A stretch of 64,000 nucleotides of DNA. Origin: an uncultured Acidobacteriota bacterium. Its GTDB lineage: Bacteria; Acidobacteriota; Terriglobia; Terriglobales; Acidobacteriaceae. Numbering within the stretch: position 1 is the first letter of the stretch; each line of letters starts with the position of its first letter. The DNA is taken from positions 111,739 through 175,738 of the forward strand of contig CAVUXK010000026.1 of the NCBI GenBank assembly GCA_963745435.1, given 5' to 3'. The notes under the pieces were generated by a model. The model worked only from the letters and a program-made list of their open reading frames with translations. It ran no database searches and was not told the DNA's origin. Positions 1 to 64,000 of the stretch are shown here, piece after piece. Both the position numbers and the translations under genes were made by a program.

Positions 1-458
1 CACGTGTCGGCAACGAACTCGCCGTTGACGACTGTGGGATCGAAATTATTCACGGGCAGCGGTTCCAGGCCGATCTCTTTGGCGAAAGAGACCACGACTT
101 CGTTGTCGCCAAAGGCCGACCCCGTTGCGTAAGCCTGCCCCTCATACTCCATCAGGTAGGCGTTCCCGCCGAGGTGTGGTTCTTTTTCGAGGAGCAGGAA
201 GTCTCTGTTCTGCAGCAAGTATGCGGATGTGAGCCCGCTCATGCCGCCACCCACGATCACAACATCATGATTTGCCGTGACTGGAGGCCGTGTAAATACT
301 TTGCCGTCGCGCACCTGATGGCAAATCTTGTTTTCTTCGCCCTCAACCGTGGGCGTGGCTCCGGCGGGAGCGGCGAACAGAGCTTGATCGATCGGACAGC
401 CCGATGCCACTGCACCCGCCACAACAAACTTGATGAAGTCCCTGCGATTGGAACTCAC
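1..458 (-). CDS. FAD-dependent amine-oxidase-like oxidoreductase with Tat signal (N-terminal ~152 codons; 3' end outside window)
   Basis: Not in the ORF track: GTG start at 456-458, open to the window edge. My reverse-strand translation reads VSSNRRDFIKFVVAGAVASGCP (twin-arginine motif). It continues DVVIVGGGMSGLTSAYLL..LLEKEPHLGGNA (GxGxxG FAD fold plus E..GG, typical of flavin amine oxidases). GGAGA lies 7 nt upstream, right after the upstream permease stop. Confidence 0.7.
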   Translation of the reverse strand, partial: MSSNRRDFIKFVVAGAVASGCPIDQALFAAPAGATPTVEGEENKICHQVRDGKVFTRPPVTANHDVVIVGGGMSGLTSAYLLQNRDFLLLEKEPHLGGNAYLMEYEGQAYATGSAFGDNEVVVSFAKEIGLEPLPVNNFDPTVVNGEFVADT

Positions 459-470
459 GTTGGGTTCTCC

Positions 471-1307
471 TTAGACTGCGGTATCGATCAGTTCCGCGGC
501 AACCTCTGTCGTGCCCTCGGCCTTGCGCAAGCGGTACCAGAGCGTGATCGCCGCCAATGAAAAAACGAAGATGATGGTTGAGATGGCATTAATCTCCGGA
601 GTGATGCCTCGCCGCAGCCTTCCCCAGATCTCGAGCGGCAGCGTGTTGTTACGCCCGATCAGGAAGAAACTCACGGCGATCTCGTCCATCGAGAGAGTGA
701 AAATCAACAATGCAGCGCCGATGATTGACAGCTTCAAGTTGGGGAGCGTTACGCGCAAGAAAGTCTGCCAGTAGTTGGCGCCCAGATCGAGCGAGGCCTC
801 TTCCTGTGCCCGGTCCAGTTTCTGAAGGCCGGCGAAGACCTCGGTGGTTGCCACTGAAATCAGAGCGGTACCGTGGCCGAGCACGATCGTCAGCAGGCTG
901 AGCTTGATGTGCGATTCGTTAAACAGCATCAAGAGCGAGAGGCCTGTGATGATTCCGGGCAAAATCAACGGCAACAGCACCAGGCGGCGGAAGAGAGCTT
1001 TTCCGGGAAATTGCGCGCGGTCGAGTGCGAGCGCTGCAGGGATACCTAGACCCAGCGCGATGGCCACGGCGCACGCAGCCACAAGCAGGCTGTTGCCGAC
1101 TGATTCCCAGATCGCACCGTCTGCGAAGAGCGTCCGATACCAATCGAGCGTCAGATCGCGTGGCGGGAAACCGCCGACTCCTGCTCCGTTGAAAGAGTAA
1201 ACAATCAGCACTGCGATCGGCAGATACAAAAATGCGAAAACCACGATGGCATGGGCCGTCAGCCATCGGGATCCTTGTACTCCCGCGCCGCTCATGAAAA
1301 ACTCCAT
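471..1307 (-). CDS. ABC transporter permease, spermidine/putrescine PotC-like
   Basis: ORF 471..1307 (278 aa), multi-TM, with EAA loop QEEASLDLGANYWQTFLRVTLPNL. An alternative ATG at 1295 overlaps the upstream stop as ATGA. Gene order is SBP-ATPase-permease-permease. Confidence 0.85.
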   Translation of the reverse strand: MEFFMSGAGVQGSRWLTAHAIVVFAFLYLPIAVLIVYSFNGAGVGGFPPRDLTLDWYRTLFADGAIWESVGNSLLVAACAVAIALGLGIPAALALDRAQFPGKALFRRLVLLPLILPGIITGLSLLMLFNESHIKLSLLTIVLGHGTALISVATTEVFAGLQKLDRAQEEASLDLGANYWQTFLRVTLPNLKLSIIGAALLIFTLSMDEIAVSFFLIGRNNTLPLEIWGRLRRGITPEINAISTIIFVFSLAAITLWYRLRKAEGTTEVAAELIDTAV

Positions 1308-2140
1308 CTCTTCTCCAACCGCTCAGACAGGAAGAGAAGAGCCACTACCAGGACGAGCATACAGAACGAAATCGCCGCCCCAAGCGGCCAGTTGTATGCC
1401 GCGCCGAACAGGCTCACCACGATATTCGAAATCATGATGCCGCTAGGTCCGCCCAGCAACAGCGGAGCCAGAAAATCTCCGAGGCTCAGTACAAAGGCGA
1501 AAGTCGCACCCGCCAAAACGCCCGGAATCGACAGCGGCAAAATTACTCGCCAGAACGTCTGTATGGGAGTCGCCCCGAGATCGTGTGAGGCTTCGACCAG
1601 GTTGCGCGGGATGTGTTCGAGGGAAGCGTAAATCGGCAAAAGGGTGAAAGGCGTGTAGATGTGAGTAAGCGTCAACACAACGGCGAACGGACTGTACAGC
1701 AGAAAGTCCAGCGGGTGCGACGTGAGGTGGGCATACTGCAAAAGCGTATTCAGCACACCGTCACTGCCAAGAATCGTTTTCCACGCGTAAGCCCGTACGA
1801 GATAGCTCACCCACAAAGGAATGATGACCAGTTGGTACAAGAGATCCTTGCGTGCGCCGGCGCGAAATGACAAGAAGTAGGCAAGTGGATATCCCAGGAG
1901 CAGAGAAAACAGCGTTACCCGCGCCGCGATCCACATGGAGCGCACGAGCGTTTGCCAGTAAACATCCACTCGGAGCAGTTGCTGGTAATTCTCCAAACTC
2001 CAGGAGTGAACGATGGTCTGCGATGAAGACAATGACCAGAAGCTGTAACAGAACATCAGCAGGTAGGGCACAAGCAGAAACAAGCTGACCCACAAAAGCG
2101 GAGGCACGGTGATCACCGTTCTGTAGGCTCGCGAGAACAT
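1292..2140 (-). CDS. ABC transporter permease, spermidine/putrescine PotB-like
   Basis: ORF 1292..2140 (282 aa), multi-TM, with EAA loop VEASHDLGATPIQTFWRVILPLSIPG. Tightly packed between the ATPase and the second permease. Confidence 0.85.
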   Translation of the reverse strand: MFSRAYRTVITVPPLLWVSLFLLVPYLLMFCYSFWSLSSSQTIVHSWSLENYQQLLRVDVYWQTLVRSMWIAARVTLFSLLLGYPLAYFLSFRAGARKDLLYQLVIIPLWVSYLVRAYAWKTILGSDGVLNTLLQYAHLTSHPLDFLLYSPFAVVLTLTHIYTPFTLLPIYASLEHIPRNLVEASHDLGATPIQTFWRVILPLSIPGVLAGATFAFVLSLGDFLAPLLLGGPSGIMISNIVVSLFGAAYNWPLGAAISFCMLVLVVALLFLSERLEKRWSFS

Positions 2141-2142
2141 GG

Positions 2143-3238
2143 TCAGGATATCTCCGCCGATTCGCGGACCGGCACTGCGTCCGCCGGATCAAACTCGAAT
2201 TCCAGTTGGCCCTGCCAGTCGGGTCGCGCCGCAGCTCGCACCGAAAACGTCAGCCCGTCCGCGCATTCGATTTGCAACAACTCCGTCGAGCCGTGAAAAG
2301 CTCGATGTCTCAACTGCCCTCGGAACCGCACTGTGTCCCGCGAGCCCGATGGTCCGGCGACGCGAATGTTTTCGGGACGCAACGACAGTAGCGCGGGGCC
2401 ATCGGAAAGCGGCGCCGCCCACGAAAGGGAATTGCAGCGAACGACTCCCCCCTGCACTGTCGTTCGCAGAAGATTTGTGTGCCCGATGAACTGAGCCGTG
2501 TAAGCGGTTGCCGGCCGGCTGTAGATTTCGCGCGGGCTCGCTACTTGTTCCAGTTCTCCCATGCGCAACAGCGCGATCCGGTCCGACATGACCATCGCCT
2601 CTTCCTGGTCATGCGTCACGAAGACGAACGCGATACCAACTTCTCGCTGCAGGGATTTCAACTCCACCTGCATCTGGCGGCGCAGGTTCGCGTCCAACGC
2701 CGAGAGCGGTTCGTCCAGCAGCAATAGCTGAGGACGCTTTACCGAGCGCCCTGGCCAGGGCGACGCGCTGTTGCTGACCACCGCTGATTTTCGACGGCTT
2801 GGCTTTCGCATGGACAGTCATCTTCACTCGAGCGAGTGCCTGTTCCACGCGCGCCGAAATTTCCGCCCCAGTCTGTTTCTCCACGCGCAGCCCGTAGCCG
2901 ACGTTCTCCTCGACCGTGAGGTGAGGGAACAGGGCATAGTGCTGAAAGACCGTGTTGACGCGTCTCTTATAAGGAGGCAGCACGTCCAGGCGCTCGCCCT
3001 TCATCCAGACTTCGCCCGACGTCGCGCCCTCAAATCCCGCGACGATGCGCAGCAGCGTCGTCTTGCCGGAGCCGCTTTCTCCGAGAATCGTAAGGAACTC
3101 GCCTTCGGCGACTTTGAGAGAAATGTCGCGGAGCACCACGCTTTTTCCGAAGGTCTTTGCAACTTTGCGAATCTCGAGAAGCGTCGCCGAGGCGATTGTT
3201 CCCGAAGCCGTGCTCTCGGACTGTTCGGTGGTCAGCAT
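2143..3238 (-). pseudogene. ABC transporter ATP-binding protein, PotA-like; frame broken by one indel near 2742
   Basis: ORF 2609..3238 carries Walker A GESGSGKTT and the signature ISGGQQQRVALARAL. ORF 2143..2811, in another frame, carries Walker B LLLLDEPLSALD, H-loop VTHDQ and a PotA-type C-terminal domain (AQFIGHTN). Deleting one C of CC at 2742-2743 gives the continuous read ALARALVKRPQLLLLDEP. Confidence 0.9.
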
Positions 3239-3305
3239 GATTCCGTGTTGCGCTACTTCTCAAGCGCGAGCCGGGTCGTGCGATGCAACTGCCCCTCGTG
3301 ATCGG

Positions 3306-4367
3306 CTATTGCGCCGCTTTCACTTCGTTCCATATCTCGTTGTACTTCGGACGCCGAGGTACGTCTTGCCAGAAGTAGATCCGCTTCTGATAGCTGTCGA
3401 CATCATCGAGATGCAAGCCCTGTCTTTGCTCGGCGGTCATGAGTGGTCCAGCTTGCGGGTTTGCAGGAACGTAATTCGTGACGTCGGCGACCAGTTTCTG
3501 CGTTTTCGCCTGGACCATGTACTCGAGAAACCGGTACGCGAGTTCTTTATTGTCGCTGGCAGCCGTGATCATCAGGTGATCGATCCAACCGGTGGTATTT
3601 TCCTTGGGAATTGTTTCTCCCACCGGAAAGTTCTTCTTCTTCAGTTCCACGGTATTCAGCGGCCAGCCCATCGCCACGACCACTTCGTGATTTTGAAAAA
3701 GGTTCGTGAGTTCGCCCCCGCTCGTCCACATTTTGCGAACGTTCGGTTTCAGTTCCAGCAGCTTTTTCTTGACCGCCTCGAGTTGAGTATCGCTCAGGTT
3801 GTACAGCTGGTTTGGATCAGGTCTGTCGTAGCCGAGAAGTTGTGCGGCCATGAAGACGGTCGAAAGATCATCCCAAACTGAAATCTTGCCGCGATACTTC
3901 GGATCCCACAGCACACTCCAGCTGTCGGGCGGTTGCGCAAAAGCCGTCGTGTCGTAGATCAGCGGATTGGGACCCCAGGTAAAGGGAACGCCGTAGACGT
4001 TGTCCTTCACACGAACGAGCGACATGGAAGTCAGCTTTGAAGAGAGCTGGCTGTAGGTCGGAATACGCGACAGATCGAGCGGCGCGGCAAGGCCGGCCGA
4101 TGCGATCATGGTCGCGACATCGCTCGACGGAGAGATCACGTCATAATTGCTGGCGCTGCCGCCTCGCAGCTTGGCAACCAGTTCGTCGCTCGATCCCATG
4201 TAAGACGCGGAGACCTTGCACTGGCACTGCTCTTCGAAGCCTTTCACGAAGAGCGGATCGGCGTAGCCTTCCCACACCAACAGATTCAGCGTCGGGTTTT
4301 TCTTTGCACAGGATCCGAGAGCGAGTGTTGCGACCAGTAGAGCAATGACTGCAGATAGCCTGCGCAT
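3306..4367 (-). CDS. Periplasmic polyamine-binding lipoprotein, PotD/PotF family
   Basis: ORF 3306..4496. The likely start is the internal Met at 4367, giving MRRLSAVIALLVATLALGSC (lipobox). The body resembles PotD/F (LNLLVWEGYADP..YDVISPSSD..). Codons upstream of 4367 overlap the amidohydrolase tail. Confidence 0.8.
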   Translation of the reverse strand: MRRLSAVIALLVATLALGSCAKKNPTLNLLVWEGYADPLFVKGFEEQCQCKVSASYMGSSDELVAKLRGGSASNYDVISPSSDVATMIASAGLAAPLDLSRIPTYSQLSSKLTSMSLVRVKDNVYGVPFTWGPNPLIYDTTAFAQPPDSWSVLWDPKYRGKISVWDDLSTVFMAAQLLGYDRPDPNQLYNLSDTQLEAVKKKLLELKPNVRKMWTSGGELTNLFQNHEVVVAMGWPLNTVELKKKNFPVGETIPKENTTGWIDHLMITAASDNKELAYRFLEYMVQAKTQKLVADVTNYVPANPQAGPLMTAEQRQGLHLDDVDSYQKRIYFWQDVPRRPKYNEIWNEVKAAQ

Positions 4368-4371
4368 GGAC

Positions 4372-6158
4372 CTACTTCGCCTCCACTTTGTGCTGAGTAC
4401 TCGCTGATTTCCAGTCTGCAGACTCGTAAACAACTTTTCCGCCGACCATCGTGAGCAGAACTTCTGTCTTTCCGATTGCCGTCGGCTCAATCTCAAACAA
4501 ATTGCGGTCGATGACGATCAAGTCCGCAAGCTTCCCCTTTTCCAGCGATCCTTCCCTTTGCTCGCGATGTCCGGCAAACGCCGCGCCCATGGTGTAACCG
4601 CGAATCGCATCGGCCAGGCTGATGCGCTCCTTCGGAACAAAGCCTTCCGGAGGATTTCCTTCAACCGTCTGACGAGTGACCGCATTTTGTATCCCTTCCC
4701 AAGGATTCAAGCGTCACGATCGGCCAGTCGCTGCCAAAAGCGAGAACTGCCGCCGTCGGCCTGAACGCTGCGCCACGCCCATCCGCGCTGGCCACGCTCG
4801 GGCCCAACGTTGCGAAGCCACACCAAGAGCGTGTCATCGTCGGGATAAGCATGCAGAGGCTGAAAACTGGCAATGACTCCCAGCTTGCCGAAGCGAGGTA
4901 TGTCTTCCGCGGACACATCTTCGATGTGTTCAATGCGATGGCGCCGATCCTTCGTGCCGTTCTGCTGGGCAGCGTTTTCGTACGCATCCAGCGTCACGCG
5001 AATTGCCCGATCCCCAATTGCATGCGTGAAGATCTGAATTCCGCGCTTGTCGAGATCGGCAACGATATTTTTATAGGTCACCGGATCCCACAGCAGGCTG
5101 CCGGAAAGCTTGGGATCGTCGCTGTACGGAGCGAGCATGGCGGCCGTGTGCGATTCGATCACGCCGTCCATGAAGAACTTCACTGCGCCGGCGGAGATCC
5201 ACTCGTCGTGATACTTGCTGCGCGCGTCTTCGACTTCCTGCATTTGCTTTGGCGTCAGGGTTGGCGGCTCCGCACGGTACGCCATATACATCCGCACGGT
5301 GAGTTCGCCCGACTTGCGCATCTGCTCGAGCAGATCTGCATTCATCAGGTCGCTCATGCCGACGCCCACTCCTCCGGCGGCATGAACGCGCACCAATCCA
5401 ACGCGGTTCGCTTCCTTGAACCCTGCTTTGTAGGCAGCGAGTTTCTCTTCCCGCGAGGGCAGCGGCAGAACGGGAATCATCAGCGCGTCGGCGGAGTCTT
5501 CTTTTAGTGCACCCGTCGGTTCCCCTGTCGCCGGATCGCGGACGATTTCGCCACCAGGAGGATTTGGCGTTTCACGCGTGATCCCCGCCAATTTCAGGGC
5601 TTTGCTGTTTGCCCACCAGGTGTGTCCATCGAATGCCTCAAGGTAGACGGGGCGGTCGGGAATGATCGCGTCGAGATCTTTCTTGTTGGGAAGATTCGTT
5701 GGCCCCATCGCCGGGTAGGTCCAGCCGCGTCCGCGCACCCACGGTTGCTCAGGGTGCGCCTCGGCGTAAGCTTTAACCCGCCGCAGGATTTCCGGAATAT
5801 CCTTCGCGTCGTCGAGGTGCACACGATCCAGGCTCAACGCGCCATCGAGAAAGTGCGTATGGCAATCGGTGAGTCCGGGCAGAAGCAACCGACCGCCGGC
5901 ATCGATGACTCTGGTCTTGCTGCCGCGATAGGCGTCGACATCCTTCGCACTCCCGACCGCGAGGATCTCGTCCCCGTGGACCGCAATCGCCTCCGCCCAA
6001 GCCTGCTTCGGATTCATCGTATATACGCGGGCATTCACCACTAAAACGTCGGCGATTGGATGAGTGTCGTCCTTGGCATGACTGCAAGTCACCACGGCAA
6101 CAAAGACGAGTAGAAACTGGATGGCAACCCGAGCGCAGGATCGGAGTTTTGCTCTCAA
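4372..6158 (-). pseudogene. Secreted metal-dependent amidohydrolase (Amidohydro_3-like); two indels near 4700-4760
   Basis: ORF 4707..6158 has a signal peptide (MRAKLRSCARVAIQFLLVFVAVVTCSHA) and the metal motif LPGLTDCHTHF. The C-terminus continues in ORF 4661..4987 (VLAFGSDWPIVTL) and ORF 4372..4710 (NPWEGIQNAVTRQ..GSLEKGKLADLIVIDRNLF). Confidence 0.8.
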
Positions 6159-6186
6159 AAGTGTCCTCAGTGAATAACTGGGAACT

Positions 6187-6207
6187 GGCCACTAACCACT
6201 AACCGCT
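6187..6207. repeat. Short heptanucleotide array (AACCACT-type), 3 units
   Basis: ggccact aaccact aaccgct, between the amidohydrolase start and the regulator stop. Confidence 0.6.
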
Positions 6208-6210
6208 GCA

Positions 6211-7011
6211 CTAAAACGTTGGCGGAGTGTTCACCCAAAGCACCCATGTTTCAGAGCGCCCGGGGTTCTTCCACCGGTGAGGCGTCGCGCTTTCAAAGTA
6301 GAAACTGTCGCCAGACTTCAATCGAAATTCCTGGCTGTCGAGAGCCAAGTGCAACTCGCCCCGCAAGACCATCAGGAACTCCTCGCCTTCATGGGTATAG
6401 GACTCGCCGCTGCCTGCCTTCGGCGCGATACGAAACAGATGAGGTTCCATGACGGTATTGCCCCAGGCCAGCAACTCCATGCGCACGCCCGGTCCGGCTT
6501 CGAGCACTTTACGCTCAGACGGTCGCACTAATCTTCGATTGGTCTCAGCAGGATCAAAAAAGTCGAGGATGTTCGTTTTGTAGAAACGCGCCAGGCGTCG
6601 GAGCGTGGCGATGGATGCGCTCATCTGCGAACGCTCGATGGCGCTGAGGAAGCCCACGGAAATTGTCACCGCTCTTGCCACCTCTGCCAAAGACAGTTTG
6701 CGTCGCAAGCGCAGTTGGCGCAGGCGCGCACCGATGGCCCCAACAGCACCATCTGTCGTGGGTCGCAACAAACCTTCGCGCTTGAGGAGTTCCACAATAG
6801 CCGGTGCATTCAGACCGCGCACCCGCCTCAGGAAGCGTGCGCGTTTGAGCAACTTCACATCTTCGGCTGTGTACAACCGATACTTGCTCTCGGTGCGCTG
6901 CGGACGGGTCAGGCCCAGACTCTCCCAAGTACGAATTACTGACGGAGAAACCCCCACCATGCGCGCCACATCGCCGATTTTCAAGTAAGGTTTGGCGCCG
7001 TTCGCATTCAT
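6211..7011 (-). CDS. Three-domain transcription regulator: MerR-type HTH + XRE-type HTH + C-terminal cupin (PuuR-like core)
   Basis: 266-aa ORF. Residues ~10-78 read YLKIGDVARMVGVSPSVIRTWESLGL..YRLYTAEDVKLLKRARFL (MerR). Residues ~95-150 read LRQLRLRRKLSLAEVARAVTISVGFLSAIERSQMSASIATLRRLARFY (XRE). Residues ~190-260 form a cupin (HTHEGEEFLMVLRGEL..GDSFYFESATPHRW). Confidence 0.8.
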   Translation of the reverse strand: MNANGAKPYLKIGDVARMVGVSPSVIRTWESLGLTRPQRTESKYRLYTAEDVKLLKRARFLRRVRGLNAPAIVELLKREGLLRPTTDGAVGAIGARLRQLRLRRKLSLAEVARAVTISVGFLSAIERSQMSASIATLRRLARFYKTNILDFFDPAETNRRLVRPSERKVLEAGPGVRMELLAWGNTVMEPHLFRIAPKAGSGESYTHEGEEFLMVLRGELHLALDSQEFRLKSGDSFYFESATPHRWKNPGRSETWVLWVNTPPTF

Positions 7012-7065
7012 CGTAAACAGCCTGTTTTCGCGGTTTTACTTCTGCTCGAGATCGCTATTTTTCGC

Positions 7066-7114
7066 TTGACAGTGCGCGGCAGGTTCTCTAACCTTGCGCG
7101 ATTATAGCAAGGTT
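7066..7114 (+). promoter_or_regulatory. Candidate sigma-70 promoter (TTGACA-17-TAACCT) overlapping a perfect 8-bp inverted repeat operator
   Basis: TTGACA at 7066-7071 and TAACCT at 7089-7094. Inverted repeat AACCTTGC-N9-GCAAGGTT at 7090-7114. It lies in the divergent region between the MerR/XRE/cupin regulator and the TonB-dependent receptor. Confidence 0.4.
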
Positions 7115-7183
7115 TCTAGTTGGCGCAAGCGAATCTGTTGGCCAAGAATCGATCGGAAAATTTCCCCGCCTCCCGGAGGTCTT

Positions 7184-10100
7184 ATGCGGTCGTTGAAAGC
7201 GACGCGAGTCCCGTTCGTCCTCTTCTTCTGCCTCGTTTGTTCCACCCTGCTGATCGCACAAAGCACGGGCGGCCGAATTCTGGGGCGCGTGTCCGATGCC
7301 AGCGGCGCGATCGTGGCAGGCGTCAAAATCAACCTGACTAACGACGCCACCGGAGCGAACCGTGACGCCACCACCAGCGAGAGCGGGGACTATGTTTTCG
7401 TGGAGGTGCCGCCTGGACAGTACAGCGTCAGGTTCGAGCAGCAGGGTTTCTCGAGTAACCTGCGCAAGGGCGTAACGGTCGAGATCAATCAGGTCGTCAC
7501 GCTGAATGTGACGATGCAGGTTGGGCAGACGAAAGAAGTCGTAGAAGTCACCTCCGACGCTCCTCTGATCGAAACTACCAGCACGCAGATGGGCGCAGTG
7601 GTCAACGAGCGTTCCGTGGTGCAGTTGCCGCTCAACGCGCGCGACACCTATCAGTTGCTGTCGCTGCAGCCTGGCGTGCAGTCACAGACTGGAACCGACC
7701 TCTTCTACGGCAGCGATCGCGCCGGGGTTGTTTCGGTGAATGGCGGCCGTGGACGCTCCAACAACTTCAGCGTCAATGGCGGCGACGCCAACGATCAGTT
7801 CGCGAACCTGCCCGCGGTGCAGCCTTCTCCAGATTCCATCGAAGAGTTCCGCGTTCTGACGAATACCTTCGACGCAGAGTACGGCCGCAATTCCGGAGCC
7901 GTGGTCAACGTGGTCACGAAGTCCGGAACGAACAGTCTGCATGGAAACGTGTACGAATTTTTCCGCAATGATGCTTGAACTGCCAAGGGGTACTTCGACA
8001 TCGAGAAGCCCGCTTTCCATCAGAACCAGTTTGGCGGAACGTTGGGCGGACCCATCAAGAAAGGATCGGACCTTCTTCTTCACTTCGTATGAAGGCCGGC
8101 GCATCCGGAAGGGAAATCCTCGGATGCCGTGACCGTACCCACGGCTGACGAGCGCAGACGGTAATTTCGGTGCCGAGGTCGGTATTCGTCAGGCTCGATT
8201 AACGACCAGACCGTTGGCCGGACCAACTCGCTGCAAACGACGTATCGGCGCGGGGCCTGCGCAACTACTGATGTAAGCGCCGCGGGCGGTTCACTGCGAT
8301 CGCTCCGGGCCCAGTCGTTCGCTGACATTTTTCCGGGCAACTAGATTCCGACATCTTGCATGGACCCAGTCGCAGTCGACCTGATGAACCAGTTCGTGCC
8401 CCAGGGCAATCGACCTCTCGGACGGCACTCGGTCTTCCAGACCGTCGCCGGTATCCACAAAGACCGCACCGACCAGTTCACCGGCAAGCTGGATCACCGG
8501 ATCAACGACAAGCAGAACCTGTCGGCTTACTACTATTTCAACGACAGCACGTTGTTCGATCCTTACTCGCGCTTCCAGTCGGGCGGCGCCGATGTGCTCA
8601 ATTTCGGTGCGGGCACGCGCGGAGCGCTACCAGCAAGCGAACGTGACCCACAACTTCACGATCACCAACGCCCTCGTCAACGAGGCACACTTCACTTACT
8701 TCCGAGAGGCCCAAGGCACATTCCTCCATCCGCAGCGAACCAACCTGGTGCAGAATTCCTGCGCCACCGTCTCACCCGACGCCTGCTTCAGTGATGGCAC
8801 GCCGGGCAATGCCACCGGCATCCATCCGGGCTTGGGAGCGAGTCGCGAAGGCGTTCCGTTTGTGACGCTCTCCGGCGGTTTCGCGTTCGGCAACAACTTC
8901 GAAGGCGAGATCCCGCAATCCGGGAACACGTATCAGATCTCTGACAACCTGAGTTGGGTAAAGGGCACGCACACCATGAAGTTCGGAACCGACGTGCGCC
9001 GCCAGCAATTCGATCAGACCCTCTACTACAACGTGAACGGCGAGTACAACTACTACGGCGGCGGACCCAAACGATGTCGGGCTTCGACGATCTGATGCCC
9101 AACTATCTTCTGGGGCTTCCCGATACCTACAGTCAGGGCTCAGGACAGATTGAGAAGGTACGCAGCACGATCTTCTCTCTGTTCGCCCAGGACAGCTGGA
9201 AGATTCGTCCGAACTCAACCTTGAACTACGGATTGCGTTGGGAGTTGTTCACTCCGCTGACCGATGTCAGCCAGCACGTGCAGAGCTTCCGGCCAGGACA
9301 GGTCAGCACCGTTTATCCGTGCCAGCTCTCTCAGTCGAGCATCGACTTCTTCACGACATCAAATCGGATTTCGCAAACCCGGACTGCAACAACACAGGAG
9401 TGATTCCCACCGGCCTGGTGGTTCCGGGCGACAAGGGCATTCCCGCCGCGCTGACCTCCACCTACTACAAGACGTTTCGCTCCGCGCCTCGGCATCGCCT
9501 ACAGCCCCGGCACTTCCGGCAAGACCAGCATTCGCGCTGGCTGGGGCATGTTCTACAACCCGATGGAGCAATTGGTGCTCGAGCAGTTCAGCGCAGAGCC
9601 TCCGTTTGGCGGCAGCAACATCATCAACTACCCGCTCTTCAATACTCCGTTTGAAGATCAGACTGGTCTCGATCAAACCGAATCCGTTCAACGGGATTTT
9701 GAATCCTCCGCGAAATCAGCCAGTGGACTGGTCGATCTACCGGCCGATCCTGCTCTATGGACAGTTCCAACCGCATCTGCGCACGCAGTACTCGGCGCAG
9801 TACAACCTGAATATCCAGCGGGAGCTCACGAAGGATCTTGTTCTGCAGGTCGGTTATGTCGGCTCGCAAGGACACCGCTTGCTGGCCAGTCACGACGTGA
9901 ACTATGGCAACGCCCAAACGTGCTTGGACCTGCAAGCGATTTCGGACTCAACCGGCGACACTGATCTGGCGTGCGGCCCCTTTTATGCTGACAGTGTCTT
10001 CCAGATTCCGGGTGGCACGGTTCTCCCGGTCGATCTCCATCTGCCGTACGTACAAAATCACTCAACGATTGCCGCAGGCACGACCTTAGGGCCGAATGGG

Positions 10101-10976
10101 ATCACGCTGGTGGGGCTGCGGCCTTACTCTTCACCGAATTGCGATCCCTTGAGCGGCACCGGTTGCCCGCCCGATGGGACACCCGTCTTCTCCAGTATCT
10201 TCGCCGAAGATACCATTGCCAACTCGAACTACAATTCGCTGCAAGTGTCTCTGGAGAAGCGTTTCAGTCGTGGACTGCAGGCCAACCTTGCCTACACATT
10301 CAGCAAATCGTTCGACGGGCGTCCAGCTTTGAAGGCGAACTAAATCCGCTCGATTTTCACTCCACCTACTCGCTGTCGCAGTTCGATTCGCGCCATCGAC
10401 TGGTGCTCAGCTATGTTTGGGAGTTGCCTGTTCCCAAATACAGCGGCTTCAAGGGCGGCGTGCTCAATGGATGGGATGTTTCCGGCATCTACACCTATCC
10501 AGAGCGGATTTCCTATCCGAATCACTTCGTCCTCGGACAACGAACTGATGTACAGCGCGTTCTTCGAGTACCCCGGAGAACCTGATCAGATCGCACCTTT
10601 CCGGACACTCAACCCGAAGTCCAACGGTGGCTACTGGTTCGATTCCACTGAAATGCAACGGTTGCACCGGACACGAAAGCGACCTGCACGGACAGAAAGT
10701 ATCGGGCACGACTGCTCGGCCGAATCGGAAACGCAAAGCGCACAATCTGCTGTGGCCCGCCGATCAATAACTTCGATTTCGCGCTTCACAAGGTGTTGCC
10801 TATCGGAGGAAGCGAGAGGCAAGCGTTTTGAATTCCGCTCCGAGTTCTTCAACTTGTTCAATCACACGCAATTTAACAACCCAGACGGCAACATCACCGA
10901 CGGCTCAGACTTTGGCCGTATCAAGCGCGCGCGCGAGCCTCGGCTGATCCAGCTAGCTATCAAGTTCTATTTTTAG
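7184..10976 (+). pseudogene. TonB-dependent outer-membrane receptor (CarboxypepD_reg + plug + barrel); at least 8 frame changes
   Basis: Start MRSLKATRVPFVLFFCLVCSTLLIAQS (signal peptide). CarboxypepD_reg segment RILGRVSDASGAIVAGVKINLTNDATG..GDYVFVEVPPGQYSV. Plug segment VVEVTSDAPLIETTSTQMGAVVNERSVVQLPLNARD. The barrel pieces are spread over ORFs 7094, 7941, 8360, 8592, 8954, 9264, 9548, 10139 and 10413. The C-terminus is FFNLFNHTQFNNPDG..RLIQLAIKFYF, ending in a terminal Phe. Confidence 0.85.
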
Positions 10977-11005
10977 ATGAGACAATAGTCACTCAGACCC
11001 CAAGT

Positions 11006-11030
11006 CCCGGGCGGCTTTCCGCCGCCCGGG
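11006..11030 (+). terminator. GC-rich hairpin after the receptor gene
   Basis: CCCGGGCGGC (11006-15), loop TTTCC, GCCGCCCGGG (11021-30): a 10-bp perfect stem 30 nt after the stop. There is no clear U-tract. Confidence 0.4.
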
Positions 11031-11078
11031 CACAATCTAACGGCCGTCACTCGGCCTGAGCATTCCTGGAGACTCCCG

Positions 11079-12462
11079 ATGTACCCCGAACTGCAAAAGG
11101 AGCTCGAAACATTCGAGCGCCGCACGCCGAAATCCGCCGAAGCCCATAAGCGTAACCTGAAGCGCCTGCCTCTCGGCGTCGCCAGCAACTATCGCGCTTA
11201 CGATCCCTATCCCATCTTTGTCAAAGAAGGGCAGGGCTCGCACTTCCGCGATCTCGACGGCAACGACTACGTCGATCACAACCTGTGCTTCGGCGCTCTG
11301 ATGGCGGGGCACTGCCATCCCGCGGTGATGAAGGCCGTCGAGAAGCGGCTTTCCAGCGGCACCATGTTCGGCATGCCGCACGACATGGAATGGCAGCTTG
11401 CCGAAGAAATCTGCAAACGCTTCCCGGTCGAGATGGTTCGCTTCGGCTCCAGCGGAACTGAAGCCACCATGCACGCGGTTCGCCTCGCTCGTGCAGCAAC
11501 CGGGCGAGACAAGATCCTCAAGTTCGAAGGCGGCTATCACGGACTGCACGACACGGCCCTAGTCAGCGTGAAGCCGCATGAGCCCGACTTCGGCGACATC
11601 AAGAACCCGGTTTCTGTTCCAGGTGGACTCGGCGTGCCGGCGGCTTCGATCGCGAACGTGCCGATTGCGACCTTCAATGATCTCGGTACGGTCGAGCGTC
11701 GCTTCCAGGAGAATCCCGGGCAGATCGCCGCGATCATTCTCGAGCCGATCCTGATGAACGTGGGCCTCTGCATGCCGCAACCAGGCTTCCTCGAAGGTCT
11801 ACGCGAAATCGCCACGAAGAACGGCGCGCTGCTTGATCTTCGACGAAGTGAAGACCGGCGCGAAGCTCGGCTGGGGCGGTGCTTCGGAATACTACGGCGT
11901 CAAGCCCGACATAATTTGCCTCGCCAAGTCGATTGGTGGCGGATTCCCGCTGGCCGCGTTTGGCACTCACAAGTCCGTGATGGACCTGATCTCGCAGCAC
12001 AAGGTCTTCCATGGCGGAACTTACAACACGAATCCGGTCTCGATGGCGGCGGGCCTGGCCACCTTCGCTGAAGTTCTGACGCGTGAAAACTATGCGCACG
12101 TCGAGAAGCTCAGCAAGAAGCTGGTCGACGGCTACAAGAAGATCATCGCCAAGGTCGGCCTGCAGGCCTACATCGCGCAAGCCGGAGCGAATGGCGCTCT
12201 CATGCTGTACCCGCAGGAGATCCGCAACTATCGCGACTGGCTGACGGTCGATGTAGACCTGTGGAGGCACTACTGGTTCGGCATGGTCAATCGCGGCGTG
12301 ATGGCGCAACCCTACTGGCAAGACGAGCAGTGGACGATGTCGGTGCAGCACACCGAAGCCGACATCGACAAGCACATCGCCGCCTTCGACGACATCGCCG
12401 CGTCGCTAGCGAAAGCGCAGCAGGAACGCGCCGGGAAAGCACCAGCTCTGGCCGCGCACTAG
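11079..12462 (+). pseudogene. Class-III (GSA-aminomutase-like) PLP aminotransferase; one indel at ~11835
   Basis: ORF 11079..12071 plus ORF 11833..12462. Motifs: GSSGTEATMHAVRLARAATGR, EPILMN, ICLAKSIGGGFPLAAFG (PLP lysine). Deleting g at 11835 restores NGALLIFDEVKTGAKLGWGG. Confidence 0.85.
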
Positions 12463-12521
12463 TTCGGTAGCGCCGCAGTCTCGGCGGCAGTCGTCAGGGG
12501 CGGCGGGGCGCTCGCCCGACT

Positions 12522-12538
12522 GCCGGCAAGATGCCGGC
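12522..12538. repeat. Small GC hairpin (GCCGGCA-aga-TGCCGGC)
   Basis: 7-bp perfect stem between the aminotransferase stop (12462) and the permease start (12599). It could act as a terminator or as a REP. Confidence 0.5.
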
Positions 12539-12598
12539 GCTACGAACTGCGTACGCGGAGATCAGCGTGACGCATATCGATGATCCGGGAGATGAGCA

Positions 12599-14040
12599 TT
12601 GTCTGATCAGAAACACGAACAGCCCCATCTGAAGCGTGTCCTGGGACGCTGGGATCTGGTGCTTTTGTTCGTAGTCGCGGTCTTTAATCTCAATGTCGTC
12701 CCTTCCATCGCAGCCAATGGCGGTGTAACGGTCTGGCTCTGGATCATCTCGCTTCTTCTTTTCTTCTGGCCGCAAGGCATCGCCGTGATCGAATTGGCAC
12801 AACGCTATCCGGGCGAGGGAGGCGTCTACCTGTGGGCCAAGGAAGTCTTCGGTGACTTCCACGGATTCCTCTCCGGCTGGTGTTACTGGACCAACAACAT
12901 GCTGTATGTGCCGACGGTCATGCTGTACTTCGTCGGCGTATCAGTCTTTGCCATGGGGTCGGGCCATGCCAGCCTGGCCGACAACAAGACATTCGCCATG
13001 GTCATGTCGCTTGCGCTGCTGGCTTTTCTCACCGTTCTCAACATCGTGGGACTCGGCGTCGGCAAGTGGCTGAACAACGTGGGCGCGATCGGGACATTTG
13101 TCGCCGCGGCGGTACTGATCGTTTTAGGCCTCACCATCTATCTTCGCTTCGGCACCACCGTGACGGCCAGCGACTTCCGCATTCCCGCAGACCCGCGCTT
13201 CGTCTTGAATTCGTTCGGAGTGATCTGCTTTGGACTGGTGGGCCTCGAACTCGCCTCGATCATGGGCGACGAGATCCGTGATCCTAAACGCACGCTACCG
13301 GGTGCAGTCGCGTGGGGCGGAGTGTTGTCGGGCGCGCTCTACATCGGAGCTACGCTGACTCTGCTGGTCTCGGTCCGCAAAGATGAAATCAGCGTTCTGC
13401 AAGGAATTGTGCAGTCGGTAAGCCATATGGCCGCCAAGGTTGGTGTCGGGTGGATCATCGCGCCCTTCGCCGTCATGCTGAGCCTGTCGATCGCGGGCAT
13501 CGGTTCGGCATGGATGGGCGGTTCGGCGCGTATCCCGTTCGTAGCGGGGCTCGATTCCTACATGCCCTCCTGGCTCGGGAAGATTCATCCAAAGTACGCG
13601 ACGCCGTACGCAGCGCTGATCGTGCAGGCGATCGTTTCGGCGATTCTCGTCGTAATTAATTTTTATGCTTCCGGAGGGGTTCAGGAAGCCTTTCAAAGGA
13701 TGCTGTCTCTGGCGGTCGTACTGCAGTTGGTGCCGTTTCTGTATGTGTTCGCCGCGTTGCTGAAGTTCGCATTCCGAAGGCAACTCGAGGGCGGTCGCTA
13801 TAGTCGTGGCACGCTATCTATTTGCGGGAGGCGCCGGCTTCATCACGACCACGCCTCGGCATCGCGCTGGCATTCTTCCCGGCGAAGCAGATCACTTCGG
13901 TGTGGAAGTACGAAGTCAGCATGATCGGTATCACGCTCGCCTTTTTGTTGCTGGCGGTGTTTTTCTTTTTCGTTTATGGAAGGCTGAAGTCACCGCGAAA
14001 CTCGGCCGTCGAGCAGGTCGAAGTAGTGCGGTCCGCGTGA
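12599..14040 (+). pseudogene. APC-family amino-acid/polyamine permease; two indels near 13803 and 13855
   Basis: ORF 12599..13924 (TTG start, GGAG 8 nt upstream) has about 11 TM helices. The last helices continue in ORFs 13806..14054 (ARYLFAGGAGFITT) and 13822..14040 (LGIALAFFPAKQITSVWKYEVSMIGITLAFLLLAVFFFFVYG). Confidence 0.75.
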
Positions 14041-14070
14041 AGCGAAGTTATTAAGTTTTTGGAGAACGAT

Positions 14071-15553
14071 ATGCCCAGTGGAGTTCAAGCCGACGTCAAG
14101 ACCTACCAGATGTTCATCAACGGCGAATGGGTCGCCAGCAAATCGGCGAAGACTTTTCCGGTTTACGATCCTTCTTCCGAAGAAATCATCGCGCAAGTTG
14201 CTGACGCCAATGCCGACGACGTGAACCGCGCGGTTGCCGCAGCGAAAGCCGCTTTCGAAGACGGCCCGTGGGCCACCACCACCGCGCAGGAACGAGGCCG
14301 CGTTCTTTTCCGTCTGGCCGAGAAGATCCGCCAGAACCTGCCCGATGCTGGCCGAACTCGAATGCCGCAACACCGGCAAGCCGATCGTCGAAGCCGAGTA
14401 CGACATGAACGACACGGCCACCTGTTTCGAATACTACGGTGGACTAGCCACCAAGATTCTTGGCTTCGTCAACCCGGTGCCCGATAACGCGGTGAGCCTT
14501 ACGCTGAAAGAACCGATCGGGATTGCCGGACAAATCATTCCGTGGAATTATCCGCTTCTGATGGCTGCATGGAAACTCGCTCCGGCGCTCGCCGCTGGAT
14601 GTACCTGCGTGCTCAAACCAGCTGAGCAGACCCCGCTGACTGCCCTCGAATTCGCCAACTGGTTTGCGGATGCCGGACTTCCTCCGGGCGTCGTCAACAT
14701 CATCACAGGGTTTGGCGAGACGGCCGGCGCGCCGCTTGTGCAGCATCCGGACGTTAACAAGATCGCCTTCACGGGCAGCGCCGCCGTGGGCAAGATTATC
14801 GTGAAGCAGGCCGCCGACACCGTGAAGCGCGTGACGCTCGAACTGGGCGGCAAGTCGCCAAACATCTTCTTTGCCGACGCCGATTTCGAAGCCGCCATCG
14901 ACGGCGCTCTATTCGGTGTGTTCATCAACCAGGGAGAAGTCTGCTCGGCCGGTAGCCGCATTCTGGTCCAGAAGTCGATCTACAAGAAGTTCGTCGATGC
15001 GATGGCTGAGAAAGCGAAGAGGATCAAGCTGGGTGCTCCGCTCGACCGCGACACCAAGATGGGGCCGCTGGTGAGCAAGGATCAATACGACCGCGTGCGC
15101 TCCTACATGGAAATCGGCAAGAAAGAAGCGAAGGTGGCTTTCGGAGGGAATCGGGCCGAGCAGTTCGCCAAGGGCTACTACGTGCAGCCGACCATCTTCT
15201 ACGACGTCGATAATTCCGCTCGCATCGCGCGTGAAGAAATTTTCGGTCCCGTTGCAGCGGTAATTCCGTTCGAGGACGAGAAAGACGCGGTCAAGATCGC
15301 AAACGATTCTCCCTACGGCCTGGCCGCTGCCGTCTGGACGCGCGACATCTACAAGGCCTTTCGCGCGGTGAAGGCTTTGCGCGCTGGCATCGTGTGGGTC
15401 AACCACATGCAGCCTACCTACGTCGAGGCGCCCTGGGGTGGCTACAAGCAGTCAGGCTTTGGCCGCGAGCTCGGCCCGTGGGGCATTGAGGAATATCTCG
15501 AGACCAAGCAGGTCCACATCAATCTGAACGAAGCACCAATCGGATGGTACTGA
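14071..15553 (+). pseudogene. NAD-dependent aminoaldehyde (betaine/gamma-aminobutyraldehyde-type) dehydrogenase; one indel at 14341-14343
   Basis: ATG at 14071 with GGAGA at 14061. ORF 14059..14487 plus ORF 14234..15553. Motifs: IIPWNYPLLMAAWKLAPALAAG, ELGGKSP, GEVCSAGSR (catalytic Cys). Deleting one c of ccc at 14341-43 restores IRQNLPMLAELECRNTGKPI. Confidence 0.85.
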
Positions 15554-15554
15554 G

Positions 15555-16919
15555 ATGGCAACGATTCAACTGAAGACGCAGATTCCCGGTCCGAAATCAA
15601 AAGCGCTCGGGGAGCGCCGCTCCAACGCCGTGCCGCGCGGTCTTTCGCATGCCACGCCCATCTATGTCGCCAAGACGGAAGGCGCGATCCTCGAAGACGT
15701 CGACGGCAATCGCTACATTGATTTTGCCGGAGGCATTGGTTGCCTGAACACCGGCCACCGCGCTCCGGGCGTCCTTACAGCAATCGAGCGGCAGCTCGAT
15801 AAATTTCTCCACACGTGCGTACAGGTCACGCCCTACGAAAGCTACATCCGGCTGGCTGAGCGGATGAATCAGGTCACGCCCGGAGACTTTCCGAAGAAGA
15901 CTTTGTTCGTAAACAGCGGCGCGGAAGCGGTCGAAAACGCAGTGAAGATTGCGCGAGCCGCCACCGGTCGCCCCGGCATCATCGCATTCGAAGATGCGTT
16001 TCACGGGCGCACCATGATGGCGCTCTCGCTCACCAGCAAGACACATCCTTATAAAGCGGGATTTCAGCCCTTCCCGGGCGAGGTGTACCGCATCCCGTAC
16101 GCTTATTGCTACCGTTGCTCTTATTCGCTGAAGTATCCGTCTTGCGATCTCTATTGCGCGCGCCATCTCGAAGACACGTTCAAGCGTGTGGTTGCGCAGG
16201 AGGGCGTGGCTGCGGTCATTGCAGAGCCGGTTCTGGGCGAAGGCGGCTTCGTCGCTCCCCCCTTGGATTACTTCCGCACCTTGATCGACATCTGCCACAA
16301 GCATGGCGTCCTGTTTATCGCCGACGAAGTGCAGACAGGTTTCGGTCGCACCGGAGCGCTGTTCGCGTGCGAGCGCTACGGCATCGAGCCCGACATCATC
16401 ATCACCGCCAAGTCCATTGGTGGAGGCCTTCCGCTCGCCGCCATCACTGGCCGCGCCGAAATTATGGATGCCCCCGGCCCCGGCGGACTCGGAGGAACAT
16501 TCGCTGGAAATCCGGTGGCCTGCGAAGCTGCCCTCGCCGTCCTCGACATGTTCGAGCAGCAAGACTTAAACGCGCGCGCCAACGAATTGGGCGAGCAATT
16601 TCAGAAGCGAGCTCGCGTCTGGCAAAAACGCTGGCCCATAATCGGTGAAGTGCGCGGCCTCGGTGCCATGCAAGCTCTAGAGCTTGTACAGTCACAGGAC
16701 AAACGCGAACCGGCTACCGAAGATACGAAAGCCATCACACAGTATTGCTACGAACACGGTGTGATCACGATCTCTGCCGGCACGTACGGCAACATCATTC
16801 GTCTGCTGATGCCACTTGTGATCACCGACAATCAAATGGACGAAGCGCTTGACGTGCTGGAGGGCGCGCTGAAGACCGTTTACGAAAAGAAACACGAAGC
16901 GGCTGCGCAGCCGGTGTAA
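15555..16919 (+). CDS. gabT: 4-aminobutyrate aminotransferase (class-III PLP enzyme)
   Basis: Intact 454-aa ORF. It reads GPKSKAL..AVPRG..YIDFAGGIGCLNTGH..FIADEVQTGFGRTG..IITAKSIGGGLPLAA, collinear with GabT. The start lies 2 nt after the upstream stop. Confidence 0.85.
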   Translation: MATIQLKTQIPGPKSKALGERRSNAVPRGLSHATPIYVAKTEGAILEDVDGNRYIDFAGGIGCLNTGHRAPGVLTAIERQLDKFLHTCVQVTPYESYIRLAERMNQVTPGDFPKKTLFVNSGAEAVENAVKIARAATGRPGIIAFEDAFHGRTMMALSLTSKTHPYKAGFQPFPGEVYRIPYAYCYRCSYSLKYPSCDLYCARHLEDTFKRVVAQEGVAAVIAEPVLGEGGFVAPPLDYFRTLIDICHKHGVLFIADEVQTGFGRTGALFACERYGIEPDIIITAKSIGGGLPLAAITGRAEIMDAPGPGGLGGTFAGNPVACEAALAVLDMFEQQDLNARANELGEQFQKRARVWQKRWPIIGEVRGLGAMQALELVQSQDKREPATEDTKAITQYCYEHGVITISAGTYGNIIRLLMPLVITDNQMDEALDVLEGALKTVYEKKHEAAAQPV

Positions 16920-17006
16920 TCTAAGAGGCAAACGTAAAGCGCCGGCAAGCCAGGTCCTGTCCTGTCGCGCACGATATTCTTCACGATAGCTGAGGCAAAA
17001 CCTACC

Positions 17007-18497
17007 ATGAGTACTGCCATCATCACGGAAGCAAAAGTTCCGCACTACATCGACGGTCAGTGGGTTGAGTCGAACGCCCGCGAATGGTCCGAGATCATTA
17101 ATCCCGCCACCGGCGAAAGTCTCGGCAAAGTTCCTATTTCAGACGCGGCCGAAGTCACCAAGGCCATCGATGCCGCGGCGGCCGCGTATCCCGCGTGGCG
17201 CCGCACGCCGCCGGAAGACCGCATCCAGCCGCTCTTCAAACTGAAGAATCTTCTTGAACAGCACGTCGACGACATCAGCCGCCTCATCACCCAGGAAAAC
17301 GGCAAGACCTTTACCGAAGCCAAAGCCGAGATGCGCCGCGCCATCGAGAACGTCGAAGTCGCCTGCGGCATTCCGACCATGATGCAGGGCTACAACCTCG
17401 AAGATGTCGCGCGTGGCATCGACGAGATGATGATCCGCCAGCCGCTGGGCGTAACCGCAGCCATCGTGCCGTTCAACTTCCCGGGGATGATCGCTTTCTG
17501 GTTCCTGCCCTACGCGATCGCGACCGGCAACACTTTCATCCTGAAGCCCTCCGAGCGCGTACCGTTAACGATGCGCTACGTCTACGAACTTCTCGAAAAG
17601 ACAGGACTGCCTAAGGGCGTCGTCAATCTCGTGAACGGCGGCAAGGTTGCGGTCGATACGCTCATCGACGATCCGCGCGTGCGCGCCATCAGCTTCGTTG
17701 GATCGACTCCCGTCGCCCGCTACATCTACGCGCGCTCCGGAGAAAAAGGCAAGCGTGCCCAGTGCCAGGGCGGCGCGAAGAATCCCGTGATCGTCCTGCC
17801 CGACGCCGACATGCAGATGGCCACACAGATCATCGCCGACAGCGCCTTCGGATGTGCAGGCCAGCGCTGCCTCGCCGTCTCGGTAGCGGTCACGATCGGC
17901 GACGCGCAGAAGACCTTCCGCGACGCCATCGCCGACTCAGCCTCGAATTTGCGCGTAGGCAACGGGCTCGACGAAGGCGTGCAAATGGGGCCCGTCATCA
18001 CCAAGCAGAGTAAAGACCGCATCGAGTCCCTCATCGGTGTGGGCGAGAAACAGGGCGCCAAAGTTCTGGTTGACGGACGCAACCCGAAAATTCCGCGGCA
18101 CGAGAAGGGCAATTTCGTGAAGCCAACCATTCTCGATTCCGTGCCCGCAACCAGCGACCTCTCGCACACGGAAATCTTCGGACCCGTTTTGAGCCTGGTT
18201 CACGCCAACGACATGGACGAAGCTATGGCCTTCCTTGAGCGCAATCCCTACGGCAATCAGGCATCGCTGTTCACATCGAGCGGAGCCGCCGCGCGCCGCT
18301 TCCGCTACGAAGCGCCTGCCGGAAACATCGGCATCAACATCGGCGTAGCCGCCCCGATGGCGTACTTCCCGTTCAGCGGCTGGAAAGACAGCTTCTTCGG
18401 CATAATGCACGGCCAGGGCCGCGACTCGGTCGAGTTCTACACCGAGAAAAAAGTAGTGGTCGAGCGCTGGGCCAAAGAGCATTCACGGAAGTTCTAA
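17007..18497 (+). CDS. mmsA: CoA-acylating methylmalonate/malonate-semialdehyde dehydrogenase
   Basis: Intact 496-aa ORF. Catalytic region [10 protein letters not shown]. The MmsA-type C-terminus reads [33 protein letters not shown]. Confidence 0.85.
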
Positions 18498-18504
18498 CCT
18501 TTGT

Positions 18505-18534
18505 CGATGGAGCGACGGGCGTCCTCGCCCGTCG
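18505..18534. repeat. REP-like hairpin, family A (GATGGAGCGACGGGCG-loop-CGCCCGTCG)
   Basis: cgatggagCGACGGGCGtcctCGCCCGTCG: a 9-bp stem starting 8 nt after the mmsA stop. Confidence 0.8.
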
Positions 18535-18560
18535 AACTCCAGGGAGTTTTCGAAGCCATC

Positions 18561-19899
18561 ATGACTACTGCCACCGCCACACCCCCAATGACCGGCCAGG
18601 AGATCGTCGACCTCACCAAGAAGCACACACTATTCGAGTGGTCTGCACAATCGAAGGTCGACCCCATCCCCGTCGCCCGTGCGAAGGGCATCTATTTCTG
18701 GACGCCGGAAGGGAAGCGCTTCATCGACTTCAATAGTCAGTTGATGAGCGTCAACATCGGACACGGAGATGAGCGCGTCATTCAAGCGATCAACGAACAA
18801 GTGGCCACCCTCGCCTACGCGAATCCCTTCATGGCGACCGAACCGCGTGCGCGCCTGGGCGCGAAGCTCGCCGAAATCACGCCCGGTGATATCGACACTT
18901 TCTTCTTTACCAACGGCGGTGCCGAAGCCAACGAGAATGCCATCAAGTTGGCCCGCTTCTTTACCGGGCGGCACAAGATCATGGCGCGTTACCGGTCCTA
19001 CCACGGTGCGACCGCAGGTGCGATCTCATTAACGGGCGATCCGCGGCGTTGGGCCGCGGAACCCGGGATCCCAGGTGTAGTTCGCGTGCTCGATCCCTAT
19101 CACGGCATCGAACGGGGCTGGGAATCGGCCGAGACTTCGCTGGCGATGATCGAAGAAACGATGCAACTCGAAGGCCCGCACACCATCGCCGCCTTCATCC
19201 TTGAGACCGTCGTCGGTACCAATGGCATCCTTATTCCACCCGACGGTTATATGCAGGGCGTGCGCAAGCTGTGCGACAAGTACGGCATTCTGATGATCGC
19301 CGACGAAGTGATGGCTGGCTTTGGCCGCACGGGCGAGTGGTTCGCCATCGACCACTGGAAAGTCGTGCCCGACCTGATTTGCATGGCCAAGGGACTCACG
19401 TCGAGCTACCTGCCGCTGGGCGCCGTCGGCATGCGCCACCACATCGCCCAACATTTCCAGGACAAGGTCTTCTACGGCGGCCTGACCTACAACAGCCATC
19501 CGATGGGCTGCGCCGCCGCTCTCGCCACCATTCGCGTGTACGAAGAAGACAAACTGATCGAAAACACGCGCAAGATGGGCGCGGTTCTCAAAGAACTGGG
19601 TGCAGAGATGCAGAAGAAGCATCCGTCGGTAGGCGCGGTGCGCTCGATCGGTCTGTTCGGCATTTTCGAACTGATTCGCAACCGGAAGACCAAGCAGCCG
19701 ATGGCGCCCTTCAACGGAACGTCGGAAGAGATGGCCGCACTCGGAAAGTTCTTCCGCGAAAACGGACTCTACACGCTGGTCCGTTGGAACACTTTCTACA
19801 CGAATCCACCGCTTATGCATTAACGAGCAGCAACTCCGCGAAGCCTTTGCCATCATCGACAAGGGCCTCGAGATCACAGACAAAGCTGTGACGGATTAG
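18561..19899 (+). pseudogene. Omega-amino-acid (beta-alanine/taurine-type):pyruvate aminotransferase, class III; one indel at ~19815
   Basis: The probable start is ATG 18561 (MTTATATPP, AGGGAG upstream); the ORF-track start at 18501 lies inside a REP hairpin. PLP lysine in ICMAKGLTSSYLPLG. The ORF stops at PPLMH (19823), but the next frame continues NEQQLREAFAIIDKGLEITDKAVTD to TAG at 19897-19899, which is the normal family C-terminus. Confidence 0.85.
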
Positions 19900-19919
19900 T
19901 CTCTCCTTCGCATCCGCAG

Positions 19920-19947
19920 GCCGAGGCGACGCGTCTTCCGCCTCGGC
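19920..19947 (+). terminator. Hairpin downstream of the aminotransferase gene
   Basis: GCCGAGGCG (19920-28), 10-nt loop, CGCCTCGGC (19939-47), followed by TTGTGATG. It begins 21 nt after the reconstructed stop. Confidence 0.45.
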
Positions 19948-20265
19948 TTGTGATGCAAGTCACATGCACGTGTGACAAGTGCACCTGCCGCACTCTTTCT
20001 CCCCGGCAATACTCCCAGCAATGCAGACAGAGAGGTCCGCTTTCGGGGTTCTCTGGTGCGCTAGGAGTGATCAAGTGGAAAGACTGAGAGTGATCTGGAG
20101 AAATCCCAAGCCCGCGCCTCGTAAGCGCCGCTGGCACGAACTGGCCGCCAATGTGGGCCGTCGCCTGTTTGTGGTCGAAGAGTTGGTTCAGGGCCAGGAG
20201 AATCGCTGGGCTCGCACGATTGCCCTCGAGTTGATTACCTTCCGGCGGAGAGTAGCCTGACTGAG

Positions 20266-21236
20266 TTAAGGACCAGCTTGGACTGGTTCCGCCGGCTGAT
20301 AGAGCTCGGGAATTCCGGCCACGGCCTTCGCCTCTGGTGGTTTTACGTGCAGCTGTTCGCACAAGAATGTGACCCGGTCGCGCGTTGCCTCCGCGTTCAG
20401 AGCATGCGGCGCATCATAGATTTTCAGTTTCTTCGGTTCGCTCACGACGGCCGCGTAGGCGCGCGCACGATCGGGATTCAAAAACTTCTCTTGTGCGCCA
20501 TATTGTAGAAAGATGGTGGCTGGCGCGGCATGCGCAACAAACAGTCCTGGATCAAGCCATCCGTTCTTTGCAATGAACGCGTCGAATTTCTCCGCACCAA
20601 CCTTCTCCCGATACTGCTTCAGATCCTCGCTCTGCAAGTCCAGCGCATCCGACAATCCGCCAGCCATCAGCACGAAGGCCTTGAAACGCTTGTCGACTCC
20701 GCTGAGAGTTCCGCCGACGCCTGCGTTGTAGCTGTGCCCGACAAACGCTAAGCGTGCCGGATCGACATCGGCAGCGTGCCAGCAGCAGATCTGCGCCTCG
20801 CCGCATGTCCACGATGGCCTGAATCAGTTCTGGCGTTTCCGCATCGTTGAGAGGGGCGTTGTTCTCGACGTGGCCGGGTCTGGCGATCGGTCCATCGGGC
20901 AGCAACGACACGACACCGGAATGCGCCAGGACAATGGCCTCGTCGAGAAACTCGGAGCGGTTGCGCATCGATGAATTCGACCAGTACCAGTGTCCCCACA
21001 GCACGGCCGCGAACGGACCCTTGCCCTCCGGCACCACCAGGTATGCCGGAACGCGGCCGCCTTTCGGGCTGGCGTAGGAGATGTCATGAACCGACTACGT
21101 TGCCCCACTTTTCGACGGACACTTCTTTCACGTCGAGCGGGGCATTGTGATCGTAGTCCAGGCGTTTGACCGACTCGGGATCCTGCGCAAGCAGTGGCAG
21201 AGCGATCACAAGAATGACTCCCAATAGGGATCGCAT
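20266..21236 (-). pseudogene. Secreted alpha/beta hydrolase (dienelactone-hydrolase-like); at least 2 indels
   Basis: ATG at 21236 gives MRSLLGVILVIALPLLAQ (signal peptide), which hits a stop after ~50 codons. The gene continues in ORF 20552..21037 (PAYLVVPEGKGPFAAVLWGHWYW) and ORF 20266..20673. A nucleophile-elbow-like FVGHSYNAG is readable in a third frame near 20740. Confidence 0.65.
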
Positions 21237-21284
21237 GATGGCACTCCGTTGAACACGGGCGGGGCGCCCGCGCTACACACAAAG

Positions 21285-22469
21285 TTATTTGGTCAGACGA
21301 TTGTACTTCTTCAGCACCTCGCGCAGACGATCGTGGGGCAACGCTATGACTTCGAAATCGTTAATCCCTTTCATCGTTTCGGCGGCCACCATGGCATTGA
21401 TGACGGCCTCCTCGGTTGCCTGCACGGTCGCCAGGAAGAGCGGGTTAATATCCTCGTTGGGAAGCATCGTGATCTGCCGCAGCCCTTTGGACTTGGCGGC
21501 TTCGGGATTTGCTGTTGAAAACGCGACGAAAATATCGCCCGACCCATCTCCGGAAAAACTGCCGTCGCGTCCCAGCCCGAGCGAGACTCGCCTCACCAAA
21601 CGTTTCAACTGCGTCGGAATCAAGGGTGCATCCGTGGCGACCACCACGATGATCGATCCCACATCGTTATCGCGAACTTTGTGATCCGGGATCTCGCGGC
21701 CTACCGGGACGCCGGCAATGCGCAACTGGCTTCGCCATCCATAATTGCACTGCACGAGCACGCCAACCGTATAGCCTCCATACTTTGCGTCGAGCACGCG
21801 CGACGCGGTTCCAATCCCTCCCTTGAATTCGTTGCAGACCATGCCCGTTCCGCCGCCCACATTGCCTTCCTCGACGGCACCGCCATGAGCGCTATCCAGC
21901 GCGTGCCAGGCGTGCTCCGGCTTCACGTGGAAACCGTTGATGTCGTTCAGATCTCCGTCGTAGGTTTCCGCCACCACCGGCAGCGACCAGTCATAGCCAT
22001 TCTGATCAGGCGGAGCTTTTTTTACCCGCCACGCGATGACCGCGTCGCGTACCACTCCGACGCTGTGCGTGTTCGTGATCATCACCGGCCCGTCCAGAAA
22101 GCCGGAATCCTCCAGCCATGTCGTGCCCGTCATCTCGCCATTGCCATTCAGCGTGAACCAGGCGCCGAAGACCGGGTCGGTGGAATCCTTGCCGCGCGGC
22201 AACACTGCCGTCACCCCGGTCCGCACCGGGCCCTGGCCGACCACCAGCTTTCCCGATCCTGAGATCAGCGTGGTATGTCCCACCTCGACGCCTTTCACGT
22301 CCGTGATCGCGTTGTACGGCCCGGGTGTTCCATCAAAGGGCACTCCGAGGTCGCGAGCCCGAGGCTTGACTTGCGCCATCGATTTCGGAGCACAAAACCC
22401 CAAAAGAAGTACAGCGACGAGCGCGACCAGCGACGCCGAACGAGCGAACGGGTGGGGCCTGGCGATCAT
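21285..22469 (-). CDS. Secreted DmpA/BapA-type (peptidase S58, P1 family) aminopeptidase
   Basis: Intact 394-aa ORF with an N-terminal signal peptide (ASLVALVAVLLLGFCAPKSMAQ). S58-like body: NAITDV.GV.VGHTT..NVGGGTGMVCNEFKGGIGTAS..IIVVVATDAPL. Confidence 0.75.
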   Translation of the reverse strand: MIARPHPFARSASLVALVAVLLLGFCAPKSMAQVKPRARDLGVPFDGTPGPYNAITDVKGVEVGHTTLISGSGKLVVGQGPVRTGVTAVLPRGKDSTDPVFGAWFTLNGNGEMTGTTWLEDSGFLDGPVMITNTHSVGVVRDAVIAWRVKKAPPDQNGYDWSLPVVAETYDGDLNDINGFHVKPEHAWHALDSAHGGAVEEGNVGGGTGMVCNEFKGGIGTASRVLDAKYGGYTVGVLVQCNYGWRSQLRIAGVPVGREIPDHKVRDNDVGSIIVVVATDAPLIPTQLKRLVRRVSLGLGRDGSFSGDGSGDIFVAFSTANPEAAKSKGLRQITMLPNEDINPLFLATVQATEEAVINAMVAAETMKGINDFEVIALPHDRLREVLKKYNRLTK

Positions 22470-22565
22470 GGATATCTCCAGAATCCTTGATGATTAACGT
22501 AACGGCTCGCGAAGTATAAAGCACAGGTCTGGCCCCGGGGTTAGAATCGTGCTTCAGGGGGCTGC

Positions 22566-22844
22566 ATGGAAGCGTGGAAGAAAGCAGTCGTGGCAGGATC
22601 AGTAGGAACTTCGGCGGTCTGTTTCCTTAAGAAGAAATGGCCCGCGGGCGTGCTCACCGCTGGCGTTGCCTTGGCTGTTCTGGCTTCGGAATATCCTGAG
22701 AAGTTCGAGGGCGTGCAGAGAGCCCTGCCCGGCTATTTCGAGCGTGCCATGCGCTTGCTGGAAATGACCTCGCGAGTGGGTCAGAAAATCACTCAATTCG
22801 CCCGGGAAGGTGAGCAGGGAATCTGGGACGAGCTGTCTTCCTGA
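22566..22844 (+). CDS. Small hypothetical membrane-associated protein (92 aa)
   Basis: ORF with two hydrophobic stretches followed by an amphipathic C-terminus. I do not recognise a family. Confidence 0.4.
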   Translation: MEAWKKAVVAGSVGTSAVCFLKKKWPAGVLTAGVALAVLASEYPEKFEGVQRALPGYFERAMRLLEMTSRVGQKITQFAREGEQGIWDELSS

Positions 22845-22850
22845 AAACCA

Positions 22851-23168
22851 CTATTCGATACCGAGCTGCTTGCGCGCATCGACGCTAAGCCGCTCCGGCG
22901 TCCAAGCCGGACTCCACACGATGTTCACATGTGCCGTGCGAATCCCCGGCAGCTGTTCGAGCCTCGAGCGCACCTGGTCGCTGATCTGCACGTGCGCCGG
23001 ACAGCCCTGGGCCGTCAAAGTCATATCGACGGTTACGTCTTGCTTGTCCTCGGGCACCGCCTCGAAGCGTACCTCGTAAATCAGTCCCAAATCCACGATG
23101 TTGACCGGAATCTCCGGGTCATAGCATTGCTTCAACGCGCTCAAGACTTCCTCTTGCGTAACGGGCAT
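22851..23168 (-). CDS. DUF59 / Fe-S cluster assembly (SufT/PaaD-like) protein
   Basis: ORF 22851..23210; the probable start is Met at 23168 (MPVTQEEVLSALKQCYDPEIPVNIVDLGLIY..TLTAQGCPA). This matches the DUF59 hallmark D-PE-P-NIVDLGL..T.T...CP. Confidence 0.75.
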   Translation of the reverse strand: MPVTQEEVLSALKQCYDPEIPVNIVDLGLIYEVRFEAVPEDKQDVTVDMTLTAQGCPAHVQISDQVRSRLEQLPGIRTAHVNIVWSPAWTPERLSVDARKQLGIE

Positions 23169-23517
23169 CCACACTCCTGAAGTGACAGGCCTTGCCGAAA
23201 CAAGCCTCACATCCCGGCTTCATTTTACCGCATGACTGGTGGCCTCGCCGAGATGGCCGAATCCTTCGCACCCATCGCCCACTAGCGTTTTGGCATGCCC
23301 ATCGTCCACCATACCCGGCTGTCTTGCGCACAACTGTCTGACGAGTGAAACGATCTAAGCGGCGAGGGGCAGGGAGTGTCGGCGGTCCCGATTTTAGTCC
23401 CTGGGCTGGTTAGCGCGGTCGAGTGCGATTCAGAATTGTTTGGTCCGCAATGTCTATTACGAAGAGGTTTTGCGATAATCGCAGCCCAGAAATCCCTTCG
23501 ATACTGAAAAGATAGAA

Positions 23518-24246
23518 ATGACTGCAGACGCAAAAAAGAAAATTCAGCTCGCCCTCGCCCTCGCGATCGCAGTCGCCGCGATTCGTACGGGCTACATCCT
23601 CTATGAACGTCACGAAGCAAATAAGGTCGAAGCGAAAAAGGAAGGAGCGACAGCCCCGCCCCTGAATCCGGACTACTACGTCACGCCGAAAAAACTCTAC
23701 CCGTTTGACTTGAAGTCCGCGAAGGAATTGACCAAGCAGCCCGTCTGGGTGAAAGAGGGATACCGCTACTTCTACTATCCCTACAATCCCGCTACCCATC
23801 ACGCCGATTTCGAACACGATGCCGGAATGCTGCTCCCGATCCAGCGCATCGAAATCAAAGACGTGGTTACCGATACGGCCCCGAACGGCGGCGGCCAGAA
23901 GCAAGTGATGGCCGTCTTCGAACAAGAGGGGAAGCCCTACGCCTTCCAGATCGGTGTGTTCAAAGACGGCGAGTACAAGATCTACTCAGACCAGATGCTC
24001 TTCGTGCAGGATCCGCGTGAACTCTACAAGCATTGGTCTCCTGACGTGTGGCAGTCAGTCGAACAGCACGAAGTCAAACAGGGCATGAACGAACTTCAAG
24101 CCGATTTTGCAATTGGCATGGGACGCCCGGATCGGCAGGACGATCCGTCCTGGAAGACAGTTCATTATCCCAACGGCGGCAAAGCCGTCACCATCACCTA
24201 TCACGAAGGCAAAGCCACCGAAATCAAACCCGACAAGCCTTCCTAA
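23518..24246 (+). CDS. Hypothetical protein with N-terminal membrane anchor (242 aa)
   Basis: ORF with one N-terminal TM helix (IQLALALAIAVAAIRTGYILY) and a Tyr/Lys-rich soluble domain. No family recognised. Confidence 0.5.
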   Translation: MTADAKKKIQLALALAIAVAAIRTGYILYERHEANKVEAKKEGATAPPLNPDYYVTPKKLYPFDLKSAKELTKQPVWVKEGYRYFYYPYNPATHHADFEHDAGMLLPIQRIEIKDVVTDTAPNGGGQKQVMAVFEQEGKPYAFQIGVFKDGEYKIYSDQMLFVQDPRELYKHWSPDVWQSVEQHEVKQGMNELQADFAIGMGRPDRQDDPSWKTVHYPNGGKAVTITYHEGKATEIKPDKPS

Positions 24247-24282
24247 AGCCCAGCCTAGAACCTAGAACCCGAGGCCAGAGCC
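24247..24282. repeat. Degenerate heptanucleotide array (CCTAGAA/GCCCAGn-type), ~5 units
   Basis: agcccag cctagaa cctagaa cccgagg ccagagc, between two convergent stop codons (24246 and 24288). Confidence 0.7.
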
Positions 24283-24287
24283 TCACT

Positions 24288-24746
24288 TCACCTTCGGTGA
24301 TGAAGCTCGGCCGCCTTCGTCTCGTCCCCATGTATTACGCCGTCTTCATCGGCGTAAAACGAGCGATGCTCGGCGTCAATGTTCTTCGGCGTCATGGTCA
24401 GAACGTAGCTGTCTTTCTTCCCCTTGAACGCGACGTTGTAGTCGCCACGCTCCGTCGTTTTCGCCATCCTGCGCGTGAACGAACCTGTGTTGACGAGGTC
24501 AGCCAGGGAAGTGGCGTACTCATTGTGCTTCTTGTTGTAGAGCTTTTGGGCGCGCACGACCACGCGCATGAAACCCAGCGCCCCGGACTCCGAATCGGAT
24601 CGTGCGGGATCGCCCGGGAATTTCGGCGTGTACTGGCCCTGCGCCGCCGGAGCCTGTGTGTTTGGTGGAGGATCCTGCCCCAGTGCCAACATCGTCAATA
24701 CCACCAGAAGTGCCGAGACCAAATAGGCCAAATTCCGAATTTTCAT
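24288..24746 (-). CDS. Hypothetical secreted protein (152 aa)
   Basis: ORF with a signal peptide (YLVSALLVVLTMLALGQ). No recognisable domain. Confidence 0.5.
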   Translation of the reverse strand: MKIRNLAYLVSALLVVLTMLALGQDPPPNTQAPAAQGQYTPKFPGDPARSDSESGALGFMRVVVRAQKLYNKKHNEYATSLADLVNTGSFTRRMAKTTERGDYNVAFKGKKDSYVLTMTPKNIDAEHRSFYADEDGVIHGDETKAAELHHRR

Positions 24747-24873
24747 GTTCTCCTGCCGTCTTTTCGGGCGTGTACCAATGTTACTCCCGTAATTTCCCTT
24801 TTGTTACGACCCTTTGCAGGGCGCGCCATTGCGTCTATTCTGAGTGCAGTTTCATGCTACCAAGGACCTGTCA

Positions 24874-25530
24874 ATGAAAGCTGCAATGGCGAAAAAGCCT
24901 CTCATCCGTCTTGCCGTAGTCGAGAGCGACCCGCTGCGGTTCGTGGGCTTCCGGGCCCTGTTTGATTCCGAATCGGACTTCGAACTCGTGTCCGCCACCC
25001 TACCCGACATTAGCGCCCTCACGGGGATCGATCTGGTCCTGCTGGGCAACCGTGCCGGACAGAACCTGTTTGACGTCATGGCCAGCCTGAAAGCGGCTCG
25101 GCCGGACCTCCGTATCATCGTCACCGGCTCGGGCATTGACGAAGAGACGATCCTCAAAGCCATCGCTTCCGGCGCCAAGGGATACGTTGATGAAGCCGCC
25201 ACTCCCGCAGAATTCGTACAGGCCATCCGCATCGTGAATCAGGGCTCCGTTTGGGCTCCGCGCCGCGTTTTGTCCATGTTCATCGAGCGGGTCAGTTCCT
25301 CGCCGGGCCGCATTTTTCCGGCCGGCCGCGTCACCTTTACCGATCGCGAGAAAGAAGTCCTTGAGATGCTGGTGGCTGGCCGCTCGAACAAGGAAATTGG
25401 CGCCGCCCTGGGCATCGAAGAACGCACCGTCAAGGCCCACGTCGCGAAATTGATGCGTAAAGTCGGGGTCCAGAACCGCATCGCGTTGTCCGTCCACGCG
25501 ATTACGCACTCGCTGGTTACGGCCAAGTAG
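24874..25530 (+). CDS. LuxR/NarL-family regulator with a degenerate (pseudo-)receiver domain
   Basis: ORF 24844..25530. C-terminal LuxR HTH: TDREKEVLEMLVAGRSNKEIGAALGIEERTVKAHVAKLMRKVG. The N-terminal receiver fold has DLVLLG where the phospho-acceptor Asp (LLD) is expected, and YVDE where the conserved Lys is expected. Confidence 0.75.
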   Translation: MKAAMAKKPLIRLAVVESDPLRFVGFRALFDSESDFELVSATLPDISALTGIDLVLLGNRAGQNLFDVMASLKAARPDLRIIVTGSGIDEETILKAIASGAKGYVDEAATPAEFVQAIRIVNQGSVWAPRRVLSMFIERVSSSPGRIFPAGRVTFTDREKEVLEMLVAGRSNKEIGAALGIEERTVKAHVAKLMRKVGVQNRIALSVHAITHSLVTAK

Positions 25531-25801
25531 ACATGCCAACAGTTACCAGGGGACAGTGCCCCCGGTAATCTTGTCGGTCCGGTGGATGTACCGCATACTC
25601 GGTTCACCTACCACAGAACCTGGGAGACGGGGTTGGGAGTGGAGATTAGGGTCGCCACTGTCAGCCCCGATTTTTTTGTCTTCCACGGCCTCCTCGATCT
25701 CCTCCTGGCAGCGTTCGGAACCTAAGCCTCGCCCCTCCCACAAATACAGTTCTTACCTGTTAAACTCCCGTGGACACAACTCCCTGGAGAATTGAATAGC
25801 G

Positions 25802-26566
25802 ATGAAAAAGACCCTCGTGGTTCTGCTGGTTCTGGCCATGTCGGCGTTCGCCTTCGCCGACGACGACAAGAAGGACGAGAAGGACGCAAGCAAAGCCGAA
25901 GACCGCATCCAGGCTGCGGCCACCGTTCTGGATGAGATTGAGTCTGCTCCCGACACCGGCATCCCGGAAGAAGTTCTGGCCTCGGCAGAGTGCGTGGCCG
26001 TGGTGCCCTCGTTGCTGAAGGGCGGCTTTATCATCGCGGCTCGCTATGGTCGCGGGGTGGCCAGTTGCCGCACGCCCACCGGGTGGAGCGCCCCGGCCTT
26101 CATCTATACCAGCGGAGGCAGTGTCGGGTTCCAGATTGGCGGCCAGGCCATTGATCTGGTCATGCTGATCATGAACAAGGATGGTCTGAAGAATCTGCTA
26201 TCGAGCAAGTTCCAGCTGGGAGCCGACGCGTCCGTGGCAGCTGGCCCCGTAGGGCGCCACGCCGCCGCCGATACGGACTGGAAAATGCGCGCCCAGGTGC
26301 TGACCTATTCGCGCGCCCGCGGAGCCTTCGCCGGCATCAGCCTCGCCGGCGCTGTGATCAAACAGGATAAAGACGCTACGCGCGAATTCTACGGACGCAT
26401 GGTTCCGTTCCGCACCTCTCTCACCGGCAAGGTGGAAGCTCCCAAGAATGCCTACCCTTTCCTGAATGTCCTAGCCAAATGGGCGCAGAAAGCGGCCGAC
26501 CGCGACAAACCGGCCGAAGCCCCCAAGCCTGCCGACACAGCCAAACCAGCCGACAAACAGAACTAA
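25802..26566 (+). CDS. Secreted SYLF/Ysc84 (DUF500) lipid-binding-domain protein
   Basis: Signal peptide MKKTLVVLLVLAMSAFAFA. SYLF-like core: CVAVVPSLLKGGFIIAARYGRGV..GGSVGFQIGGQAIDLVMLIMN..LGADASVAAGPVGR. The tail is low-complexity and Pro/Ala/Lys-rich. Confidence 0.7.
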   Translation: MKKTLVVLLVLAMSAFAFADDDKKDEKDASKAEDRIQAAATVLDEIESAPDTGIPEEVLASAECVAVVPSLLKGGFIIAARYGRGVASCRTPTGWSAPAFIYTSGGSVGFQIGGQAIDLVMLIMNKDGLKNLLSSKFQLGADASVAAGPVGRHAAADTDWKMRAQVLTYSRARGAFAGISLAGAVIKQDKDATREFYGRMVPFRTSLTGKVEAPKNAYPFLNVLAKWAQKAADRDKPAEAPKPADTAKPADKQN

Positions 26567-26570
26567 CCCC

Positions 26571-26660
26571 TCAATGAACGATGGAGCGGCGGGCAGCCTG
26601 CCCTGAGTTCACCGAAGGGTCCCCGCCCGCCAGACGCCCGTCCCTCCATCGTTTCATTGA
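26571..26660. repeat. Family-A-related ~90-bp inverted-repeat (MITE-like) element
   Basis: Left arm tcaatgaacgatggagcggcgggc (26571-94). The right arm (26636-60) has reverse complement tcaatgaaacgatggagggacgggc. The ~40-bp core contains a further GC hairpin. It starts 5 nt after the SYLF gene stop. Confidence 0.75.
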
Positions 26661-26699
26661 CAGTGAAAAATCGACGGTGATACGGTCACGCTTCGCCTG

Positions 26700-27617
26700 A
26701 TGCGGCACCGAATCGAATACGCGCTGGCGTGGTGCGTGGTCAAGACAATCGGCGCACTTCCGCGCCCTGTGGCGCGTTTGATCGGCATCACTCTCGGGCA
26801 GCTCATCTACCTGCTGCACGGCAAGCTTCGCCGCGTTGGCATGCGCAATCTGGCGCTTGCGTTCCCGAGAAGACTGCCAGGCGAGCGCCGAAAGATCGTG
26901 CGCGGCGTCTTCACTTCTCTCGGACGCCAATTCGCAGAAGTCTGTCTTTTCCCGACGTACACCAGCGAAAATGTCAGCCGGATCGTTGGCTATGACGGCT
27001 ACGAGAATTTCGATCGCGCTTCGCAACGCGGCAAAGGCGTCCTGTTCCTGACCGGGCACATCGGCGGCTGGGAGCTTTCCGCATTCGCGCACTCGCTATA
27101 CGGACACCCCCTGCATTTCGTGATGCGGTCCCTCGACAATCCGTATCTCGATGCGTTCGTACGCCGCTACCGCACCATGCACGGCAATACGCCCATCCTT
27201 AAAGACAACCCAACCCGCGAACTCCTCCGCGCCATGAAAGCGGGCGCCACCGTGGGCATCCTCATAGACACCAACATGACGCCCCCCGAAGGCGTGTTCG
27301 TCGATTTTTTCGGAATCCCCGCCTGCACGGCCAGCGGTCTCGCCCGTATCGCCCTGCGCACCGACGCGGCGGTTGTGCCAGGCTTCACGGTCTGGGATCC
27401 GGTCCTGCGCAAATACCGGCTGCGCTTCGAGCCCCCGGTCGTGCTCATTCGCACCGGCAACAACGATGCCGACATCGTTGCCAACACCGCCCTGTTCACG
27501 AAAGTGATCGAAGACGTCGTCAGGCGCTATCCGGATCAGTGGTTGTGGGTGCATCGTCGTTGGAAGACGCGCCCGCCCGGCCAGCCTTCGCTCTACTCAA
27601 ACCAATCGCTGCGATAG
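26700..27617 (+). CDS. Lipid A biosynthesis late acyltransferase (LpxL/HtrB family)
   Basis: 305-aa ORF with an N-terminal anchor. It carries the HX4D-type motif (LTGHIGGWE) and the family C-terminus YPDQWLWVHRRWK. Confidence 0.8.
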   Translation: MRHRIEYALAWCVVKTIGALPRPVARLIGITLGQLIYLLHGKLRRVGMRNLALAFPRRLPGERRKIVRGVFTSLGRQFAEVCLFPTYTSENVSRIVGYDGYENFDRASQRGKGVLFLTGHIGGWELSAFAHSLYGHPLHFVMRSLDNPYLDAFVRRYRTMHGNTPILKDNPTRELLRAMKAGATVGILIDTNMTPPEGVFVDFFGIPACTASGLARIALRTDAAVVPGFTVWDPVLRKYRLRFEPPVVLIRTGNNDADIVANTALFTKVIEDVVRRYPDQWLWVHRRWKTRPPGQPSLYSNQSLR

Positions 27618-27736
27618 GCCACCCACCAGGCTATCCACACGATCGGGACAATCGCGAATACCTGATACCAGAAGGGTAGCCAGAAAGCCGCGAGCTCAAG
27701 CACCGTCACCATCAGCCAGAAGATCTTCCGTTGCAT
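27593..27736 (-). CDS. Possible 47-aa Trp-rich two-helix membrane peptide (below the ORF-track cut-off)
   Basis: My translation: [47 protein letters not shown]. The composition is unlike the Arg/Ala/Pro-rich spurious ORFs seen elsewhere in the window. There is no good SD, and the 3' end overlaps the lpxL-like gene by 25 nt. Confidence 0.25.
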
Positions 27737-27809
27737 CCAGGGATTGTATGGATGTAGCCGGTCCCGCGGAAAACTTTCCTTCCACGCCTCCGGCTGCTAT
27801 ACAAGAGCC

Positions 27810-28808
27810 ATGAAGCGCGCGCTGAAAGACCTGGCCGAGTTCCTGGATGCGTCCCTGATCGGAGACGGTCAGATCGAGGTGTCCGGAATCGCCAGCCTGT
27901 CCTCGGCGAAACCCGGCGACCTGGTCTTTGTCGAGAGCGCAAAGAATCTCTCGCATGCGATGGACTCAACAGCGAGTGCCGTGATCACAGGGGACTTCGC
28001 AAGAAATGGTGCGCACGCAAAGCCTGTACTGATAGCCGCGCAACCGCGCCTGGCATTCGCGCGCGCGGCGCAGTGGCTACAGAACTCGCAGCAACCACCG
28101 GCCGGAATCCACGCGACCGCCGTGATTGATCCAAAAGCAAAGCTCGCCAAGAACATCACGATCGAAGAACGAGCGGTAGTCCGTGCAAACGTCGCAATCG
28201 GCGAAGGCTCACGCGTCGGGGCAAACTGCGTCGTAGGCCCCGATGTAACCATCGGCCAGAACTGTCGCCTCTATCCGAATGTCACGATCTACCCGCAGGT
28301 GCGGCTGGGCAATCGTGTCGTGATTCACGCCGGCGCCGTGCTCGGCAGCGACGGATTTGGCTACGTGCCCGACGCAAAAACCGGCCGCTACGAAAAATTC
28401 CCCCAGGTTGGCCGCCTCGAAATTGAAGACGATGTCGAAATCGGCGCGAACTCCACCGTTGATCGCGGCGCGCTCGACGTCACCCGCATCCGCCGCGGCA
28501 CAAAAATCGACAACCTGGTGCACATCGGCCATAACGTCGAGATCGGCGAAGACGTAGTGATCGCCGCGCAAACCGGCGTCTCCGGGAGTGCGGTCATAGA
28601 AAATGGCGTAATCATCGGAGGACAGGTGGGCATCGCCGACCACGTGCGCATCGAAGCGGGCGCAATCCTTGGCGCGCAAAGCGGCATCCCCAGCAACAAG
28701 GTAATTCGCGGGAAGGGAATCGTATTCTGGGGAACCCCGGCGCGCCCGATCAAGGAGTACCTGAAAGAATTGGCAATCCTGGCAAAGCTGAGCAAGAAAG
28801 AAAAATGA
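27810..28808 (+). CDS. lpxD: UDP-3-O-acylglucosamine N-acyltransferase
   Basis: ORF 27744..28808; the likely start is Met at 27810 ([20 protein letters not shown]). The hexapeptide-repeat left-handed beta-helix region includes the G.DGFGY motif (LGSDGFGYV). Adjacent to the lpxL-like gene. Confidence 0.9.
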
Positions 28809-28827
28809 TGTCGCGAAAAAAGATGTT

Positions 28828-28897
28828 GCCATCAGCCAACGACCATCAGCCATCAGCAAGCGAATAGCTGACGACTGACGACTAGAGACTAGCGACT
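28828..28897. repeat. Heptanucleotide tandem array, 10 units (GCCATCA-type switching to GACGACT-type)
   Basis: gccatca gccaacg accatca gccatca gcaagcg aatagct gacgact gacgact agagact agcgact. It fills the lpxD / MobB-like intergenic gap. Confidence 0.85.
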
Positions 28898-28903
28898 GTA
28901 TTT

Positions 28904-29503
28904 ATGTCCATCATCGTAATCGGCGGCCATTCCCGCAGCGTCGGCAAGACCAGCGTAGTTGCCGGCCTGATCTCGGCGTTGAGCGAGTTTTGCTGGACCG
29001 CCTTCAAGATCACGCAATACGGACACGGAATCTGTTCCGCCAACGGAGAAGCGTGCGACTGCGCGACCGGCGATCACGCCTGGGCAATTACGGAAGAAAA
29101 GAATCGCGCGGGAGACTCTGACACGTCTCGTTTCCTTGCAGCCGGCGCTGAACGGGTATGGTGGGTCCGCACCGAGCAGGGAAGACTCGCCGAGGCCCTA
29201 CCCGCCCTTCGCGAGCGACTGAAGCGCTCGCCCCATGTCATCATCGAATCCAACAGCATCCTGAAGTTCGTGCGCCCGGATCTATATATCCCCGTCCTCG
29301 ACCCCTCAACCGCCGATTTCAAGACTTCAGCACGTGAATTCATGGACCGAGCCGACGCGGCCATCCTTCACGAAACAAGCAACTACCCCGCATGGGAAGA
29401 TGTCTCCTTGAAGCCGATCGCGAACAAGCGTATGTTTCGAATCACCCCGCCACCCTACGTCACACCCGAAATCGCAGACTTCGTTCGTTCCACACTTCGA
29501 TAG
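28904..29503 (+). CDS. MobB-like P-loop NTPase (SIMIBI class) with a Cys/His cluster
   Basis: IVIGGHSRSVGKTSVVAGLI (P-loop), FKITQYGHG, RFLAAGAERVWWV and HVIIESNS are collinear with MobB. An extra GHGICSANGEACDCATGDH segment is present. Confidence 0.45.
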   Translation: MSIIVIGGHSRSVGKTSVVAGLISALSEFCWTAFKITQYGHGICSANGEACDCATGDHAWAITEEKNRAGDSDTSRFLAAGAERVWWVRTEQGRLAEALPALRERLKRSPHVIIESNSILKFVRPDLYIPVLDPSTADFKTSAREFMDRADAAILHETSNYPAWEDVSLKPIANKRMFRITPPPYVTPEIADFVRSTLR

Positions 29504-29533
29504 CCTTGTCGTCCCAATGCTCTCCGCAGTTAA

Positions 29534-29590
29534 GGGTTTTTCTCTGCGTCCTCTGCGGCTCTTCTCCGCGCCCTCTGCGTTTTAAGATTT
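29534..29590. repeat. REP-like element, family B, copy 1
   Basis: GGTTTTTCTCTGCGTCCTCTGCGGCTCTTCTCCGCGCCCTCTGCGTTTTAAGATTTA, 30 nt after the MobB-like stop. It is made of internal CTCTGCG(N)CCTCTGCG direct sub-repeats. Confidence 0.8.
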
Positions 29591-29667
29591 ATCGTTTCGA
29601 GGAGTGAGATACCCTCAGATCGGGCACAGTAGCCAACCTGCAAGCCCCAATTTGCTATCCTTCCACG

Positions 29668-31224
29668 GTGCGAAGAATTCGCAAGCAAGCCTGGCTGCTC
29701 GTTCTTCTTTCCGCAGCACTCCAGGTTCTGAGTTTCCCGCTCCCAGGCGTATACGTTCTTTCTTGGATCTCGATTGCTCCGCTCCTGGTAGCGCTGTTTC
29801 ACGCCAACAACCCTGACACTCTCCAACTCGACGAGTCCCGAAAATTGCTACCCGCCCGTCCCTGGCAGGGATTTCTTCTTGCTTATGCATGCGGCGTCCT
29901 CTGGTACTTGGGCACCTGTTACTGGGTGTACGACACGATGCATCAGTACGGCGGCCTGAGCGTCCCGGTCGCAATCCTCGTGCTCCTCCTCTTCGCCCTT
30001 TATCTAGGCCTTTACCACGGACTGTTCGGCCTGTTGGTGAGCACGCTCGCCCGCAAGGATTCCGGAAACCGTCTTGCCCTCCTATCCGCGCCGTTCCTCT
30101 GGGTGGCGATCGAACTTGCGCGCACCCGCGTCAGCGGTTTCCCGTGGGACCTGCTGGGCATCACTCAGGTCGATAACATCCCGCTCACCCGCATCGCCAC
30201 CGCGACCGGAGTCTACGGTCTCAGCTTCGAAATCCTGCTGGTGAACGTCGCCGTTGCCTCCGCCTTCCTCGTGCACCGCAGCCGGCGAAAGCCGCTGATA
30301 TTCGCGTCCATCGGAGCGATCGTCTTGCTGCAAGCCGGACGCTGGTTGACGTTGCCGCCTGCCCCGGCCGACCACACCGCGGTGTTGCTGCAGCAAAACC
30401 TTCCCTCGGGCGGTTCGATACCTGGACCGACGATCAGACGCGAACTGCCCTCGCCGAGTTCTCCGCCCTCAGCCTGAGTTCGAAGCAGACATCCCGACCT
30501 GATCGTCTGGCCCGAATCGCCGGCACCTTTTCTCACAAACGATCCCGCCTTTCGCGAGCCCATCAGCAACCTCGCGCGGCAGGCGAATGCCTGGCTGGTA
30601 ATCGGGTCCATCGGTATCGATAATCCCCACGCGATGTTTAATTCGGCTTCGCTCATCAGCCCAACAGGCGCGTGGACGGCTCGCTACAGCAAGATGCACC
30701 TGGTACCGTTCGGAGAATACGTCCCCTTCGCCTCGGTGTTTTCTTTCGCCAGCGGCCTTACGCAGGCGGTTGGAAACTTCACGCCTGGCACGCTGCACGA
30801 ACCGTTACAAGCGGGCGATCAGAAGCTCGGCGTCTTCATCTGCTACGAATCAATCTTCCCCAACGAAGTCCGCCAGCTGGCGGATCAAGGTGCAGACGTT
30901 CTCGTCAACATTTCGAACGACGGATGGTACGGTGACTCGGGTGCCTGGGCGCAGCACCTCAACCAGGCGCGCATGCGTGCCATCGAAAACAACCGCTGGC
31001 TCTTGCGCGATACGAACACCGGCCTCACGTCGTCGATCGATCCCTACGGTCGAGTTGTCAGTCGCCTGGAACGGCATACACGCGCCGCGTTGCCGGCTCC
31101 GTACGCCCTCACCAAGGTAACTACCTTCTACTCGCGTCATGGCGACTGGTTCGCCTTTCTGTGTGCGATAATTTCTCTAGGAGCGCTGATCGTGCGCTTC
31201 ACACCTCGAAAGACAGAGCCTTAG
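29668..31224 (+). pseudogene. lnt: Apolipoprotein N-acyltransferase; two compensating indels (~30415 and ~30503)
   Basis: ORF 29668..30477 holds the N-terminal multi-TM domain. ORF 30634..31224, in the same frame, holds the CN-hydrolase domain (KMHLVPFGEYVPF..LGVFICYESIFP..NISNDGWYG). The ~85 nt between them reads correctly (WTDDQTRTALAEFSALSLSSKQTSRPD) only in another frame. Confidence 0.85.
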
Positions 31225-31226
31225 CC

Positions 31227-32329
31227 CATGGTCGAAGAACTCGAACAGCAATACACCGCGCTGAAAGAGAAAGTCCACACCCTTCAGGAGTACCTTTGAC
31301 GCGGGCAAACTCCGCCTTCAGCTAGTCGACATCGAAAAGCAGGCCTCCGACCCAAATCTCTGGTCGAATCCCGAACGCTCTCAACAGGTGATGCGCGAGA
31401 AAAAGCGCATCGAAGACGCGCTTGCGACCGACGCCGAATTGGTGCGCCGGAAGGATGACATCGCCGCATACCTCGAACTGGCGCACGAGGGCGAAAACGT
31501 CGACGCTGACCTTCAGCGCGAGATCGGAGCGCTCCAGCAACTCGTCGATCGCCTCGAAACCAAAACTCTTCTCTCCGGCGACAATGACGCGCTCAACGCA
31601 ATCGTCACCATTCACGCCGGAGCGGGCGGCGTCGACTCACAAGACTGGGCCGACATGCTCCTGCGGATGTACCTCCGATGGGCTGAGCGTCAGGGCTTTC
31701 CAACCGTGCTTTACGATTATCAGCCGGCCGAAGAAGCCGGGATCAAGTCCGCCACCTTCGGCGTGAATGGCCAGTACGCTTTTGGTCTGCTGACCAGCGA
31801 AATCGGTGTACACCGTCTGGTGCGAATTTCTCCCTTCGATCAGGCCAAGCGTCGGCACACTTCCTTCGCCAGCGTCTACGTATCTCCGGAAATCGACGAC
31901 AGCATCGAAGTCGTCATCAAGCCCGAAGACCTCCGTGTCGACACGTATCGCTCCAGTGGCAAGGGCGGACAGCACGTCAACACCACCGACTCCGCCGTGC
32001 GCATCACGCACATCCCCACGGGGCTGGTGGCCAGTTGCCAGAACGAGCGCTCGCAACACAAGAATCGCGATCGTGCCATGAGCATGCTCCGCTCCAAGCT
32101 TTACGAACTCGAGCTGGAGAAAAAACGTGAAGCTACCAGAAAAATAGAAGACACCAAGCTCGACATCGATTTCGGATCGCAGATTCGCTCCTACGTGCTG
32201 CAGCCCTATCGCATGGTGAAGGACCATCGCACCAAGGAAGAAGTCGGCGACGTCGATCGAATCCTCGACGGCGATCTGCAGCCCTTCATTCAGGCGTACC
32301 TGAAAATGCGGCGCGGAGAGAAGTCATGA
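31227..32329 (+). CDS. prfB: Peptide chain release factor 2, expressed through a programmed +1 ribosomal frameshift
   Basis: Frame 0 reads MVEELEQQYTALKEKVHTLQEYL, then TGA at 31296-98. The +1 frame from 31297 reads DAGKLRLQLVDIEKQASDPNLWSNPERSQQVMREKKRIEDAL and joins ORF 31388..32329. That ORF contains SPF (RISPFD) and GGQ (SGKGGQHVNTTDSAVR). Confidence 0.95.
31285..31299 (+). promoter_or_regulatory. prfB: prfB recoding site: SD-like AGGAG, 3-nt spacer, CTT TGA C slippery/stop context
   Basis: AGGAG at 31285-89, TAC, CTT at 31293-95, TGA at 31296-98, C at 31299. The layout is identical to the canonical bacterial RF2 autoregulatory site. Confidence 0.9.
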
Positions 32330-32943
32330 GTGTTCCCCACAACTCCGCGCAGCTCGGCCCGCGCTTCAACGAAGCGTTCCTCTACGCGGCTGAAAAACAC
32401 GCCACCCAGAAACGCAAGAAAACCGACGTCCCTTACATCTCGCATCTGATGAGCGTCGCTGCGCTCGTGCTCGAAGCGGGCGGAGGCGAAGACGAAGCCA
32501 TCGCTGCCCTCCTGCACGACGTGGTCGAAGATTGCGGTGGCCATCCCGTGCTCGAGGATATTCGGGGCCGCTTTGGCGATCGAGTCGCCTACATCGTGGA
32601 CGGCTGCACGGATGCCTACACGATCCCCAAGCCGCCGTGGAAGGCTCGCAAACTGGAATATCTCGACCACCTGCGCGAAGCCCCCGACGACGTTCGTCTG
32701 GTCAGCGCAGCCGACAAACTCCACAACGTTCGGACGATTCTCGCCGACTTTAGAAAAGACGGTGACTCAGTTTGGGATCGCTTTAGCGGGCACCGCGAGG
32801 GCACGCTCTGGTACTACCGCGCCGTTCTCGATGTGCTGCGCGAAGGCCGGCCGAACCGTTTGGTGGAGGAACTGCACCGCGTAGTGACTGAACTGGAAAC
32901 GCTGGCAATGAAGCGTGCGGAAAGCACGCATTCGCTGCCATAA
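32326..32943 (+). CDS. HD-domain phosphohydrolase, small-alarmone-hydrolase-like (RelA/SpoT HD_4 type)
   Basis: 205-aa ORF. It reads YISHLMSVAALVLE...AALLHDVVEDC.....RFGDRVAYIVDGCTD..ADKLHN, the HD..HD(V/T)VED pattern of (p)ppGpp hydrolase domains. Its start overlaps the prfB stop as ATGA. Confidence 0.65.
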   Translation: MSVPHNSAQLGPRFNEAFLYAAEKHATQKRKKTDVPYISHLMSVAALVLEAGGGEDEAIAALLHDVVEDCGGHPVLEDIRGRFGDRVAYIVDGCTDAYTIPKPPWKARKLEYLDHLREAPDDVRLVSAADKLHNVRTILADFRKDGDSVWDRFSGHREGTLWYYRAVLDVLREGRPNRLVEELHRVVTELETLAMKRAESTHSLP

Positions 32944-32958
32944 TTAGGACTCTCTTTC

Positions 32959-34230
32959 ATGCGACGCATGCTCGACATGATTCGCTCCTCTTCGGTGTCC
33001 GCCACCGTGATGCAGGCGGCCGCGCGTGGGGCGCTGGCCGTTCCGGGCGCCGAAATGATCGAGATACTCGTCTACATCGCAAATCACAACAAGGTCTTTG
33101 GCCAGCAGGCCCGCATGACGTTGGCAGGCTGGGAACTGAAGTCCTCCCTCGAAGCGGCTTCAAATCCCGCCACGCCGCCCCAAGTGCTCGACTACCTCAT
33201 CGCTCCCGAAAATCTGCGTCCTCCGCTTCTACCCGCGCTCCTCGAAAACACCAGTGTGAAGCAAGAAGCCTTGCTTCACATGGCTGCCGATGGTTCCCGC
33301 GAAGTGGTCGACGCGATGCGCAAAAGTTCTCGCGTGCAGGGCTCACCCGAGATTCTGCGCGCGCTCGCCGCAAATCCGAATTCAACGCCGATCGAAATTG
33401 CCCAACTCCATGAAGCAGCCGTCATCCCCGAAGATTTACCCCAGCCCGACCTGCCCGAAGAGCCCCCCCGTCAGCCCGATGGATCAGCCATTCACCTCGA
33501 GACATCCGACGAGAATGTGCTTGAAGAAAATGTTGTCGTGGATGCTTTTCTGACCGAGCACGCCCGCGAACTTTCTTTGGAAGGTGAAAAGCCGTTTCAG
33601 CCGCTGGGTGGATTTCACGAGTTTGAAGTCGCATCGCTCGAAACGTCCCCTCCGGTCGAGGAATCCAAAGCCGAGTTGGCACCCCCTGCCGAAACTGGCC
33701 AGGCGCCGCCCGTCGCCACAGCTGCGAAATCTTCGGGCGCACCGACCGCCACGGCTGCGCGCACATCACCGGCCGCCAAGAAAGTTCATTCCAGCCAGGA
33801 GGCAGAGCGCGGCAGCGCCCTGCAGAAGATTTCCAGGCTCGACATCAAGGGCCGCATCCAACTTGCCATGAAGGGCACCAAGGAAGATCGCTCTATCTTG
33901 ATTCGCGACAGCACGAAACTGGTCGCACTCGCGGTGCTGGAATCTCCCAAAGTGACGGATGGAGAAGTGGAGAAGTTTGCCAACCAGAAAAATGTGCTCG
34001 AGGCCGTGCTGCGTCAGATTCCGATGAAGCGGCGCTTCGTCAAGAACTACGGGGTCGTACGGAATTTGGTGGCTAACCCGCGAACGCCGCTCGATGTCTC
34101 ACTCGGCCTCATGAAAAACTTGCTGACCGCGGATTTGAAGAATTTGGCCAGCAATAAGGAAGTCTCTGACACCATCCGGAAGCTGGCCACGAAAATGTTC
34201 AAACAAAAAATGGATTCAGCCAAGAAATAG
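32959..34230 (+). CDS. Hypothetical helical-repeat protein (423 aa) with an acidic/Pro-rich linker
   Basis: The N- and C-terminal parts show HEAT/LRV-like ~25-30-aa repeats ending in NP.TP (ASNPATPPQVL, AANPNSTPIEI, VANPRTPLDVSL). The central ~120 aa is low-complexity. Confidence 0.5.
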   Translation: MRRMLDMIRSSSVSATVMQAAARGALAVPGAEMIEILVYIANHNKVFGQQARMTLAGWELKSSLEAASNPATPPQVLDYLIAPENLRPPLLPALLENTSVKQEALLHMAADGSREVVDAMRKSSRVQGSPEILRALAANPNSTPIEIAQLHEAAVIPEDLPQPDLPEEPPRQPDGSAIHLETSDENVLEENVVVDAFLTEHARELSLEGEKPFQPLGGFHEFEVASLETSPPVEESKAELAPPAETGQAPPVATAAKSSGAPTATAARTSPAAKKVHSSQEAERGSALQKISRLDIKGRIQLAMKGTKEDRSILIRDSTKLVALAVLESPKVTDGEVEKFANQKNVLEAVLRQIPMKRRFVKNYGVVRNLVANPRTPLDVSLGLMKNLLTADLKNLASNKEVSDTIRKLATKMFKQKMDSAKK

Positions 34231-34257
34231 TCAATCCCCTCTGGAGAAAAAGGGTCC

Positions 34258-34671
34258 ATGGCAACACCTGTTCACTCCGATCCTATTTTTGATCTGCTGC
34301 GGACCGCCCGCACCATCGCCATCGTCGGCCTCTCCGACAATCCGCTGCGTCCCAGTCACGGCGTGGCCGCCTACCTGCAGAGCCAGGGATACCGCATCAT
34401 TCCTGTCAATCCTGAAATCAAAGCGTCGTTGGGAGAAAAGGCGTATCCGTCTCTACTCGACGTGCCCGAGAAGATCGACATCGTCGACATTTTTCGAAGG
34501 CCTGAGTTCGTAGAAGAAGTTGTCGATCAGGCGATCCAGCTGAAAGTTCCCGCCGTCTGGATGCAGGAAGAAATCGTTCACGAAAAAGCCGCACAAAAAG
34601 CCCGTGCGGCTGGAATCTTCGTCGTGATGGATCGCTGTATCCTGGTCGAACACCGCGCGCGTTTCCGCTAG
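34258..34671 (+). CDS. CoA-binding domain protein (YccU/YneT family)
   Basis: 137 aa: IAIVGLSDNPLRPSHGVAAYLQSQGYRIIPVNP...IDIVDIFRRPE...VPAVWMQ. Confidence 0.8.
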   Translation: MATPVHSDPIFDLLRTARTIAIVGLSDNPLRPSHGVAAYLQSQGYRIIPVNPEIKASLGEKAYPSLLDVPEKIDIVDIFRRPEFVEEVVDQAIQLKVPAVWMQEEIVHEKAAQKARAAGIFVVMDRCILVEHRARFR

Positions 34672-34701
34672 TGTAGCGCGGGCGCCCTCATCCGCGGCCG
34701 T

Positions 34702-35991
34702 TCACTGACGCCGCAACATAATCACAGTTGCATCGTCATGCAACCCCGCCCCGTTCGCAAAAGCTCTTACATCTTCCACCAGCATCTCGGGGCACGAACC
34801 GCCGCTCAGCACATGGGCCGCCAGCCGCGCAGGTCCGTATTCCTCATCTCTCTGATTTGCAGCTTCAGTAATGCCGTCGCTGTAAAGCACAATCTTGGCT
34901 TTGTCTCCCAGCGGAATTGTTGTTTGCGAAAACGACCCAGCCCGAATTCCCAGTGGCAACCCCATCTCCGTCTCGAGAAATCGTGCGCCGGTTGAATCTA
35001 CCAGCAACGGCGGCAGGTGACCCGCGTTTGCATAGGTGAGCGTGCCCTTCGTCGAATCGAGCACGGCATACACCATGGTCACGAATCTTCCGGAAGGGAA
35101 GTCTTCTACCAGAAGCCGGTTCAACTTGGTAAGCACTTCCGACGGAGTGCACGAGGTCTCTGCCAGAGATCGCAGCATCGCGCGGGTCGCCGACATCAGC
35201 AACGCCGCCGCAGTTCCTTTTCCTGAAACATCGGCCAGCACCAGCCCCCATCGTCCTTCACCCAGATCGAGAAAGTCATACCAGTCGCCGCCGATCGCAC
35301 CCGCAGGAATCGACATTCCCGACATTGCGAATCCGGGAATGAAAGGAGAACTCCGCGGCAGCAGTGCTTGCTGAATCGAGCGCGCTTCCTGCGCTTCGCG
35401 GTTCATCTTTTCGCGCTCGCTTCGTTCCTGTTTGAAACGCAACGCGTTCTGCACGGCCACCGCGATGTGGCTCGACAAGCCCTGAAGCATCCACAGCTGC
35501 TCGGCATCAAATCCGTCAGCTTCGTTGTGCGAAGCCGTAAATACCCCAATCAGCTTTCCATCCACGTGCAGAGGAATCGCAACTTCGCTGCGGATTTGGT
35601 CGCCGCACGCGATGTAGTACGGATCCACGCTAACATCCGGCGCGTAGCGCATCTGGCCAGTGGCCGCGACATAACCAACCAGCCCTTCTTTCCCGACTTT
35701 AAGCCGGTGGCCTCGCTCATGTACCGGGCAATCCTCCACTCCGGCTAGCACCAGTTCGTTATTCTCCGCTTCGTGCAGATAGACGCTGATGTCGATGCAT
35801 CCAAACGAGCACGCAATGTCGTTCACGATCTTGTCGACCAGTTGATCCAGGTCAAGAATCGAATTGATCTTATGCGCCGCTTTTTGCAGTTTGAGCAGTT
35901 GCTGTACCCGGTCCGGCGCGAGCGCCGCCAACAGATCGTTAGCGGCTTCTACGGTCGCTGCGCTCGTAGTTTCCATCGATTGATCCCTCAA
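34702..35991 (-). CDS. GAF-domain-regulated PP2C (SpoIIE-type) serine phosphatase
   Basis: 429 aa. N-terminal GAF domain (ILDLDQLVDKIVNDIACSFG..VAIPLHVDGKLIGVF). PP2C motifs: GGDWYDF, VLADVSGKG, LYSDGITEA, DDATVIMLR. Confidence 0.85.
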   Translation of the reverse strand: MRDQSMETTSAATVEAANDLLAALAPDRVQQLLKLQKAAHKINSILDLDQLVDKIVNDIACSFGCIDISVYLHEAENNELVLAGVEDCPVHERGHRLKVGKEGLVGYVAATGQMRYAPDVSVDPYYIACGDQIRSEVAIPLHVDGKLIGVFTASHNEADGFDAEQLWMLQGLSSHIAVAVQNALRFKQERSEREKMNREAQEARSIQQALLPRSSPFIPGFAMSGMSIPAGAIGGDWYDFLDLGEGRWGLVLADVSGKGTAAALLMSATRAMLRSLAETSCTPSEVLTKLNRLLVEDFPSGRFVTMVYAVLDSTKGTLTYANAGHLPPLLVDSTGARFLETEMGLPLGIRAGSFSQTTIPLGDKAKIVLYSDGITEAANQRDEEYGPARLAAHVLSGGSCPEMLVEDVRAFANGAGLHDDATVIMLRRQ

Positions 35992-36055
35992 TTAGACTTG
36001 TAAACCGTTGCAAAAAAGTAGCTTACCACTCCCTATCGGATGATGATCACGGCCT

Positions 36056-37453
36056 CTAGGACTCTTTTTTCGAAGGGTTCTTGGAACGGGAAGGAGGTTG
36101 TTCCTCAAGTGCAGAGCGGCCCGTTCGCAGCCTCTCTATTTCTTGAAGTCGCTCGCGGATGCGCTTCTCGATGCCCTCATTTGTAGGAAAGTAGTACTGC
36201 CGCTCACGCAAATTGTCGGGCATGCATTGCATGTCAGCAACTTTTGACTCGAGTTCGTGCGCGTATTTGTAACCCTGTCCGTAGCCAATATTTCTCATCA
36301 GCGACGTCGGCGCGTTCCTCAAATGCAACGGGACCGGTTCCGCAGCCGTCCGCTCCACATCAATTTGCACATCGGTATACGCGGTGTAGAGCGCATTCGA
36401 CTTCGGCGCGACCGACAAATAAACCACCGCCTGCGCCAGCGCAAGGTTCCCCTCCGGCATGCCGATGAAGTCCACCGCATCGCGTGCTGCCATGCACAAG
36501 GCGAGCGCATTGGGATCGGCCAGCCCGATGTCCTCCACCGACATCCGTACCACCCGCCGCGCGATGTACAGCGGATCCTCCCCAGCCTCCAGCATGCGCC
36601 CCAGCCAGTACAAGGCCGCGTCCGGATCGCTGTTGCGCACAGACTTGTGCAGAGCCGAAATCAGGTTGTAATGCTCTTCGCCCGACTTGTCGTACAACAG
36701 GATGCGTTTCTGCAACGCATCGTGCACGATCTCATCCGTAATCTCTGCGCCCGTCTCCTTGCCGGAATTCTGCTTGGCAATCGCGGCCGCGACTTCCAGC
36801 ACGTTATAAGCGCTGCGCGCATCACCGCTGGAGTAGCTGGCAATCTTCTTCAGGACATCTTCGGAAGCGCTCAGATGCATCTTGCCCAGCCCGCGTTCTT
36901 CATCCGCGAGCGCATTCCGCAAGAGCTGCACAATCTGTTCCTCGGTCAACGGCTTGAGCACATACACCCGTGTCCGCGACAGCAATGCTGAATTGATTTC
37001 GAAAGAAGGATTCTCGGTAGTTGCCCCGATCAGCCGGATGTTCCCCTTCTCCACATGCGGTAGAAATGCATCCTGCTGCGCCTTGTTGAAACGATGAATC
37101 TCATCAATGAAGACAATGGTCCGCGTGCCATATTGCTTGGCACGCTCCGCATCAGCCATGACCTGCTTGATTTCCTTGATGCCCGCCAGCACCGCCGAGA
37201 ACTCAATGAAATCGGCCTTGGTCATGCGCGCGATGATCTTCGCGAGCGTAGTCTTTCCAGTACCGGGCGGCCCCCAGAAAATCAGAGAACCGGGATCATC
37301 GCGCTCAATCTGCGTACGCAGCGGCTTACCCGGCCCAACCAGATGTTCCTGCCCAACGTACTCATCGAGCGTGCGCGGACGCATGCGGTCCGCCAGCGGT
37401 CGAGTCTCGTCGGCAGGATTGTTACCGCCGGGAATGGTTTGAAACAGGCTCAT
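36056..37453 (-). CDS. rarA: Replication-associated recombination protein A (AAA+ ATPase)
   Basis: ORF 36056..37498; the likely start is MSLFQT at 37453. Motifs: PLADRMRPRTLDEYVGQEHL, Walker A GPPGTGKTT, Walker B VFIDEIHRFNK, and the MgsA C-terminal domain (HYNLISALHKSVRNSDPDAALYWL). Confidence 0.9.
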   Translation of the reverse strand: MSLFQTIPGGNNPADETRPLADRMRPRTLDEYVGQEHLVGPGKPLRTQIERDDPGSLIFWGPPGTGKTTLAKIIARMTKADFIEFSAVLAGIKEIKQVMADAERAKQYGTRTIVFIDEIHRFNKAQQDAFLPHVEKGNIRLIGATTENPSFEINSALLSRTRVYVLKPLTEEQIVQLLRNALADEERGLGKMHLSASEDVLKKIASYSSGDARSAYNVLEVAAAIAKQNSGKETGAEITDEIVHDALQKRILLYDKSGEEHYNLISALHKSVRNSDPDAALYWLGRMLEAGEDPLYIARRVVRMSVEDIGLADPNALALCMAARDAVDFIGMPEGNLALAQAVVYLSVAPKSNALYTAYTDVQIDVERTAAEPVPLHLRNAPTSLMRNIGYGQGYKYAHELESKVADMQCMPDNLRERQYYFPTNEGIEKRIRERLQEIERLRTGRSALEEQPPSRSKNPSKKES

Positions 37454-37546
37454 AAGAACGCAGTCAGCACTTATCATTCGGGAGATAGCATCAGGCACTT
37501 AGCTCTTGGCACTTAGCCCCGTGGGAATTGGCACAGTTGCGGGTGC

Positions 37547-37579
37547 CCCATCCTTGCGCGTTCTGTGCGCAAGGGTGGG
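37547..37579. repeat. REP-like hairpin (13-bp stem, 1 wobble)
   Basis: CCCATCCTTGCGC (37547-59), loop GTTCTGT, GCGCAAGGGTGGG (37567-79). It is preceded by the direct repeat GGCACTTAGC at 37494-503 and 37508-17. Confidence 0.6.
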
Positions 37580-37622
37580 ATTCCACTGCTGCCAGCGTTG
37601 TTGGATTTTCGTGAACCCACAA

Positions 37623-37695
37623 GCCCAGAGCCCAGAGCCCAGAGCCCAGAGCCCAGAGCCCAGAGCCCAGAGCCCAGAGCCCAGAGCCCAGAGCC
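37623..37695. repeat. Perfect heptanucleotide tandem array (GCCCAGA) x10.4
   Basis: I counted ten exact GCCCAGA units from 37623 plus a partial GCC. The array abuts the TrmH-like stop codon (37695-97) and sits ~170 nt upstream of the rarA start. Confidence 0.95.
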
Positions 37696-38534
37696 TATCC
37701 CTTCCCCCGCGCAATCTCATACAACACGATACTGGCCGCCACCCCCGCATTCAGCGACTCCACCTGCTCCGCGTGCGGAATGGCAATCAGTTCATCCGCC
37801 TTCGCGATCCAATCCCGTGGTACCCCCGCCCCTTCCCCGCCAATTAAGACAGCAACCGGCCCTGCAAGGTTGGCTTGAGGCAGCGGAACCCCTTTATGCG
37901 ACGAAGTCGCCACCAGCCGCACACCTTTCTCCCGCAGCTTAGGCAGAACATCCGCTAGCTTCACCCGCAACACTGGCAGCCGGAAGATCGATCCCGCCGA
38001 TCCCCGCACAACTTTCGAGTTAAACGGACTGACCGTGCCTTCGCCCAAAATCACCCCAGCCGCCCCAAAGGCCTCCGCCGATCGCAAAATCGTTCCCAGA
38101 TTGCCCGGATCCTGCAGCCCCGCAACGACGACCAACGGGCCTACCGACACTTTCTCCATCAGATCCTCTAGAGAACTCTGCTTGTAGCGCACAAGAGCAG
38201 CCACGCCTTGCGGAGTCTCGCTGGGAACCACGCTCGCAAAAAGCTTGTCGGGGAGTACCGCTGTTTCCACGTGGGCGCCAATCTGAGGCAGAAGCCGTTT
38301 CGCATGTCCCTCAGCCGACTCGCTGAAAAACACGGCATGAAACCGCAGCCCGCTGCGGATGGCTTCCTCCAGAATGCGCACCCCTTCAATCGCGCAGTCC
38401 CCAGCCTCGGTCAACTCGGCTTGCGAAAATGCCCGGCGCATTTCCTTCACCAGGGCATTGTGGCGGCCCTCGACGCGACGCAGGCGATCGTGCGCGGGTT
38501 TGCTTGCTCGGGAAGAGGAGTGAGAAGTGCGCAT
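37695..38534 (-). CDS. TrmH/SpoU-family RNA 2'-O-methyltransferase
   Basis: ORF 37695..38558. SpoU motifs: GLQDPGNLGTILRSAEAFG, LIGGEGAGV, IPHAEQVESLNAGVAASIVLYE. The start is uncertain (38558 or 38534). Confidence 0.85.
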   Translation of the reverse strand: MRTSHSSSRASKPAHDRLRRVEGRHNALVKEMRRAFSQAELTEAGDCAIEGVRILEEAIRSGLRFHAVFFSESAEGHAKRLLPQIGAHVETAVLPDKLFASVVPSETPQGVAALVRYKQSSLEDLMEKVSVGPLVVVAGLQDPGNLGTILRSAEAFGAAGVILGEGTVSPFNSKVVRGSAGSIFRLPVLRVKLADVLPKLREKGVRLVATSSHKGVPLPQANLAGPVAVLIGGEGAGVPRDWIAKADELIAIPHAEQVESLNAGVAASIVLYEIARGKG

Positions 38535-38594
38535 GGTGGGCGTATCTGGCAGCATCATACGCCGTTTGTTCGGCTTGCGACGGTGCTCCGTGGT

Positions 38595-39284
38595 ATGTTA
38601 GCTTTCGCCTTCACAACTGGAAAACTGGGGAACGCTGTGCTCGCGGAGATCATCAAGATCCATCACGACAGTCCCGAAGCTTCGCTGGTGAAGTACGCGG
38701 CCGAGCAAATCAGGGCGGGTCAAGTACTCGGAATGCCCACCGACACTTTCTATGGCCTCGCCGCCGACCCCCTCAACCTGCGCGCCGTGGAGCGTGTGTA
38801 CGAGATCAAATCGCGCTCCCGCCACAAGCCGCTGTCCCTGCTGATCGAGAGTGTCGATCAGGCGGAAGATCTGGCTCGCCCTTTACCCAAAGAGTTTTAT
38901 GACTTGGCACGCCGCTTCTGGCCCGGGCCATTAACCATCATCGTGCGCGCCGCTTCTGGCCTGCCGCTAAAGGTCACGGCGAACACCGGCAACGTCGCCC
39001 TGCGCATCCCCTCGGCAAAGATTCCATTAGCGGTGATCCAGGCCGCCGGCATTCCCATCACGGCCACCTCAGCCAACCTGAGCGGCGCTTCGGAATGCAC
39101 GACCGCCGAACAGGTGCGTGATCAACTGCAGGACCGCATCAATATCATCGTTGACGGCGGCACTTCTCCCCGGGAGGTTGCCTCCACCATCGTCGATCTC
39201 AGCAACGCCGACGACCGCTGGCGGGTGATTCGCGAAGGCGCCATTCCCGCCAAGGAGATCTCCACTTTCTTCGCACAGGGATGA
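38595..39284 (+). CDS. tsaC: L-threonylcarbamoyladenylate synthase (YrdC/TsaC type)
   Basis: ORF 38208..39284, but the first ~129 codons are antisense to the TrmH-like gene. The real start is probably ATG 38595. Motifs: PTDTFYGLAADP, YEIKSRSRHKPL, WPGPLTII, ATSANLSG, IIVDGG. Confidence 0.85.
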   Translation: MLAFAFTTGKLGNAVLAEIIKIHHDSPEASLVKYAAEQIRAGQVLGMPTDTFYGLAADPLNLRAVERVYEIKSRSRHKPLSLLIESVDQAEDLARPLPKEFYDLARRFWPGPLTIIVRAASGLPLKVTANTGNVALRIPSAKIPLAVIQAAGIPITATSANLSGASECTTAEQVRDQLQDRINIIVDGGTSPREVASTIVDLSNADDRWRVIREGAIPAKEISTFFAQG

Positions 39285-39892
39285 AGCTCTCCATCGCCAA
39301 CCAGCCTTCACGCAGAAATCGACCTCTGTGGACGCTGGCGGCAGTGGCTCTGCTCTTCGCCTTTATCGTGGCAATCACAAGCCTTCGCATAGTCCATGAA
39401 GCCGACAAGCAAGAATTGCATCCGGCCGACGCGATCGTGGTCTTTGGCGCAGCAGAGTATGCGGGCAGGCCGTCCCCGGTCCTGCGCGCGCGCCTCGATC
39501 ACGCCTACGATCTCTACGCGAAACACCTTGCCCCCGTGATCATGACCACCGGAGGAGCGGGCGAAGATCCGCGTTACAGCGAAGGCGGCGTCGGCCATGA
39601 TTACCTCATGCACCGTGGCGTTCCCGAACGTAACCTCATCGCCGAAACGCTCGGCACCGACACCGCTCATTCGGCCGAACGCCTGGGAGTCATCATGCGC
39701 GCGAATGGGATGAAAAGCTGCCTGGCCGTGAGCGATGAGTATCACGTCTTCCGAATCAAGAAACTCCTGGAGCACGAAGGCATGACCGTCTACGTAGCTC
39801 CCCGCACCGGCTCCCGCCCGAAAGGCGCATTCCAAAGAATGCTCGCCGTGCTCCGCGAAGCAATGAGTTATCTCGCGTGGAAAGTAAGCTAG
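39281..39892 (+). CDS. DUF218 (YdcF/ElyC/SanA-like) membrane-anchored protein
   Basis: 203 aa with an N-terminal TM helix. It reads DAIVVFGAAEY.GRPSPVLRARLDHA..TTGGAG and VSDEYHVFR. Its start overlaps the tsaC stop as ATGA. Confidence 0.75.
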   Translation: MKLSIANQPSRRNRPLWTLAAVALLFAFIVAITSLRIVHEADKQELHPADAIVVFGAAEYAGRPSPVLRARLDHAYDLYAKHLAPVIMTTGGAGEDPRYSEGGVGHDYLMHRGVPERNLIAETLGTDTAHSAERLGVIMRANGMKSCLAVSDEYHVFRIKKLLEHEGMTVYVAPRTGSRPKGAFQRMLAVLREAMSYLAWKVS

Positions 39893-39896
39893 AAAA

Positions 39897-39928
39897 GTTT
39901 CAAAATTTCAGGGTTTCAAAGTTTCAAA
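39897..39928. repeat. Octanucleotide tandem array (GTTTCAAA-like) x4
   Basis: GTTTCAAA, ATTTCAGG, GTTTCAAA, GTTTCAAA. It starts 5 nt after the DUF218 stop codon. Confidence 0.85.
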
Positions 39929-39967
39929 GAAAAGCGATAAGGATCGTGACGGAGAGGATCGCCAACA

Positions 39968-40020
39968 GGATTTTCTGCGTCCTCTGCGGCATTTCTCTGC
40001 GCCCTGCGTTTTAAGATTTG
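39968..40020. repeat. REP-like element, family B, copy 2
   Basis: GGATTTTCTGCGTCCTCTGCGGCATTTCTCTGCGCCCTGCGTTTTAAGATTTG. It is ~85% identical to 29534..29590, in the same orientation. Confidence 0.8.
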
Positions 40021-40065
40021 ACGCGGACTTCGTAGTCTGCGCGCACCTCTAAGCGTTGTCACTGT

Positions 40066-40107
40066 CCCCTAGCCACCGACCAGTGCCCACTGACTACCAC
40101 CCTAGCT
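40066..40107. repeat. Degenerate period-7 tract (CCnnnnn), ~6 units
   Basis: cccctag ccaccga ccagtgc ccactga ctaccac cctagct. It overlaps the DinB-like stop codon. This is the weakest member of the family. Confidence 0.4.
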
Positions 40108-40618
40108 TCTCGCGCAGTTGGGTGATGTGCGCGACGTGATGCCGCCCGTGCCAGGCATAAAGCGCCAGAGACTTCTCCAAATTCATCAACCCGTTGTCCG
40201 GGTGGTTGAAAGTCCGCTTCCAGTCTGCGGGTTGCAGCCCGCGCAGCATCAGAATCCAGCGACTATGCAGTGACCGCAAGAACGCCTGCGACAGCTCGAT
40301 TGGCGCGCTCTTCGCCTCGGGCAATTCCGCCCAGCGGTCTTCCATATACGGCCGGATCGTCGGCTGATCCTCGGTCAACGCGAGCTTAAATCGCACGTAC
40401 GAGTTCACGTGGCTGTCGGGCATGTGATGCACGAGCTGCCGGACGGTCCATCCTCCGTCGCGGTACGGTGTGTCGAGTTGCTTATCAGAAAGCCCGCGCA
40501 CCGCTTCTTCCATCCACGCGGGAGTCTGCTCGATGTGGTCCAGAAATTCTGCTTTTTGCTGTTCGGTGAGTGTGCCGTCAAAGGAGAACTTGCCGATGGG
40601 AAACCGCGGATCTGCCAT
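40094..40618 (-). CDS. DinB/YfiT-family metal-dependent (thiol-transferase-like) protein
   Basis: 174 aa. HHMPDSHVNSYVRF and YAWHGRHHVAHI give the DinB_2 His triad spacing. Confidence 0.75.
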   Translation of the reverse strand: MADPRFPIGKFSFDGTLTEQQKAEFLDHIEQTPAWMEEAVRGLSDKQLDTPYRDGGWTVRQLVHHMPDSHVNSYVRFKLALTEDQPTIRPYMEDRWAELPEAKSAPIELSQAFLRSLHSRWILMLRGLQPADWKRTFNHPDNGLMNLEKSLALYAWHGRHHVAHITQLREKLGW

Positions 40619-40672
40619 GCACGCCTCCTGGCAGGATTAGATCACGCAAGGCCGCAATGGTTGTCAAAAGTT

Positions 40673-40699
40673 AGGGGAAGGCTCTCACAGCCTTCCCCT
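40673..40699 (-). terminator. Rho-independent terminator of the S53 peptidase gene
   Basis: AGGGGAAGGCT (40673-83), loop CTCAC, AGCCTTCCCCT (40689-99): a perfect 11-bp stem. On the minus strand it is followed by AACTTTTGAC, and it sits 22 nt past the stop codon. Confidence 0.7.
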
Positions 40700-40720
40700 G
40701 TCTAGTCAGATGGTTGTCGG

Positions 40721-43214
40721 TTATTGCACGAACACCGATACGTTGGATGTATGCGATGTGGTTCCGTCCGTGCCTGTGACGCTCACAACGTAGCTTCCCG
40801 CGGGCGTCCCGTTTCCTCCGCCTCCGCCCCCGCCCGAGCTGCTGCTGCCGCCGCAGCCTACCGCCGCTAGAATCAAAGCAACGGTGATAAGCGTGAGCGT
40901 GATCGTCAATCTCCGTCGCTTAGCAGGAATTCCAAACAGCAGGACTCCCGCGAAAACCGCGCCGCTTCCACCGAGCCACAATGGTGCTTCGCTCGGAGCA
41001 ACTCTTGCGGTCGTCGTGATGCTGACCGTCACCGTCCCGCTTTTAGTCGTGCTATTCAGCGTGATCGGGCCGCCGCTCACCGTGCAGCCGATTTTTGCCG
41101 ACGTAGGTGCTGCACACGTGAAGTTGATTGTCCCGGCAAAGCCGTTGCGCGCGTCCACCGTAATTGTCGACGATCCCGAGCCACCCGGCGAAGCAATGCC
41201 CACGACGTCACCGAACATCGAGAAGTCGGCAGCCGTCGAATTCGCGCTGCTCCAGTTGTTCACCAGTATCGCCGCATCAATCGTTCCCAGTCCGGTGACC
41301 TGGTCGTATCCCGGTCCGGCGCTGAAGCCGTACTGAGCCGTGCCCGACGTCGGGCAATCGACCGTCGCGGGATCGCACGGCACGATGTTGTTGCCCGTGG
41401 TGATGTCGTGGAACGCACCCACATTGGCCGCTGATAGCGCGTACAGCGCCGGGTTGATGTTGCCCTGCCGCGAAGCAGTCTTCTGATTCAGAATCGCCAC
41501 GATTCCGGAGAAAGTGGGCGACCCGAAGGACGTTCCGCCAAATACAGCCGGGTGTCCGGTGCTCGAAGGCAGGAAGCCATTATTGGTGCAAGGGAGGACT
41601 GGCGGTGATGCCTGCGGATCGTTCACGCAAACCATGAACCCGTCGTGATTTGGGCTAGCGGCCAACGCAATATCAGGTACATCGCGAGCTCCATCATTTG
41701 GAACTCCAGCACCAGTCTGCCAGCTCGGCTTCGAAAAAAGTAGGCTCGCTCCGCCGCCGCCAGCGGACAGCAGGTTCTCGAAGATCGTATCGTTCCACGT
41801 CGTCTCGCCGATGTAAGACTTGGCCGATCCATTCACTCCGTTGTTTGCTGCATTCCAGAAAGTCGTCGGACTGGCGGTATCGCCGTTAAACTCCGCTCCC
41901 CCAACCGACGTCACGTATGGCAATGCACCCGGAATATCCACGCCTAATCCGCCTTGCGCAGGCAACTGCGGAGCACTATCGCAATCTGCCGCCCCAAAAT
42001 CGCCGCTCGCCGCTGCGATGGTCTGACCCTGCATCGCGGCCTGCTGGGTGTTTTGTTGAACTGATGTCAGAAATCCGGATGGCAGATTCTGCTCGCAATT
42101 CCCATAACTCATGCTGAGTATCGGCGCGATATTCTGATCAATCGCATACGAGAAAGCGTCGAAGACACTTGCGTTCGTCGCGTTCCCTACGTACACAAAA
42201 ATGATCTTGGCGCCTTTCGCGACGCCGTGCGACCACTCCAGGTCGATGCTCGACTCCCCCACATCTCCCGAGACGACGGTTGCTGTGCCACTGCTAGGCA
42301 CCAGCTGCCGAACAAAGTTACTGGCCGTGCGCGCTGGCAGTCCGGCAGCCGTCCGGAACGCATCCAGGTCCGCATTGTTGACTTCAGATTGACCGGCGAC
42401 GGCGATCGACTGGCCCGTCCCATCAAAGCCGGCCGTGTATAGCGCCTTCACGTCGTAAATAGTGGTCCAGTCATCCGGACTCATGAAGTGAAGCCCGCCG
42501 CTGAAAGTAAAATTCGGCTTGACCGATTCAGCCAACGCCCGGTTCATCCGCGCGCGTGGCTTCGGCCGAAAATTACTCAACCCGTGCACTCCCAGTACCA
42601 CCTCTCCCAGAGCACTTGGTATAGATGGTTCGACGCTGTTCGCGAAGTGCGCCTCACCCTTCAGATTGAAGCGATGCATCTCTGTTCGAAAAACCGTCTC
42701 GATCTGTGACACCGTTCCACTAAACCACACCTGCGTACGCCCACGTGCCGCACGCTTCACGATGAAGCCCTGTGACTGCAGCCACGCCGTCACTTTGCTC
42801 AGATCGGCGGCGCTCAAGTCCAAACCGATCCGCATACTGCTCCGGCGTCAGCCACTTGTGGTAGCTCGGCGACTTTGGATTCTGCAAGTCGTCCAGAAAC
42901 TTTTCCGCCGCCGCATCCTGCGCCGCCGTCCGCTTGAACACCAGGGAAACGCCCTCCAGTCTCGTCGCTCCATCCATGCGCCCCTGGTCGGTCGCCTTCT
43001 GCAGCAACGGATGCACGTTGCCGAGCAACTGAACTGTGTCCCGGTCGTCAATCGCCTGCGAAATGCGGCTAGTCGCTTTGGTCTGCGAAAAAACGCTGAG
43101 CGCGATGCCCAGCGTCAGAAAAAACACCATTGCTTTCAGAATTGAGCGCACGGGCGACACTCCACTGAACTGCTGTTTGGATTTTGTGGCGTTGCTATCT
43201 CGGAATGGATTCAT
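40721..43214 (-). pseudogene. Secreted sedolisin (peptidase S53) with pro-kumamolisin activation domain, Ig-like domain and unusual C-terminal tail; one indel at ~42830
   Basis: ORF 42720..43214 holds the signal peptide and the start of the propeptide (HKWLTPEQYADRFGL). ORF 40721..42835 holds the rest of the propeptide (SAADLSKVTAWLQSQGF) and the S53 catalytic core (ESSIDLEWSHGVA, ILSMSYG, GGTSFGSPTFSG). The real start may be Met at 43130 (MVFFLTLGIALSVFSQ). Confidence 0.85.
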
Positions 43215-43319
43215 ACCAGAACGCGAAGGATGCCTCGCACAGCCTTGTGATCGTTAACGATGGCTTGATTTTATGCTACGAGACGTAACCTTGAAACTCG
43301 CCAATAGGACATTACTGTA

Positions 43320-44096
43320 CTAACGGCGTGTCAAAGCAAGGATGCGGACAGGCCCGTCCACTTCACCTTCCAACTTCATCGGAGCCACCACCACCACCGC
43401 ACCCGCGTCGGGCACGCGTTCGAGGTTGGCAACATTTTCCAGGTGATAAACGCTGTGGGCCAGCGTGTACTCATGCACGGCCAGCGTGCGCGACGATCCC
43501 GGGTCTACGCTCAACGTATCAATGCCGAGCGCCAGCGCCTGCCGTCCCTCAACCAGAAACTGTGCTGCATCCCGCGAGTATCCCGGGAAATGCATCACGC
43601 CCTTCTTGTCGGTGTTGCGGTAATCCTTGGGCGAGGCCCAACGCACTCCCCATCCCGTCCGCGCCACCACCACGGCTCCGGCCGGAATCTCCCCATGAAT
43701 CTGCTCCCACTGCGCAATGTCCTCAACCGATACTTCGTAATCTGGATTGCGTTTTGCCTGCGCCGTAACATCCAACACGGTCAGCGGGGCAATCAGTCTT
43801 TCCGGTGGAATCTGGTCCACAGTCCACATTCCACGAACCAGCCGGGCGGGCGAATCAATATTCGTGTTGTTCGCGGTCGACGCCGAAACACGTCGCAGCC
43901 CATCTCTCTGCACCAGTCCAGCAGTGCGCAGCGGCGCATACTCGTGAATGCTGGGAACTTTCCCCCGTCCCATCGGATGAGTCAGGTCGACAACCCCGGT
44001 GAAACTGGTGGCTGGCAAAGCATCCGGCCGCCGCTGCGCGAACAGCAGCAGCGCCAGGGCCAGCGCGTAACCGATCACTAACGTCTTAATCCGCAT
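43320..44096 (-). CDS. Secreted cyclase-family (kynurenine-formamidase fold) protein with a degenerate metal motif
   Basis: ORF 43320..44285; the likely start is MRIKTLVIGYALALALLLFAQ at 44096. Family-like C-terminal half: GIDTLSVD...VHEYTLAHSVYHLENVANL..VVVAPMKLEGEVDGPVRILAL. The HxGTHxDxPxH position reads NNTNIDSPARL. Confidence 0.6.
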   Translation of the reverse strand: MRIKTLVIGYALALALLLFAQRRPDALPATSFTGVVDLTHPMGRGKVPSIHEYAPLRTAGLVQRDGLRRVSASTANNTNIDSPARLVRGMWTVDQIPPERLIAPLTVLDVTAQAKRNPDYEVSVEDIAQWEQIHGEIPAGAVVVARTGWGVRWASPKDYRNTDKKGVMHFPGYSRDAAQFLVEGRQALALGIDTLSVDPGSSRTLAVHEYTLAHSVYHLENVANLERVPDAGAVVVVAPMKLEGEVDGPVRILALTRR

Positions 44097-44293
44097 CGCT
44101 TCCTTACTGCCAAGTTCTTGACAGAACCGACAAGCCGCTAATAAAAATGCGTTCCCGCCGACAACCCCGCCCGCATCGTCGATGGCCTTCCGCCACCCGC
44201 GAAGCGCCTGAATTTTCGGGAGAGGTACTGTGAAATTGTCGCTTGTCAGGTAACCATTACTCAAGGTACCGACGGACATGACCAACCGGAAGA

Positions 44294-44321
44294 CCCCAGA
44301 GCCAAAAGCCTAAAGCCCGGA
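44294..44321. repeat. Degenerate heptanucleotide array (GCCnnnA), 4 units
   Basis: ccccaga gccaaaa gcctaaa gcccgga, immediately next to the DUF92 stop codon. Confidence 0.7.
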
Positions 44322-44331
44322 GTCCACGTCT

Positions 44332-45114
44332 CTACAACCCCGCCAGGGCCGCTGCCCCTACTGCCGCCACCACGGTGCTGATGAAATTTACGCTGTCGTT
44401 CCCCATCCACCCGCGCCGTTCAAACAACGCGCCCAGAAGACTATCCAGCACCGTTCCGAAAAATCCCGCCGCAATCGCGATCCATACCCATGTCCCCGAC
44501 AACAAACCAGCCCACATCCCGACGAGACTCACCAACCCCGCTGCCACCGCCCCGGCCGCCGTGCCGCCCAACGTAACCCCGCCGTCGGTCCCCGCGGGCA
44601 CGCGCTCGAGCGTCGTGATCAGCCGCGCCTCGCGGCTCAACGCCTGCCCGCACTCACTCGACACCGTGTCCGCCGCCGCCACCGCTAAAGCCGCAGCCAT
44701 TCCTAGCAGCATCAGTGGCGCATGCAGTCCCGAGTAGCACAGCGCGGAGGCCGCGGCCATCCCGGTATTGGCCAGAACCTGCGACGCGCTCCGTCCCTCT
44801 CTGCGCTCAGCCACTCCCAAGCCCTGCTTTCGCAGTCGCCCAAAGCGCGTAGCGATCCACGTGACACCAAACACCGCCAGCAGCATCCCAAAGGCCCCAG
44901 GGCCTACGCTGGCCAGTAGGGCGAAGCAAACCAAGCCTCCCGCCAGAGCACCCGATCGCGATACCCCCCGAACTGCGTGTCCCAGGGCGGCAAATGCCAC
45001 CGTTATGACCAGAATCAGAGCGAAATGGGGCCACGAGTCCACCCACCACACCGCCGAATTGGTACCTAAGTTCAATGTGTTCAAGTGCATAGCAAGAGAA
45101 TCAAGTTCTACCAT
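44332..45114 (-). CDS. DUF92 (TMEM19-like) integral membrane protein
   Basis: 260 aa with ~7 TM helices. Characteristic segments: RKQGLGVAERREGRSASQVLANTG and AAADTVSSECGQ. Confidence 0.7.
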   Translation of the reverse strand: MVELDSLAMHLNTLNLGTNSAVWWVDSWPHFALILVITVAFAALGHAVRGVSRSGALAGGLVCFALLASVGPGAFGMLLAVFGVTWIATRFGRLRKQGLGVAERREGRSASQVLANTGMAAASALCYSGLHAPLMLLGMAAALAVAAADTVSSECGQALSREARLITTLERVPAGTDGGVTLGGTAAGAVAAGLVSLVGMWAGLLSGTWVWIAIAAGFFGTVLDSLLGALFERRGWMGNDSVNFISTVVAAVGAAALAGL

Positions 45115-45304
45115 AGCCCGGAGAGGGTGGAATCGAAGTGATAACTACCACCCCTAGGGCCCCCGGCCACCTCATCCCATCCCGTCGTGCTTTTTCTCTC
45201 GATTACCCCGCCAAGTTGATGCATCAAAAACTGAAGTCGTGCGCTAAACTTTCGAACGCTGGGCGCGGCTCTGGCGTCTTGTCTGATTTGTTCGGGGAGA
45301 ACCT

Positions 45305-46151
45305 ATGGCGGCCTCCGTTTGGTCTGGATATCTCACCTTCGGCTTGATCTCAATGCCGGTGCGCCTTTTTTCTGGCGCTCGCAGCAGCGGTATTTCCTTC
45401 AACATGCTTCACCGCCCAGATTTGCAGCGCGTAAAGCAGCAATACTATCTGCCCGGCTGAGAACAAGGTCGTCGAGCGCAGCGAAATCGTCAAGGGCTAC
45501 GAGTTCCGCAAGGACGAGTACATCGTCATCGAGCCCGAAGAAATCAAGAAGATCGAGCCCCAGACCGCCAAGACCATGGAGATTCTCGAATTCGTTCATG
45601 CAGACGACGTCGATCCGGTCTATTTCGAGTCTTCCTACTACATGATGCCTGACGAAGCGGGACGGCGTCCGTATGCGCTCCTGACCAAGGCCCTCGAAGA
45701 GAGCAATTACGTTGCGATCGCCAAGCTCACCATGCACAACCGCGAATACACGGTCTTCCTGCGACCGCACTCCGGCGGCATGATGCTGCACACCATGTAT
45801 TACGCCGAAGAAGTCCGCCAGGTCGAAGGCTTCGGCGCTCCCGATGTCGAACTGAAAGAAGCCGAACTAAAAGTAGCGCGTCAGTTGATCGAAGCTCTCG
45901 CCGGAGATTGGGATCCGGAGAAATATCACGACTCCTTCCAGGAAAACTTGAAAAAGCTGATCGAGACGAAACTCGAAGGGGGCAAGGTAGTCGAGATCGA
46001 TCGCCCCAAGAAGCTAGCGCCGGTCGTCGATCTGATGGCAGCCCTGAAGCAAAGCCTCGCCGAAATGGAAGGCAAGAAGAAGCCGGCCGCCACCACAAAG
46101 TCCGCCCCCGAAGCCGCGGTCGCAGGAAGCAAACCGCGTCGGGGCCGATAA
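45305..46151 (+). pseudogene. ku: Non-homologous end-joining protein Ku; one indel at ~45449
   Basis: ATG at 45305 gives MAASVWSGYLTFGLISMPVRLFSGARS (Ku N-terminus), which stops after QQYYLPG. Deleting c at 45449 gives QQYYCPAENKVVERSEIVKGYEF, joining ORF 45576..46151 (VYFESSYYMMPDE..YVAIAKLTMHNREYTVFLRP). The tail is Lys-rich. Confidence 0.9.
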
Positions 46152-46310
46152 TCCGCACAGCAGCACAAACCTAAGGTGAAACGTGAGCTGCCTGGGCTTA
46201 CGCGCGAATGTTTTTCGAAATCCCCTCCGATTCGCTTCCGAGCGTAACGAAATCACTCGAGACCCGTTCGATTCGGAACGAGAAGGAAATCATGTCGGGT
46301 CCGAACGAGG

Positions 46311-46467
46311 CCATTCCGAATCAAACCCAAATTCCAATCAAAACCATATTCCATTCAAACCCAAATTCGAAATCAAAACTAAATTCGAATCGAGACTAAA
46401 TTCGAAATCAGAACTAAATTCGATCGAAACTAGTCTTCGAATTGAAACTAGTTTTCGAATTGAAACT
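46311..46467. repeat. AT-rich degenerate tandem array, nine 16-18-bp units with TTCGAA/TTCCAA cores
   Basis: Units: ccattccgaatcaaaccc, aaattccaatcaaaacc, atattccattcaaaccc, aaattcgaaatcaaaact, aaattcgaatcgagact, aaattcgaaatcagaact, aaattcgatcgaaact, agtcttcgaattgaaact, agttttcgaattgaaact. More degenerate TTCGA-containing DNA extends back to ~46210. Confidence 0.9.
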
Positions 46468-46777
46468 AAATCCCGCATCGCCAGGGCGCCAGCCCCTTTC
46501 AGGGGCGAAATAGGATAGCCCAGCGCGTAAGCGCTGGGTAAGCACCAGACACAGAACGAGTCCCGCAGGGACGGCACTCGGCGCAGCGGGCGTGAGCCCG
46601 CCAGCTCATCGAGCAGGTACGGAAAAGCAAAAGGCAAGACCTCGTCTGGACAACTCCCAGCCCCGCTCTAACCCTCTTAAACGCTTTCGAGGATGGATTC
46701 GTGCCCATGCGGGCAACCTCCTCCACCGGCCCTGCCACTAAACCCCACAGAGGCAAACGCGACCAAAAGCACTGCCG

Positions 46778-46812
46778 GCTGACAGCTACGAGCCATCAGC
46801 CAACTAGCTAGA
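46778..46812. repeat. Degenerate heptanucleotide array (GCnnnnA), 5 units
   Basis: gctgaca gctacga gccatca gccaact agctaga, ~65 nt upstream of the YVTN lipoprotein start. It shares the GCCATCA unit with the 28828 array. Confidence 0.7.
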
Positions 46813-46876
46813 AACTCCATTTCCCGATTACAATGTTCAATTCTCCTAACGAATGATTACTCACCATGGGGTACCG

Positions 46877-48454
46877 ATGAGTTTGGTGTCGAAGGGCAAG
46901 CTGGCTGGTCTTCTCTTCCTGTTCCTGATCTGCATTGCCTGTGGCGATGTATACCGCCCCACCATCATCCCTCAACCGGTTCCGACTCCCGACCCGAAAA
47001 ACGCCCATTCCACCTTTACCGTCAATCAGAACGGCACATTCAACGCCGGAACCGGCATGCAGGTGAACGTGTCAGGCGACTCGGATGCGGGCGTCACCAA
47101 AGTGGCGATCATGCCCGTGCACGCAACCTTGCTTGGGACCCGCGTTTGGGTGGCGAATCAAGGGGCCGACTCGGTCAGCGCGTTCAGCGCCTCCGCGGGC
47201 AACAATCCCATCGGTACGTCGGTCGACATCAACCTCGCCCAAGGCGCTGCTCCTGATTTTGTAGAAAGCAGCGAGACTTCGACGATGTACGTCGCCAATT
47301 CGGGCAACGGCACGGTGAACGCCATCAATAGCATCACCAACGCCATCACCGATACGATTTCGGTGGGCGCACATCCCATCGCCATGGTCGAAACCCCCAA
47401 CAACTCCTCGACCACTGGCCTGCTCAAGAAGCTCTATGTGGTGAATCGCGATTCGAGCAACGTCTCCGTGATCAGCAGCGCCGACAAAAGCATCATCGCT
47501 ACCCTGCCCGTGGGCGCATCGCCCCGCTGGGCGGCCGTGCGCAGTGACGGCGCACGCATCTACGTCCTCAGTCACGACGCTGGAAACATCACAGTCATCA
47601 ACGGATTGCTCGCGACCGATGCCGTCGTGGGCACCGTCTCGGTCGGAGCAGGCGCAGACTTTCTCTACTACGACAGCCGACGCAACCGCCTCTACGTGCC
47701 GAATCCGACCAACGCCACGGTCGGGATCTTTGACGCAAGCACCGACGCCCTCACCCTTCTCGCCACAATTGACCTGAAGGCCGTAATTCCGGGCGGAGGC
47801 GCTGCCCCGTGCCCCGCCAGCGGATGCGTCCCGGTCTCTGTAGCGGCGCTGCCCGACGGCACGCGTGCCTACATCGCGAGCTACTATCTCGACTCGACCT
47901 CAGCCAATTGCCAGCAGACTTCCTGCGTTCAGGTGCAAGCCACGGTCGTCGATGCGTTGACCAACCAGGTCACCAAGGCAATTCCTCTTCCCGAAGTCTC
48001 CGTCTCGCAGGTGGCAAATTGCGCAGCCGCCCGCTTCCGTATCTCCGCCGCCACAGCGATCGACAGTTCGCGCGTCTACGTTTCCAGTTGCGATGGCTCC
48101 GCCGTGTGGACCATCAATACTTCCGGCGATAATTTCTTCGCGACCATCCCGGCTCCGGGCAGCGCCTACTCCCCAACCCTGCTCAACATCTCCGCCGCCA
48201 CGCAGAACGGCACCGATACCACCTACACGTACACGTACGATCCGAACTCCGGCACTCCGATCTTTCTCGGTCTCGTAGTGACCATCACCAGAATGTCGGC
48301 GCAGGCGGACAACGGCACGTTCACCGTGACCGGAATCGGCAACGGGACGTTCACCGTCAGCAACCCCGCAGGAACGTCCACCACCGGCGAAGCCGCGACC
48401 GGAGTCGGCGAGCCTCCAAGGCAAAATCCAGTCTTCATTCTGACCGGCTCCTAA
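46877..48454 (+). CDS. YVTN-family beta-propeller repeat lipoprotein
   Basis: ORF 46853..48454; the likely start is MSLVSKGKLAGLLFLFLICIACG (lipobox). It has repeated ~40-aa units of the type YVANSGNGTVNAINSITNAITDTISVGAHP / YVVNRDSSNVSVISSADKSIIATLPVGASP. Confidence 0.8.
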   Translation: MSLVSKGKLAGLLFLFLICIACGDVYRPTIIPQPVPTPDPKNAHSTFTVNQNGTFNAGTGMQVNVSGDSDAGVTKVAIMPVHATLLGTRVWVANQGADSVSAFSASAGNNPIGTSVDINLAQGAAPDFVESSETSTMYVANSGNGTVNAINSITNAITDTISVGAHPIAMVETPNNSSTTGLLKKLYVVNRDSSNVSVISSADKSIIATLPVGASPRWAAVRSDGARIYVLSHDAGNITVINGLLATDAVVGTVSVGAGADFLYYDSRRNRLYVPNPTNATVGIFDASTDALTLLATIDLKAVIPGGGAAPCPASGCVPVSVAALPDGTRAYIASYYLDSTSANCQQTSCVQVQATVVDALTNQVTKAIPLPEVSVSQVANCAAARFRISAATAIDSSRVYVSSCDGSAVWTINTSGDNFFATIPAPGSAYSPTLLNISAATQNGTDTTYTYTYDPNSGTPIFLGLVVTITRMSAQADNGTFTVTGIGNGTFTVSNPAGTSTTGEAATGVGEPPRQNPVFILTGS

Positions 48455-48900
48455 CCTCCGAACGCGGAGGTTCGTATCAGGACATGCCTTCAGAGGCTGC
48501 GGAAAAACTCGACTTCGGGCGGGTCTTGGTCGGGCGGGTCTTGGGAGGGGCACGACTTCAGAAGCTGGGGAAAAACTCTGCTTAGGGCAGGTTTTGGGAA
48601 GGGCACGAGTTCACTCGTGCCGCTAAGTCCTAAAAATGTGTGCGCGCTTCAGCGCCTGAGGGTTGCGACTTTGAATCTTGGCGACTTTTTCCGCAACCTC
48701 TTCAGTCGTGCCCCCACAGGCACTACCCGGAATAGGTTTCGTTGGAGGGCGTGCCTTCAGGAGAGCCGCACAAGACTACCCCGGGACCGGGTTTGTATCA
48801 GGGCGCGCCTTCAGGCGCGCCGTACATAGCGTTCCATGACGGTCCCTTCAGGGGCTGACCGCGCGTCGGAACTTTGGGGAGAAACTTATCGCAACGCACA
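48453..48900. repeat. Array of at least 7 REP-like hairpins with CTTCAG cores
   Basis: AACCTCCG-aacg-CGGAGGTT (48453-72). GGCACGAG-ttca-CTCGTGCC (~48602-21). GGCGCGCC-ttca-GGCGCGCC (~48802-21). Imperfect relatives: atgCCTTCAGaggc, cacgaCTTCAGaagc, gcgcgCTTCAGcgcc, gtgCCTTCAGgagag, gtccCTTCAGgggc. Confidence 0.8.
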
Positions 48901-48938
48901 AGCCAGGGCGGCTCGTGTCAGGATTTTCAAGCAAAAGT

Positions 48939-49439
48939 TTACCGTCCGGCTGAAGCCGCCATGTCCGCATGCCGCTTCCGGTTGTAGCGCAGCGCGATGT
49001 TCATGAACACGCTGCCCACCGGCGTCTCGAAGCACATCACCAGCGCCTCGGTATCTTCGCTGCTCTTGATGCCTTCCGCGGATTCGTGCATCACCGGCGG
49101 ATGCACCCGGAAGTGGAATCCCTGGTCGTTCAGTGCCGTGATCGCATTGCCGATGATCTGGTTTGCCAGTTCGCAGGCGGTCTCTTTCACAAGCAAATCG
49201 GATTCGGGCAAATCCGCCCCCGCCATCTTGCCCGCCACGCGCACCGCGGTCTCCGGATCGAGGTCAATGATGATGCGTCCCTCGATATCGCCGGTGACCC
49301 AGACCATGGCCGCCACACCCTTGCGGCGATAGGCTTCCTCTTCCATGCTGAGGCTGCCAATGGCCGTGGTGCATTGCAGGCCCTGCGCCAGCACCGCGTC
49401 CGCCGAATTGATGAACGGCTGGATCAACTCCATCTTCAT
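48939..49439 (-). CDS. CheX/CheC-family CheY-P phosphatase
   Basis: 166 aa. E-x2-N-x22-P signature in ETACELANQIIGNAITALNDQGFHFRVHPP. Last gene of the che operon. Confidence 0.7.
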   Translation of the reverse strand: MKMELIQPFINSADAVLAQGLQCTTAIGSLSMEEEAYRRKGVAAMVWVTGDIEGRIIIDLDPETAVRVAGKMAGADLPESDLLVKETACELANQIIGNAITALNDQGFHFRVHPPVMHESAEGIKSSEDTEALVMCFETPVGSVFMNIALRYNRKRHADMAASAGR

Positions 49440-49443
49440 CGAG

Positions 49444-49885
49444 TTAGGCTCCCGCGCCGGCTGCGTTCGCGACCGCGCCGTCTTCGCCCAGCACGTACTT
49501 GATCACTTCGTAGAGCACTTCCGGCTTCACCGGCTTCTGCACGAAGTGCCGCGCACCTCGCTGCAGAGCGGCCACGATGTTTTCCTGGTAGCCGACCGAC
49601 GACACCATCACGATGCGCGCTTCCGGATGCGACTGCACGATCCGTTCCGCCGCCTCGATCCCTTCCATCTGCGGCATGGTGATATCCATGAGCACGATGT
49701 CGGGATGGGTCCGGTCATATTCGGTGATGGCGGTCAGGCCATCGCCCGCCTCGCCGGCCAGAGTGCCCACCAAAGGACTCGACCATGCGGGCCAGGTTCT
49801 TGCGCGCAAAGACCGAGTCGTCCACGATCAGATAGCGGACCGGCTGCCCGTCCTTGCTGCGTTTTACTGGCGCAAACTGCTCCAT
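49444..49885 (-). pseudogene. cheY: Chemotaxis response regulator CheY; one indel at ~49775
   Basis: ATG at 49885 gives MEQFAPVKRSKDGQPVRYLIVDDSVFARKNLARMVESFGG, then the frame slips. ORF 49444..49809 continues TLAGEAGDGLTAITEYDRTHPDIVLMDITMPQMEG..MVSS..FVQKPV. Confidence 0.85.
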
Positions 49886-49901
49886 AACAACCTCCTGTTG
49901 C

Positions 49902-51061
49902 TTACCTTCGTACCATGCGGCGCTTCCGCCGGCTAGATAACCCTAGTTTTGCCCGGCGCCCGCGGCTTTCCGCTGCGCCGTTCCCTGACTGTCCGTCTCC
50001 CCGCCCGGTCTCGGCGCACAGGGCCATCAAAGTGCTTGCCATGGCCTCCAAATCCACGACCCGCGAGGCGTAACCCCGGTCGATCGCAGCCTTGGGCATG
50101 CCATACACCACGCAGGACTCTTCGCTCTGCGCGATGGTCATGCCGCCCGGCGGCCTTGACCGTGCCCAAACCTTCGGCGCCGTCGTCGCCCATGCCGGTC
50201 ATGATGACGCGCGACCGTCTGCGGGCCGAATTCTTCGGCGGCACTGCGGAACAAGCACATCCGCCGAGGGACGATGTCCGCGAATTCGCGGATCGTCGTT
50301 CAGCACGGCCACGTTGCCCAGAGGCAGTTTCTTGACCTTCAAGTGCCGGCTGCCCGGACAGATCAGAACCCGGCCCGGCATCAGCAGGTCGCCCGACTGC
50401 GCTTCCTTCACGCGCAGTGCGCAGGTCTCATCGAGCCGGCGCGCGAACATCTCCGTGAAGTTTTCCGGCATGTGCTGCACCACCACGATGGTGCCCGGAA
50501 AATCCGCCGGCAGCTGCGAGAACACGTATTGCAGCGCGTTGCGGACCGCCGGTCGAAACGCCGATCGCCACAATCTTGGTAGGCGCCTTGGTCGAAGCCA
50601 TCGGGCGCCTTGCCGTATTGCATGGTGCTGGCCAGCGGTTTCATCGTGACGCTCTTGCTGCTGGCCGCCGCCTTGATCTTCGAAATCAGCTCGGCTGCAA
50701 TCTCCGGCATGCGCGTCGAAACATCCTGCGGCTTGGCCACGAAGTCGAACGCGCCAAAGCCCAGCGCCTTCAGCGTGATCGATGCGCCTTCCGTGCTGTG
50801 CGAACTGACCACGATCACCGGCACCGGATACAACTTGCGCATGACCTGCCTCAGCATGTCGATGCCGTTCATGCCCGGCATCTCCAGATCGAGCGTGACC
50901 ACCTGCGGCTTCAGTTCTTCGATCTTCTTCAGGCCGAAGTTGCCGTCCATCGCCGTGCCCACCACCTCGATCGAGCTGTCCTTCTCGAGGATCTGCGGAA
51001 TCAGCTTGCGCATGAGCGCCGAATCATCGACCACCAGTACGCGTACCCGAGGCGCGCTCAT
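49902..51061 (-). pseudogene. cheB: Protein-glutamate methylesterase CheB; at least 3 indels
   Basis: Receiver domain in ORF 50408..51163 from Met at 51061 (RVLVVDDSALMRKLI..VTLDLEMPGMNG). The esterase domain is split over ORFs 50199..50573 (GTIVVVQHMPENFTEMFARRLDE), 49933..50244 and 49902..50141 (ESCVVYGMPKAAI). Confidence 0.85.
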
Positions 51062-53240
51062 GCCTGTCCTCCCGCGCGCCTGGCTGAAACGCGGCTCGGT
51101 CGGCGTGCGAAAGCAACAAGCCGGAACTGACCGCTCCGGCTTCGGCCGGCTGCGAGCGCGCAAAATGATCCACCACTGCCGATAAGTTCAGAATCAGTAC
51201 CACCCGTCCATCACCCAGGATCGAAGCCCCGCTTACCAGATCGGTTGAGACCGCATGGTCGTCCAACGCCTTGATGACCAACTCTTCCTCACCTTCCAGC
51301 CCATCCACGATGAGCCCGAACTTCCTCTCCCCCACGCTGATGACCAGCACAAAAAGCTTGGTCGTTCGCCCAGTCCGGCCCGCTCGCCCGCGGCCGTCCC
51401 AGCCGCACCAGCGGCAGAACCTGGTTGCGCAGCTGCAGCACTTCGTAGTGGTCGACCTGGTGGACTTCGCCTTCGCGCGTGCGCGCAATTTCGACCACCG
51501 CGTTCAGCGGGATCGCGTACAGCCGGTGCTGCACCTGGAACAGCAGCGCCTTGATGATGGCCAGCGTCAGCGGCAGTTTCAGCCGGAAGGTCGTGCCCTG
51601 TCCGGGATGCGTCTCGATGTGAACGCGTGCCCTTCAGCCGGTGCAGAACGCTCTGCACAACGTCCATGCCCACGCCGCGCCCGGAGACTTCCGTGACTTC
51701 CTCCGCCGTGCTGAATCCGGGACGAAAGATGAAATCGAAAATCTCGGCTTCGTTCAGCCGGGCCGCGTCCTCTTTCGAGTTACAGACCCATGTCGATGGC
51801 TTTCGCCCGGATGCGCTGCGCGTCCATGCCGCGCCCGTCGTCGCTGCACTTCCACAATCACCTGGTTGCCCTGGTGATACGCGCTGAGGCGCAGCGTGCC
51901 TTGCGCAGACTTGCCGGCCTTCTTCCGCTCTTCGGCCGTTTCCAGCCCGTGGCCGATAGCGTTGCGCACCAGGTGGGTCAACGGTTCGGCGATCGCGTCC
52001 AGAATGCTACTTGTCCAGGTCGGTGTCCTGTCCGCTAACCACCAGCTCGACATCTTTGCCGCACTGTCGCGCCACGTCGCGCACCATGCGCGGGAAGCGC
52101 CGGAACAGTTGTTCCACCGGCACCATGCGGATCTTCATCACCGAGCGTTGCAGATCGTTGAGAACGCGCGCCTGAAAAGCCATGGCGTCGGCGAATCGTC
52201 CGCGCAGCGCGTCTTTCGGATAGGTCTTCGCGAACTCGTTGAGCGCCTGCTGCAGCATCGATTTGCCGATGATCAGCTCGCCCACCAGGTTCAGCACGCT
52301 GTCGATACGCTCCGAATCCACCCGCAGGATGTTTTCCGCCAGCGTCGCGTGCGATTGTGGTCCGTGCTCGGCCGTGGCTTCGTGCATTTCGCCCGGTGCT
52401 TCCGGCTCGTGAAAGAGGGAAGTCTCCGGAGCAGCTGGTTCTTCGGTATCTACAGCTTTCGAAGTGCGTTTCGTCGTGCGCTTCCGCTGGTTGCGCCACT
52501 TCGCCCGGCAGCAGATCGGTCTTGACGCTGGCCACAATGGTCGGAATCTGGCACTTGGCCGACAACCTCCTCTGACGTCTTCGTCGTGGCCACCAGAAAT
52601 TCCACCTGCTTCGTCGCCGCCGGCGATCCTGCCTCCGGCCGCGCCGCCAGAACTTCGCCCAATGTCGCGAGCGCGTTCTGCACCAGCTGCCGCCCCGCAA
52701 TCGGCATGGCGCAGTGCGGATCGATCAGCGCCTGCACGTGGTACACGAAATTTCCCGCTTCCTGCGCTTTCTGCACCGCCAGCTTCTCGTACTCGGTCCA
52801 GCCCAGTGCCTTGGCGCGCTGACCGCCGCTTTCTTCTTCGCGCCGCGCTTGGTTCCTGGCTCTGCGGCGAGCTTCTTCACCATCTTGCGCAGTGGATCGC
52901 GGCAGGGCAGCTTGCCATGCTTGCGATACGCCGTCAGCATGGCAGCGAACAGGTCGGCCGCCGTGAAGGCCACTTCCGCCAAGGTCGCATGTGCGGCCGC
53001 CAACTCGAGCGCCAGCGCATCTTCGAGTTCGTGCGCGACTTCGCTCAGTTCGCGGTAACCGCAGGCTGCGGCATCGCCTTTCAGCGTGTGCACGATCCGC
53101 CGAAGGCTGCGCACAATCTCCGAATCGCCGGGATGCTTTTCGAGCTTCAGGGCTTCGTCGTTCAGCGCCTGCAGAAGTTCCTGCGCGCTCTCGAAGAAGA
53201 GTTCGCGGAGTTCGGCCATGCGCTCGTCAGGCTGGGTCAT
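51024..53240 (-). pseudogene. cheA: Chemotaxis histidine kinase CheA; about 8 frame changes
   Basis: HPt domain in ORF 52725..53240 (SLRRIVHTLKGDAAACG). P2-like segment in ORF 52450..52776. Dimerisation domain in ORF 52007..52537 (RVDSERIDSVLNLVGELIIGKS). HATPase domain in ORFs 51754..52053, 51233..51673 and 51289..51534 (PLTHLVRNAIGHG..SGRGVGMDVV). CheW-like P5 domain in ORF 51024..51488. Confidence 0.85.
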
Positions 53241-54151
53241 ACGACTTCACCTCGACCCGCTGGTAGGCGGTTCCGCTGTTGCGGTGAACCATCTGGAACT
53301 TCTCGGTCAGCCCGAGCAGGCTTTCGGCGTGTCCCACGAACAGGTAGCCGTCCGGATTCAGGCAGCGGTAGAACTTGTTGATCAGCCGCTTCTGCTCGGC
53401 CTCGTCGAAGTACATCATGACGTTGCGGCAGAAGATCACGTCGTTGCGCTGCGGCAGGTATTCCGTCTTCAGATTGTGGAAGTCGAAGTGAACCACTTCT
53501 CTTCAGCGCCTTCTTGACCGAATAGCGATCGCCCGTCTTGTCGAAATAGCGCAGCCGGTAGTTGTAGTCCACCGACGCCATCTGGTGTTCGTTGTAAGTG
53601 CCTTCCTGCCCGGCGCGCAGCACCGAGTAGCTGATGTCGCTGGCCAGGATTTCTACCTTCCACGGCGCGGGAATCAGCGGCTTTGGCGTAGGCGTTTCCA
53701 CCTGCATCGGATTGCGCATGTAGTAGTACGCCAGCGCATCGGCTACCTGCATCGCCATGGTGTAGGCTTCCTGCCCGGTCGAGCAGCCGGCGCTCCAGAA
53801 GCGCAGCGAGAAGTCGCGCCGCTCCTGCTTTTGCCGCAGCAGATCTTCCAGCACGTACTTATGGAACAGGTCCAGCTGCGCGCGGTTGCGGAAGAAGCTG
53901 GTTTCGTTGACCGTGAGATTTTCGAGCAACTGCGCCAGCTCGCCCCGTCCGGCGTCGCTGATCAGCAGCCGGTAGTAGCTGTAGAAGGAATCCACGCCGC
54001 ATTCCTTGAGACGCCGCAGCAGCCGGTCCTGCAGAAAATGCGTGCGGCGCTCGTCGAAGTGCATGCCGCACTCCTGGTACACGAGCGCCTGCAGAAGTTT
54101 CAGTTCCGCTTCGGTAAGAACGGGGGCCGGTGCCGCGCCTGAGGTGCCCAT
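53227..54151 (-). pseudogene. cheR: Chemotaxis protein methyltransferase CheR; one indel at ~53500
   Basis: ORF 53237..54151 (NETSFFRN..LRFWSAGCSTGQEAYTMAM). The C-terminal SAM-domain end lies in ORF 53227..53496 (VIFCRNVMMYFD..LNPDGYLFVGHAESL). Confidence 0.85.
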
Positions 54152-54172
54152 GGGATGTCGGTTCAGTTCTGC

Positions 54173-54700
54173 CTAACGGGCAGCCGCGCCGCGAACCTCC
54201 GCCTTGGGAGTGGCTGCTGCCTTGGCCTCGGCCGCAGCTTTCTGTGCCTTGGTGCTGCCGAACTCCAGAAGCTTGCTCGTGTCGAGCAGCATGATTAGTC
54301 GCCCCTTGTACTTGCCCAGACCGGTCACGCACCCCATTCCGCCCTCCTGCAAAACGGCCGGAGGCGGCTCAATGTCGGTGGCTGCGATCTTCAGAACTTC
54401 GGACGCTGAATCCACGATCAGCCCCGACAATCGTCCGTTGAACTCGACCACCAGGATCCGGTTTCTCCGGTTCGCGGCTGTTTCCTTCACGCCAAATCGC
54501 TTGCGCAGATCGATCACCGAGACGATCTTCCCGCGCAGGTTGATGACGCCTTCCATGTATTCCGGAGCGTCCGGCACCGCCGTGATTTCCGGCACGCGCA
54601 CGATCTCGTGCAGCGCCGTGATGGGCACGCCATAGGTCTCGTTGCCCACCTGGAAGCCGACGATCTGCAACTCGCGGTTGCTGTGCCGCTCTATGCTCAT
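54173..54700 (-). CDS. cheW: Chemotaxis coupling protein CheW
   Basis: Intact 175 aa: [60 protein letters not shown]. Confidence 0.9.
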
Positions 54701-54703
54701 GGC

Positions 54704-56693
54704 CTAGACCCCTGCGGTCGCTCGGCGCGCGATCTTGCCCGAACTCTTGTCGTTGCTGCGCGCGTGATCCACGTCTCCCGTCCGGCCTGCCACCCGCTCC
54801 AGTGCATCGAGCAGTTCGCGCGACATCTTCGACATCTGCTCCGCCGACGCCGCCAGTTCGGTCGAGCCCGACGTACGACTGCTGGATCAGTTCGCGCATG
54901 CGCTCCATGGCCTTCACCACGGCCTGAGCGCCGGAGGCCTGCTCTTCCACGGCCGAATTGATTTCGTGCGTGATCTCGTTCAGCCGCGTGGTTGCCCGCG
55001 CGATCTGCGAAGATCCGTGCGACTGTTCGTTGGTCGCCGCGCCGATCTCCTGCGCGAACTTGTAGACCTCGGTGACCACATTCGAGATCTTGCGCAACGC
55101 GCCGTTCAGTTCTCCGCCCAGTTCCAGCCCTTCGTTGACGATCGACGTGCTCTCGTCCATGTTCTCGACCGCTTTGCGGGCTTCCTTCTGAATGCTCTGG
55201 ATCAGTTCGGAAATTTCCTTGGTCGACTGCGCCGACTTCTCGGCCAGCTTGCGGACTTCATCCGCCACCACCGCAAAGCCCAGTCCGTGTTCACCGGCGC
55301 GCGCTGCTTCGATCGCCGCGTTCAATGCCAGCAGGTTGGTCTGCTCGGCCAGATCGTCGATGACCTCGATGATCTTGCCGATATCGTCTGCCCGCTGTCC
55401 GAGCGCATCGATGATCGAGCCCGACGACCGGATGGTGTTGTTGATCTTGTTCAGGCCTTCGGTGGCCTTGTCCATCGTGGTGATGCCGCTGTGGACTTCT
55501 TCGCGCGAACGGTTCGAAATGTCGAGCAGCACCTTGGCCGTGTCGGCCACGCGCTGGATCGATGCGACCATCTGGTCGATCGATGCCGACGTCTCGCTCA
55601 CGCTCGAAGCCTGCGTCTGCGTGCTCTTCACCATGTTCTGCACGTTGACGCTCATTTCGTGCATGGTGCTGGTGACTTCATCAATCGCCGACGATCCCTG
55701 CAGGCTGATCTTGGCCGATTCGTCGGAAGCTCCCGCCACCTGGCTCGAAGCGCTCGCTACCTGCGATGCCAGGTCGCGCACGCTGCGCACCAGCCCGCGC
55801 AGGCTTTCCACCATCTGCTGGAACGCGTGTCCCAGCGTGTCCTGCTTCGAGCGCGGCTCGACTTCCACCATCAGGTCGCCGTTGGCGATGGCTTCGGAAA
55901 CCGTGGCCATCTCTTTCAGGTAAGTGACCATGTTGGCGAAAGTTCTCGCCAGTTCACCAATCTCGTCTTGCCGCTGCGTGTCAATTTCAATGTTGTGGTC
56001 AAGGTCGCCCGTGTTACCGATTTTGTGCGCCACCGTCATCAGCTTGGAAAGCGGTTCGGTGATCGAACTCGCGGTCCGGTAAGCGATCCCTATGCCGATG
56101 CCAAGTGCAAGCAGCGTGCTCACGAGCGAAGCAATGAAGGTCCATTTCGCCGCAGTGTCGTCTGCTGCGTTCCGCTCATCGAGCATCTTCGTGTTCTCTT
56201 TGTCGGCGGTGTCCAGAAATTCCGTGGTGTTCTTCACCCATGCGGAAGCGTCCTTCTGCAGGTAGAAAATTTGAAGCTCTGCCACCGTCGCATTGCCGCT
56301 GTCCACGTCCTTGCGCTTGTCGACCAGCGGCTGGGAGAATTCCTTGGCCCAGTTTTGCTCGAGCTGTTGCACCTTTTCGAGCGCCGCCTTTTCCTGATCT
56401 GACGTTGCCAGTGTTTGGGTCTTTTCCAGCTTGTCGTTCAGCTGCCGGATGCCCTCATTCATCCGGTCTACTTCCCGCGTGTCGCCGCTCAGGAGATAGT
56501 TGCTCAGGTAGAGACGGTTTTGCATCATCTGGGACCGCACCGCTTCGGTTGCATCCTTAAGGTCCCGCGAGACCTTTGCCGCCGTCTTCGCGTCGTGCTC
56601 CCGGCTGATTGCTCTCCAGTTGACCCCGAACATGACCAGGACCATGAACAGAACGGCCCCAAAGTTCATGTAAAGTCTGTTGCGCAGCGTCAT
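54704..56693 (-). pseudogene. Methyl-accepting chemotaxis protein (helical periplasmic sensor, HAMP, MA domain); one indel at ~54890
   Basis: ORF 54369..56693 has TM1, a ~170-aa coiled sensor region, TM2, HAMP and the signalling hairpin [32 protein letters not shown]. After ..RMRELIQQS the correct frame continues to a TAG at 54704-06, 3 nt before the cheW ATG. Confidence 0.85.
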
Positions 56694-56762
56694 CGCTGTC
56701 CCTCCCTAGCGAACCTCGAACCAGCCTGCGTGCCCTTGGCCCGCAGACGCTTTCTCCCCGGC

Positions 56763-57125
56763 CTACTGCGTGGCAACGTTCGGATCGAACTTGAACTCCA
56801 CCACGCCTGTCGTCTCTTCCGAAGCGGCATCGAACCGCCACTTCTTCACCGCGTCCACCGCCGCATTCACCAGCAGCGGATGGCCGCCCACGACCTTCGT
56901 GCTCTTCACCGATCCGTTCGGCGCTACCACGACCTGAACCTTCACCACGCCCGAAATCGACATCCGCCGCGCCAGTTCCGGATATGTCGGAGACACCTTG
57001 GATTTCACCTTGCGCGAGATTTCTTCCTGCTGGGCCTGACCCGGCAGCGGGTACAAAAGACAAACGGCGGCGACGCCTGAAATTACGGCCCCCGCCAGCC
57101 AGCGTTGTAGTTGTTGTCGAGACAC
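56763..57125 (-). CDS. Small secreted/anchored TonB C-terminal-domain protein (120 aa)
   Basis: GTG start at 57125 with GGGAGGA 6 nt upstream. N-terminal hydrophobic segment, then a TonB_C pattern: PTYPELARRMSISGVVKVQVVVAPNGSV..VVGGHPLLVNAAVDAVKKWRF. Confidence 0.75.
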   Translation of the reverse strand: MSRQQLQRWLAGAVISGVAAVCLLYPLPGQAQQEEISRKVKSKVSPTYPELARRMSISGVVKVQVVVAPNGSVKSTKVVGGHPLLVNAAVDAVKKWRFDAASEETTGVVEFKFDPNVATQ

Positions 57126-57159
57126 AAGTCCTCCCGTGCAAAAATCCTACCCCGGGATG

Positions 57160-57176
57160 TGCAAAGCCCGTGCCAG
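57160..57176 (-). promoter_or_regulatory. Sigma-54 (-24/-12) promoter of the TonB_C-che operon
   Basis: The minus strand reads CTGGCACGGGCTTTGCA, matching TGGCACG-N4-TTGCW at every conserved position. The GC element lies ~36 nt upstream of the GTG start at 57125. Confidence 0.8.
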
Positions 57177-57476
57177 CTAAATCGTTGGGAACATTACTTT
57201 GGTGACCAGCATAAGTCGCTGTGCCAGAAGGGAATGTACCGTTGGTGACCCCTCACTGACTCACCCTGACAAATCAGAAACGTCTCATTTTTCTGCTCCA
57301 ACCCGCCCAGCTTTCTCAGGGTGAGACTCCGAGACACTACCCAAACGTGGGATTTCACAGGAAGACACCTGCGACCCTTATTCGCTTGACTCAAAATGAG
57401 ATTGCAGAGTACTTTCCCCTTATATTCAAATAACTTGTGAACATCCGGGAAAGGTCCAGGCGGTGTTTTTCTAACC

Positions 57477-60400
57477 ATGCGCGCGGGAGACACGACGCTC
57501 ATCCAGGGGCCAAACCCCAGGTCTGACGAGGCTTTTCAGAAGCTGCTCTTGCGCTTTTCCGCCGCCGCCGCGCAAGGCACCGACGTCGCTTCTCTCATCC
57601 GCCTCTTCTGCCGTGAGACGCGCGAGTTCTTCCAGGTCAGCGGTGTCTACTTCTGGCAATGCCTCTCGCCCGACGAAATGGTGGGTGCTGAAGCCGACGG
57701 CATCCGGGCCGAGAGCTTCCGCGGACTGCGCCTGAGGGCCTCGGAGAGTGCGGTCTCCGGAGAGGCCGTCCGCCGCCGCCGCACCATCTTCGTCAATTTT
57801 CTCGACTCCACCCGCTATCCGCGAGCCTTCGAATTTAACGCCCGCTCCATCATGGCCGCCCCCCTGGTCGTATCGAACGAAGTGCTTGGCGCGGTTGCCT
57901 TTATCCATGATTCCGATCCTGGCTACTTCAACGAAGATCTGGCCGCCAAGGCGACCATCGTTGCCGGGCAGCTCGGCAGCCTGCTCGAAGCCCGCCGCCT
58001 GACCGAGGCCTCCCGCGAGGACCACCGCCGTGCTGAAATCCTGGCCGAAGTCGCCCATGCCCTGCACGGCAATCCCGACGTCGCCGCCGTCATCGAAGCC
58101 TTAGCCGATCGCATCCGCGTCCTGCTGCGCGCCCGCCTGGTCTGCGTGTTCATGCGGCAGGATGGACCCTTTGAGTTGCGCGGCGTCGCCGCTGAGACTT
58201 CCCAATTGGCCAACTCGGCCCGCGCACGCCACGACCGCACCGCACTCCGTTTCGCCGCCGACGTCGCCGGCCGCGCCGTTTCCGCCGGAGAGCCGATCAC
58301 GGTATCGATCGACCCAGCCTCCCATTCTCTCGGCGACCTGGTGCCCTCCGGAATGCTCCTGGCCGCTCCCTTCCGCACTTCCCGCACGCAGGGCGCGATC
58401 CTCGTCTACCCGCGCGCCGACGGCATTTTCACCAACGATGAAAGATCGCTGGTCTCGGCCGTCGCCGGATTCGGAGCGGTTGCCGTCGCCAACGCCGAGC
58501 TCTATTCCACCGCCCGCAACCAGGCTCACGAACTTCACCAGCTTCTGGAGATCTCCACCGAACTTCGCTCCGTCGGCAACCTGGATCGCTTCCTGGAAGC
58601 CTTCGTCGTGCGCGCCGCCGACTTCCTGGGCTTCGGACGGTGCTTCATCGGCCTGCTCGAGGAAGGGAAGTTTCGCGTCCGCCTGGGCGCAGAAAAAGGT
58701 CAGGCTCGCCACGTCGATCTCACGTTTCCCGATGGCATTGCCACCAAGGCCCTGATCGCGAAAGAAGTTTTCTGGACCGACGATGCCAGCCAGCTTCCCG
58801 GCGCCAACGCTAAAGCCATCCTCGAAGTTCGCCATCAAGCAAATCCTGGCCGTGCCTCTGCTCGGCTCCGACGGTGAAGTCATGGGCATGTTTGGCGTGC
58901 TCGACCGGCTGGATCTGGCGGGGATCACTGAAGAAGATATTCGCCGTGCCCGCGCTCTCGCCGCGCAGGTATCAGTCGCGCTCGAAGTGATGCGAAACTT
59001 GCATTCCTCCGAGCAGCACCGAAAACACGCCGAGGCCTTGATGGGCCTGTCGTTCGAGCTCAGCAGTCTGGTGCACCTGCCCGATTTCAACCGCCGCTTC
59101 GTGTATCGTGCCGCCGAGCTTTCCGGCGCAAAGTCAGCAGCGCTCGCGCTCTTCGAAGACTCCGCCCTCGAGCTCCACCGTCCTCTATGACACCTCGCGG
59201 CCCGAGCCCTCCGACCGCAGTCTCGAACGTCGCCTCACCCATTCCCTCACCGAATCTCTTGCCCAGCACGCCGAACGCCTCTACTCGGGGCAAGCCGCCG
59301 ACCTGTTGGGCTCAGCGCTTTCCGCCGCCCTCGGCTGGAAAGATTGCACCATCCTTCGCCTCACCGGCGCCGGGGACGAAGTCGGTCGGCGTCCTGTGCC
59401 TTGCGGATCGAGGCAAGGCGCTGCCCCCAGCCGACGAGCAACTCCTGCACGCCATCGCCAGCCACGCCTCGGTTGCCCTCGAAAATGCGCGCCTGTTCAC
59501 GCGCATGGACAAAGCCAACCGCCACTGGATGGAGATTTTCGACGCCATCACCGACTACATCGTCGTGCATGACGGGGCCCAGCAAGTTCTGCGGGTGAAC
59601 CGCTCACTCGCGGAATTCATCGGCGTGCCGCCCAGCGAATTGATCGGCGTCAACATGCGCGCCCTTGTCTCCCTCGCCAGCGATGCGCCTGCGCCCGGTT
59701 GCCCCTTCTGCCGCAACGCCATGGACGGCCCCGACGAATACGTCCATCAGGTCCTCGAGCGCATGTACCTGGTCTCGACTTCGCGCATTCACGCCTCCGC
59801 CGGAGAAGGTCAGCACACTATTCATGTTCTGAAGGACATCACGGATCGCCGCGAAGCCGAGCGCCGTTACCGTGAACTCTTCGACAATATTCAGGAAGGC
59901 CTCTTCTTCGCCGTCCCCGACGGACACTTCATTGAAGTCAACGACGCACTGGTCCGCATGCTGGGCTACGCCGACCGCGAAGAACTCCTCAAAATCGATA
60001 TCCCGACCCAGCTCTACACTTCACCCGAACGCCTGCGGCACCTGAATCAGGTCATGCAGCAGCACGGCGTGCTGCGCAATCACGAGGAAGTTCTCCGCCG
60101 CAAAGACGGAGGCGCCATCCACGTCCTGATCAACGCCTTCGCCGTTCCCGACGCTCACGGACAGGTGCTCCAATACCGTGGCCTTATGCTCGACATCACC
60201 GGACTCAAGACTTACCAGTCTGAACTGCAGCGCGCCCGCGACTTCTCCGAGAAGATTCTGAACAACACCCAGAGCCTGATCCTGGTGGTCGACACGGCCG
60301 GGCTGATCAGCTACGCCAACCGCCGCTGGTACGAAGCCGGCTACGAGCACAGCCAACTCATTGGCCGTCCGCTCGCCGATCTCGTCTCGCCGCCCCGCCG

Positions 60401-61326
60401 TCCTGTGCTCGCCGATGCCCTCAATTCCACGCTCTCCGGCCACCCGGTCGATAACCTCGATCTGCAAGTCCTGCGCGGCGACGGCCGGGTCGGCCAGTTC
60501 TCCGTGAACCTCAGCCCCATGCGCGACGAGCAGGGCATCGTCACCAGCATCGTGGTCGTGATGACCGACATCACCGACTCCGCCATGCTGCAGTCGAAAC
60601 TCATTCACGCCGAAAAGATGGCCGCTGTCGGTCAACTCGTCTCCGGCGTCGCCCACGAAGTCAACAATCCGCTGACCGCCATCCTCGGCTTCGCCGACCT
60701 GCTCATCGAGAACGCGGAGACTGCCCGAGGCTGCCCGCAAAGACCTGCGCGTCATCCTGCAGGAAGCGCAACGCACCAAGCAGATCGTGCAGAACCTGCT
60801 CAGCTTCGCGCGCCAGATGCCACCGCAGCGCAAGCCCGTCCAGCTCAACGGAATTTTGCGCCGCACCATCCAGCTGCGCGCCTACGACTTCAACAGCCAC
60901 GGCGTCGAGATCGTCGAGCACCTCGATGAAAGCCTGCCCCAGGTGGTGGGAGATTCCCACCAGCTGCAGCAGGTTTTTCTTAACATCATGAACAACGCCT
61001 ACGACGCGGTGCGGGAGACTGGTCGCCCCGCGCGCATCGAAATCATGACCGCCAGCCTCGGCAACCATGTCGAGGTGTCGTTCCGCGACAACGGTCATGG
61101 CATCACTCACCCCGATCGCATCTTCGATCCATTCTTCACCACCAAAGAAGTGGGGAAGGGAACTGGCCTGGGCCTGAGCATCTGCTACGGCATCGTGCGC
61201 GAACATGGCGGCGAAATCCTGTGCCACAACAATTCTGGAACCCAGGGCGCGACGTTCATCGTTCGCTTGCCCGGCCTTTCTGAGTCGGCCTCCAAAGGTG
61301 TGGCCGCGGGAGTTCTACAACGATGA
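57477..61326 (+). pseudogene. Soluble multi-sensor histidine kinase (4 GAF + 3 PAS + HisKA + HATPase_c, ~1280 aa); 4 indels
   Basis: The frames join as 57477..~58825, ~58825..~59170, ~59170..~59385, ~59385..~60715 and ~60715..61326. H-box SGVAHEVNNPLTAILGFADLL, N-box NIMNNAYDA, G-boxes DNGHGI and GTGLGLSICYGIV. No TM segment seen. Confidence 0.85.
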
Positions 61327-61724
61327 GTCTGCCAGCAATGAAGCCTGAACCCTTGCCCATCCTTCTTATCGAAGACGAGCCGGCCGTCATGGCTTACGTC
61401 TCGGCCACGCTCGAGCGCAGCGGCTATCAGGTCGTCAGCGCAAAGTCGGGCGCGGAGGGCTTGCAAATGCTTGAGTCGGGAGAATTCCTCGGAGTCGTCT
61501 CCGACATGGTGACGCCCGGGGGCGTCAATGGTGCCGATGTGCACGCCTGGATCGCGACTCATCGGCCCGAACTAGCCTCGAGGCTCGTCTTCATCACCGG
61601 CGACATCGCCAACGAGCAAACCGTCGAAACGCTGCGCCGCACGGGCGCTCCCTGCGTGGAGAAGCCCTTTCGCGTCCAGCAATTTATCTCGGTCGTAGAA
61701 AAGACCATGGGGAAAGCGCTGTGA
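61323..61724 (+). CDS. Single-domain (CheY-like) response regulator
   Basis: 133 aa: ILLIEDEP..VVSDMVTPGG..FITGD..EKPF. Its start overlaps the kinase stop (ATGA). Confidence 0.85.
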   Translation: MSLPAMKPEPLPILLIEDEPAVMAYVSATLERSGYQVVSAKSGAEGLQMLESGEFLGVVSDMVTPGGVNGADVHAWIATHRPELASRLVFITGDIANEQTVETLRRTGAPCVEKPFRVQQFISVVEKTMGKAL

Positions 61725-63127
61725 GTGAAGACCTTCGGATCCGGTTGTTGATTGTCGATGACGAGCAAAGCATTCGCCGCTTGTGCGTCACCGTGGGAGA
61801 GGCCCTGGGATTTGTCTGTCTGGAGGCGGCCAGTGGCGAAACCGCTCTCGCCCTGCTCGAAGAGCAACCCGCCCACATGATCCTCACCGATATGGTCATG
61901 CCGCACATGTCGGGCCTGGAGTTTCTGGAGAAAGTGAAGAAGCTGTTGCCGCGCACGGAAATCGCCGTCATGACCGGCCACGGCTCGGTCGAAACCGCCG
62001 TCCAGGCCATGAAGCTCGGCGCCTACGACTACATCGCGAAGCCCTTCTCCCCGCTGGAAGAATTGCGCCTGTTCCTCCGCCGCATGGCCGAAAAAGTCCG
62101 TCTCGTCGAAGAAAACCAGTTCCTGCGCGATCGCATGGACACCGAGACCCAGCTGCACGGCATCGTCGGCTCCTCTGCGAAGATTCAGGACGTTCTGCGC
62201 ATGGTCTCGCGTCTGAAAGACACGCGCACACCCGTGCTCATCACCGGCGAGAGCGGCACTGGAAAAGAACTGGTCGCCCGCGCCATCCACTTCCGCGGGT
62301 CATTCGCGAACCGCCCCTTCGTCGCCGTCGATTGCGGCTCGCTGGTTCCCACGCTCATCGAAAGCGAACTCTTCGGCTACGAAAAAGGCGCCTTTACCGG
62401 AGCCCTGAAGGCGAGAACCGGCCTGTTCCAGTCCGCTGACGGCGGCACCATCTTCCTCGACGAAATCGGCGAACTCCCGCTCGAGATGCAAGCCAAGCTC
62501 CTGCGCGTCCTGCAGGAGAAAGAAGTCCGCCCCGTCGGCAGCAACCAGCGCACCCGCGTCGACGTGCGCGTCATCGCCGCCACCAATCGCGATCTCGAAC
62601 AGGAATATCGCGCCGGCACTTTCCGCAAAGACCTCTACTTCCGCTTGAACGTTGTCACCGTCCATGTTCCAGCGCTCCGCGAGCGCCGCTCCGACATCCC
62701 GATGCTCGCCCACTGGTTCCTCGAGCGTTGCGTCCCCGGACGCAGCGTCCAGGTCACCAACGCGGCCATGAAATCCCTGCTCCAATACGACTGGCCAGGC
62801 AATGTGCGCGAACTGGAAAATTGCGTCGAGCGCGCTGTCGCCCTCGGCAACCAGCAGACCCTCGACGTCGACGACCTGCCCCCGGCAATCGCCTCCACTT
62901 CTCAGCCGCAGGAACGCGACACCGGCGGCCCCGGCCCCGGCCTCTCCACCACCGACCTCGAAGACATCGAGCGCACCACCATCGAGCGCGTCTTCGAACA
63001 AGTAAAAGGAGACAAAGCGCTAGCCGGAAAAATGCTCGGCATCAGCCGCGCCACGCTCTATCGCAAACTAAAGCGCTACAACATCGGCGCCCGCCAGCAC
63101 GCCATCTCAAGCCAAGCCCTTCAGTAA
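61721..63127 (+). CDS. NtrC-family sigma-54-dependent response regulator (REC + AAA+ with GAFTGA + Fis HTH)
   Basis: Intact 468 aa. REC domain [19 protein letters not shown]+ domain [38 protein letters not shown] domain [15 protein letters not shown]. The GTG start overlaps the upstream stop (GTGA). Confidence 0.9.
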
Positions 63128-63142
63128 GAAGTGAACGAACTG

Positions 63143-63174
63143 AACGATGGAGCGACGGGCGTCCCCGCCCGTCG
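63143..63174. repeat. REP-like hairpin, family A
   Basis: aacgatggagCGACGGGCGtcccCGCCCGTCG, 16 nt after the NtrC-like stop. The core is identical to 18505..18534 apart from one loop base. Confidence 0.8.
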
Positions 63175-63612
63175 TGCGGACGGAATCCCTGCTTCCGGGG
63201 AAAAAATCCATCGATAACAGCGGTCCAATCTTAGAAAATTGTGAGACAGCAGTCTCATCCTGAGACAAGATCGCTGATCTGGACCTCCATCCCTTCATCG
63301 GCCCCCACTCCCTCAATCTTCTTTTCAGCCACTTACGTCCGAGTACTTCCGGTTTTTGCTTTGGTTTTCCCCGTGCATATACAGAGGCCGTAGCAAGCGG
63401 ACCCGATAGGCTCCCATAAGAACTCTTTCAAACCGGGAAGAGGGGAGCCCGTGACCGCCCTTCGAGGTTGACCTTGGGAAAACGAGCCCATGTCGTCGAT
63501 TCTTCCACGCTCTTTGTCGTGGTGGCGCGCCTGGCCCGATTCGCTGCATCACAGTCCTCCCCTTCGATTTCATTTGCACCCAACCTCCCCCAACTGACCG
63601 GACTTCAAAATC

Positions 63613-64000
63613 ATGACTGACCTCAGCCAACTCACTGCCGAGTGGAACGCCGCTCGCATCCTCTATCCGACTTACTCCGCGCTGGCGCGTGAGTTTGTCA
63701 TCGACCTCACTCCGTGCAACGACCTCGAAACCAGCGTCGACCAGCCGCCCCAGGAGTCTGTCGAGCAGGCCCGGCAGTGGCTGGATGATATGGATGAGCG
63801 CATCCAGATTCACCAGCTCCGCCAGTTCCTGCAGACTACGACGCTCGTCACCCCGCAACTGTTGCAGACCATGCTGCTGCACCACCTGCACAAAGACGAG
63901 AAGTCGCCTTCGGATCGCGACAAGATCGATTTCCTGATCGTCCAGCTGTTCTCCCTGGCTGCACCGTCGCGCCTGGAAGACAGCTCGGTCACGATCGCGT
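63613..64000 (+). CDS. Hypothetical protein, N-terminal 129 codons (runs off window)
   Basis: Open frame from ATG 63613: MTDLSQLTAEWNAARILYPTYSALAREFVIDL..DKIDFLIVQLFSLAAPSRLEDSS. The ORF track shows no stop in this frame before the window edge. No family recognised. Confidence 0.45.
   Translation, partial: MTDLSQLTAEWNAARILYPTYSALAREFVIDLTPCNDLETSVDQPPQESVEQARQWLDDMDERIQIHQLRQFLQTTTLVTPQLLQTMLLHHLHKDEKSPSDRDKIDFLIVQLFSLAAPSRLEDSSVTIA

Follow-up and report, generated by a model that had tools for sequence, protein, structure and literature searches.

Positions 1-22469 of the window, by which we mean the whole 64-kb stretch of DNA that was analysed, hold a genuine gene cluster that is widespread in soil Acidobacteria (Terriglobales). 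Because the same gene order is repeated in 80 species-representative genomes, with at least 557 relatives found, this clustering is not due to chance. Conservation was counted gene by gene across Terriglobales species genomes with full flanks (65 or 67 per gene), and the APC permease, which served as the search query, was not counted as independent evidence. At this level the core is present in every relative: the genes for a TonB-dependent transporter (TBDT) and the aminotransferase AT3a (65/65 each), and those for an aldehyde dehydrogenase (ALDH) and GabT (67/67 each). A second set varies among relatives, namely MmsA, AT3c (a taurine/beta-alanine-type transaminase), an amidohydrolase, an amine oxidase, an S58 peptidase and a hydrolase. 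The gene families listed in the preliminary description of this DNA were established by HMM or PDB comparison, with the exception of the hydrolase, and the neighbourhood, whose synteny it had proposed as a check, is indeed syntenic in relatives. The genes are also tightly packed: in the left arm the potC stop overlaps the ribosome-binding site of the amine oxidase gene and the start of the substrate-binding protein (SBP) gene lies ~5 nt from the amidohydrolase stop, and in the right arm 1 nt separates ALDH from gabT.

As assembled, ~16 genes in the 64-kb window appear broken, and frameshifts split potA and the genes for the amidohydrolase, TBDT, AT3a, APC permease, ALDH, AT3c and hydrolase. 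At exactly these sites, short-read contigs of four soil metagenomes show single-base indels relative to the window, mostly with one base fewer, and full-length ORFs are regained once these indels are applied; the breaks are therefore assembly errors rather than pseudogenes, and natural populations carry intact genes. Single spurious bases lie near 2742-2747 in potA (one base is missing from the short-read contigs, at either 2742 or 2747; corrected ORF of 371 codons, stop to stop), at 11833 in AT3a, at 14341 in ALDH and, according to the short-read contigs, near 19812 in AT3c. Two were found in the amidohydrolase gene (4712 and 4747; corrected ORF of 605 codons, stop to stop), and the short-read contigs place indels in the TBDT gene at 8063, 8618, 10317, 10499 and 10816. 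Frame switches indicate two frameshifts in the permease gene (~13818-13855), and the hydrolase gene has at least two by the short-read contigs (~20772 and ~21095), with a third frame switch near 21254-21286, outside their coverage.

The two arms diverge from a control region at 7066-7128, recognised by consensus matches and conservation. Its rightward promoter-like site (plus strand) comprises TTGACA (7066-7071), a 17-nt spacer and TAACCT (7089-7094), and the leftward one (minus strand) TTGCGC (7128-7123), a 16-nt spacer and TATAAT (7106-7101). These matches to consensus hexamers suggest promoters; a generic scan for such hexamers showed no enrichment. A putative palindromic 25-bp operator, AACCTTGC-N9-GCAAGGTT (7090-7114), overlies both -10 boxes. 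Across 46 orthologous intergenic regions the operator is nearly invariant, as is the TTGACA box, while the flanks vary; at least one operator copy occurs in 98/160 loci, and the spacer of the 25-mer is conserved too. The window contains a single copy (≤3 mismatches allowed). The operator is retained in loci without an adjacent regulator (L032, L043, L048 and L051), second copies stand upstream of another APC permease in L022, L023 and L046, and in L009, which has no TBDT, the operator separates the amine oxidase from the AT3a transaminase operon.

Next to this region, a gene at 6211-7011 (minus strand), kept in 61/65 relatives, encodes a transcription regulator that joins a MerR-type HTH, an XRE-type HTH and a cupin domain (Pfam MerR_1, HTH_3 and Cupin_2), and that we infer to pair with the operator. 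Its C-terminal two-thirds resemble E. coli PuuR, with which it shares an amine-catabolic setting, and the XRE HTH and cupin match the whole NCBIfam PuuR profile (positions 7-185 of 185). However, the score of 77.7 bits is below the cut-off of 211, the N-terminal MerR-type HTH is extra, and the cluster lacks puuA, puuB and puuD; its operator also looks unlike the PuuR site. The preliminary description had overlooked the regulator, the operator and the Oar-type architecture of the TBDT.

The remaining leftward genes, all on the minus strand, encode an importer and two exported enzymes. The SBP (3306-4367; SBP_bac_8; lipobox LALGSC by inspection) is a lipoprotein of the PotD/PotF/YdcS polyamine-binding family that is present in 53/65 relatives; in NCBIfam it scores best against YdcS, PotF and PotD, in no case reaching the cut-off, and its nearest PDB entries are 6NLP, PotF (1e-30) and PotD (4e-26). 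It is accompanied by a PotA-like ATPase (potA, 2143-3238; ABC_tran and TOBE_2 in two frames) and by PotB-like (potB, 1292-2140) and PotC-like (potC, 471-1307) permeases, both BPD_transp_1, and potC adjoins potB in relatives whose sequence extends there. Between the SBP and regulator genes lies that for an exported, YtcJ-like metal-dependent amidohydrolase of the Amidohydro_3 family (~4372-6158, ~600 aa; PF07969), which matched only the uncharacterised metal-dependent hydrolases 3ICJ and 3IGH in the PDB and occurs in 26/65 relatives. At the window edge, positions 1-458 encode the first ~152 aa of a flavin amine oxidoreductase exported by the Tat pathway (Pfam NAD_binding_8 and Amino_oxidase), with a GTG start at 458, 8 nt after AAGGAG, and the twin-arginine motif SNRRDFIKF. 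The gene runs past the window start; orthologs have ~507-509 aa, and the full-length one from L081 aligns with PF01593 along positions 1-442 of 443. Of the loci that have room for it, roughly half contain this oxidase.

The invariant first gene of the rightward catabolic operon (65/65) encodes an Oar-subclass TBDT (7184-10976, plus strand, ~1260 aa; PF13620, Plug and OMP_b-brl_4) with a signal peptide, a CarboxypepD_reg N-terminal extension, a plug (24.1 bits; GA 23.9) and a large barrel. Its counterpart in L063 is an intact ORF (1286 codons, stop to stop; PF25183, 640 bits), and comparison with solved TBDTs gave no detectable sequence match. Small polyamines would not normally need a TonB-dependent transporter, a point against the reading favoured below. 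In domain architecture the protein is like Myxococcus xanthus Oar, which has the same PF13620 extension, plug and large barrel; Oar, however, serves secretion of PopC, whereas this gene heads a catabolic operon. An earlier proposal likened the cluster to a polysaccharide-utilisation locus (PUL). As in Bacteroidota PULs and Xanthomonas CUT loci, a TBDT with a carboxypeptidase-regulatory-like N-terminal extension stands beside periplasmic hydrolases, transporters of the inner membrane and cytoplasmic enzymes, together with a dedicated regulator. Yet the cluster has neither a SusD-like lipoprotein, so that it is no strict PUL, nor glycoside hydrolases, and its cargo is presumably small and nitrogen-rich. 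Bacteroidetes proteins with such an N-terminal architecture are known as SusC/RagA-type importers. That this TBDT imports the substrate is nevertheless an assumption, because it belongs to the Oar subclass, one member of which, the only characterised one named in the literature consulted, is needed for protein secretion (PMC6434023). Were it a protein exporter like Oar, its cargo through the outer membrane might be one of the enzymes that leave the cytoplasm by the Tat or Sec pathway, such as the oxidase, the amidohydrolase or the peptidase; amines would then be released outside the cell and small products would enter via porins. Its Oar-subclass domains and the several signal-peptide enzymes encoded nearby are consistent with such a role, but the TBDT is invariant while the exported enzymes are all optional, TBDT loci without amidohydrolase, amine oxidase or S58 peptidase are common, and proteins with the Oar-type N-terminal architecture occur mostly in Bacteroidetes (PMC6434023). 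We consider export very unlikely.

Downstream, on the plus strand, AT3a (11079-12462) is a class-III aminotransferase of the glutamate-1-semialdehyde (GSA) aminomutase-like subfamily NF000818 (412 bits, cut-off 398), which scored 390 bits against the HemL equivalog TIGR00713, under its cut-off of 527. Its PDB matches are GSA aminomutases (1e-88), PctV and beta-transaminases (1e-51 to 1e-56), and PatA structures reach only ~4e-31; AT3a is closest to true GSA aminomutases, and it may instead be a transaminase of beta-amino acids, or an aminomutase. A long GC-rich REP-like hairpin (12462-12545; MFE -64 kcal/mol), with excess metagenome depth and loose ends, precedes an APC-superfamily permease (12599-14040; AA_permease_2) related to GadC, PotE and CadB, whose NCBIfam matches (GadC-type and basic amino acid/polyamine antiporter) are all below cut-off. 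The ALDH (14050-15553, start approximate; Aldedh) is an NAD(P)-dependent enzyme of the betaine-aldehyde (BADH) or omega-aminoaldehyde type, with 567 bits for BADH and 511 for aminobutyraldehyde dehydrogenase, both below cut-off, and 416 for succinate-semialdehyde dehydrogenase; BADHs and plant aminoaldehyde dehydrogenases are its nearest PDB entries. It is followed by GabT, a 4-aminobutyrate:2-oxoglutarate transaminase (15555-16919; TIGR00700, 561.7 bits, cut-off 506.65), and by MmsA, a CoA-acylating (methyl)malonate-semialdehyde dehydrogenase (17007-18497; TIGR01722, 555.3 bits, cut-off 448.5) that occurs in 39/67 relatives. A second REP-like hairpin, CGACGGGCG-tcct-CGCCCGTCG (18509-18539, recognised by its fold), which recurs at 63150-63179 and shows a depth spike with loose ends on both sides in four metagenomes, separates MmsA from AT3c (18562-~19899). 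The latter is a class-III omega-aminotransferase of subfamily PRK06062 (NF004718, 505-521 bits, cut-off 472), found in 45/67 relatives, and its nearest solved relative is taurine:2-oxoglutarate aminotransferase (PDB 6JIX, 1e-105).

A family search of the island ORFs detected no gamma-glutamyl enzymes of the Puu or Spu type; an earlier statement that this is not a Puu or Spu arrangement thus held, and the sensible interpretation is a transaminase route. The E. coli PatA/YgjG-PatD/YdcW-GabT-GabD pathway with ydcSTUV offers a parallel, since it likewise combines an amine transaminase, an aminoaldehyde dehydrogenase and GabT with an adjacent PotD-family ABC importer, works without gamma-glutamyl intermediates, and includes the SBP's best NCBIfam match, YdcS. 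It differs from the cluster, where the first transaminase is GSA-aminomutase-like rather than PatA-like, the ALDH is below the aminobutyraldehyde dehydrogenase cut-off, the gene set extends to a TBDT, an APC permease and MmsA, and the whole is arranged as a single divergent regulon. The island also holds no dedicated succinate-semialdehyde dehydrogenase (GabD), so that the GABA branch, from putrescine to succinate, is incomplete within it. Nor is the beta-alanine branch universal, because MmsA and AT3c are each absent from at least a third of relatives; they tend to be alternatives, with 21 loci carrying MmsA only, 27 AT3c only and 18 both. The coherent route proposed in the preliminary description is hence borne out in its families, synteny and common near-invariant operator, but not in the completeness of its branches.

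At the right end lie two minus-strand genes that we suggest form a loosely attached, separately transcribed accessory unit, convergent with the operon and with no operator copy found nearby. One encodes an exported DmpA/BapA-type (S58/P1) aminopeptidase (21285-22469; PF03576, 389.7 bits; signal peptide by inspection), present in 39/67 relatives, with strong full-length similarity to DmpA of Ochrobactrum anthropi (1B65, 9e-108) and BapA of Sphingosinicella (1e-99); what differs is its setting, as an optional neighbour that is transcribed convergently. The other (~20278-21236), found in 2/67 relatives, encodes an exported hypothetical hydrolase, possibly of the alpha/beta fold to which it had been assigned: its L063 ortholog has a nucleophile-elbow-like GHSYN motif and a signal peptide, and there is a weak match to MHETase (E = 0.024), but no Pfam or NCBIfam HMM matched. 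The exported processing enzymes noted earlier are therefore present, but as variable accessories.

The peptidase raises the possibility that the cluster handles beta-peptides and beta-amino acids, or else D-aminoacyl amides. In that case the TBDT would import oligomers, for which its size is suitable, the BapA/DmpA-type peptidase would free beta-amino acids in the periplasm, as would the amidohydrolase, AT3a would act as a beta-transaminase, and beta-alanine would pass through AT3c and MmsA to acetyl-CoA. Beta-phenylalanine and other beta-transaminases do fall within the GSA-aminomutase-like clade, a Pseudomonas enzyme annotated as a GSA aminomutase transaminated a beta-amino acid (PMC4476821), and AT3c, nearest to a transaminase of taurine, an analogue of beta-alanine, adjoins MmsA. 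We nonetheless judge this unlikely, given that the S58 gene is missing from 28/67 relatives, runs convergent with the operon and has no operator, that AT3a is far closer to GSA aminomutases than to beta-transaminases, that the PuuR-like regulator, like the SBP, permease and ALDH, speaks for polyamine or aminoaldehyde chemistry, and that an aminoaldehyde dehydrogenase would be superfluous.

A further possibility, somewhat improbable in our estimation, is a hot spot of independent nitrogen-compound modules, in which the core (TBDT, AT3a, APC permease, ALDH and GabT) would serve one unknown amino compound, pot would be a general polyamine importer that is merely a neighbour, and the amidohydrolase, amine oxidase, MmsA, AT3c, S58 peptidase, hydrolase and ethanolamine ammonia-lyase (EutBC, in the same neighbourhood in 13-14/80 loci) would be unrelated insertions. 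The variable accessory content, the single operator copy and the strong REP-like hairpins that split the right arm all agree with this. On the other hand, the accessory genes all come from families that process amines, amides or amino acids, a pattern unexpected for random insertions; the pot operon diverges from the TBDT gene over the common operator in 53/65 loci; the amine oxidase of L009 stands directly opposite AT3a across the same operator; and the leftward genes are translationally coupled.

We thus favour, with moderate confidence, a conserved Terriglobales regulon that acquires and catabolises di-/polyamines and derived omega-/beta-amino acids by a transaminase route, not by gamma-glutamylation. 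A search of RNA sequencing runs turned up none that contains the locus. Two divergent, presumably co-transcribed operons would be governed by one amine-responsive repressor: the PuuR-like protein with its extra MerR-type HTH would bind the palindrome, which overlaps the -10 boxes of back-to-back promoters, until an amine ligand lifts repression. The leftward transcript would encode the regulator and the PotD/YdcS-type importer, together with the periplasmic amidohydrolase in some genomes and the Tat-exported oxidase in about half; the rightward one would supply the Oar-type outer-membrane transporter, an APC permease that would take up or exchange amines or amino acids, and the cytoplasmic route. 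In the probable reaction order, AT3a would convert a primary amine to an aminoaldehyde, the ALDH would oxidise this to GABA or beta-alanine, GabT and/or AT3c would yield succinate or malonate semialdehyde, and MmsA would turn malonate semialdehyde into acetyl-CoA.

On the basis of these sequence comparisons, the role of the cluster is most likely the uptake and breakdown of polyamines or related amino compounds, and it is unusual in that its first gene encodes a TonB-type transporter of the outer membrane and that it has one common control site. Pseudomonas aeruginosa offers a second parallel: SpdH is a Tat-exported amine flavoprotein, BauA a beta-alanine transaminase and BauC a CoA-acylating malonate-semialdehyde dehydrogenase, matching the cluster's Tat-exported flavoprotein, beta-alanine-type transaminase and MmsA. 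The amine oxidase family is similar to SpdH only at the N-terminus, with its Tat signal and FAD-binding part (2e-11), AT3c is nearest a 2-oxoglutarate-dependent taurine transaminase whereas BauA is pyruvate-dependent, and the regulators are unrelated; even so, this parallel would account for both the GABA and the beta-alanine branches.

The gene cluster at 1-22469 is best supported as an amine-responsive regulon with a transaminase route. HMM classification recovered all of the gene families that the preliminary description had named here, the alpha/beta hydrolase fold being without an HMM match. Using the APC permease as the query against contigs from one genome per species, we found at least 557 relatives, and gene presence was counted in the best 80 of these, with the loci that have 10 kb of sequence on the side in question as denominators. 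The TonB-dependent receptor (TBDT) and a glutamate-1-semialdehyde (GSA) aminomutase-like class-III aminotransferase (AT3a) were each present in 65/65 loci, and an aldehyde dehydrogenase (ALDH) and GabT in 67/67. The regulator followed in 61 of 65, the PotD-like solute-binding protein in 53 of 65, a PRK06062-type class-III aminotransferase (AT3c) in 45 of 67, MmsA and the DmpA/BapA-type S58 peptidase in 39 of 67 each, the amidohydrolase in 26 of 65 and the hydrolase in 2 of 67. MmsA and AT3c tend to be alternatives (MmsA only in 21 loci, AT3c only in 27, both in 18, neither in 1). EutBC (ethanolamine ammonia-lyase), absent from the window, lies between AT3c and the S58 gene in 13-14 of the 80 loci, for example at L010:15736-17949 (-), and also in L021, L066 and about ten others. 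These counts therefore describe an invariant core with a changing accessory set, all of it amine- or amide-processing. A rival explanation is that independent modules for nitrogen catabolism have gathered in a hot spot here; the amine-responsive regulon is the reading that we develop here.

The window has a G+C content of ~59%, and its closest relatives are uncultured Acidobacteriota in the order Terriglobales. Among species-representative genomes the best match, at 85-92% nucleotide identity, is a Microflora-Danica-type MAG; the window's own PotB protein has no record in public assemblies. The genes for PotA, the amidohydrolase, the receptor, AT3a, the APC permease, ALDH, AT3c and the hydrolase are each spread over 2-5 reading frames in the window; orthologues are intact in two Illumina-assembled MAGs (L063 and L014). 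Comparison with contigs from four independent short-read soil metagenomes revealed ~16 single-base indels in 1-23500, almost all being bases that the window has in excess: the short-read contigs have one base fewer at 2742/2747, 4712, 4747, 8063, 8618, 10499, 10816, 11047, 11833, 14341, 19812/19815, 20772/20774 and 21095/21096, and one base more at 10317, 11051 and 12553. These sites coincide with the frame changes at every frameshift that the short-read contigs cover; their coverage excludes the frame changes in the APC permease gene (~13818-13855), in the hydrolase gene (~21254-21286) and in part of the receptor gene. Applying the indels restored stop-to-stop frames of 371 codons for potA, 605 for the amidohydrolase and 503 for ALDH, along with AT3a and the C-terminal half of the receptor. 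The breaks are therefore long-read assembly errors and not gene decay, and pseudogenisation of the island is ruled out, because the frameshifts checked are single-base differences in four metagenomes whose correction restores the ORFs. Taken together with a homopolymer skew on the plus strand of 1-23500 (4 runs of five G against 33 of five C), the indels look like the signature of long-read assembly error breaking many ORFs. Within the receptor gene, 63 nt (10651-10713) are replaced by the 19 nt CCTTCACGGAAGACACGAC in contigs of three metagenomes, which may reflect either strain variation in a loop or misassembly at this spot.

The receptor gene (7184-10976, +) heads the rightward arm, starting at ATG 7184 with GGAGG upstream. 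Its product begins with a signal peptide, a CarboxypepD_reg domain (PF13620, 76.6 bits) and a plug, the last being borderline (24.1 bits against a GA of 23.9, and E < 0.01 in 9 of 30 orthologues); the orthologue consensus has typical plug motifs and, by inspection, a candidate TonB-box motif, VEVTSEAPLVDT, upstream of the plug. An intact orthologue matches the OMP_b-brl_4 barrel (PF25183) at 640 bits. These domains place the receptor in the Oar subclass, which is defined by a PF13620 extension, a plug and a 22-strand barrel, and a PDB sequence search returned no match to any solved TBDT. We propose that this Oar-type receptor may import an amine substrate. The rival is a role in export: Myxococcus Oar is needed for secretion of the protease PopC (PMC6434023). 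Beyond import as such, we can offer only tentatively the idea of a dedicated, high-affinity, TonB-energised importer of polyamines, small cationic amino compounds or amide conjugates, controlled jointly with catabolism by a repressor of a new class, at one 25-bp operator. A limited literature search found no description of TonB-dependent uptake for polyamines or small cationic amino compounds.

The catabolic genes follow on the same strand. AT3a (11079-12462, +) resembles GSA aminomutase, scoring 390.6 bits against the HemL equivalog TIGR00713 (cut-off 527.3) and passing only the broad subfamily NF000818 (412 against 398). Given a score below the equivalog cut-off and a position within a catabolic operon, we rejected HemL itself; a PatA/YgjG-type enzyme was likewise rejected, PatA structures matching at ~4e-31 against 1e-88 for GSA aminomutases. 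Next come the APC permease (12599-14040, +), related to GadC, PotE and CadB, and ALDH (~14050-15553, +), whose nearest PDB entries are betaine-aldehyde and plant omega-aminoaldehyde dehydrogenases (1e-155 to 1e-141) and which scores 511 bits against a cut-off of 615 for aminobutyraldehyde dehydrogenase (NF010000) and 567 against a cut-off of 668 for betaine-aldehyde dehydrogenase (TIGR01804). GabT (15555-16919, +) passes the 4-aminobutyrate:2-oxoglutarate transaminase equivalog TIGR00700 (561.7 bits, cut-off 506.65), as does MmsA (17007-18497, +) the CoA-acylating methylmalonate/malonate-semialdehyde dehydrogenase model TIGR01722 (555.3 bits, cut-off 448.5). AT3c (18562-~19899, +) is a PRK06062-type omega-transaminase whose nearest solved relative is taurine:2-oxoglutarate aminotransferase. 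A search of 1-22469 for succinate-semialdehyde dehydrogenase (GabD) found ALDH as the best match (416 bits against 646) and no other candidate. Two REP-like hairpins lie in intergenic regions of the operon: a long GC-rich one at 12462-12545 (predicted -64 kcal/mol), and a short one, CGACGGGCG-tcct-CGCCCGTCG, at 18509-18539, which recurs at 63150-63179. In metagenomes both have excess depth and loose ends, which marks them as dispersed repeats; they may divide the operon's expression into segments.

Convergent to this arm are two further genes for exported proteins. The S58 peptidase (21285-22469, -) has a signal peptide, matches PF03576 over its full length (389.7 bits) and aligns with 1B65 (9e-108) and 3N2W (1e-99), placing it in the S58/P1 group. 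The exported protein called an alpha/beta hydrolase (~20278-21236, -) has no Pfam or NCBIfam match, its assignment deriving solely from a GHSYN motif and a marginal match to MHETase (E = 0.024). The peptidase bears on a second rival, a beta-amino-acid/beta-peptide system in which a BapA-like peptidase would act with AT3a as a beta-transaminase. A Pseudomonas enzyme annotated as a GSA aminomutase did transaminate a beta-amino acid (PMC4476821). The S58 gene is optional, convergently transcribed and without an operator, which counts both against the beta-peptide rival and against the gene as a member of the regulon.

The leftward arm opens with the regulator (6211-7011, -), in which MerR_1 and XRE/HTH_3 DNA-binding domains precede a cupin, an unusual arrangement. 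The XRE and cupin part aligns with the whole PuuR profile NF007408 at 77.7 bits against a cut-off of 211; this score, together with the additional MerR_1 domain, led us to reject PuuR proper. The family comprises more than 7000 clusters at 90% identity in soil metagenomes, and all three Pfam domains were present in 120/120 regulator-related clusters among the matches listed. The arm continues with an exported Amidohydro_3 enzyme (~4372-6158, -), whose solved relatives are uncharacterised metal-dependent hydrolases only, and the four parts of a putative polyamine ABC importer: a lipoprotein solute-binding protein resembling PotD/PotF (3306-4367, -), a PotA-like ATPase (2143-3238, -) and the permeases PotB-like (1292-2140, -) and PotC-like (471-1307, -). 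The binding protein is nearest to YdcS, PotF and PotD and falls under every equivalog cut-off (YdcS, 147 against 725); its nearest named structures are PotF, PotD and SpuD/E, with ligand residues partly conserved in the alignment. Of the last gene (1-458, -) the window covers only the part for the N-terminal ~152 residues of a flavin amine oxidoreductase, SNRRDFIKF being its twin-arginine motif; the ribosome-binding site of this gene overlaps the potC stop codon. Orthologues in L009 and L081, two related loci, match PF01593 over its full length (positions 1-442 of 443). Spermidine dehydrogenase (SpdH) was rejected as an identity for this enzyme, since similarity is confined to the N-terminus (the profile-to-PDB match spans query positions 4-107 only); an AlphaFold2 model was of low quality (mean pLDDT 48), its alignment being limited to close relatives. 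The homologues listed for the oxidase and for the regulator carry automated names only and come from uncultured soil bacteria. An amine oxidase follows potC in about half of the metagenome loci with room beyond potC, and in L081, the closest metagenome relative, a 507-aa oxidase is followed by TypA/BipA; the oxidase is therefore the left end of the island.

Alignment of 46 orthologous regulator-receptor intergenic regions showed a mostly variable spacer with one near-invariant block, TTGACA, 17 nt and then TAACCTTGCGCGATTATAGCAAGGTT. Inside it, at 7090-7114, lies a perfect palindrome, AACCTTGC-N9-GCAAGGTT, the 25-mer operator sequence being AACCTTGCGCGATTATAGCAAGGTT. On the minus strand, the spacer that is conserved contains TATAAT with TTGCGC 16 nt upstream. 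Two promoter-like sites, one directed rightward (7066-7094) and the other leftward (7128-7101), therefore both have -10 boxes that the palindrome overlaps. Judging from conservation and these consensus matches, a single bound dimer could shut off both arms. A generic scan for promoters and terminators showed no excess over shuffled sequence and was uninformative as to promoters. A search for RNA runs containing the locus returned none. Allowing up to 3 mismatches, no further operator copy was found in the 64-kb window, whether near the S58 gene, near potD or elsewhere. At least one copy occurs in 98/160 loci, including four without an adjacent regulator: L032, L043, L048 and L051 (~4470-4510). 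L009 (1931-2700) lacks the receptor and has the operator between its amine oxidase and AT3a genes, and in L022, L023 and L046 (~1300-1400) a second copy precedes a SnoaL-like gene and a further APC permease. The adjacent regulator is the likely binder of the palindrome, and this fusion of a MerR HTH to a PuuR-like sensor may constitute a new class of repressor. Operator conservation is solid, as are the synteny and the family-level assignments.

Outside the island, the genes to the right of 22469 (a LuxR-type regulator, Ysc84, LpxL, LpxD and then housekeeping and signalling genes) are unrelated to it. Three overlapping frames at 23479-25527 (+), the last with a terminal GerE/LuxR HTH, probably represent a further regulator gene disrupted by assembly errors of the same kind. 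Also unrelated are a sedolisin-type (pro-kumamolisin) peptidase, a methyl-accepting chemotaxis protein, a PAS histidine kinase and a sigma-54 activator, encoded at 40724-42847 (-) and 54372-63124. The sole Rfam match in the window is the Acido-Lenti-1 small RNA (RF01687; 46491-46538, -; 51.8 bits, gathering threshold 37), and no riboswitch or other Rfam element was found within the island.

From these assignments we infer the substrates, reaction order, co-transcription and import in the following scheme. Amines would cross the outer membrane via the receptor and, in some genomes, would be trimmed in the periplasm, amide conjugates by the amidohydrolase and secondary amines (spermidine, for instance) by the Tat-exported oxidase. 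Uptake would follow by way of the PotD-type ABC system, the APC permease or both. AT3a would convert a primary amine to an aminoaldehyde, the betaine-aldehyde/aminoaldehyde-type ALDH would yield GABA or beta-alanine, a second transamination would be carried out by GabT or AT3c, and MmsA would take malonate semialdehyde to acetyl-CoA. The preliminary description had proposed a coherent route of this type, which the gene families, synteny and operator favour; against it, the succinate-semialdehyde step is absent from the island and the beta-alanine branch is not universal. Further weak points of the amine-regulon reading are that genuine aminomutases are closest to AT3a and that small polyamines have no obvious need of TonB-dependent transport. 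The original observation is thus confirmed with corrections, and its interpretation partly supported.

As the preliminary description had held, this is not a Puu or Spu pathway, since the gamma-glutamylation enzymes are absent: a domain search of the island ORFs found neither PuuA/SpuB ligase nor PuuD/SpuA hydrolase domains. Its analogy with polysaccharide-utilisation loci holds insofar as a TBDT heads an amine-catabolic operon, but this is not such a locus in the strict sense, because no island ORF has the SusD-like domain of a SusC/SusD pair. In function, the cluster comes nearest to the PatA-PatD-GabT route of E. coli with ydcSTUV, from which it differs in the type of its first transaminase, the lack of GabD, the addition of a TBDT, an APC permease and MmsA, the architecture of the regulator and the single shared operator. 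Literature searches on TonB-dependent receptors together with polyamines or Acidobacteria turned up no account of the cluster.

Terriglobales rank with the most abundant bacteria in soil, yet what they use as sources of nitrogen and carbon is poorly defined. The main interest of the cluster lies in an invariant TBDT heading an amine-catabolic operon, a regulator-operator pair, and wide conservation across a lineage that is dominant in soil, with at least 557 species-level genomes carrying the cluster; the invariant operator and compact regulator provide a directly testable handle. If the role in amine use is correct, widespread TBDT-coupled catabolism would point to active scavenging, at very low concentrations, of polyamines or related compounds, possibly from necromass, root exudates or decarboxylation products. 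Should the receptor indeed be an importer, it would widen the range of cargoes known for TonB-dependent transporters, possibly as the first such system for this substrate class, and TonB-driven amine import would belong to the core traits of Terriglobales, which abound in soil.

Follow-up and report, generated by a model that had tools for sequence, protein, structure and literature searches.

The 64-kb stretch of DNA analysed here (the window) encodes an NtrC-type EBP next to a chemosensory (che) operon transcribed in the opposite direction, which raises the question whether this activator controls those genes. Based on gene content, synteny and conserved promoter elements, we consider it reasonably probable that the window contains a signalling locus conserved in the class Terriglobia (Acidobacteriota), in which a two-component system turns on chemosensory genes via sigma-54.

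Gene content and synteny of the divergent operons

The genes of the two operons are as follows.

57477..61326, + strand: sensor histidine kinase (Pfam; stitched translation; DNA alignment)
61323-61724, + strand: stand-alone receiver, 133 aa, intact (Pfam Response_reg)
61721-63127, + strand: NtrC-type EBP, 468 aa, intact (Pfam)
56763-57125, - strand: TonB_C protein, first gene of its operon, 120 aa, intact (Pfam TonB_C, E = 7e-18; NCBIfam tonB_Cterm)
54704..56693, - strand: MCP, about 660 aa (Pfam; hydropathy)
54173..54700, - strand: cheW, 175 aa, intact (Pfam CheW, E = 3.7e-40)
53242..54151, - strand: cheR methyltransferase, 302 aa stitched (Pfam on the stitched protein)
51090..53240, 3' end approximate, - strand: cheA (Pfam on the stitched protein)
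49990..51061, 3' end approximate, - strand: cheB, receiver and methylesterase (Pfam on the stitched protein)
49444..49885, - strand: cheY, single receiver, about 146 aa stitched (Pfam Response_reg, E = 3e-25)
48939..49439, - strand: cheX, CheY-P phosphatase-type, last gene of its operon, 166 aa, intact (Pfam PF13690, E = 1.6e-16)

The earlier note recognised no sigma-54 activator other than the EBP in the window, and a tblastn search with the AAA+ core of the EBP indeed returned only the protein itself. Pfam assigned REC, Sigma54_activat, AAA_lid_14 and HTH_8 domains to it, the last in agreement with an intact Fis-type HTH, and the Walker A motif (GESGTGKE), the Walker B motif (FLDEIGE) and the GAFTGA loop could be read in the translation. 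It reached no NCBIfam equivalog cut-off, and the conserved locus encodes no other DNA-binding protein. No rpoN was seen within the window. The overlaps said to couple the three genes are both present, ATGA joining the kinase stop to the receiver start and GTGA joining the receiver stop to the EBP start. The kinase contains three PAS domains, HisKA, HATPase_c and three clear GAF domains (Pfam), whereas the fourth GAF domain counted previously is a weak partial match (E = 0.007). Its H, N, G1, F and G2 boxes are readable in the stitched sequence, and no convincing transmembrane segment was found by hydropathy, so that the description of the kinase as cytoplasmic is reasonable.

The divergent operon comprises eight genes, tonB_C-mcp-cheW-cheR-cheA-cheB-cheY-cheX. 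The promoter-proximal gene is not a che gene but encodes the TonB_C protein, with a hydrophobic anchor or signal at the N-terminus. The MCP has two TM segments, a 4HB/CHASE3-like periplasmic part, HAMP and MCPsignal, and the non-hybrid CheA consists of Hpt, P2 (weak), dimerisation, HATPase_c and CheW-like domains. A CheY-type receiver and CheX close the operon in line with the proposed output, the score of the latter against NCBIfam CheX_Thtogales being under the cut-off. A Pfam search of the whole window found no flagellar or pilus genes, as had been noticed before.

The locus was compared with 12 Terriglobia MAG loci, the near-identical contig L161 and 29 soil-metagenome contigs found via CheX. 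The EBP is 70-88% identical in the 12 MAG loci, and the stand-alone receiver 57-80% identical in all MAG loci reaching it with the exception of L011, where no match was found. L161 has the same gene order with a 98% identical EBP and every gene intact. All 29 metagenome contigs hold the whole operon together with the divergent kinase; CheX is 74-95% identical in soil metagenome relatives and CheY 89-97% identical to its relatives in a single HSP. The order HK-RR-EBP, divergent from (TonB_C)-MCP-CheW-CheR-CheA-CheB, is common to the MAG, L161 and metagenome loci, with the TonB_C gene present in 10 of the 12 MAG loci and almost all metagenome loci. The earlier note named absence of synteny in relatives as a result that would refute its reading; the gene order was found kept in 43 related loci, in which the linkage is strict across at least two orders.

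Frameshifts in this copy

About 20 frameshifts run through the module genes of the window and were overlooked previously. The region 57477-61326 is read in five frame segments separated by 1-nt insertions near 58827, 59169, 59382 and 60722, and the HisKA profile is divided between two frames (2-30 and 31-62). The reported kinase length of ~1280 aa therefore holds for the stitched translation (1281 aa), the only way to obtain this protein, and not for one ORF; the orthologue in L161 is intact and exactly 1281 aa. One insertion near 54875 in the MCP gene, placed at the same site by three references, makes the listed ORF continue out of frame through cheW. The cheR gene has one insertion near 53500 and is intact in relatives (301-303 aa). 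Eight insertions were located in cheA, near 52812 (2 nt), 52557, 52479, 52006, 51845, 51782, 51625 and 51368, by three independent reference proteins, which agree on the sites, and by DNA alignments; the gene is intact in relatives (695-723 aa). Five 1-nt insertions in cheB (near 50601, 50542, 50252, 50210 and 50145) were mapped by frameshift-aware alignment to the intact L011 CheB and by DNA alignment to L088, and cheY has one 1-nt insertion near 49763. The 20 frameshifts thus comprise four in the kinase, one each in MCP, CheR and CheY, eight in CheA and five in CheB.

If these frameshifts were real, the cluster would be a decaying group of pseudogenes, non-functional in this genome and working in relatives. 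The coding sequence of the module has 20 frameshifts over 13.8 kb, a density roughly six times that in the remainder of the window, which would agree with decay, as would the position of the insertions outside homopolymers and the lower third-codon-position share of window-specific substitutions (0.50 vs 0.58-0.70 in relatives). A TonB-dependent receptor gene also has a frameshift density about six times that of the remainder. However, all 20 events are insertions (19 of 1 nt and one of 2 nt) with no deletion, a pattern unlike natural indel spectra, and the stitched proteins contain no in-frame stops. Lineage-specific substitutions are not increased in number (295 vs 283-388) and still favour third positions. 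In addition, frameshifts elsewhere in the window disrupt lnt as well as genes for an ABC ATPase, an amidohydrolase, an aminotransferase and a sedolisin. Because these unrelated genes are hit as well and the genes of relatives are intact, also in the one with the 98% identical EBP, the frameshifts are most likely sequence or assembly errors rather than biology, and we regard decay as quite improbable.

Control regions and their conservation

The 351 bp between the che and kinase operons (57126-57476), and a second region 3' of the EBP gene, contain the following elements.

57161-57175, - strand: sigma-54 promoter (-24/-12) TGGCACGGGCTTTGC (consensus match and conservation)
57282..57287, unstranded: half-site GTCTCA, TGAGAC on the che strand (invariant block T194-C199 in alignment A1)
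57314..57327, unstranded: proximal dyad TCTCAGGGTGAGAC (TCTCA-N3-TGAGA), putative EBP site (UAS) (conservation)
57389-57401, + strand: distal dyad ACTCAAAATGAGA (invariant block TCAwTTTGAGTCAA in alignment A1)
57386-57391 (TTGACT), N18, 57410-57415 (TACTTT), + strand: candidate sigma-70-type promoter of the kinase operon
63242..63266, + strand: second control region TGAGAC-N4-GTCTCA-N3-TGAGAC, repeating the che-operon dyad (arms invariant in alignment A2)
63362..63376, + strand: sigma-54-like element TGGTTTTCCCCGTGC (GG-N10-GC; fixed offset and conservation)
63613..64000, + strand: start of a conserved gene, cut by the window end (tblastx conservation in all loci)

A sigma-54 promoter had been placed in a shared control region of about 350 bp, and the match found there is perfect: TGGCACGGGCTTTGC is the sole zero-mismatch match to TGGCAC-N5-TTGC in the 64 kb, and the TonB_C gene has its GGAGGA ribosome-binding site and GTG start codon ~35 nt 3' of it. 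Its TGG...TGC is invariant in the 13 loci of alignment A1, the che promoter is found with at most two mismatches in 29 of 29 metagenome loci, and the GG-N10-GC element is kept in all 43 related loci. Counted from the -24 element, the half-site lies ~107 nt and the proximal dyad ~140 nt upstream; across the aligned loci the half-site falls at +107 to +121 (13 of 13). Among the related loci, dyads of the form TCTCA-N3-TGAG(A) occur about 130-150 and 190-245 nt upstream of the sigma-54 element, the dyad-to--24 distance being fixed among loci; the distal dyad is present in all 43 and both dyads in nearly all. The arms are invariant and the 3-nt spacer is free to vary (13 and 27 loci), as is characteristic of a palindrome bound by a protein. 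The proposed sigma-70-type promoter, which was not called by the consensus scanner, has a -35 element that overlaps the distal dyad, and this overlap suggests autoregulation of the kinase operon.

The dyad is also enriched at this locus. The window holds three matches with at most one mismatch, all in one or other of the intergenic regions on either side of the EBP operon. Orthologous loci contain 17 exact dyads over 271 kb, every one at those two control regions. Unrelated EBP loci contain one exact dyad in 995 kb, an enrichment of about 60-fold for the orthologous loci.

The two operons might still be neighbours with no direct link, the che promoter being served by another EBP such as a flagellar master regulator, the dyads belonging to another regulator, possibly encoded elsewhere, that could bind them instead, and the EBP acting on other targets. 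The link of the EBP to dyads and promoter is deduced from sequence, and flagellar regulators are known to control che genes via sigma-54 in Pseudomonas and Vibrio. Rhodobacter sphaeroides has a sigma-54-dependent chemosensory operon, cheOp3. Martin et al. in 2006 reportedly found one of two chemosensory operons of this species to depend on sigma-54. Several Geobacter che clusters that lack an adjacent EBP have sigma-54 promoters predicted upstream (PMC2577667). Like the window operon, these che operons have a known or predicted -24/-12 promoter, whereas the enteric paradigm has a sigma-28 promoter; unlike the window operon, as far as those accounts go, they have no divergent dedicated kinase-receiver-EBP operon and no defined shared activator site. 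Against a mere neighbourhood stand the strict linkage described above, the confinement of the dyads in every 21-kb locus to the two promoters flanking the EBP operon, their near absence from unrelated EBP loci and the lack of any other DNA-binding protein encoded in the locus. We therefore give such a neighbourhood only a small chance.

The cluster had been called a self-contained module, which does not hold because the same dyad region beyond the EBP leads into further conserved genes. In all loci examined this dyad stands at a fixed offset from a GG-N10-GC element. The offset is 108 nt in the window, L003 (TGGCTCCCCCCTTGC) and L010, and 129-131 nt in L006, L008, L009 and L011, and the TGG...TGC of the element is invariant in the nine loci of alignment A2. 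As a promoter, TGGTTTTCCCCGTGC is a weak match, since 4 of the 10 specified bases differ, and the next start codon is ~240 nt away. The gene beginning at 63613 encodes 350-560 aa in relatives and has no match in Pfam or NCBIfam; the genes after it in relatives are those of a HisKA-only protein and a CheR-like protein, or else a second che cluster. In deeper relatives the EBP gene has directly 3' of it a second che cluster, which encodes a hybrid CheA-REC and a separate receiver.

Known systems and the proposed mechanism

FleS/FleR of Pseudomonas and FlrB/FlrC of Vibrio are flagellar two-component systems, encoded in flagellar clusters and targeting hook/basal-body genes. Similar to the window locus, they combine a soluble PAS kinase with a co-transcribed NtrC-type EBP acting on sigma-54 motility-related promoters, whereas the window locus has no flagellar gene in view and its targets would be che genes. 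Among the PDB matches, which include FlrC and FleQ structures, FlrC resembles the window EBP no more closely than NtrC1, ZraR or NifA do. The layout of sites resembles that of E. coli NtrB/NtrC at glnAp1/glnAp2, where a sigma-54 promoter has dyads (TGCACC-N5-GGTGCA) 100-200 bp upstream, one of them overlapping a sigma-70 promoter, so that the activator both activates and, probably, represses. Targets, signal and site (TCTCA-N3-TGAGA in the window) are different, and the window layout is divergent.

The closest analogue is CrdS/CrdA-Che3 of Myxococcus xanthus, so the arrangement, of which the earlier note knew no exact description, is not without precedent. There the NtrC-like EBP CrdA and the kinase CrdS adjoin the Che3 cluster, and CheA3 destabilises CrdA~P; the targets of CrdA were not known according to that paper (PMC3147164). 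Both loci combine two-component and chemosensory signalling, with an EBP and a kinase beside a cluster of MCP, CheW, CheA, CheB and CheR. The window locus differs in its soluble GAF and PAS kinase (CrdS is a membrane HAMP kinase), its additional stand-alone receiver and the conserved sigma-54 promoter and dyads of its che operon.

By analogy, the EBP might chiefly be the output of one or more chemosensory pathways, the adjacent CheA phosphorylating or dephosphorylating the EBP or the receiver and the kinase serving as a second input. Besides the published CheA3 example, this wiring would fit the CheA3-like hybrid CheA-REC and separate receiver in the second che cluster of deeper relatives, the small envelope protein heading the operon (TonB_C here, OmpA-type CrdB in Che3) and the failure to find flagellar or pilus genes nearby. 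However, Che3 has no CheY or CheX and a hybrid CheA3 with a receiver, whereas the window operon has both proteins and a non-hybrid CheA, and its sigma-54 promoter and dyads point to a flow from EBP to che. The acidic pockets of the EBP and the stand-alone receiver, read directly, are of DDE/EDE type vs DDS..R in CheY and CheB, which is weak evidence in the same direction. We consider such wiring unlikely as the main function; it and transcriptional control of the che operon could operate side by side.

We propose that the EBP acts as activator of the divergent che operon, as the earlier note suggested. Domain content, synteny and the conservation of promoter and dyads are direct observations that support this comparatively, and from them we infer phosphotransfer, DNA binding by the EBP (61721-63127), activation and autoregulation. 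The kinase, the stand-alone receiver and the EBP would be made from one translationally coupled operon with a sigma-70-type promoter (TTGACT-N18-TAnnTT). Upon an intracellular cue, the kinase would phosphorylate the receiver of the EBP, which would assemble on the TCTCA-N3-TGAGA dyads about 140 and 215 bp upstream of the sigma-54 promoter and activate the eight-gene operon. The stand-alone receiver is probably a competing phosphate acceptor, and the distal dyad over the kinase promoter -35 may serve autoregulation as at E. coli glnAp1/p2. The dyad and sigma-54-type element just 3' of the EBP gene are predicted to drive a second target operon, which would encode an uncharacterised protein, a HisKA-only protein and a CheR-like protein in the clade of the window and a che cluster with a hybrid CheA-REC in deeper relatives.

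Were the Che3-type wiring true instead, the locus would control gene expression, an alternative cellular function, and not motility. The locus extends a known kind of system, with a kinase-receiver-EBP operon back-to-back with a sigma-54 che operon in over 40 related soil sequences.

Gene content and conservation of the locus

The NtrC-type sigma-54 activator (EBP) is preceded on the plus strand by genes for a kinase and a stand-alone receiver, and these three genes diverge from a chemosensory (che) operon on the minus strand.

Features of the two divergent operons, with the positions of inserted bases
57125-56763, minus strand: TonB_C protein, 120 aa, first gene of the che operon (Pfam and translation)
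56693-54704, minus strand: transmembrane MCP; 1 insertion, at 54875
54700-54173, minus strand: CheW (Pfam and translation)
54151-53242, minus strand: CheR; 1 insertion, at 53500
53240-~51090, minus strand: CheA; 8 insertions, at 52812 (2 nt), 52557, 52479, 52006, 51845, 51782, 51625 and 51368
51061-~49990, minus strand: CheB; 5 insertions, at 50601, 50542, 50252, 50210 and 50145
49885-49444, minus strand: CheY; 1 insertion, at 49763
49439-48939, minus strand: CheX, last gene of the che operon
57477-61326, plus strand: kinase; 4 extra bases, at 58827, 59169, 59382 and 60722 (protein and DNA alignment)
61323-61724, plus strand: stand-alone receiver, 133 aa, intact, directly before the EBP
61721-63127, plus strand: EBP, NtrC-type, 468 aa, intact; REC, Sigma54_activat, AAA_lid_14 and HTH_8 (Pfam)

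The N-terminal domain of the EBP is a receiver (Pfam Response_reg, E = 5e-27) with the DDE, TDMVMP, MTGHG and AKPF motifs readable in the translation, and thus carries the acidic pocket, phospho-acceptor Asp, Thr/Ser and Lys of an NtrC-type (group I) receiver. It is followed by an AAA+ sigma-54 interaction domain (Sigma54_activat, E = 2e-70, profile positions 1-167 of 168) with the GAFTGA loop, Walker A (GESGTGKE) and Walker B (FLDEIGE), and by a C-terminal Fis-type helix-turn-helix (HTH_8, E = 5e-11, profile positions 2-42 of 42). As the earlier note had stated, this is the sole sigma-54 activator of the window, since tblastn with the AAA+ core found no second one in the 64 kb. The translational coupling described there was also recovered: the receiver ATG overlaps the upstream stop (ATGA), and the receiver stop overlaps the GTG of the EBP (GTGA). 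The EBP belongs to no named orthologue group (AtoC, NtrC, ZraR, FlgR, FlbD and others), as zero NCBIfam equivalog cut-offs were reached. The best NCBIfam matches, AtoC for the EBP (440 bits against a cut-off of 714) and AtoS for the kinase, lie well under the cut-offs, and membership of the AtoC/AtoS pair was rejected for both proteins; the kinase likewise reaches no named NCBIfam group. The label 'AtoC' at JGI is an automatic annotation. Among solved structures, Aquifex NtrC1/NtrC4-type proteins, ZraR and NifA come nearest. An exact-protein look-up found no identical protein on record; protein clusters at least 90% identical to the EBP number more than 120.

The che operon encodes a complete chemosensory core (MCP, CheW, CheA and CheY, with the adaptation proteins CheR and CheB), as judged by Pfam on intact or stitched translations, the latter being made after removal of extra bases. 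The stitched CheA contains Hpt, dimerisation, ATPase and CheW-like domains, and its orthologues in Illumina-type MAGs measure 695-709 aa. No flagellar or pilus genes were found in the window, in line with the earlier note, nor within 10 kb in the relatives. In close relatives, as in the window, CheX closes the operon and is followed by convergent genes for a beta-propeller protein and Ku.

The neighbourhood comparison that the earlier note had called for revealed that the EBP and the che operon stay together. A scan with one genome per species yielded 12 loci with an EBP 70-88% identical that extend into the flanking genes; a thirteenth locus, L005, ends at the EBP and lies outside this count. 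The 12 loci come from Acidobacteriota MAGs of the class Terriglobia, with Terriglobales (including Ca. Sulfotelmatobacter) and Ca. Acidiferrales represented and one labelled Binatia. In all 12, the kinase, the receiver (in some loci) and the EBP diverge from MCP-CheW-CheR-CheA-CheB, with or without the preceding TonB_C gene, and che neighbours are absent for EBPs at or below 50% identity. Scanning metagenomes with CheX gave 80 soil contigs, 29 of which were long enough for full comparison, and every one of these 29 holds the entire eight-gene operon and the divergent kinase. Each stitched protein of the window corresponds to one full-length aligned segment in the metagenome contigs. The locus is spread over at least two orders and is common in soil metagenomes, and long contigs such as ERZ25039551 contig_8264 (1.86 Mb) carry it.

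Other parts of the window carry metabolic and signalling genes. The minus strand at 474-4301 encodes an ABC importer made up of a solute-binding protein, a pair of permeases and an ATPase that includes a TOBE domain. On the plus strand, 10989-19814 holds a run of genes, three of them for class-III aminotransferases, two for aldehyde dehydrogenases and one for an amino-acid permease. Jointly, the two stretches resemble a region for amine or polyamine/GABA-type utilisation. A GAF-SpoIIE (PP2C-type) phosphatase at 34771-35982 on the minus strand is a further GAF-based signalling protein.

Frameshifts in the kinase and che genes

The kinase region is listed as four ORFs in alternating frames (57477-58877, 58783-59190, 59187-60929 and 60787-61326), with the HisKA profile divided between two of them (positions 2-30 and 31-62; Pfam). 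Intact orthologous proteins were mapped onto the window DNA by a frameshift-aware dynamic programme, and the DNA was aligned to two relatives, L088 (80% nucleotide identity) and L161 (90%). The module contains 20 frameshifts, all of them insertions and none in a homopolymer; once these are removed, the proteins have no internal stop and full domain sets. MCP, CheR, CheA, CheB and CheY are frameshifted in the window as given and intact in the relatives.

The corrected kinase of 1281 aa comprises three clear GAF domains, a weak fourth GAF, three PAS domains, HisKA and HATPase_c (Pfam), with the conserved His of HisKA and the N, G1, F and G2 boxes of HATPase_c all present and no transmembrane segment found. 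The single ORF of about 1280 aa proposed previously does not exist in the window, where four insertions, one inside HisKA, split the gene into five segments, but it is found intact in L161 at exactly 1281 aa; of the four GAF and three PAS domains read earlier, all hold except that the fourth GAF is weak. Kinases of Illumina-type MAGs are intact at 808-1334 aa. Across the loci found through the EBP (L001-L013) the orthologous kinases span 665-1402 aa, because GAF/PAS modules at the N-terminus have been gained or lost; the PAS-HisKA-HATPase core is retained. Fragmented kinase ORFs also occur in the long-read MAGs L002 and L012.

Genes outside the module are broken as well. A TonB-dependent receptor at 8388-10976 is broken into five or more pieces. 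Also split between frames are lnt, Ku and the genes for an ABC ATPase, an amidohydrolase, a class-III aminotransferase, an aldehyde dehydrogenase and a sedolisin; in these genes, as in the receptor, the Pfam profile coordinates run on from one piece to the next (examples in window positions 1-48000: 2161-3256, 4375-6122, 8388-10976, 10989-12462, 13852-15553, 29926-31158, 40928-43196 and 45459-46130). Single-base indel errors seem to run through the whole window, unevenly spread. Sequence or assembly error is the likely cause of the frameshifts, given the all-insertion spectrum, the lack of nonsense codons and the involvement of unrelated genes. These same features speak against real decay of the module in this one genome. 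In favour of decay are a frameshift density about six-fold that of the rest of the window and a somewhat weaker third-position bias (third codon positions take a 0.50 share of window-specific substitutions versus 0.58-0.70 in sister lineages, and are still favoured), and on these two grounds we keep a small probability for it, regarding it as improbable. Window-specific substitutions are no more numerous than those of sister lineages, and every module gene is intact in the relatives, including L161, whose EBP is 98% identical. Whether error or decay is the cause, the biology of the module can be read from the clade. With so many single-base insertions, the gene calls of the window are untrustworthy without correction.

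Two other origins of the frameshifts were considered and rejected: homopolymer slippage, as the insertion contexts are non-homopolymeric, and programmed frameshifting, as the 20 sites share no common motif. Unlike the other frameshifts in the window, that of prfB (release factor 2; 31176-32329, plus strand) is a genuine programmed one, with the canonical +1 site CTT TGA C at 31294 and an AGGAG-like sequence before it.

Control regions on both sides of the kinase-EBP operon

The 351-bp spacer between the divergent operons contains TGGCACGGGCTTTGC at 57161-57175 on the minus strand, the only sigma-54 consensus match without mismatch in the window. It has the form TGGCAC-N5-TTGC, with the -24 GG and -12 GC 10 nt apart, and lies about 35 nt ahead of the GTG of the first che gene, with a GGAGGA ribosome-binding site in between. 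The sigma-54 promoter assigned to the che operon by the earlier note is thus a perfect consensus, and it is conserved in 13 aligned loci and the 29 soil contigs; in L003 and L004 the promoter found at the corresponding site is weaker and retains the GG and TTGC.

Alignment of the 13 control regions revealed few invariant blocks. One is the TGG...TGC of the promoter; the others, upstream of it, are a half-site TGAGAC at about 107 nt, GTCTCA-N3-TGAGA at about 140 nt and TCTCAwTTTGAGTCAAG at about 215 nt. Dyad-symmetric sites (TCTCA-N3-TGAGA; proximal 57314-57327, distal within 57386-57415) are thus found about 140 and about 215 nt upstream of the promoter, within the roughly 100-250 bp taken for upstream activator sites. 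In the 29 metagenome loci the promoter and the distal dyad are always present and the proximal dyad is present in 27; the dyad spacers vary (GAA, GGA, CGT, AAT, AGG, CTC) and the arms are invariant, a pattern that looks like the site of a dimeric DNA-binding protein.

On the plus strand the distal block reads CTTGACTCAAAwTGAGAT, and its TTGACT is followed after 17-18 nt by a conserved TAnnTT (TACTTT, 57410-57415). TTGACT-N18-TACTTT resembles a sigma-70 promoter, presumably that of the kinase operon; a sigma-70 consensus scanner returned no match in the control region, so conservation is the basis of this assignment. An activator bound at the distal dyad could also repress its own operon.

Two further elements of the spacer were set aside. 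A candidate second sigma-54 site at 57207-57225 has TGGCAC with the wrong spacing and is unconserved. The direct repeat at 57187-57250, GGGAAC...TGGTGACC (GGGAACATTACTTTGGTGACC and GGGAATGTACCGTTGGTGACC, 43 nt apart), with the sigma-54 promoter on one side and the conserved dyads on the other, is also unconserved in the relatives and may be a site for a bending protein or a chance occurrence. Rfam gave no meaningful match over 56600-64000.

Besides the proximal site, the window holds two dyad matches with at most one mismatch: the distal site and 63253-63265. The latter is located directly past the EBP stop, inside TGAGAC-N4-GTCTCA-N3-TGAGAC (63242-63266), and such a cluster is present in every orthologous locus that reaches that far. 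It is followed at a fixed distance by GG-N10-GC, after 108 nt in the window, L003 and L010 and after 129-131 nt in L006, L008, L009 and L011, and nine aligned loci share an invariant TGG...TGC in this sigma-54-like element. Orthologous loci totalling 271 kb contain 17 exact dyads, every one of them within the two control regions, compared with one exact dyad in 995 kb around unrelated EBPs.

In the window's clade the downstream element precedes a conserved uncharacterised gene (start 63613, truncated by the window end), and then genes for a HisKA-only protein and a CheR-like methyltransferase. Its counterpart in the deeper clade is followed by receiver, CheW, MCP, CheR, a hybrid CheA-REC with two Hpt, and CheB (window 63242-64000; L161 11408-14723; L011 13447-21095). 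The module can therefore no longer be called self-contained, as the earlier note had it, because a second dyad and sigma-54-like region leads into genes beyond the EBP. A conserved hairpin at 63409-63449 (GGCTCCC...CTCTTTC-AAACCG-GGAAGAG-GGGAGCC) would fall within the leader of the downstream operon. Its loop wAACCGG is invariant in nine loci and its stem is clade-dependent (CTCTTCC/GGAAGAG versus GCCrTGC/GCAGGC); RNAalifold consensus folding gave weak covariation support, and Rfam gave no match to the hairpin.

Proposed regulation and comparison with known systems

Starting from the observed parts, their conservation, the promoter and the sites, we propose the following regulatory path. The kinase would use its GAF/PAS array to sense a ligand or a state inside the cell and would phosphorylate the EBP, with the co-translated receiver competing for phosphoryl groups. 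Phosphorylated EBP would bind the dyads and activate sigma-54 transcription of both the che operon and the downstream operon, and the EBP may repress its own sigma-70 promoter. The EBP probably acts through these sites to activate the che operon. The observations of the earlier note are confirmed in part, and its interpretation is supported in part and extended.

Of the systems described so far, CrdS/CrdA with Che3 of M. xanthus comes closest: in it, an NtrC-like activator, a kinase and a che cluster lie side by side, CheA3 acts as a phosphatase on CrdA~P and the targets of CrdA are unknown (PMC3147164). The Che3 cluster lacks a CheY and has the EBP as its output, whereas the window's operon encodes CheY and CheX at its end; Che3 has a hybrid CheA with a C-terminal receiver, whereas the window's CheA ends with a CheW-like domain. 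The main rival to our proposal is wiring of the Che3 type, with CheA acting on the EBP. It gains support from the hybrid CheA-REC of deeper relatives, which is confined to their second cluster (e.g. L011); the window's own CheY and CheX, absent from Che3, count against such wiring here; we judge it unlikely, and it does not exclude activation of the che operon by the EBP. In a broader scheme, to which we give a rather low probability, the EBP would be a hub that induces one or two che pathways through the common dyad and sigma-54 promoters, and the CheA proteins of these pathways would phosphorylate or dephosphorylate the EBP or its partner receiver. If true, this would be a feedback-controlled circuit for something other than swimming in soil Terriglobia, which are widespread and largely uncultured.

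Sigma-54 promoters have been predicted ahead of Geobacter che clusters (PMC2577667). Our literature search found no report of the present arrangement in Acidobacteria or of an EBP divergent from a che operon. A sigma-54-dependent chemosensory operon was reportedly described in R. sphaeroides by Martin et al. in 2006. Activation of the che operon by the EBP remains our preferred reading, and to a specialist the kinase-EBP-che arrangement is plausible rather than startling; it is unusually well defined as an object of experiment and very common in soil.

The Acidobacteriota rank with the most abundant bacteria of soil, and to our knowledge next to nothing has been established on the regulation of their behaviour. 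The locus offers a concrete regulon prediction: one kinase, one activator, a 13-bp dyad and two sigma-54 promoters. If confirmed, it would join Myxococcus Che3/CrdSA as a second case in which a che cluster is connected to a two-component system; unlike in that system, the arrow here would run from the activator to the che genes, and a signal inside the cell, sensed by a GAF/PAS kinase, would determine whether an entire chemosensory pathway is expressed.

Follow-up and report, generated by a model that had tools for sequence, protein, structure and literature searches.

How does an uncultured soil acidobacterium decide when to make a complete chemosensory pathway? The question is raised by the stretch of DNA analyzed here (64 kb in full, referred to as the window), in which a chemosensory operon is preceded by a sequence resembling a sigma-54 promoter. 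RNA polymerase carrying sigma-54 binds promoters of the -24/-12 type, and opening of such a promoter needs an activator. The Acidobacteria rank with the most abundant bacteria of soil, and to our knowledge the regulation of their behavior is almost entirely unexplored. The reading that best explains the locus as a whole, to which we give a probability of roughly 0.75, is that a functional sigma-54 promoter (P1) drives the chemosensory operon, with a neighboring NtrC-type activator, upstream palindromes, and a second sigma-54-type promoter (P2) belonging to the same arrangement.

The operon was described in the initial annotation as a series of eight genes running from TonB_C to CheX. Pfam assignments agree with this order (TonB_C, MCP, CheW, CheR, CheA, CheB, CheY, CheX), and five of the eight genes are frameshifted in the window. 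The genes are as follows:

56763 to 57125, minus strand: gene 1, secreted TonB_C-domain protein of 120 aa (Pfam TonB_C, E = 7e-18).
54701 to 56693 (3' end approximate), minus strand: gene 2, methyl-accepting chemotaxis protein with HAMP and MCPsignal domains, frameshifted near 54876.
54173 to 54700, minus strand: gene 3, CheW (Pfam CheW, E = 4e-40).
53239 to 54151, minus strand: gene 4, CheR, frameshifted near 53500.
51058 to 53240 (end approximate), minus strand: gene 5, CheA, in at least five frames here.
49933 to 51061, minus strand: gene 6, CheB, receiver plus methylesterase, with at least two frameshifts.
49444 to 49885, minus strand: gene 7, CheY, with one frameshift near 49761-49770.
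48939 to 49439, minus strand: gene 8, CheX-type CheY-P phosphatase (Pfam CheX, NCBIfam CheX).

In an intact relative, CheA comprises Hpt, dimerization, HATPase, and CheW-like domains. The TonB_C protein has 1,702 homologs, mostly from Terriglobales, and the named ones are assigned to Terriglobales or Acidobacteriaceae. Judging from the ORF layout, the operon ends with the CheX gene, and the gene that follows is convergent. The annotated ORFs of the 64-kb window include no flagellar genes; the remainder of the window encodes metabolic and housekeeping proteins. The frameshifts lie beyond what the initial annotation had described, as do the activator gene, the enhancer-like palindromes, and P2.

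Three elements define the start of the operon:

57160 to 57176, minus strand: P1, a sigma-54 -24/-12 promoter element, CTGGCACGGGCTTTGCA (direct reading, scans, and ortholog conservation).
57148 to 57150, minus strand: predicted P1 transcription start (from standard sigma-54 promoter geometry).
57123 to 57136, minus strand: Shine-Dalgarno sequence GGGAGGA (57136-57130) and GTG start codon (57125-57123) of the TonB_C gene (sequence and homologs).

The motif at 57176-57160 had been reported to have canonical spacing and every consensus base, and re-reading bears this out: GG (57174-57173) and GC (57162-57161) are separated by exactly 10 nt, the canonical distance, and all 12 specified positions of the extended consensus TGGCACG-N4-TTGCW are matched. 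P1 lies 34 nt from the GTG start codon in the same orientation (about 36 nt had been claimed), and this GTG start is conserved in homologs (VSR/MSR...). The predicted transcription start falls ~12 nt past the C of the -12 GC, which would give a leader of ~24 nt. On both strands of the 64 kb, the exact sequence TGGCACG-N4-TTGCW occurs once, at P1; 0.02 occurrences are expected from dinucleotide shuffles, with a match in 2 of 100 shuffled windows. Sites with up to two mismatches number 6 in the window against 12.6 expected, and because this looser class is not enriched, P1 is best regarded as a singular site and not as one member of a family. A position-weight scan and a comparison of orthologous loci had both been suggested by the initial annotation as checks on the motif. 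In the scan, for which the matrix was our own approximation of the published consensus, P1 attains the maximum score of the window (19.2), followed by a runner-up at 12.9. The initial annotation had also dismissed the other TGGCAC and GTGCCA occurrences for want of proper promoter spacing, and rightly so: TGGCAC occurs 31 times in the window, TTGC stands at the correct spacing in P1 only, and the 30 others all lack a proper -12 element, including those at 27380, 17767, and 16668, where the GC offset is right and the TTGC context is absent. The second TGGCAC near the operon start, at 57226, was rejected as a sigma-54 site, as its spacing is GG-N13-GC and conservation there is limited to ACA...ACTTAT. 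Apart from P1 and P2, no credible sigma-54 sites were found in the window.

For the comparison of orthologous loci, a set of 80 species-representative Terriglobales (Acidobacteriota) loci was used, each containing the TonB_C gene; MCP and CheW genes directly follow the TonB_C gene in every locus that extends far enough. A -24/-12 site with no more than three mismatches is present 20 to 60 nt before the start codon in 64 of the 80 loci. GG-N10-GC sites with at most one mismatch number 33 in the -130 to +3 region (9.4 kb) versus 8 elsewhere (2.9 Mb), an enrichment of ~1,300-fold relative to flanking DNA; when two mismatches are allowed, the counts are 58 and 137, respectively. In an alignment anchored on the site, information content peaks at TGGC...TTGCA and falls to near zero a few bases away. 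Two flavors of P1 can be distinguished, namely, TGGCAC or TGGCAT in the clade to which the window belongs and TGGCCC in a Sulfotelmatobacter-like clade. Within the window's clade, strong conservation close to the start codon is confined to the -24/-12 element, a box upstream of it, and the leader. Some members of an Acidobacteriaceae subclade have lost the GG or the GC (TGATGTGG..., ...GTACA); the che operon is therefore not under sigma-54 control everywhere. The same subclade with the eroded P1 has a conserved CGAATATAGG adjoining the site, just downstream, and its promoter type may have turned over.

Divergent from the che operon lies a second operon, which encodes the components expected of a two-component activation system:

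57477 to 61326, plus strand: sensor histidine kinase with GAF, PAS, HisKA, and HATPase domains, divergent from the che operon and in five frames here.
61323 to 61724, plus strand: single-domain response regulator of 133 aa (Pfam Response_reg), syntenic across loci.
61721 to 63127, plus strand: NtrC-type enhancer-binding protein of 468 aa with receiver, AAA+, and HTH_8 domains.

In short-read relatives, the kinase is encoded by a single ORF of 1,257 to 1,308 aa. Pfam detects Response_reg, Sigma54_activat (E = 2e-70), AAA_lid_14, and HTH_8 in the activator, and its sequence contains a Walker A motif (GESGTGKE) and the sigma-54-contact loop GAFTGA. It thus has the domain makeup of an NtrC-class two-component regulator: a receiver, an AAA+ domain with GAFTGA, and a C-terminal Fis-type HTH. 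The activator gene is located 4.5 kb from P1. The kinase-receiver-activator operon is divergent from and adjacent to the che operon in essentially all loci, with activator identities of 74 to 99%, and of the 76 loci that extend to the activator gene, 75 have an intact GAFTGA loop and 1 reads GSFTGA. When compared to the named NCBIfam equivalogs (NtrC, AtoC, ZraR, NtrX, PEP-CTERM regulator, FlgR, FlbD, and others), the activator scored below the curated cutoff in every case; its best match was AtoC, at 440 bits versus a cutoff of 714. No rpoN was seen among the annotated ORFs of the window, and we infer that sigma-54 is present in the host, the one basis for this being the conserved GAFTGA activator. 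Inspection of the conserved block by eye revealed no sigma-54 element for the kinase operon; the TTGCA on the plus strand is not accompanied by a correctly spaced GG.

The two operons are separated by a 351-nt intergenic region, which contains the following conserved elements upstream of P1:

57194 to 57203, minus strand: box ACCAAAGTAA, at ~-45 to -54, abutting the -24 element and near-invariant in the window's clade.
57282 to 57287, minus strand: half-site TGAGAC, at ~-135, a near-invariant alignment block.
57313 to 57327, no strand assigned: proximal palindrome GTCTCAcccTGAGAa, a candidate enhancer (UAS) centered at ~-171, with invariant half-sites.
57389 to 57401, no strand assigned: distal palindrome TCTCAtttTGAGT, centered at ~-246 from the predicted P1 start.

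Within the window's clade, the alignment shows a footprint in which the TCTCA-N3-TGAGA half-sites never change, whereas the bases between and around them do. The core CTCA-N3-TGAG is found in 79 of the 80 upstream regions, usually as a pair, the remaining locus having no upstream DNA, and its frequency in these regions is 142-fold above that in the flanks. Spacing is similarly regular: the proximal palindrome lies 147 to 150 nt from the -24 element in most loci, and 72 to 75 nt separate the proximal palindrome from the distal one. Among loci with a good -24/-12 element, two palindromes are kept in 48 and not kept in 10; among those with an eroded element, the numbers are 5 and 16. As statistics, this co-retention is weak because it reflects essentially one clade, whose members are not phylogenetically independent. 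Upstream activator sites of a sigma-54 promoter are sought within roughly 80 to 250 nt, and the palindrome (G)TCTCA-N3-TGAGA(C) is a probable enhancer. The box ACCAAAGTAA is found reversed (TTACTTTGGT) in another clade and as an inverted repeat in the Acidobacteriaceae subclade; it may be a DNA-bending site or a regulator site. An assignment as an IHF site was rejected, as the box shows two to three mismatches to the IHF consensus (WATCAANNNNTTR) by eye.

Perfect GTCTCA-N3-TGAGAC sites beyond the activator gene account for most "background" palindromes, and a second promoter-like arrangement is present there:

63242 to 63266, no strand assigned: third palindrome GTCTCAtccTGAGAC (63252-63266) with half-site TGAGAC (63242-63247), centered at ~-129 from the predicted P2 start (63388).
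63362 to 63377, plus strand: P2, the second sigma-54-type element, TGGTTTTCCCCGTGCA (GG at 63363-63364, GC at 63375-63376).
63397 to 63458, plus strand: conserved three-tier hairpin within the ~225-nt leader of gene Y.
63613 to 64000, plus strand: gene Y, ~360 aa, with its ATG at 63613, running off the window.

In the window, P2 is positioned 97 nt past the third palindrome and has the correct GG-N10-GC spacing; it is a weak match there, with five mismatches to the consensus outside GG and GC. Across loci, a TGG-N9-TGCW sequence follows the palindrome at 96 to 108 nt (mostly 97 to 98) in 24 of 29 cases, compared to 0.017 expected per site. The leader hairpin comprises 17 pairs, 4 of which show compensatory changes, and has no Rfam match; an Rfam search that took in the two promoter regions together with this leader gave only sub-threshold noise. 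The gene Y protein belongs to no Pfam or NCBIfam family. In relatives, gene Y is followed by genes for a HisKA-domain protein and a second CheR-type methyltransferase. A minus-strand frame at this position, orf63325 (63325-63891), was discarded as a neighboring gene: it is an antisense shadow of gene Y, with the wobble positions common to both.

Based on the observed sequence, statistical uniqueness, conservation, synteny, domain content, and spacing regularities, the following course of events is proposed. The cytoplasmic GAF/PAS multisensor kinase would phosphorylate the NtrC-type activator (61721-63127), which would then assemble on the palindromes at ~-171 and ~-246 and reach P1 through DNA looping, possibly aided by the box at ~-50. 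ATP hydrolysis by the activator would open P1, and transcription would start near 57149 and proceed through the TonB_C, MCP, CheW, CheR, CheA, CheB, CheY, and CheX genes. Through the third palindrome at ~-129, the activator would probably drive P2 as well, and with it gene Y and, in relatives, the HisKA protein and the second CheR. Within this scheme, the neighboring NtrC-type regulator is the most likely activator of P1, while binding of the activator to the palindromes, the position of the start site, and cotranscription of the eight genes are points that we infer from sequence.

Several other explanations were weighed against this scheme. One is that P1 is real and responds to a distant enhancer-binding protein, with the palindromes binding some other factor, such as a regulator of the kinase operon. 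The distal palindrome lends itself to such a role: it is the best-conserved block of the region, it survives in the subclade whose -24/-12 element has eroded, and it shares bases with a -35-like TTGACT on the plus strand, that of the kinase. With this overlap, it may mainly serve the kinase promoter, and autoregulation of the kinase operon is possible. We nonetheless consider a distant activator quite unlikely: the same palindrome stands at a fixed distance from two sigma-54-type promoters that flank the activator gene, the proximal palindrome tends to vanish along with the -24/-12 element, and virtually all loci have the activator gene in synteny. A related explanation concerns the degree of dependence on sigma-54. 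A promoter for the housekeeping sigma factor, situated either in the 351 nt between the two operons or within the che operon, could provide basal expression that P1 merely boosts. The subclade that has lost GG or GC and carries the conserved CGAATATAGG suggests that another type of promoter can serve the operon, a gap of 69 nt separates the TonB_C and MCP genes, and the consensus for housekeeping promoters in Acidobacteria is poorly defined, which leaves room for an additional promoter. Evidence to the contrary comes from the 48- to 58-kb region, in which no sigma-70-like promoters were found against 1.8 expected, from the restriction of conserved blocks near the start codon in the window's clade to the three named above, and from the remaining genes, which are tightly packed or overlapping in intact relatives. 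Basal expression of this kind is, in our estimation, unlikely. It also bears on the wording of the initial annotation, which had the pathway wholly dependent on an enhancer-binding protein. Conditional control of this kind is supported by the conservation of P1, the adjacent activator, the palindromes, and P2; "wholly" is an overstatement, given that one subclade has apparently replaced the element.

The broken reading frames suggest a different objection, namely, that the che operon is a decaying pseudogene array and its promoter a relic. Relative to the nearest relative, ~26 frame-breaking single-base insertions are present in 49761-54876 and 58823-60722, and the split genes are those for MCP, CheR, CheA, CheB, CheY, and the kinase. 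The pattern of differences speaks against decay: nearly all are one-base insertions, with very few deletions, and the proteins encoded between the breaks are 86 to 98% identical to those of distant relatives (97 to 98% for CheY, compared to locus L015), with no hint of relaxed selection. Bins from long-read soil metagenomes are the closest genomic relatives, and the nearest of them carries another set of indels, including in the activator gene; in relatives assembled from short reads, every che gene is intact. Moreover, 54877-58822 is free of frame-breaking indels relative to the nearest relative, and six independent short-read metagenome contigs, which span the promoter, the TonB_C gene, and the beginning (5' part) of the MCP gene, are 98 to 100% identical to the window, with no indel in coding sequence and an identical P1 motif. 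Because of the high identity between breaks and the different indels of the nearest relative, the single-base insertions are most likely consensus errors of long-read metagenome assembly, and we regard decay of the operon as very improbable. Lastly, ~2% of shuffled windows hold one exact match to the consensus, so that P1 could in principle be a functionless coincidence; the place and direction in which it lies, together with its conservation in ~60 species whose flanking sequences drift, effectively refute this idea, and its probability is close to nil.

A functional P1 under the control of the neighboring activator is a design with several precedents, and the view in the initial annotation that such wiring is unusual outside flagellar hierarchies went too far. 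In Desulfovibrio vulgaris, sigma-54 promoters precede two chemotaxis operons, and activator genes typically adjoin, and are often divergent from, sigma-54 targets (PMC4641369). In Myxococcus xanthus, the Che3 cluster is linked, physically as well as functionally, to the NtrC-like activator CrdA and the kinase CrdS (PMC3147164), and in Rhodobacter sphaeroides, a che operon is expressed via FleQ and sigma-54 (PMC7277832). The closest parallel in mechanism is NtrC-class two-component activation as exemplified by glnAp2/NtrBC, DctBD-dctA, and the divergent pairs of D. vulgaris. Shared features include the GG-N10-GC promoter, an activator of receiver-AAA+(GAFTGA)-HTH_8 architecture next to a histidine kinase, paired palindromic sites 100 to 250 nt upstream of the start, and the divergent or adjacent placement of the activator gene. 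The locus described here differs in that the target is a complete Che pathway instead of a metabolic operon, that the activator falls below all named NCBIfam equivalog cutoffs, and that GTCTCA-N3-TGAGAC was matched to no described activator.

The Che3 cluster (PMC3147164) resembles the present locus in linking chemosensory genes to an NtrC-like activator and a histidine kinase and in being headed by a gene for a small envelope protein (CrdB there, the TonB_C protein here). However, CrdB is an OmpA-domain lipoprotein and not a TonB_C protein, and Che3 has no CheY, its output being CrdA, whereas this operon includes both CheY and CheX. For that reason, classification as an "alternative cellular function" system of the Che3/CrdA type, which would be recognized by the absence of CheY and by an NtrC-like activator serving as pathway output, was rejected. 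The link between Che3 and CrdA is furthermore described at the level of phosphorylation and not of sigma-54 control of the che operon. The likeness lies in gene neighborhood and is an analogy. The fla1-linked che operon of R. sphaeroides, expressed via FleQ and sigma-54-2 (PMC7277832), likewise places a whole set of che genes (CheA, CheW, CheR, CheB, and CheY) under a sigma-54 promoter. It does so within a flagellar locus and hierarchy with a FleQ-type master regulator; here, by contrast, no flagellar genes are annotated in the 64 kb, and the activator, a phosphorylatable NtrC-type regulator, comes with a multisensor kinase of its own. A flagellar sigma-54 hierarchy of the FleQ/FlrA type was accordingly rejected, as the adjacent activator is NtrC-type with a standard receiver. 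A literature search on sigma-54 and chemotaxis in Acidobacteria returned nothing relevant, and no description of this acidobacterial locus was found.

A bolder reading can be formulated by analogy with Che3/CrdA, from which its feedback step is taken. The locus might be a self-contained, inducible chemosensory module found throughout the Terriglobales, comprising the kinase, an unnamed NtrC-class activator, a shared GTCTCA-N3-TGAGAC enhancer, and two sigma-54 operons, the first encoding a full Che pathway with a periplasmic TonB_C protein at its head and the second, preceded by a structured leader, encoding gene Y, a HisKA protein, and another CheR. In such a module, the receiver of the activator would take feedback from CheA or the additional HisKA protein, such that the Che pathway would control gene expression in addition to, or instead of, motility. 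We offer this as speculation and think it improbable.

In all, the locus is a well-conserved example of a known regulatory design and is mechanistically unsurprising; it puts to use a mechanism that is already well understood, and its value lies in the prediction of a regulon for an understudied phylum. What the analysis provides is a concrete predicted regulon, consisting of one kinase, one activator, an enhancer motif, two sigma-54 promoters, and a complete chemosensory pathway, whose components are conserved across dozens of Terriglobales species. If the prediction is true, the promoter and enhancer could supply parts for genetic tools in the phylum, and these bacteria would build their chemosensory apparatus only when an intracellular signal sensed through the GAF/PAS domains is present.

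Just beyond the gene for the NtrC-type activator, the window holds a second sigma-54-type promoter (P2), located 97 nt downstream of a third copy of the GTCTCA-N3-TGAGAC palindrome. This layout, palindrome followed by P2, is kept in 24 of 29 loci. P2 precedes gene Y, whose leader of ~225 nt carries a conserved hairpin.

63242-63377: P2 (TGGTTTTCCCCGTGCA) and the third palindrome
63397-63458, plus strand: conserved three-tier hairpin in the gene Y leader
63613-64000, plus strand: gene Y, encoding a conserved protein of ~360 aa (corresponding region in L011, a relative's locus: 423-3421, minus strand)

The hairpin tiers read GCGG...GGCTCCC...CTCTTTC-loop-GGGAAGAG...GGGAGCC...CCGC, with compensatory changes at four pairs; no matching Rfam family was found. 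The gene Y protein likewise gave no family in Pfam or NCBIfam. In relatives, gene Y is followed by a gene for a 235-aa HisKA-domain protein and one for a second CheR-type methyltransferase. A 188-aa ORF on the opposite strand (63325-63891, minus) was considered as a gene and rejected as an antisense shadow of gene Y: both appear conserved in tblastn because the two frames have wobble positions in common. Separately, a perfect 8-bp GC-rich hairpin without a T-run (CGACGGGC...GCCCGTCG; 63153-63174, plus strand) starts 26 nt past the activator stop codon and may serve as the end marker of the kinase-receiver-activator operon.

Two further conserved sequences flank P1, the sigma-54 promoter of the chemosensory operon.

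57194-57203, minus strand: conserved box ACCAAAGTAA, immediately next to the -24 element
57140-57153, minus strand: GGGGTAGGATTTTT, which covers the predicted transcription start and the first part of the leader

The box reads TTACTTTGGT in another clade, and a subclade of the Acidobacteriaceae has it as an inverted repeat, ACCAAAGTAATG-N12-AACTTTTGGTA; the IHF consensus matches the box poorly. GGGGTAGGATTTTT, nearly invariant within the window's clade, forms with the Shine-Dalgarno sequence a set of two GGA motifs ~14 nt apart, from which CsrA-like post-transcriptional control can only be speculated. Another TGGCAC, 50 nt upstream of the one in P1 (57211-57226, minus strand), was rejected as a second sigma-54 site: its spacing is GG-N13-GC, and relatives conserve only ACA-N4-ACTTAT there, not TGGCAC itself.

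Compared with the nearest relative, the window carries ~26 single-base insertions that break frame, all within 49761-54876 and 58823-60722; 54877-58822 contains no frame-breaking indels. The insertions lie outside homopolymers, deletions are almost absent, and the genes for MCP, CheR, CheA, CheB, CheY, and the sensor kinase are split into many frames. The insertions most probably arose as errors of the long-read assembly. Elsewhere, an Rfam Acido-Lenti-1 small RNA motif (46491-46538, minus strand; 51.8 bits versus a gathering score of 37) is intergenic, ahead of a gene that runs convergently to cheX and encodes a beta-propeller protein.

Among the relatives' loci, L046 (DATJNK010000016.1) is a 1.1-Mb contig labelled Verrucomicrobiia with a complete, syntenic locus of Terriglobales type; the record may be mislabelled or mis-binned. 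In an Acidobacteriaceae subclade (L027-L029, L036, L038, L040, L041, L048, L053, L066, L071, and L081), the -24/-12 element, in the region roughly -60 to -20 relative to the TonB_C start, has an eroded GG or GC, and the proximal palindrome has shrunk to a half-site. Just downstream of the eroded element, CGAATATAGG is conserved. In this subclade, the sigma-54 promoter may have been replaced during evolution.
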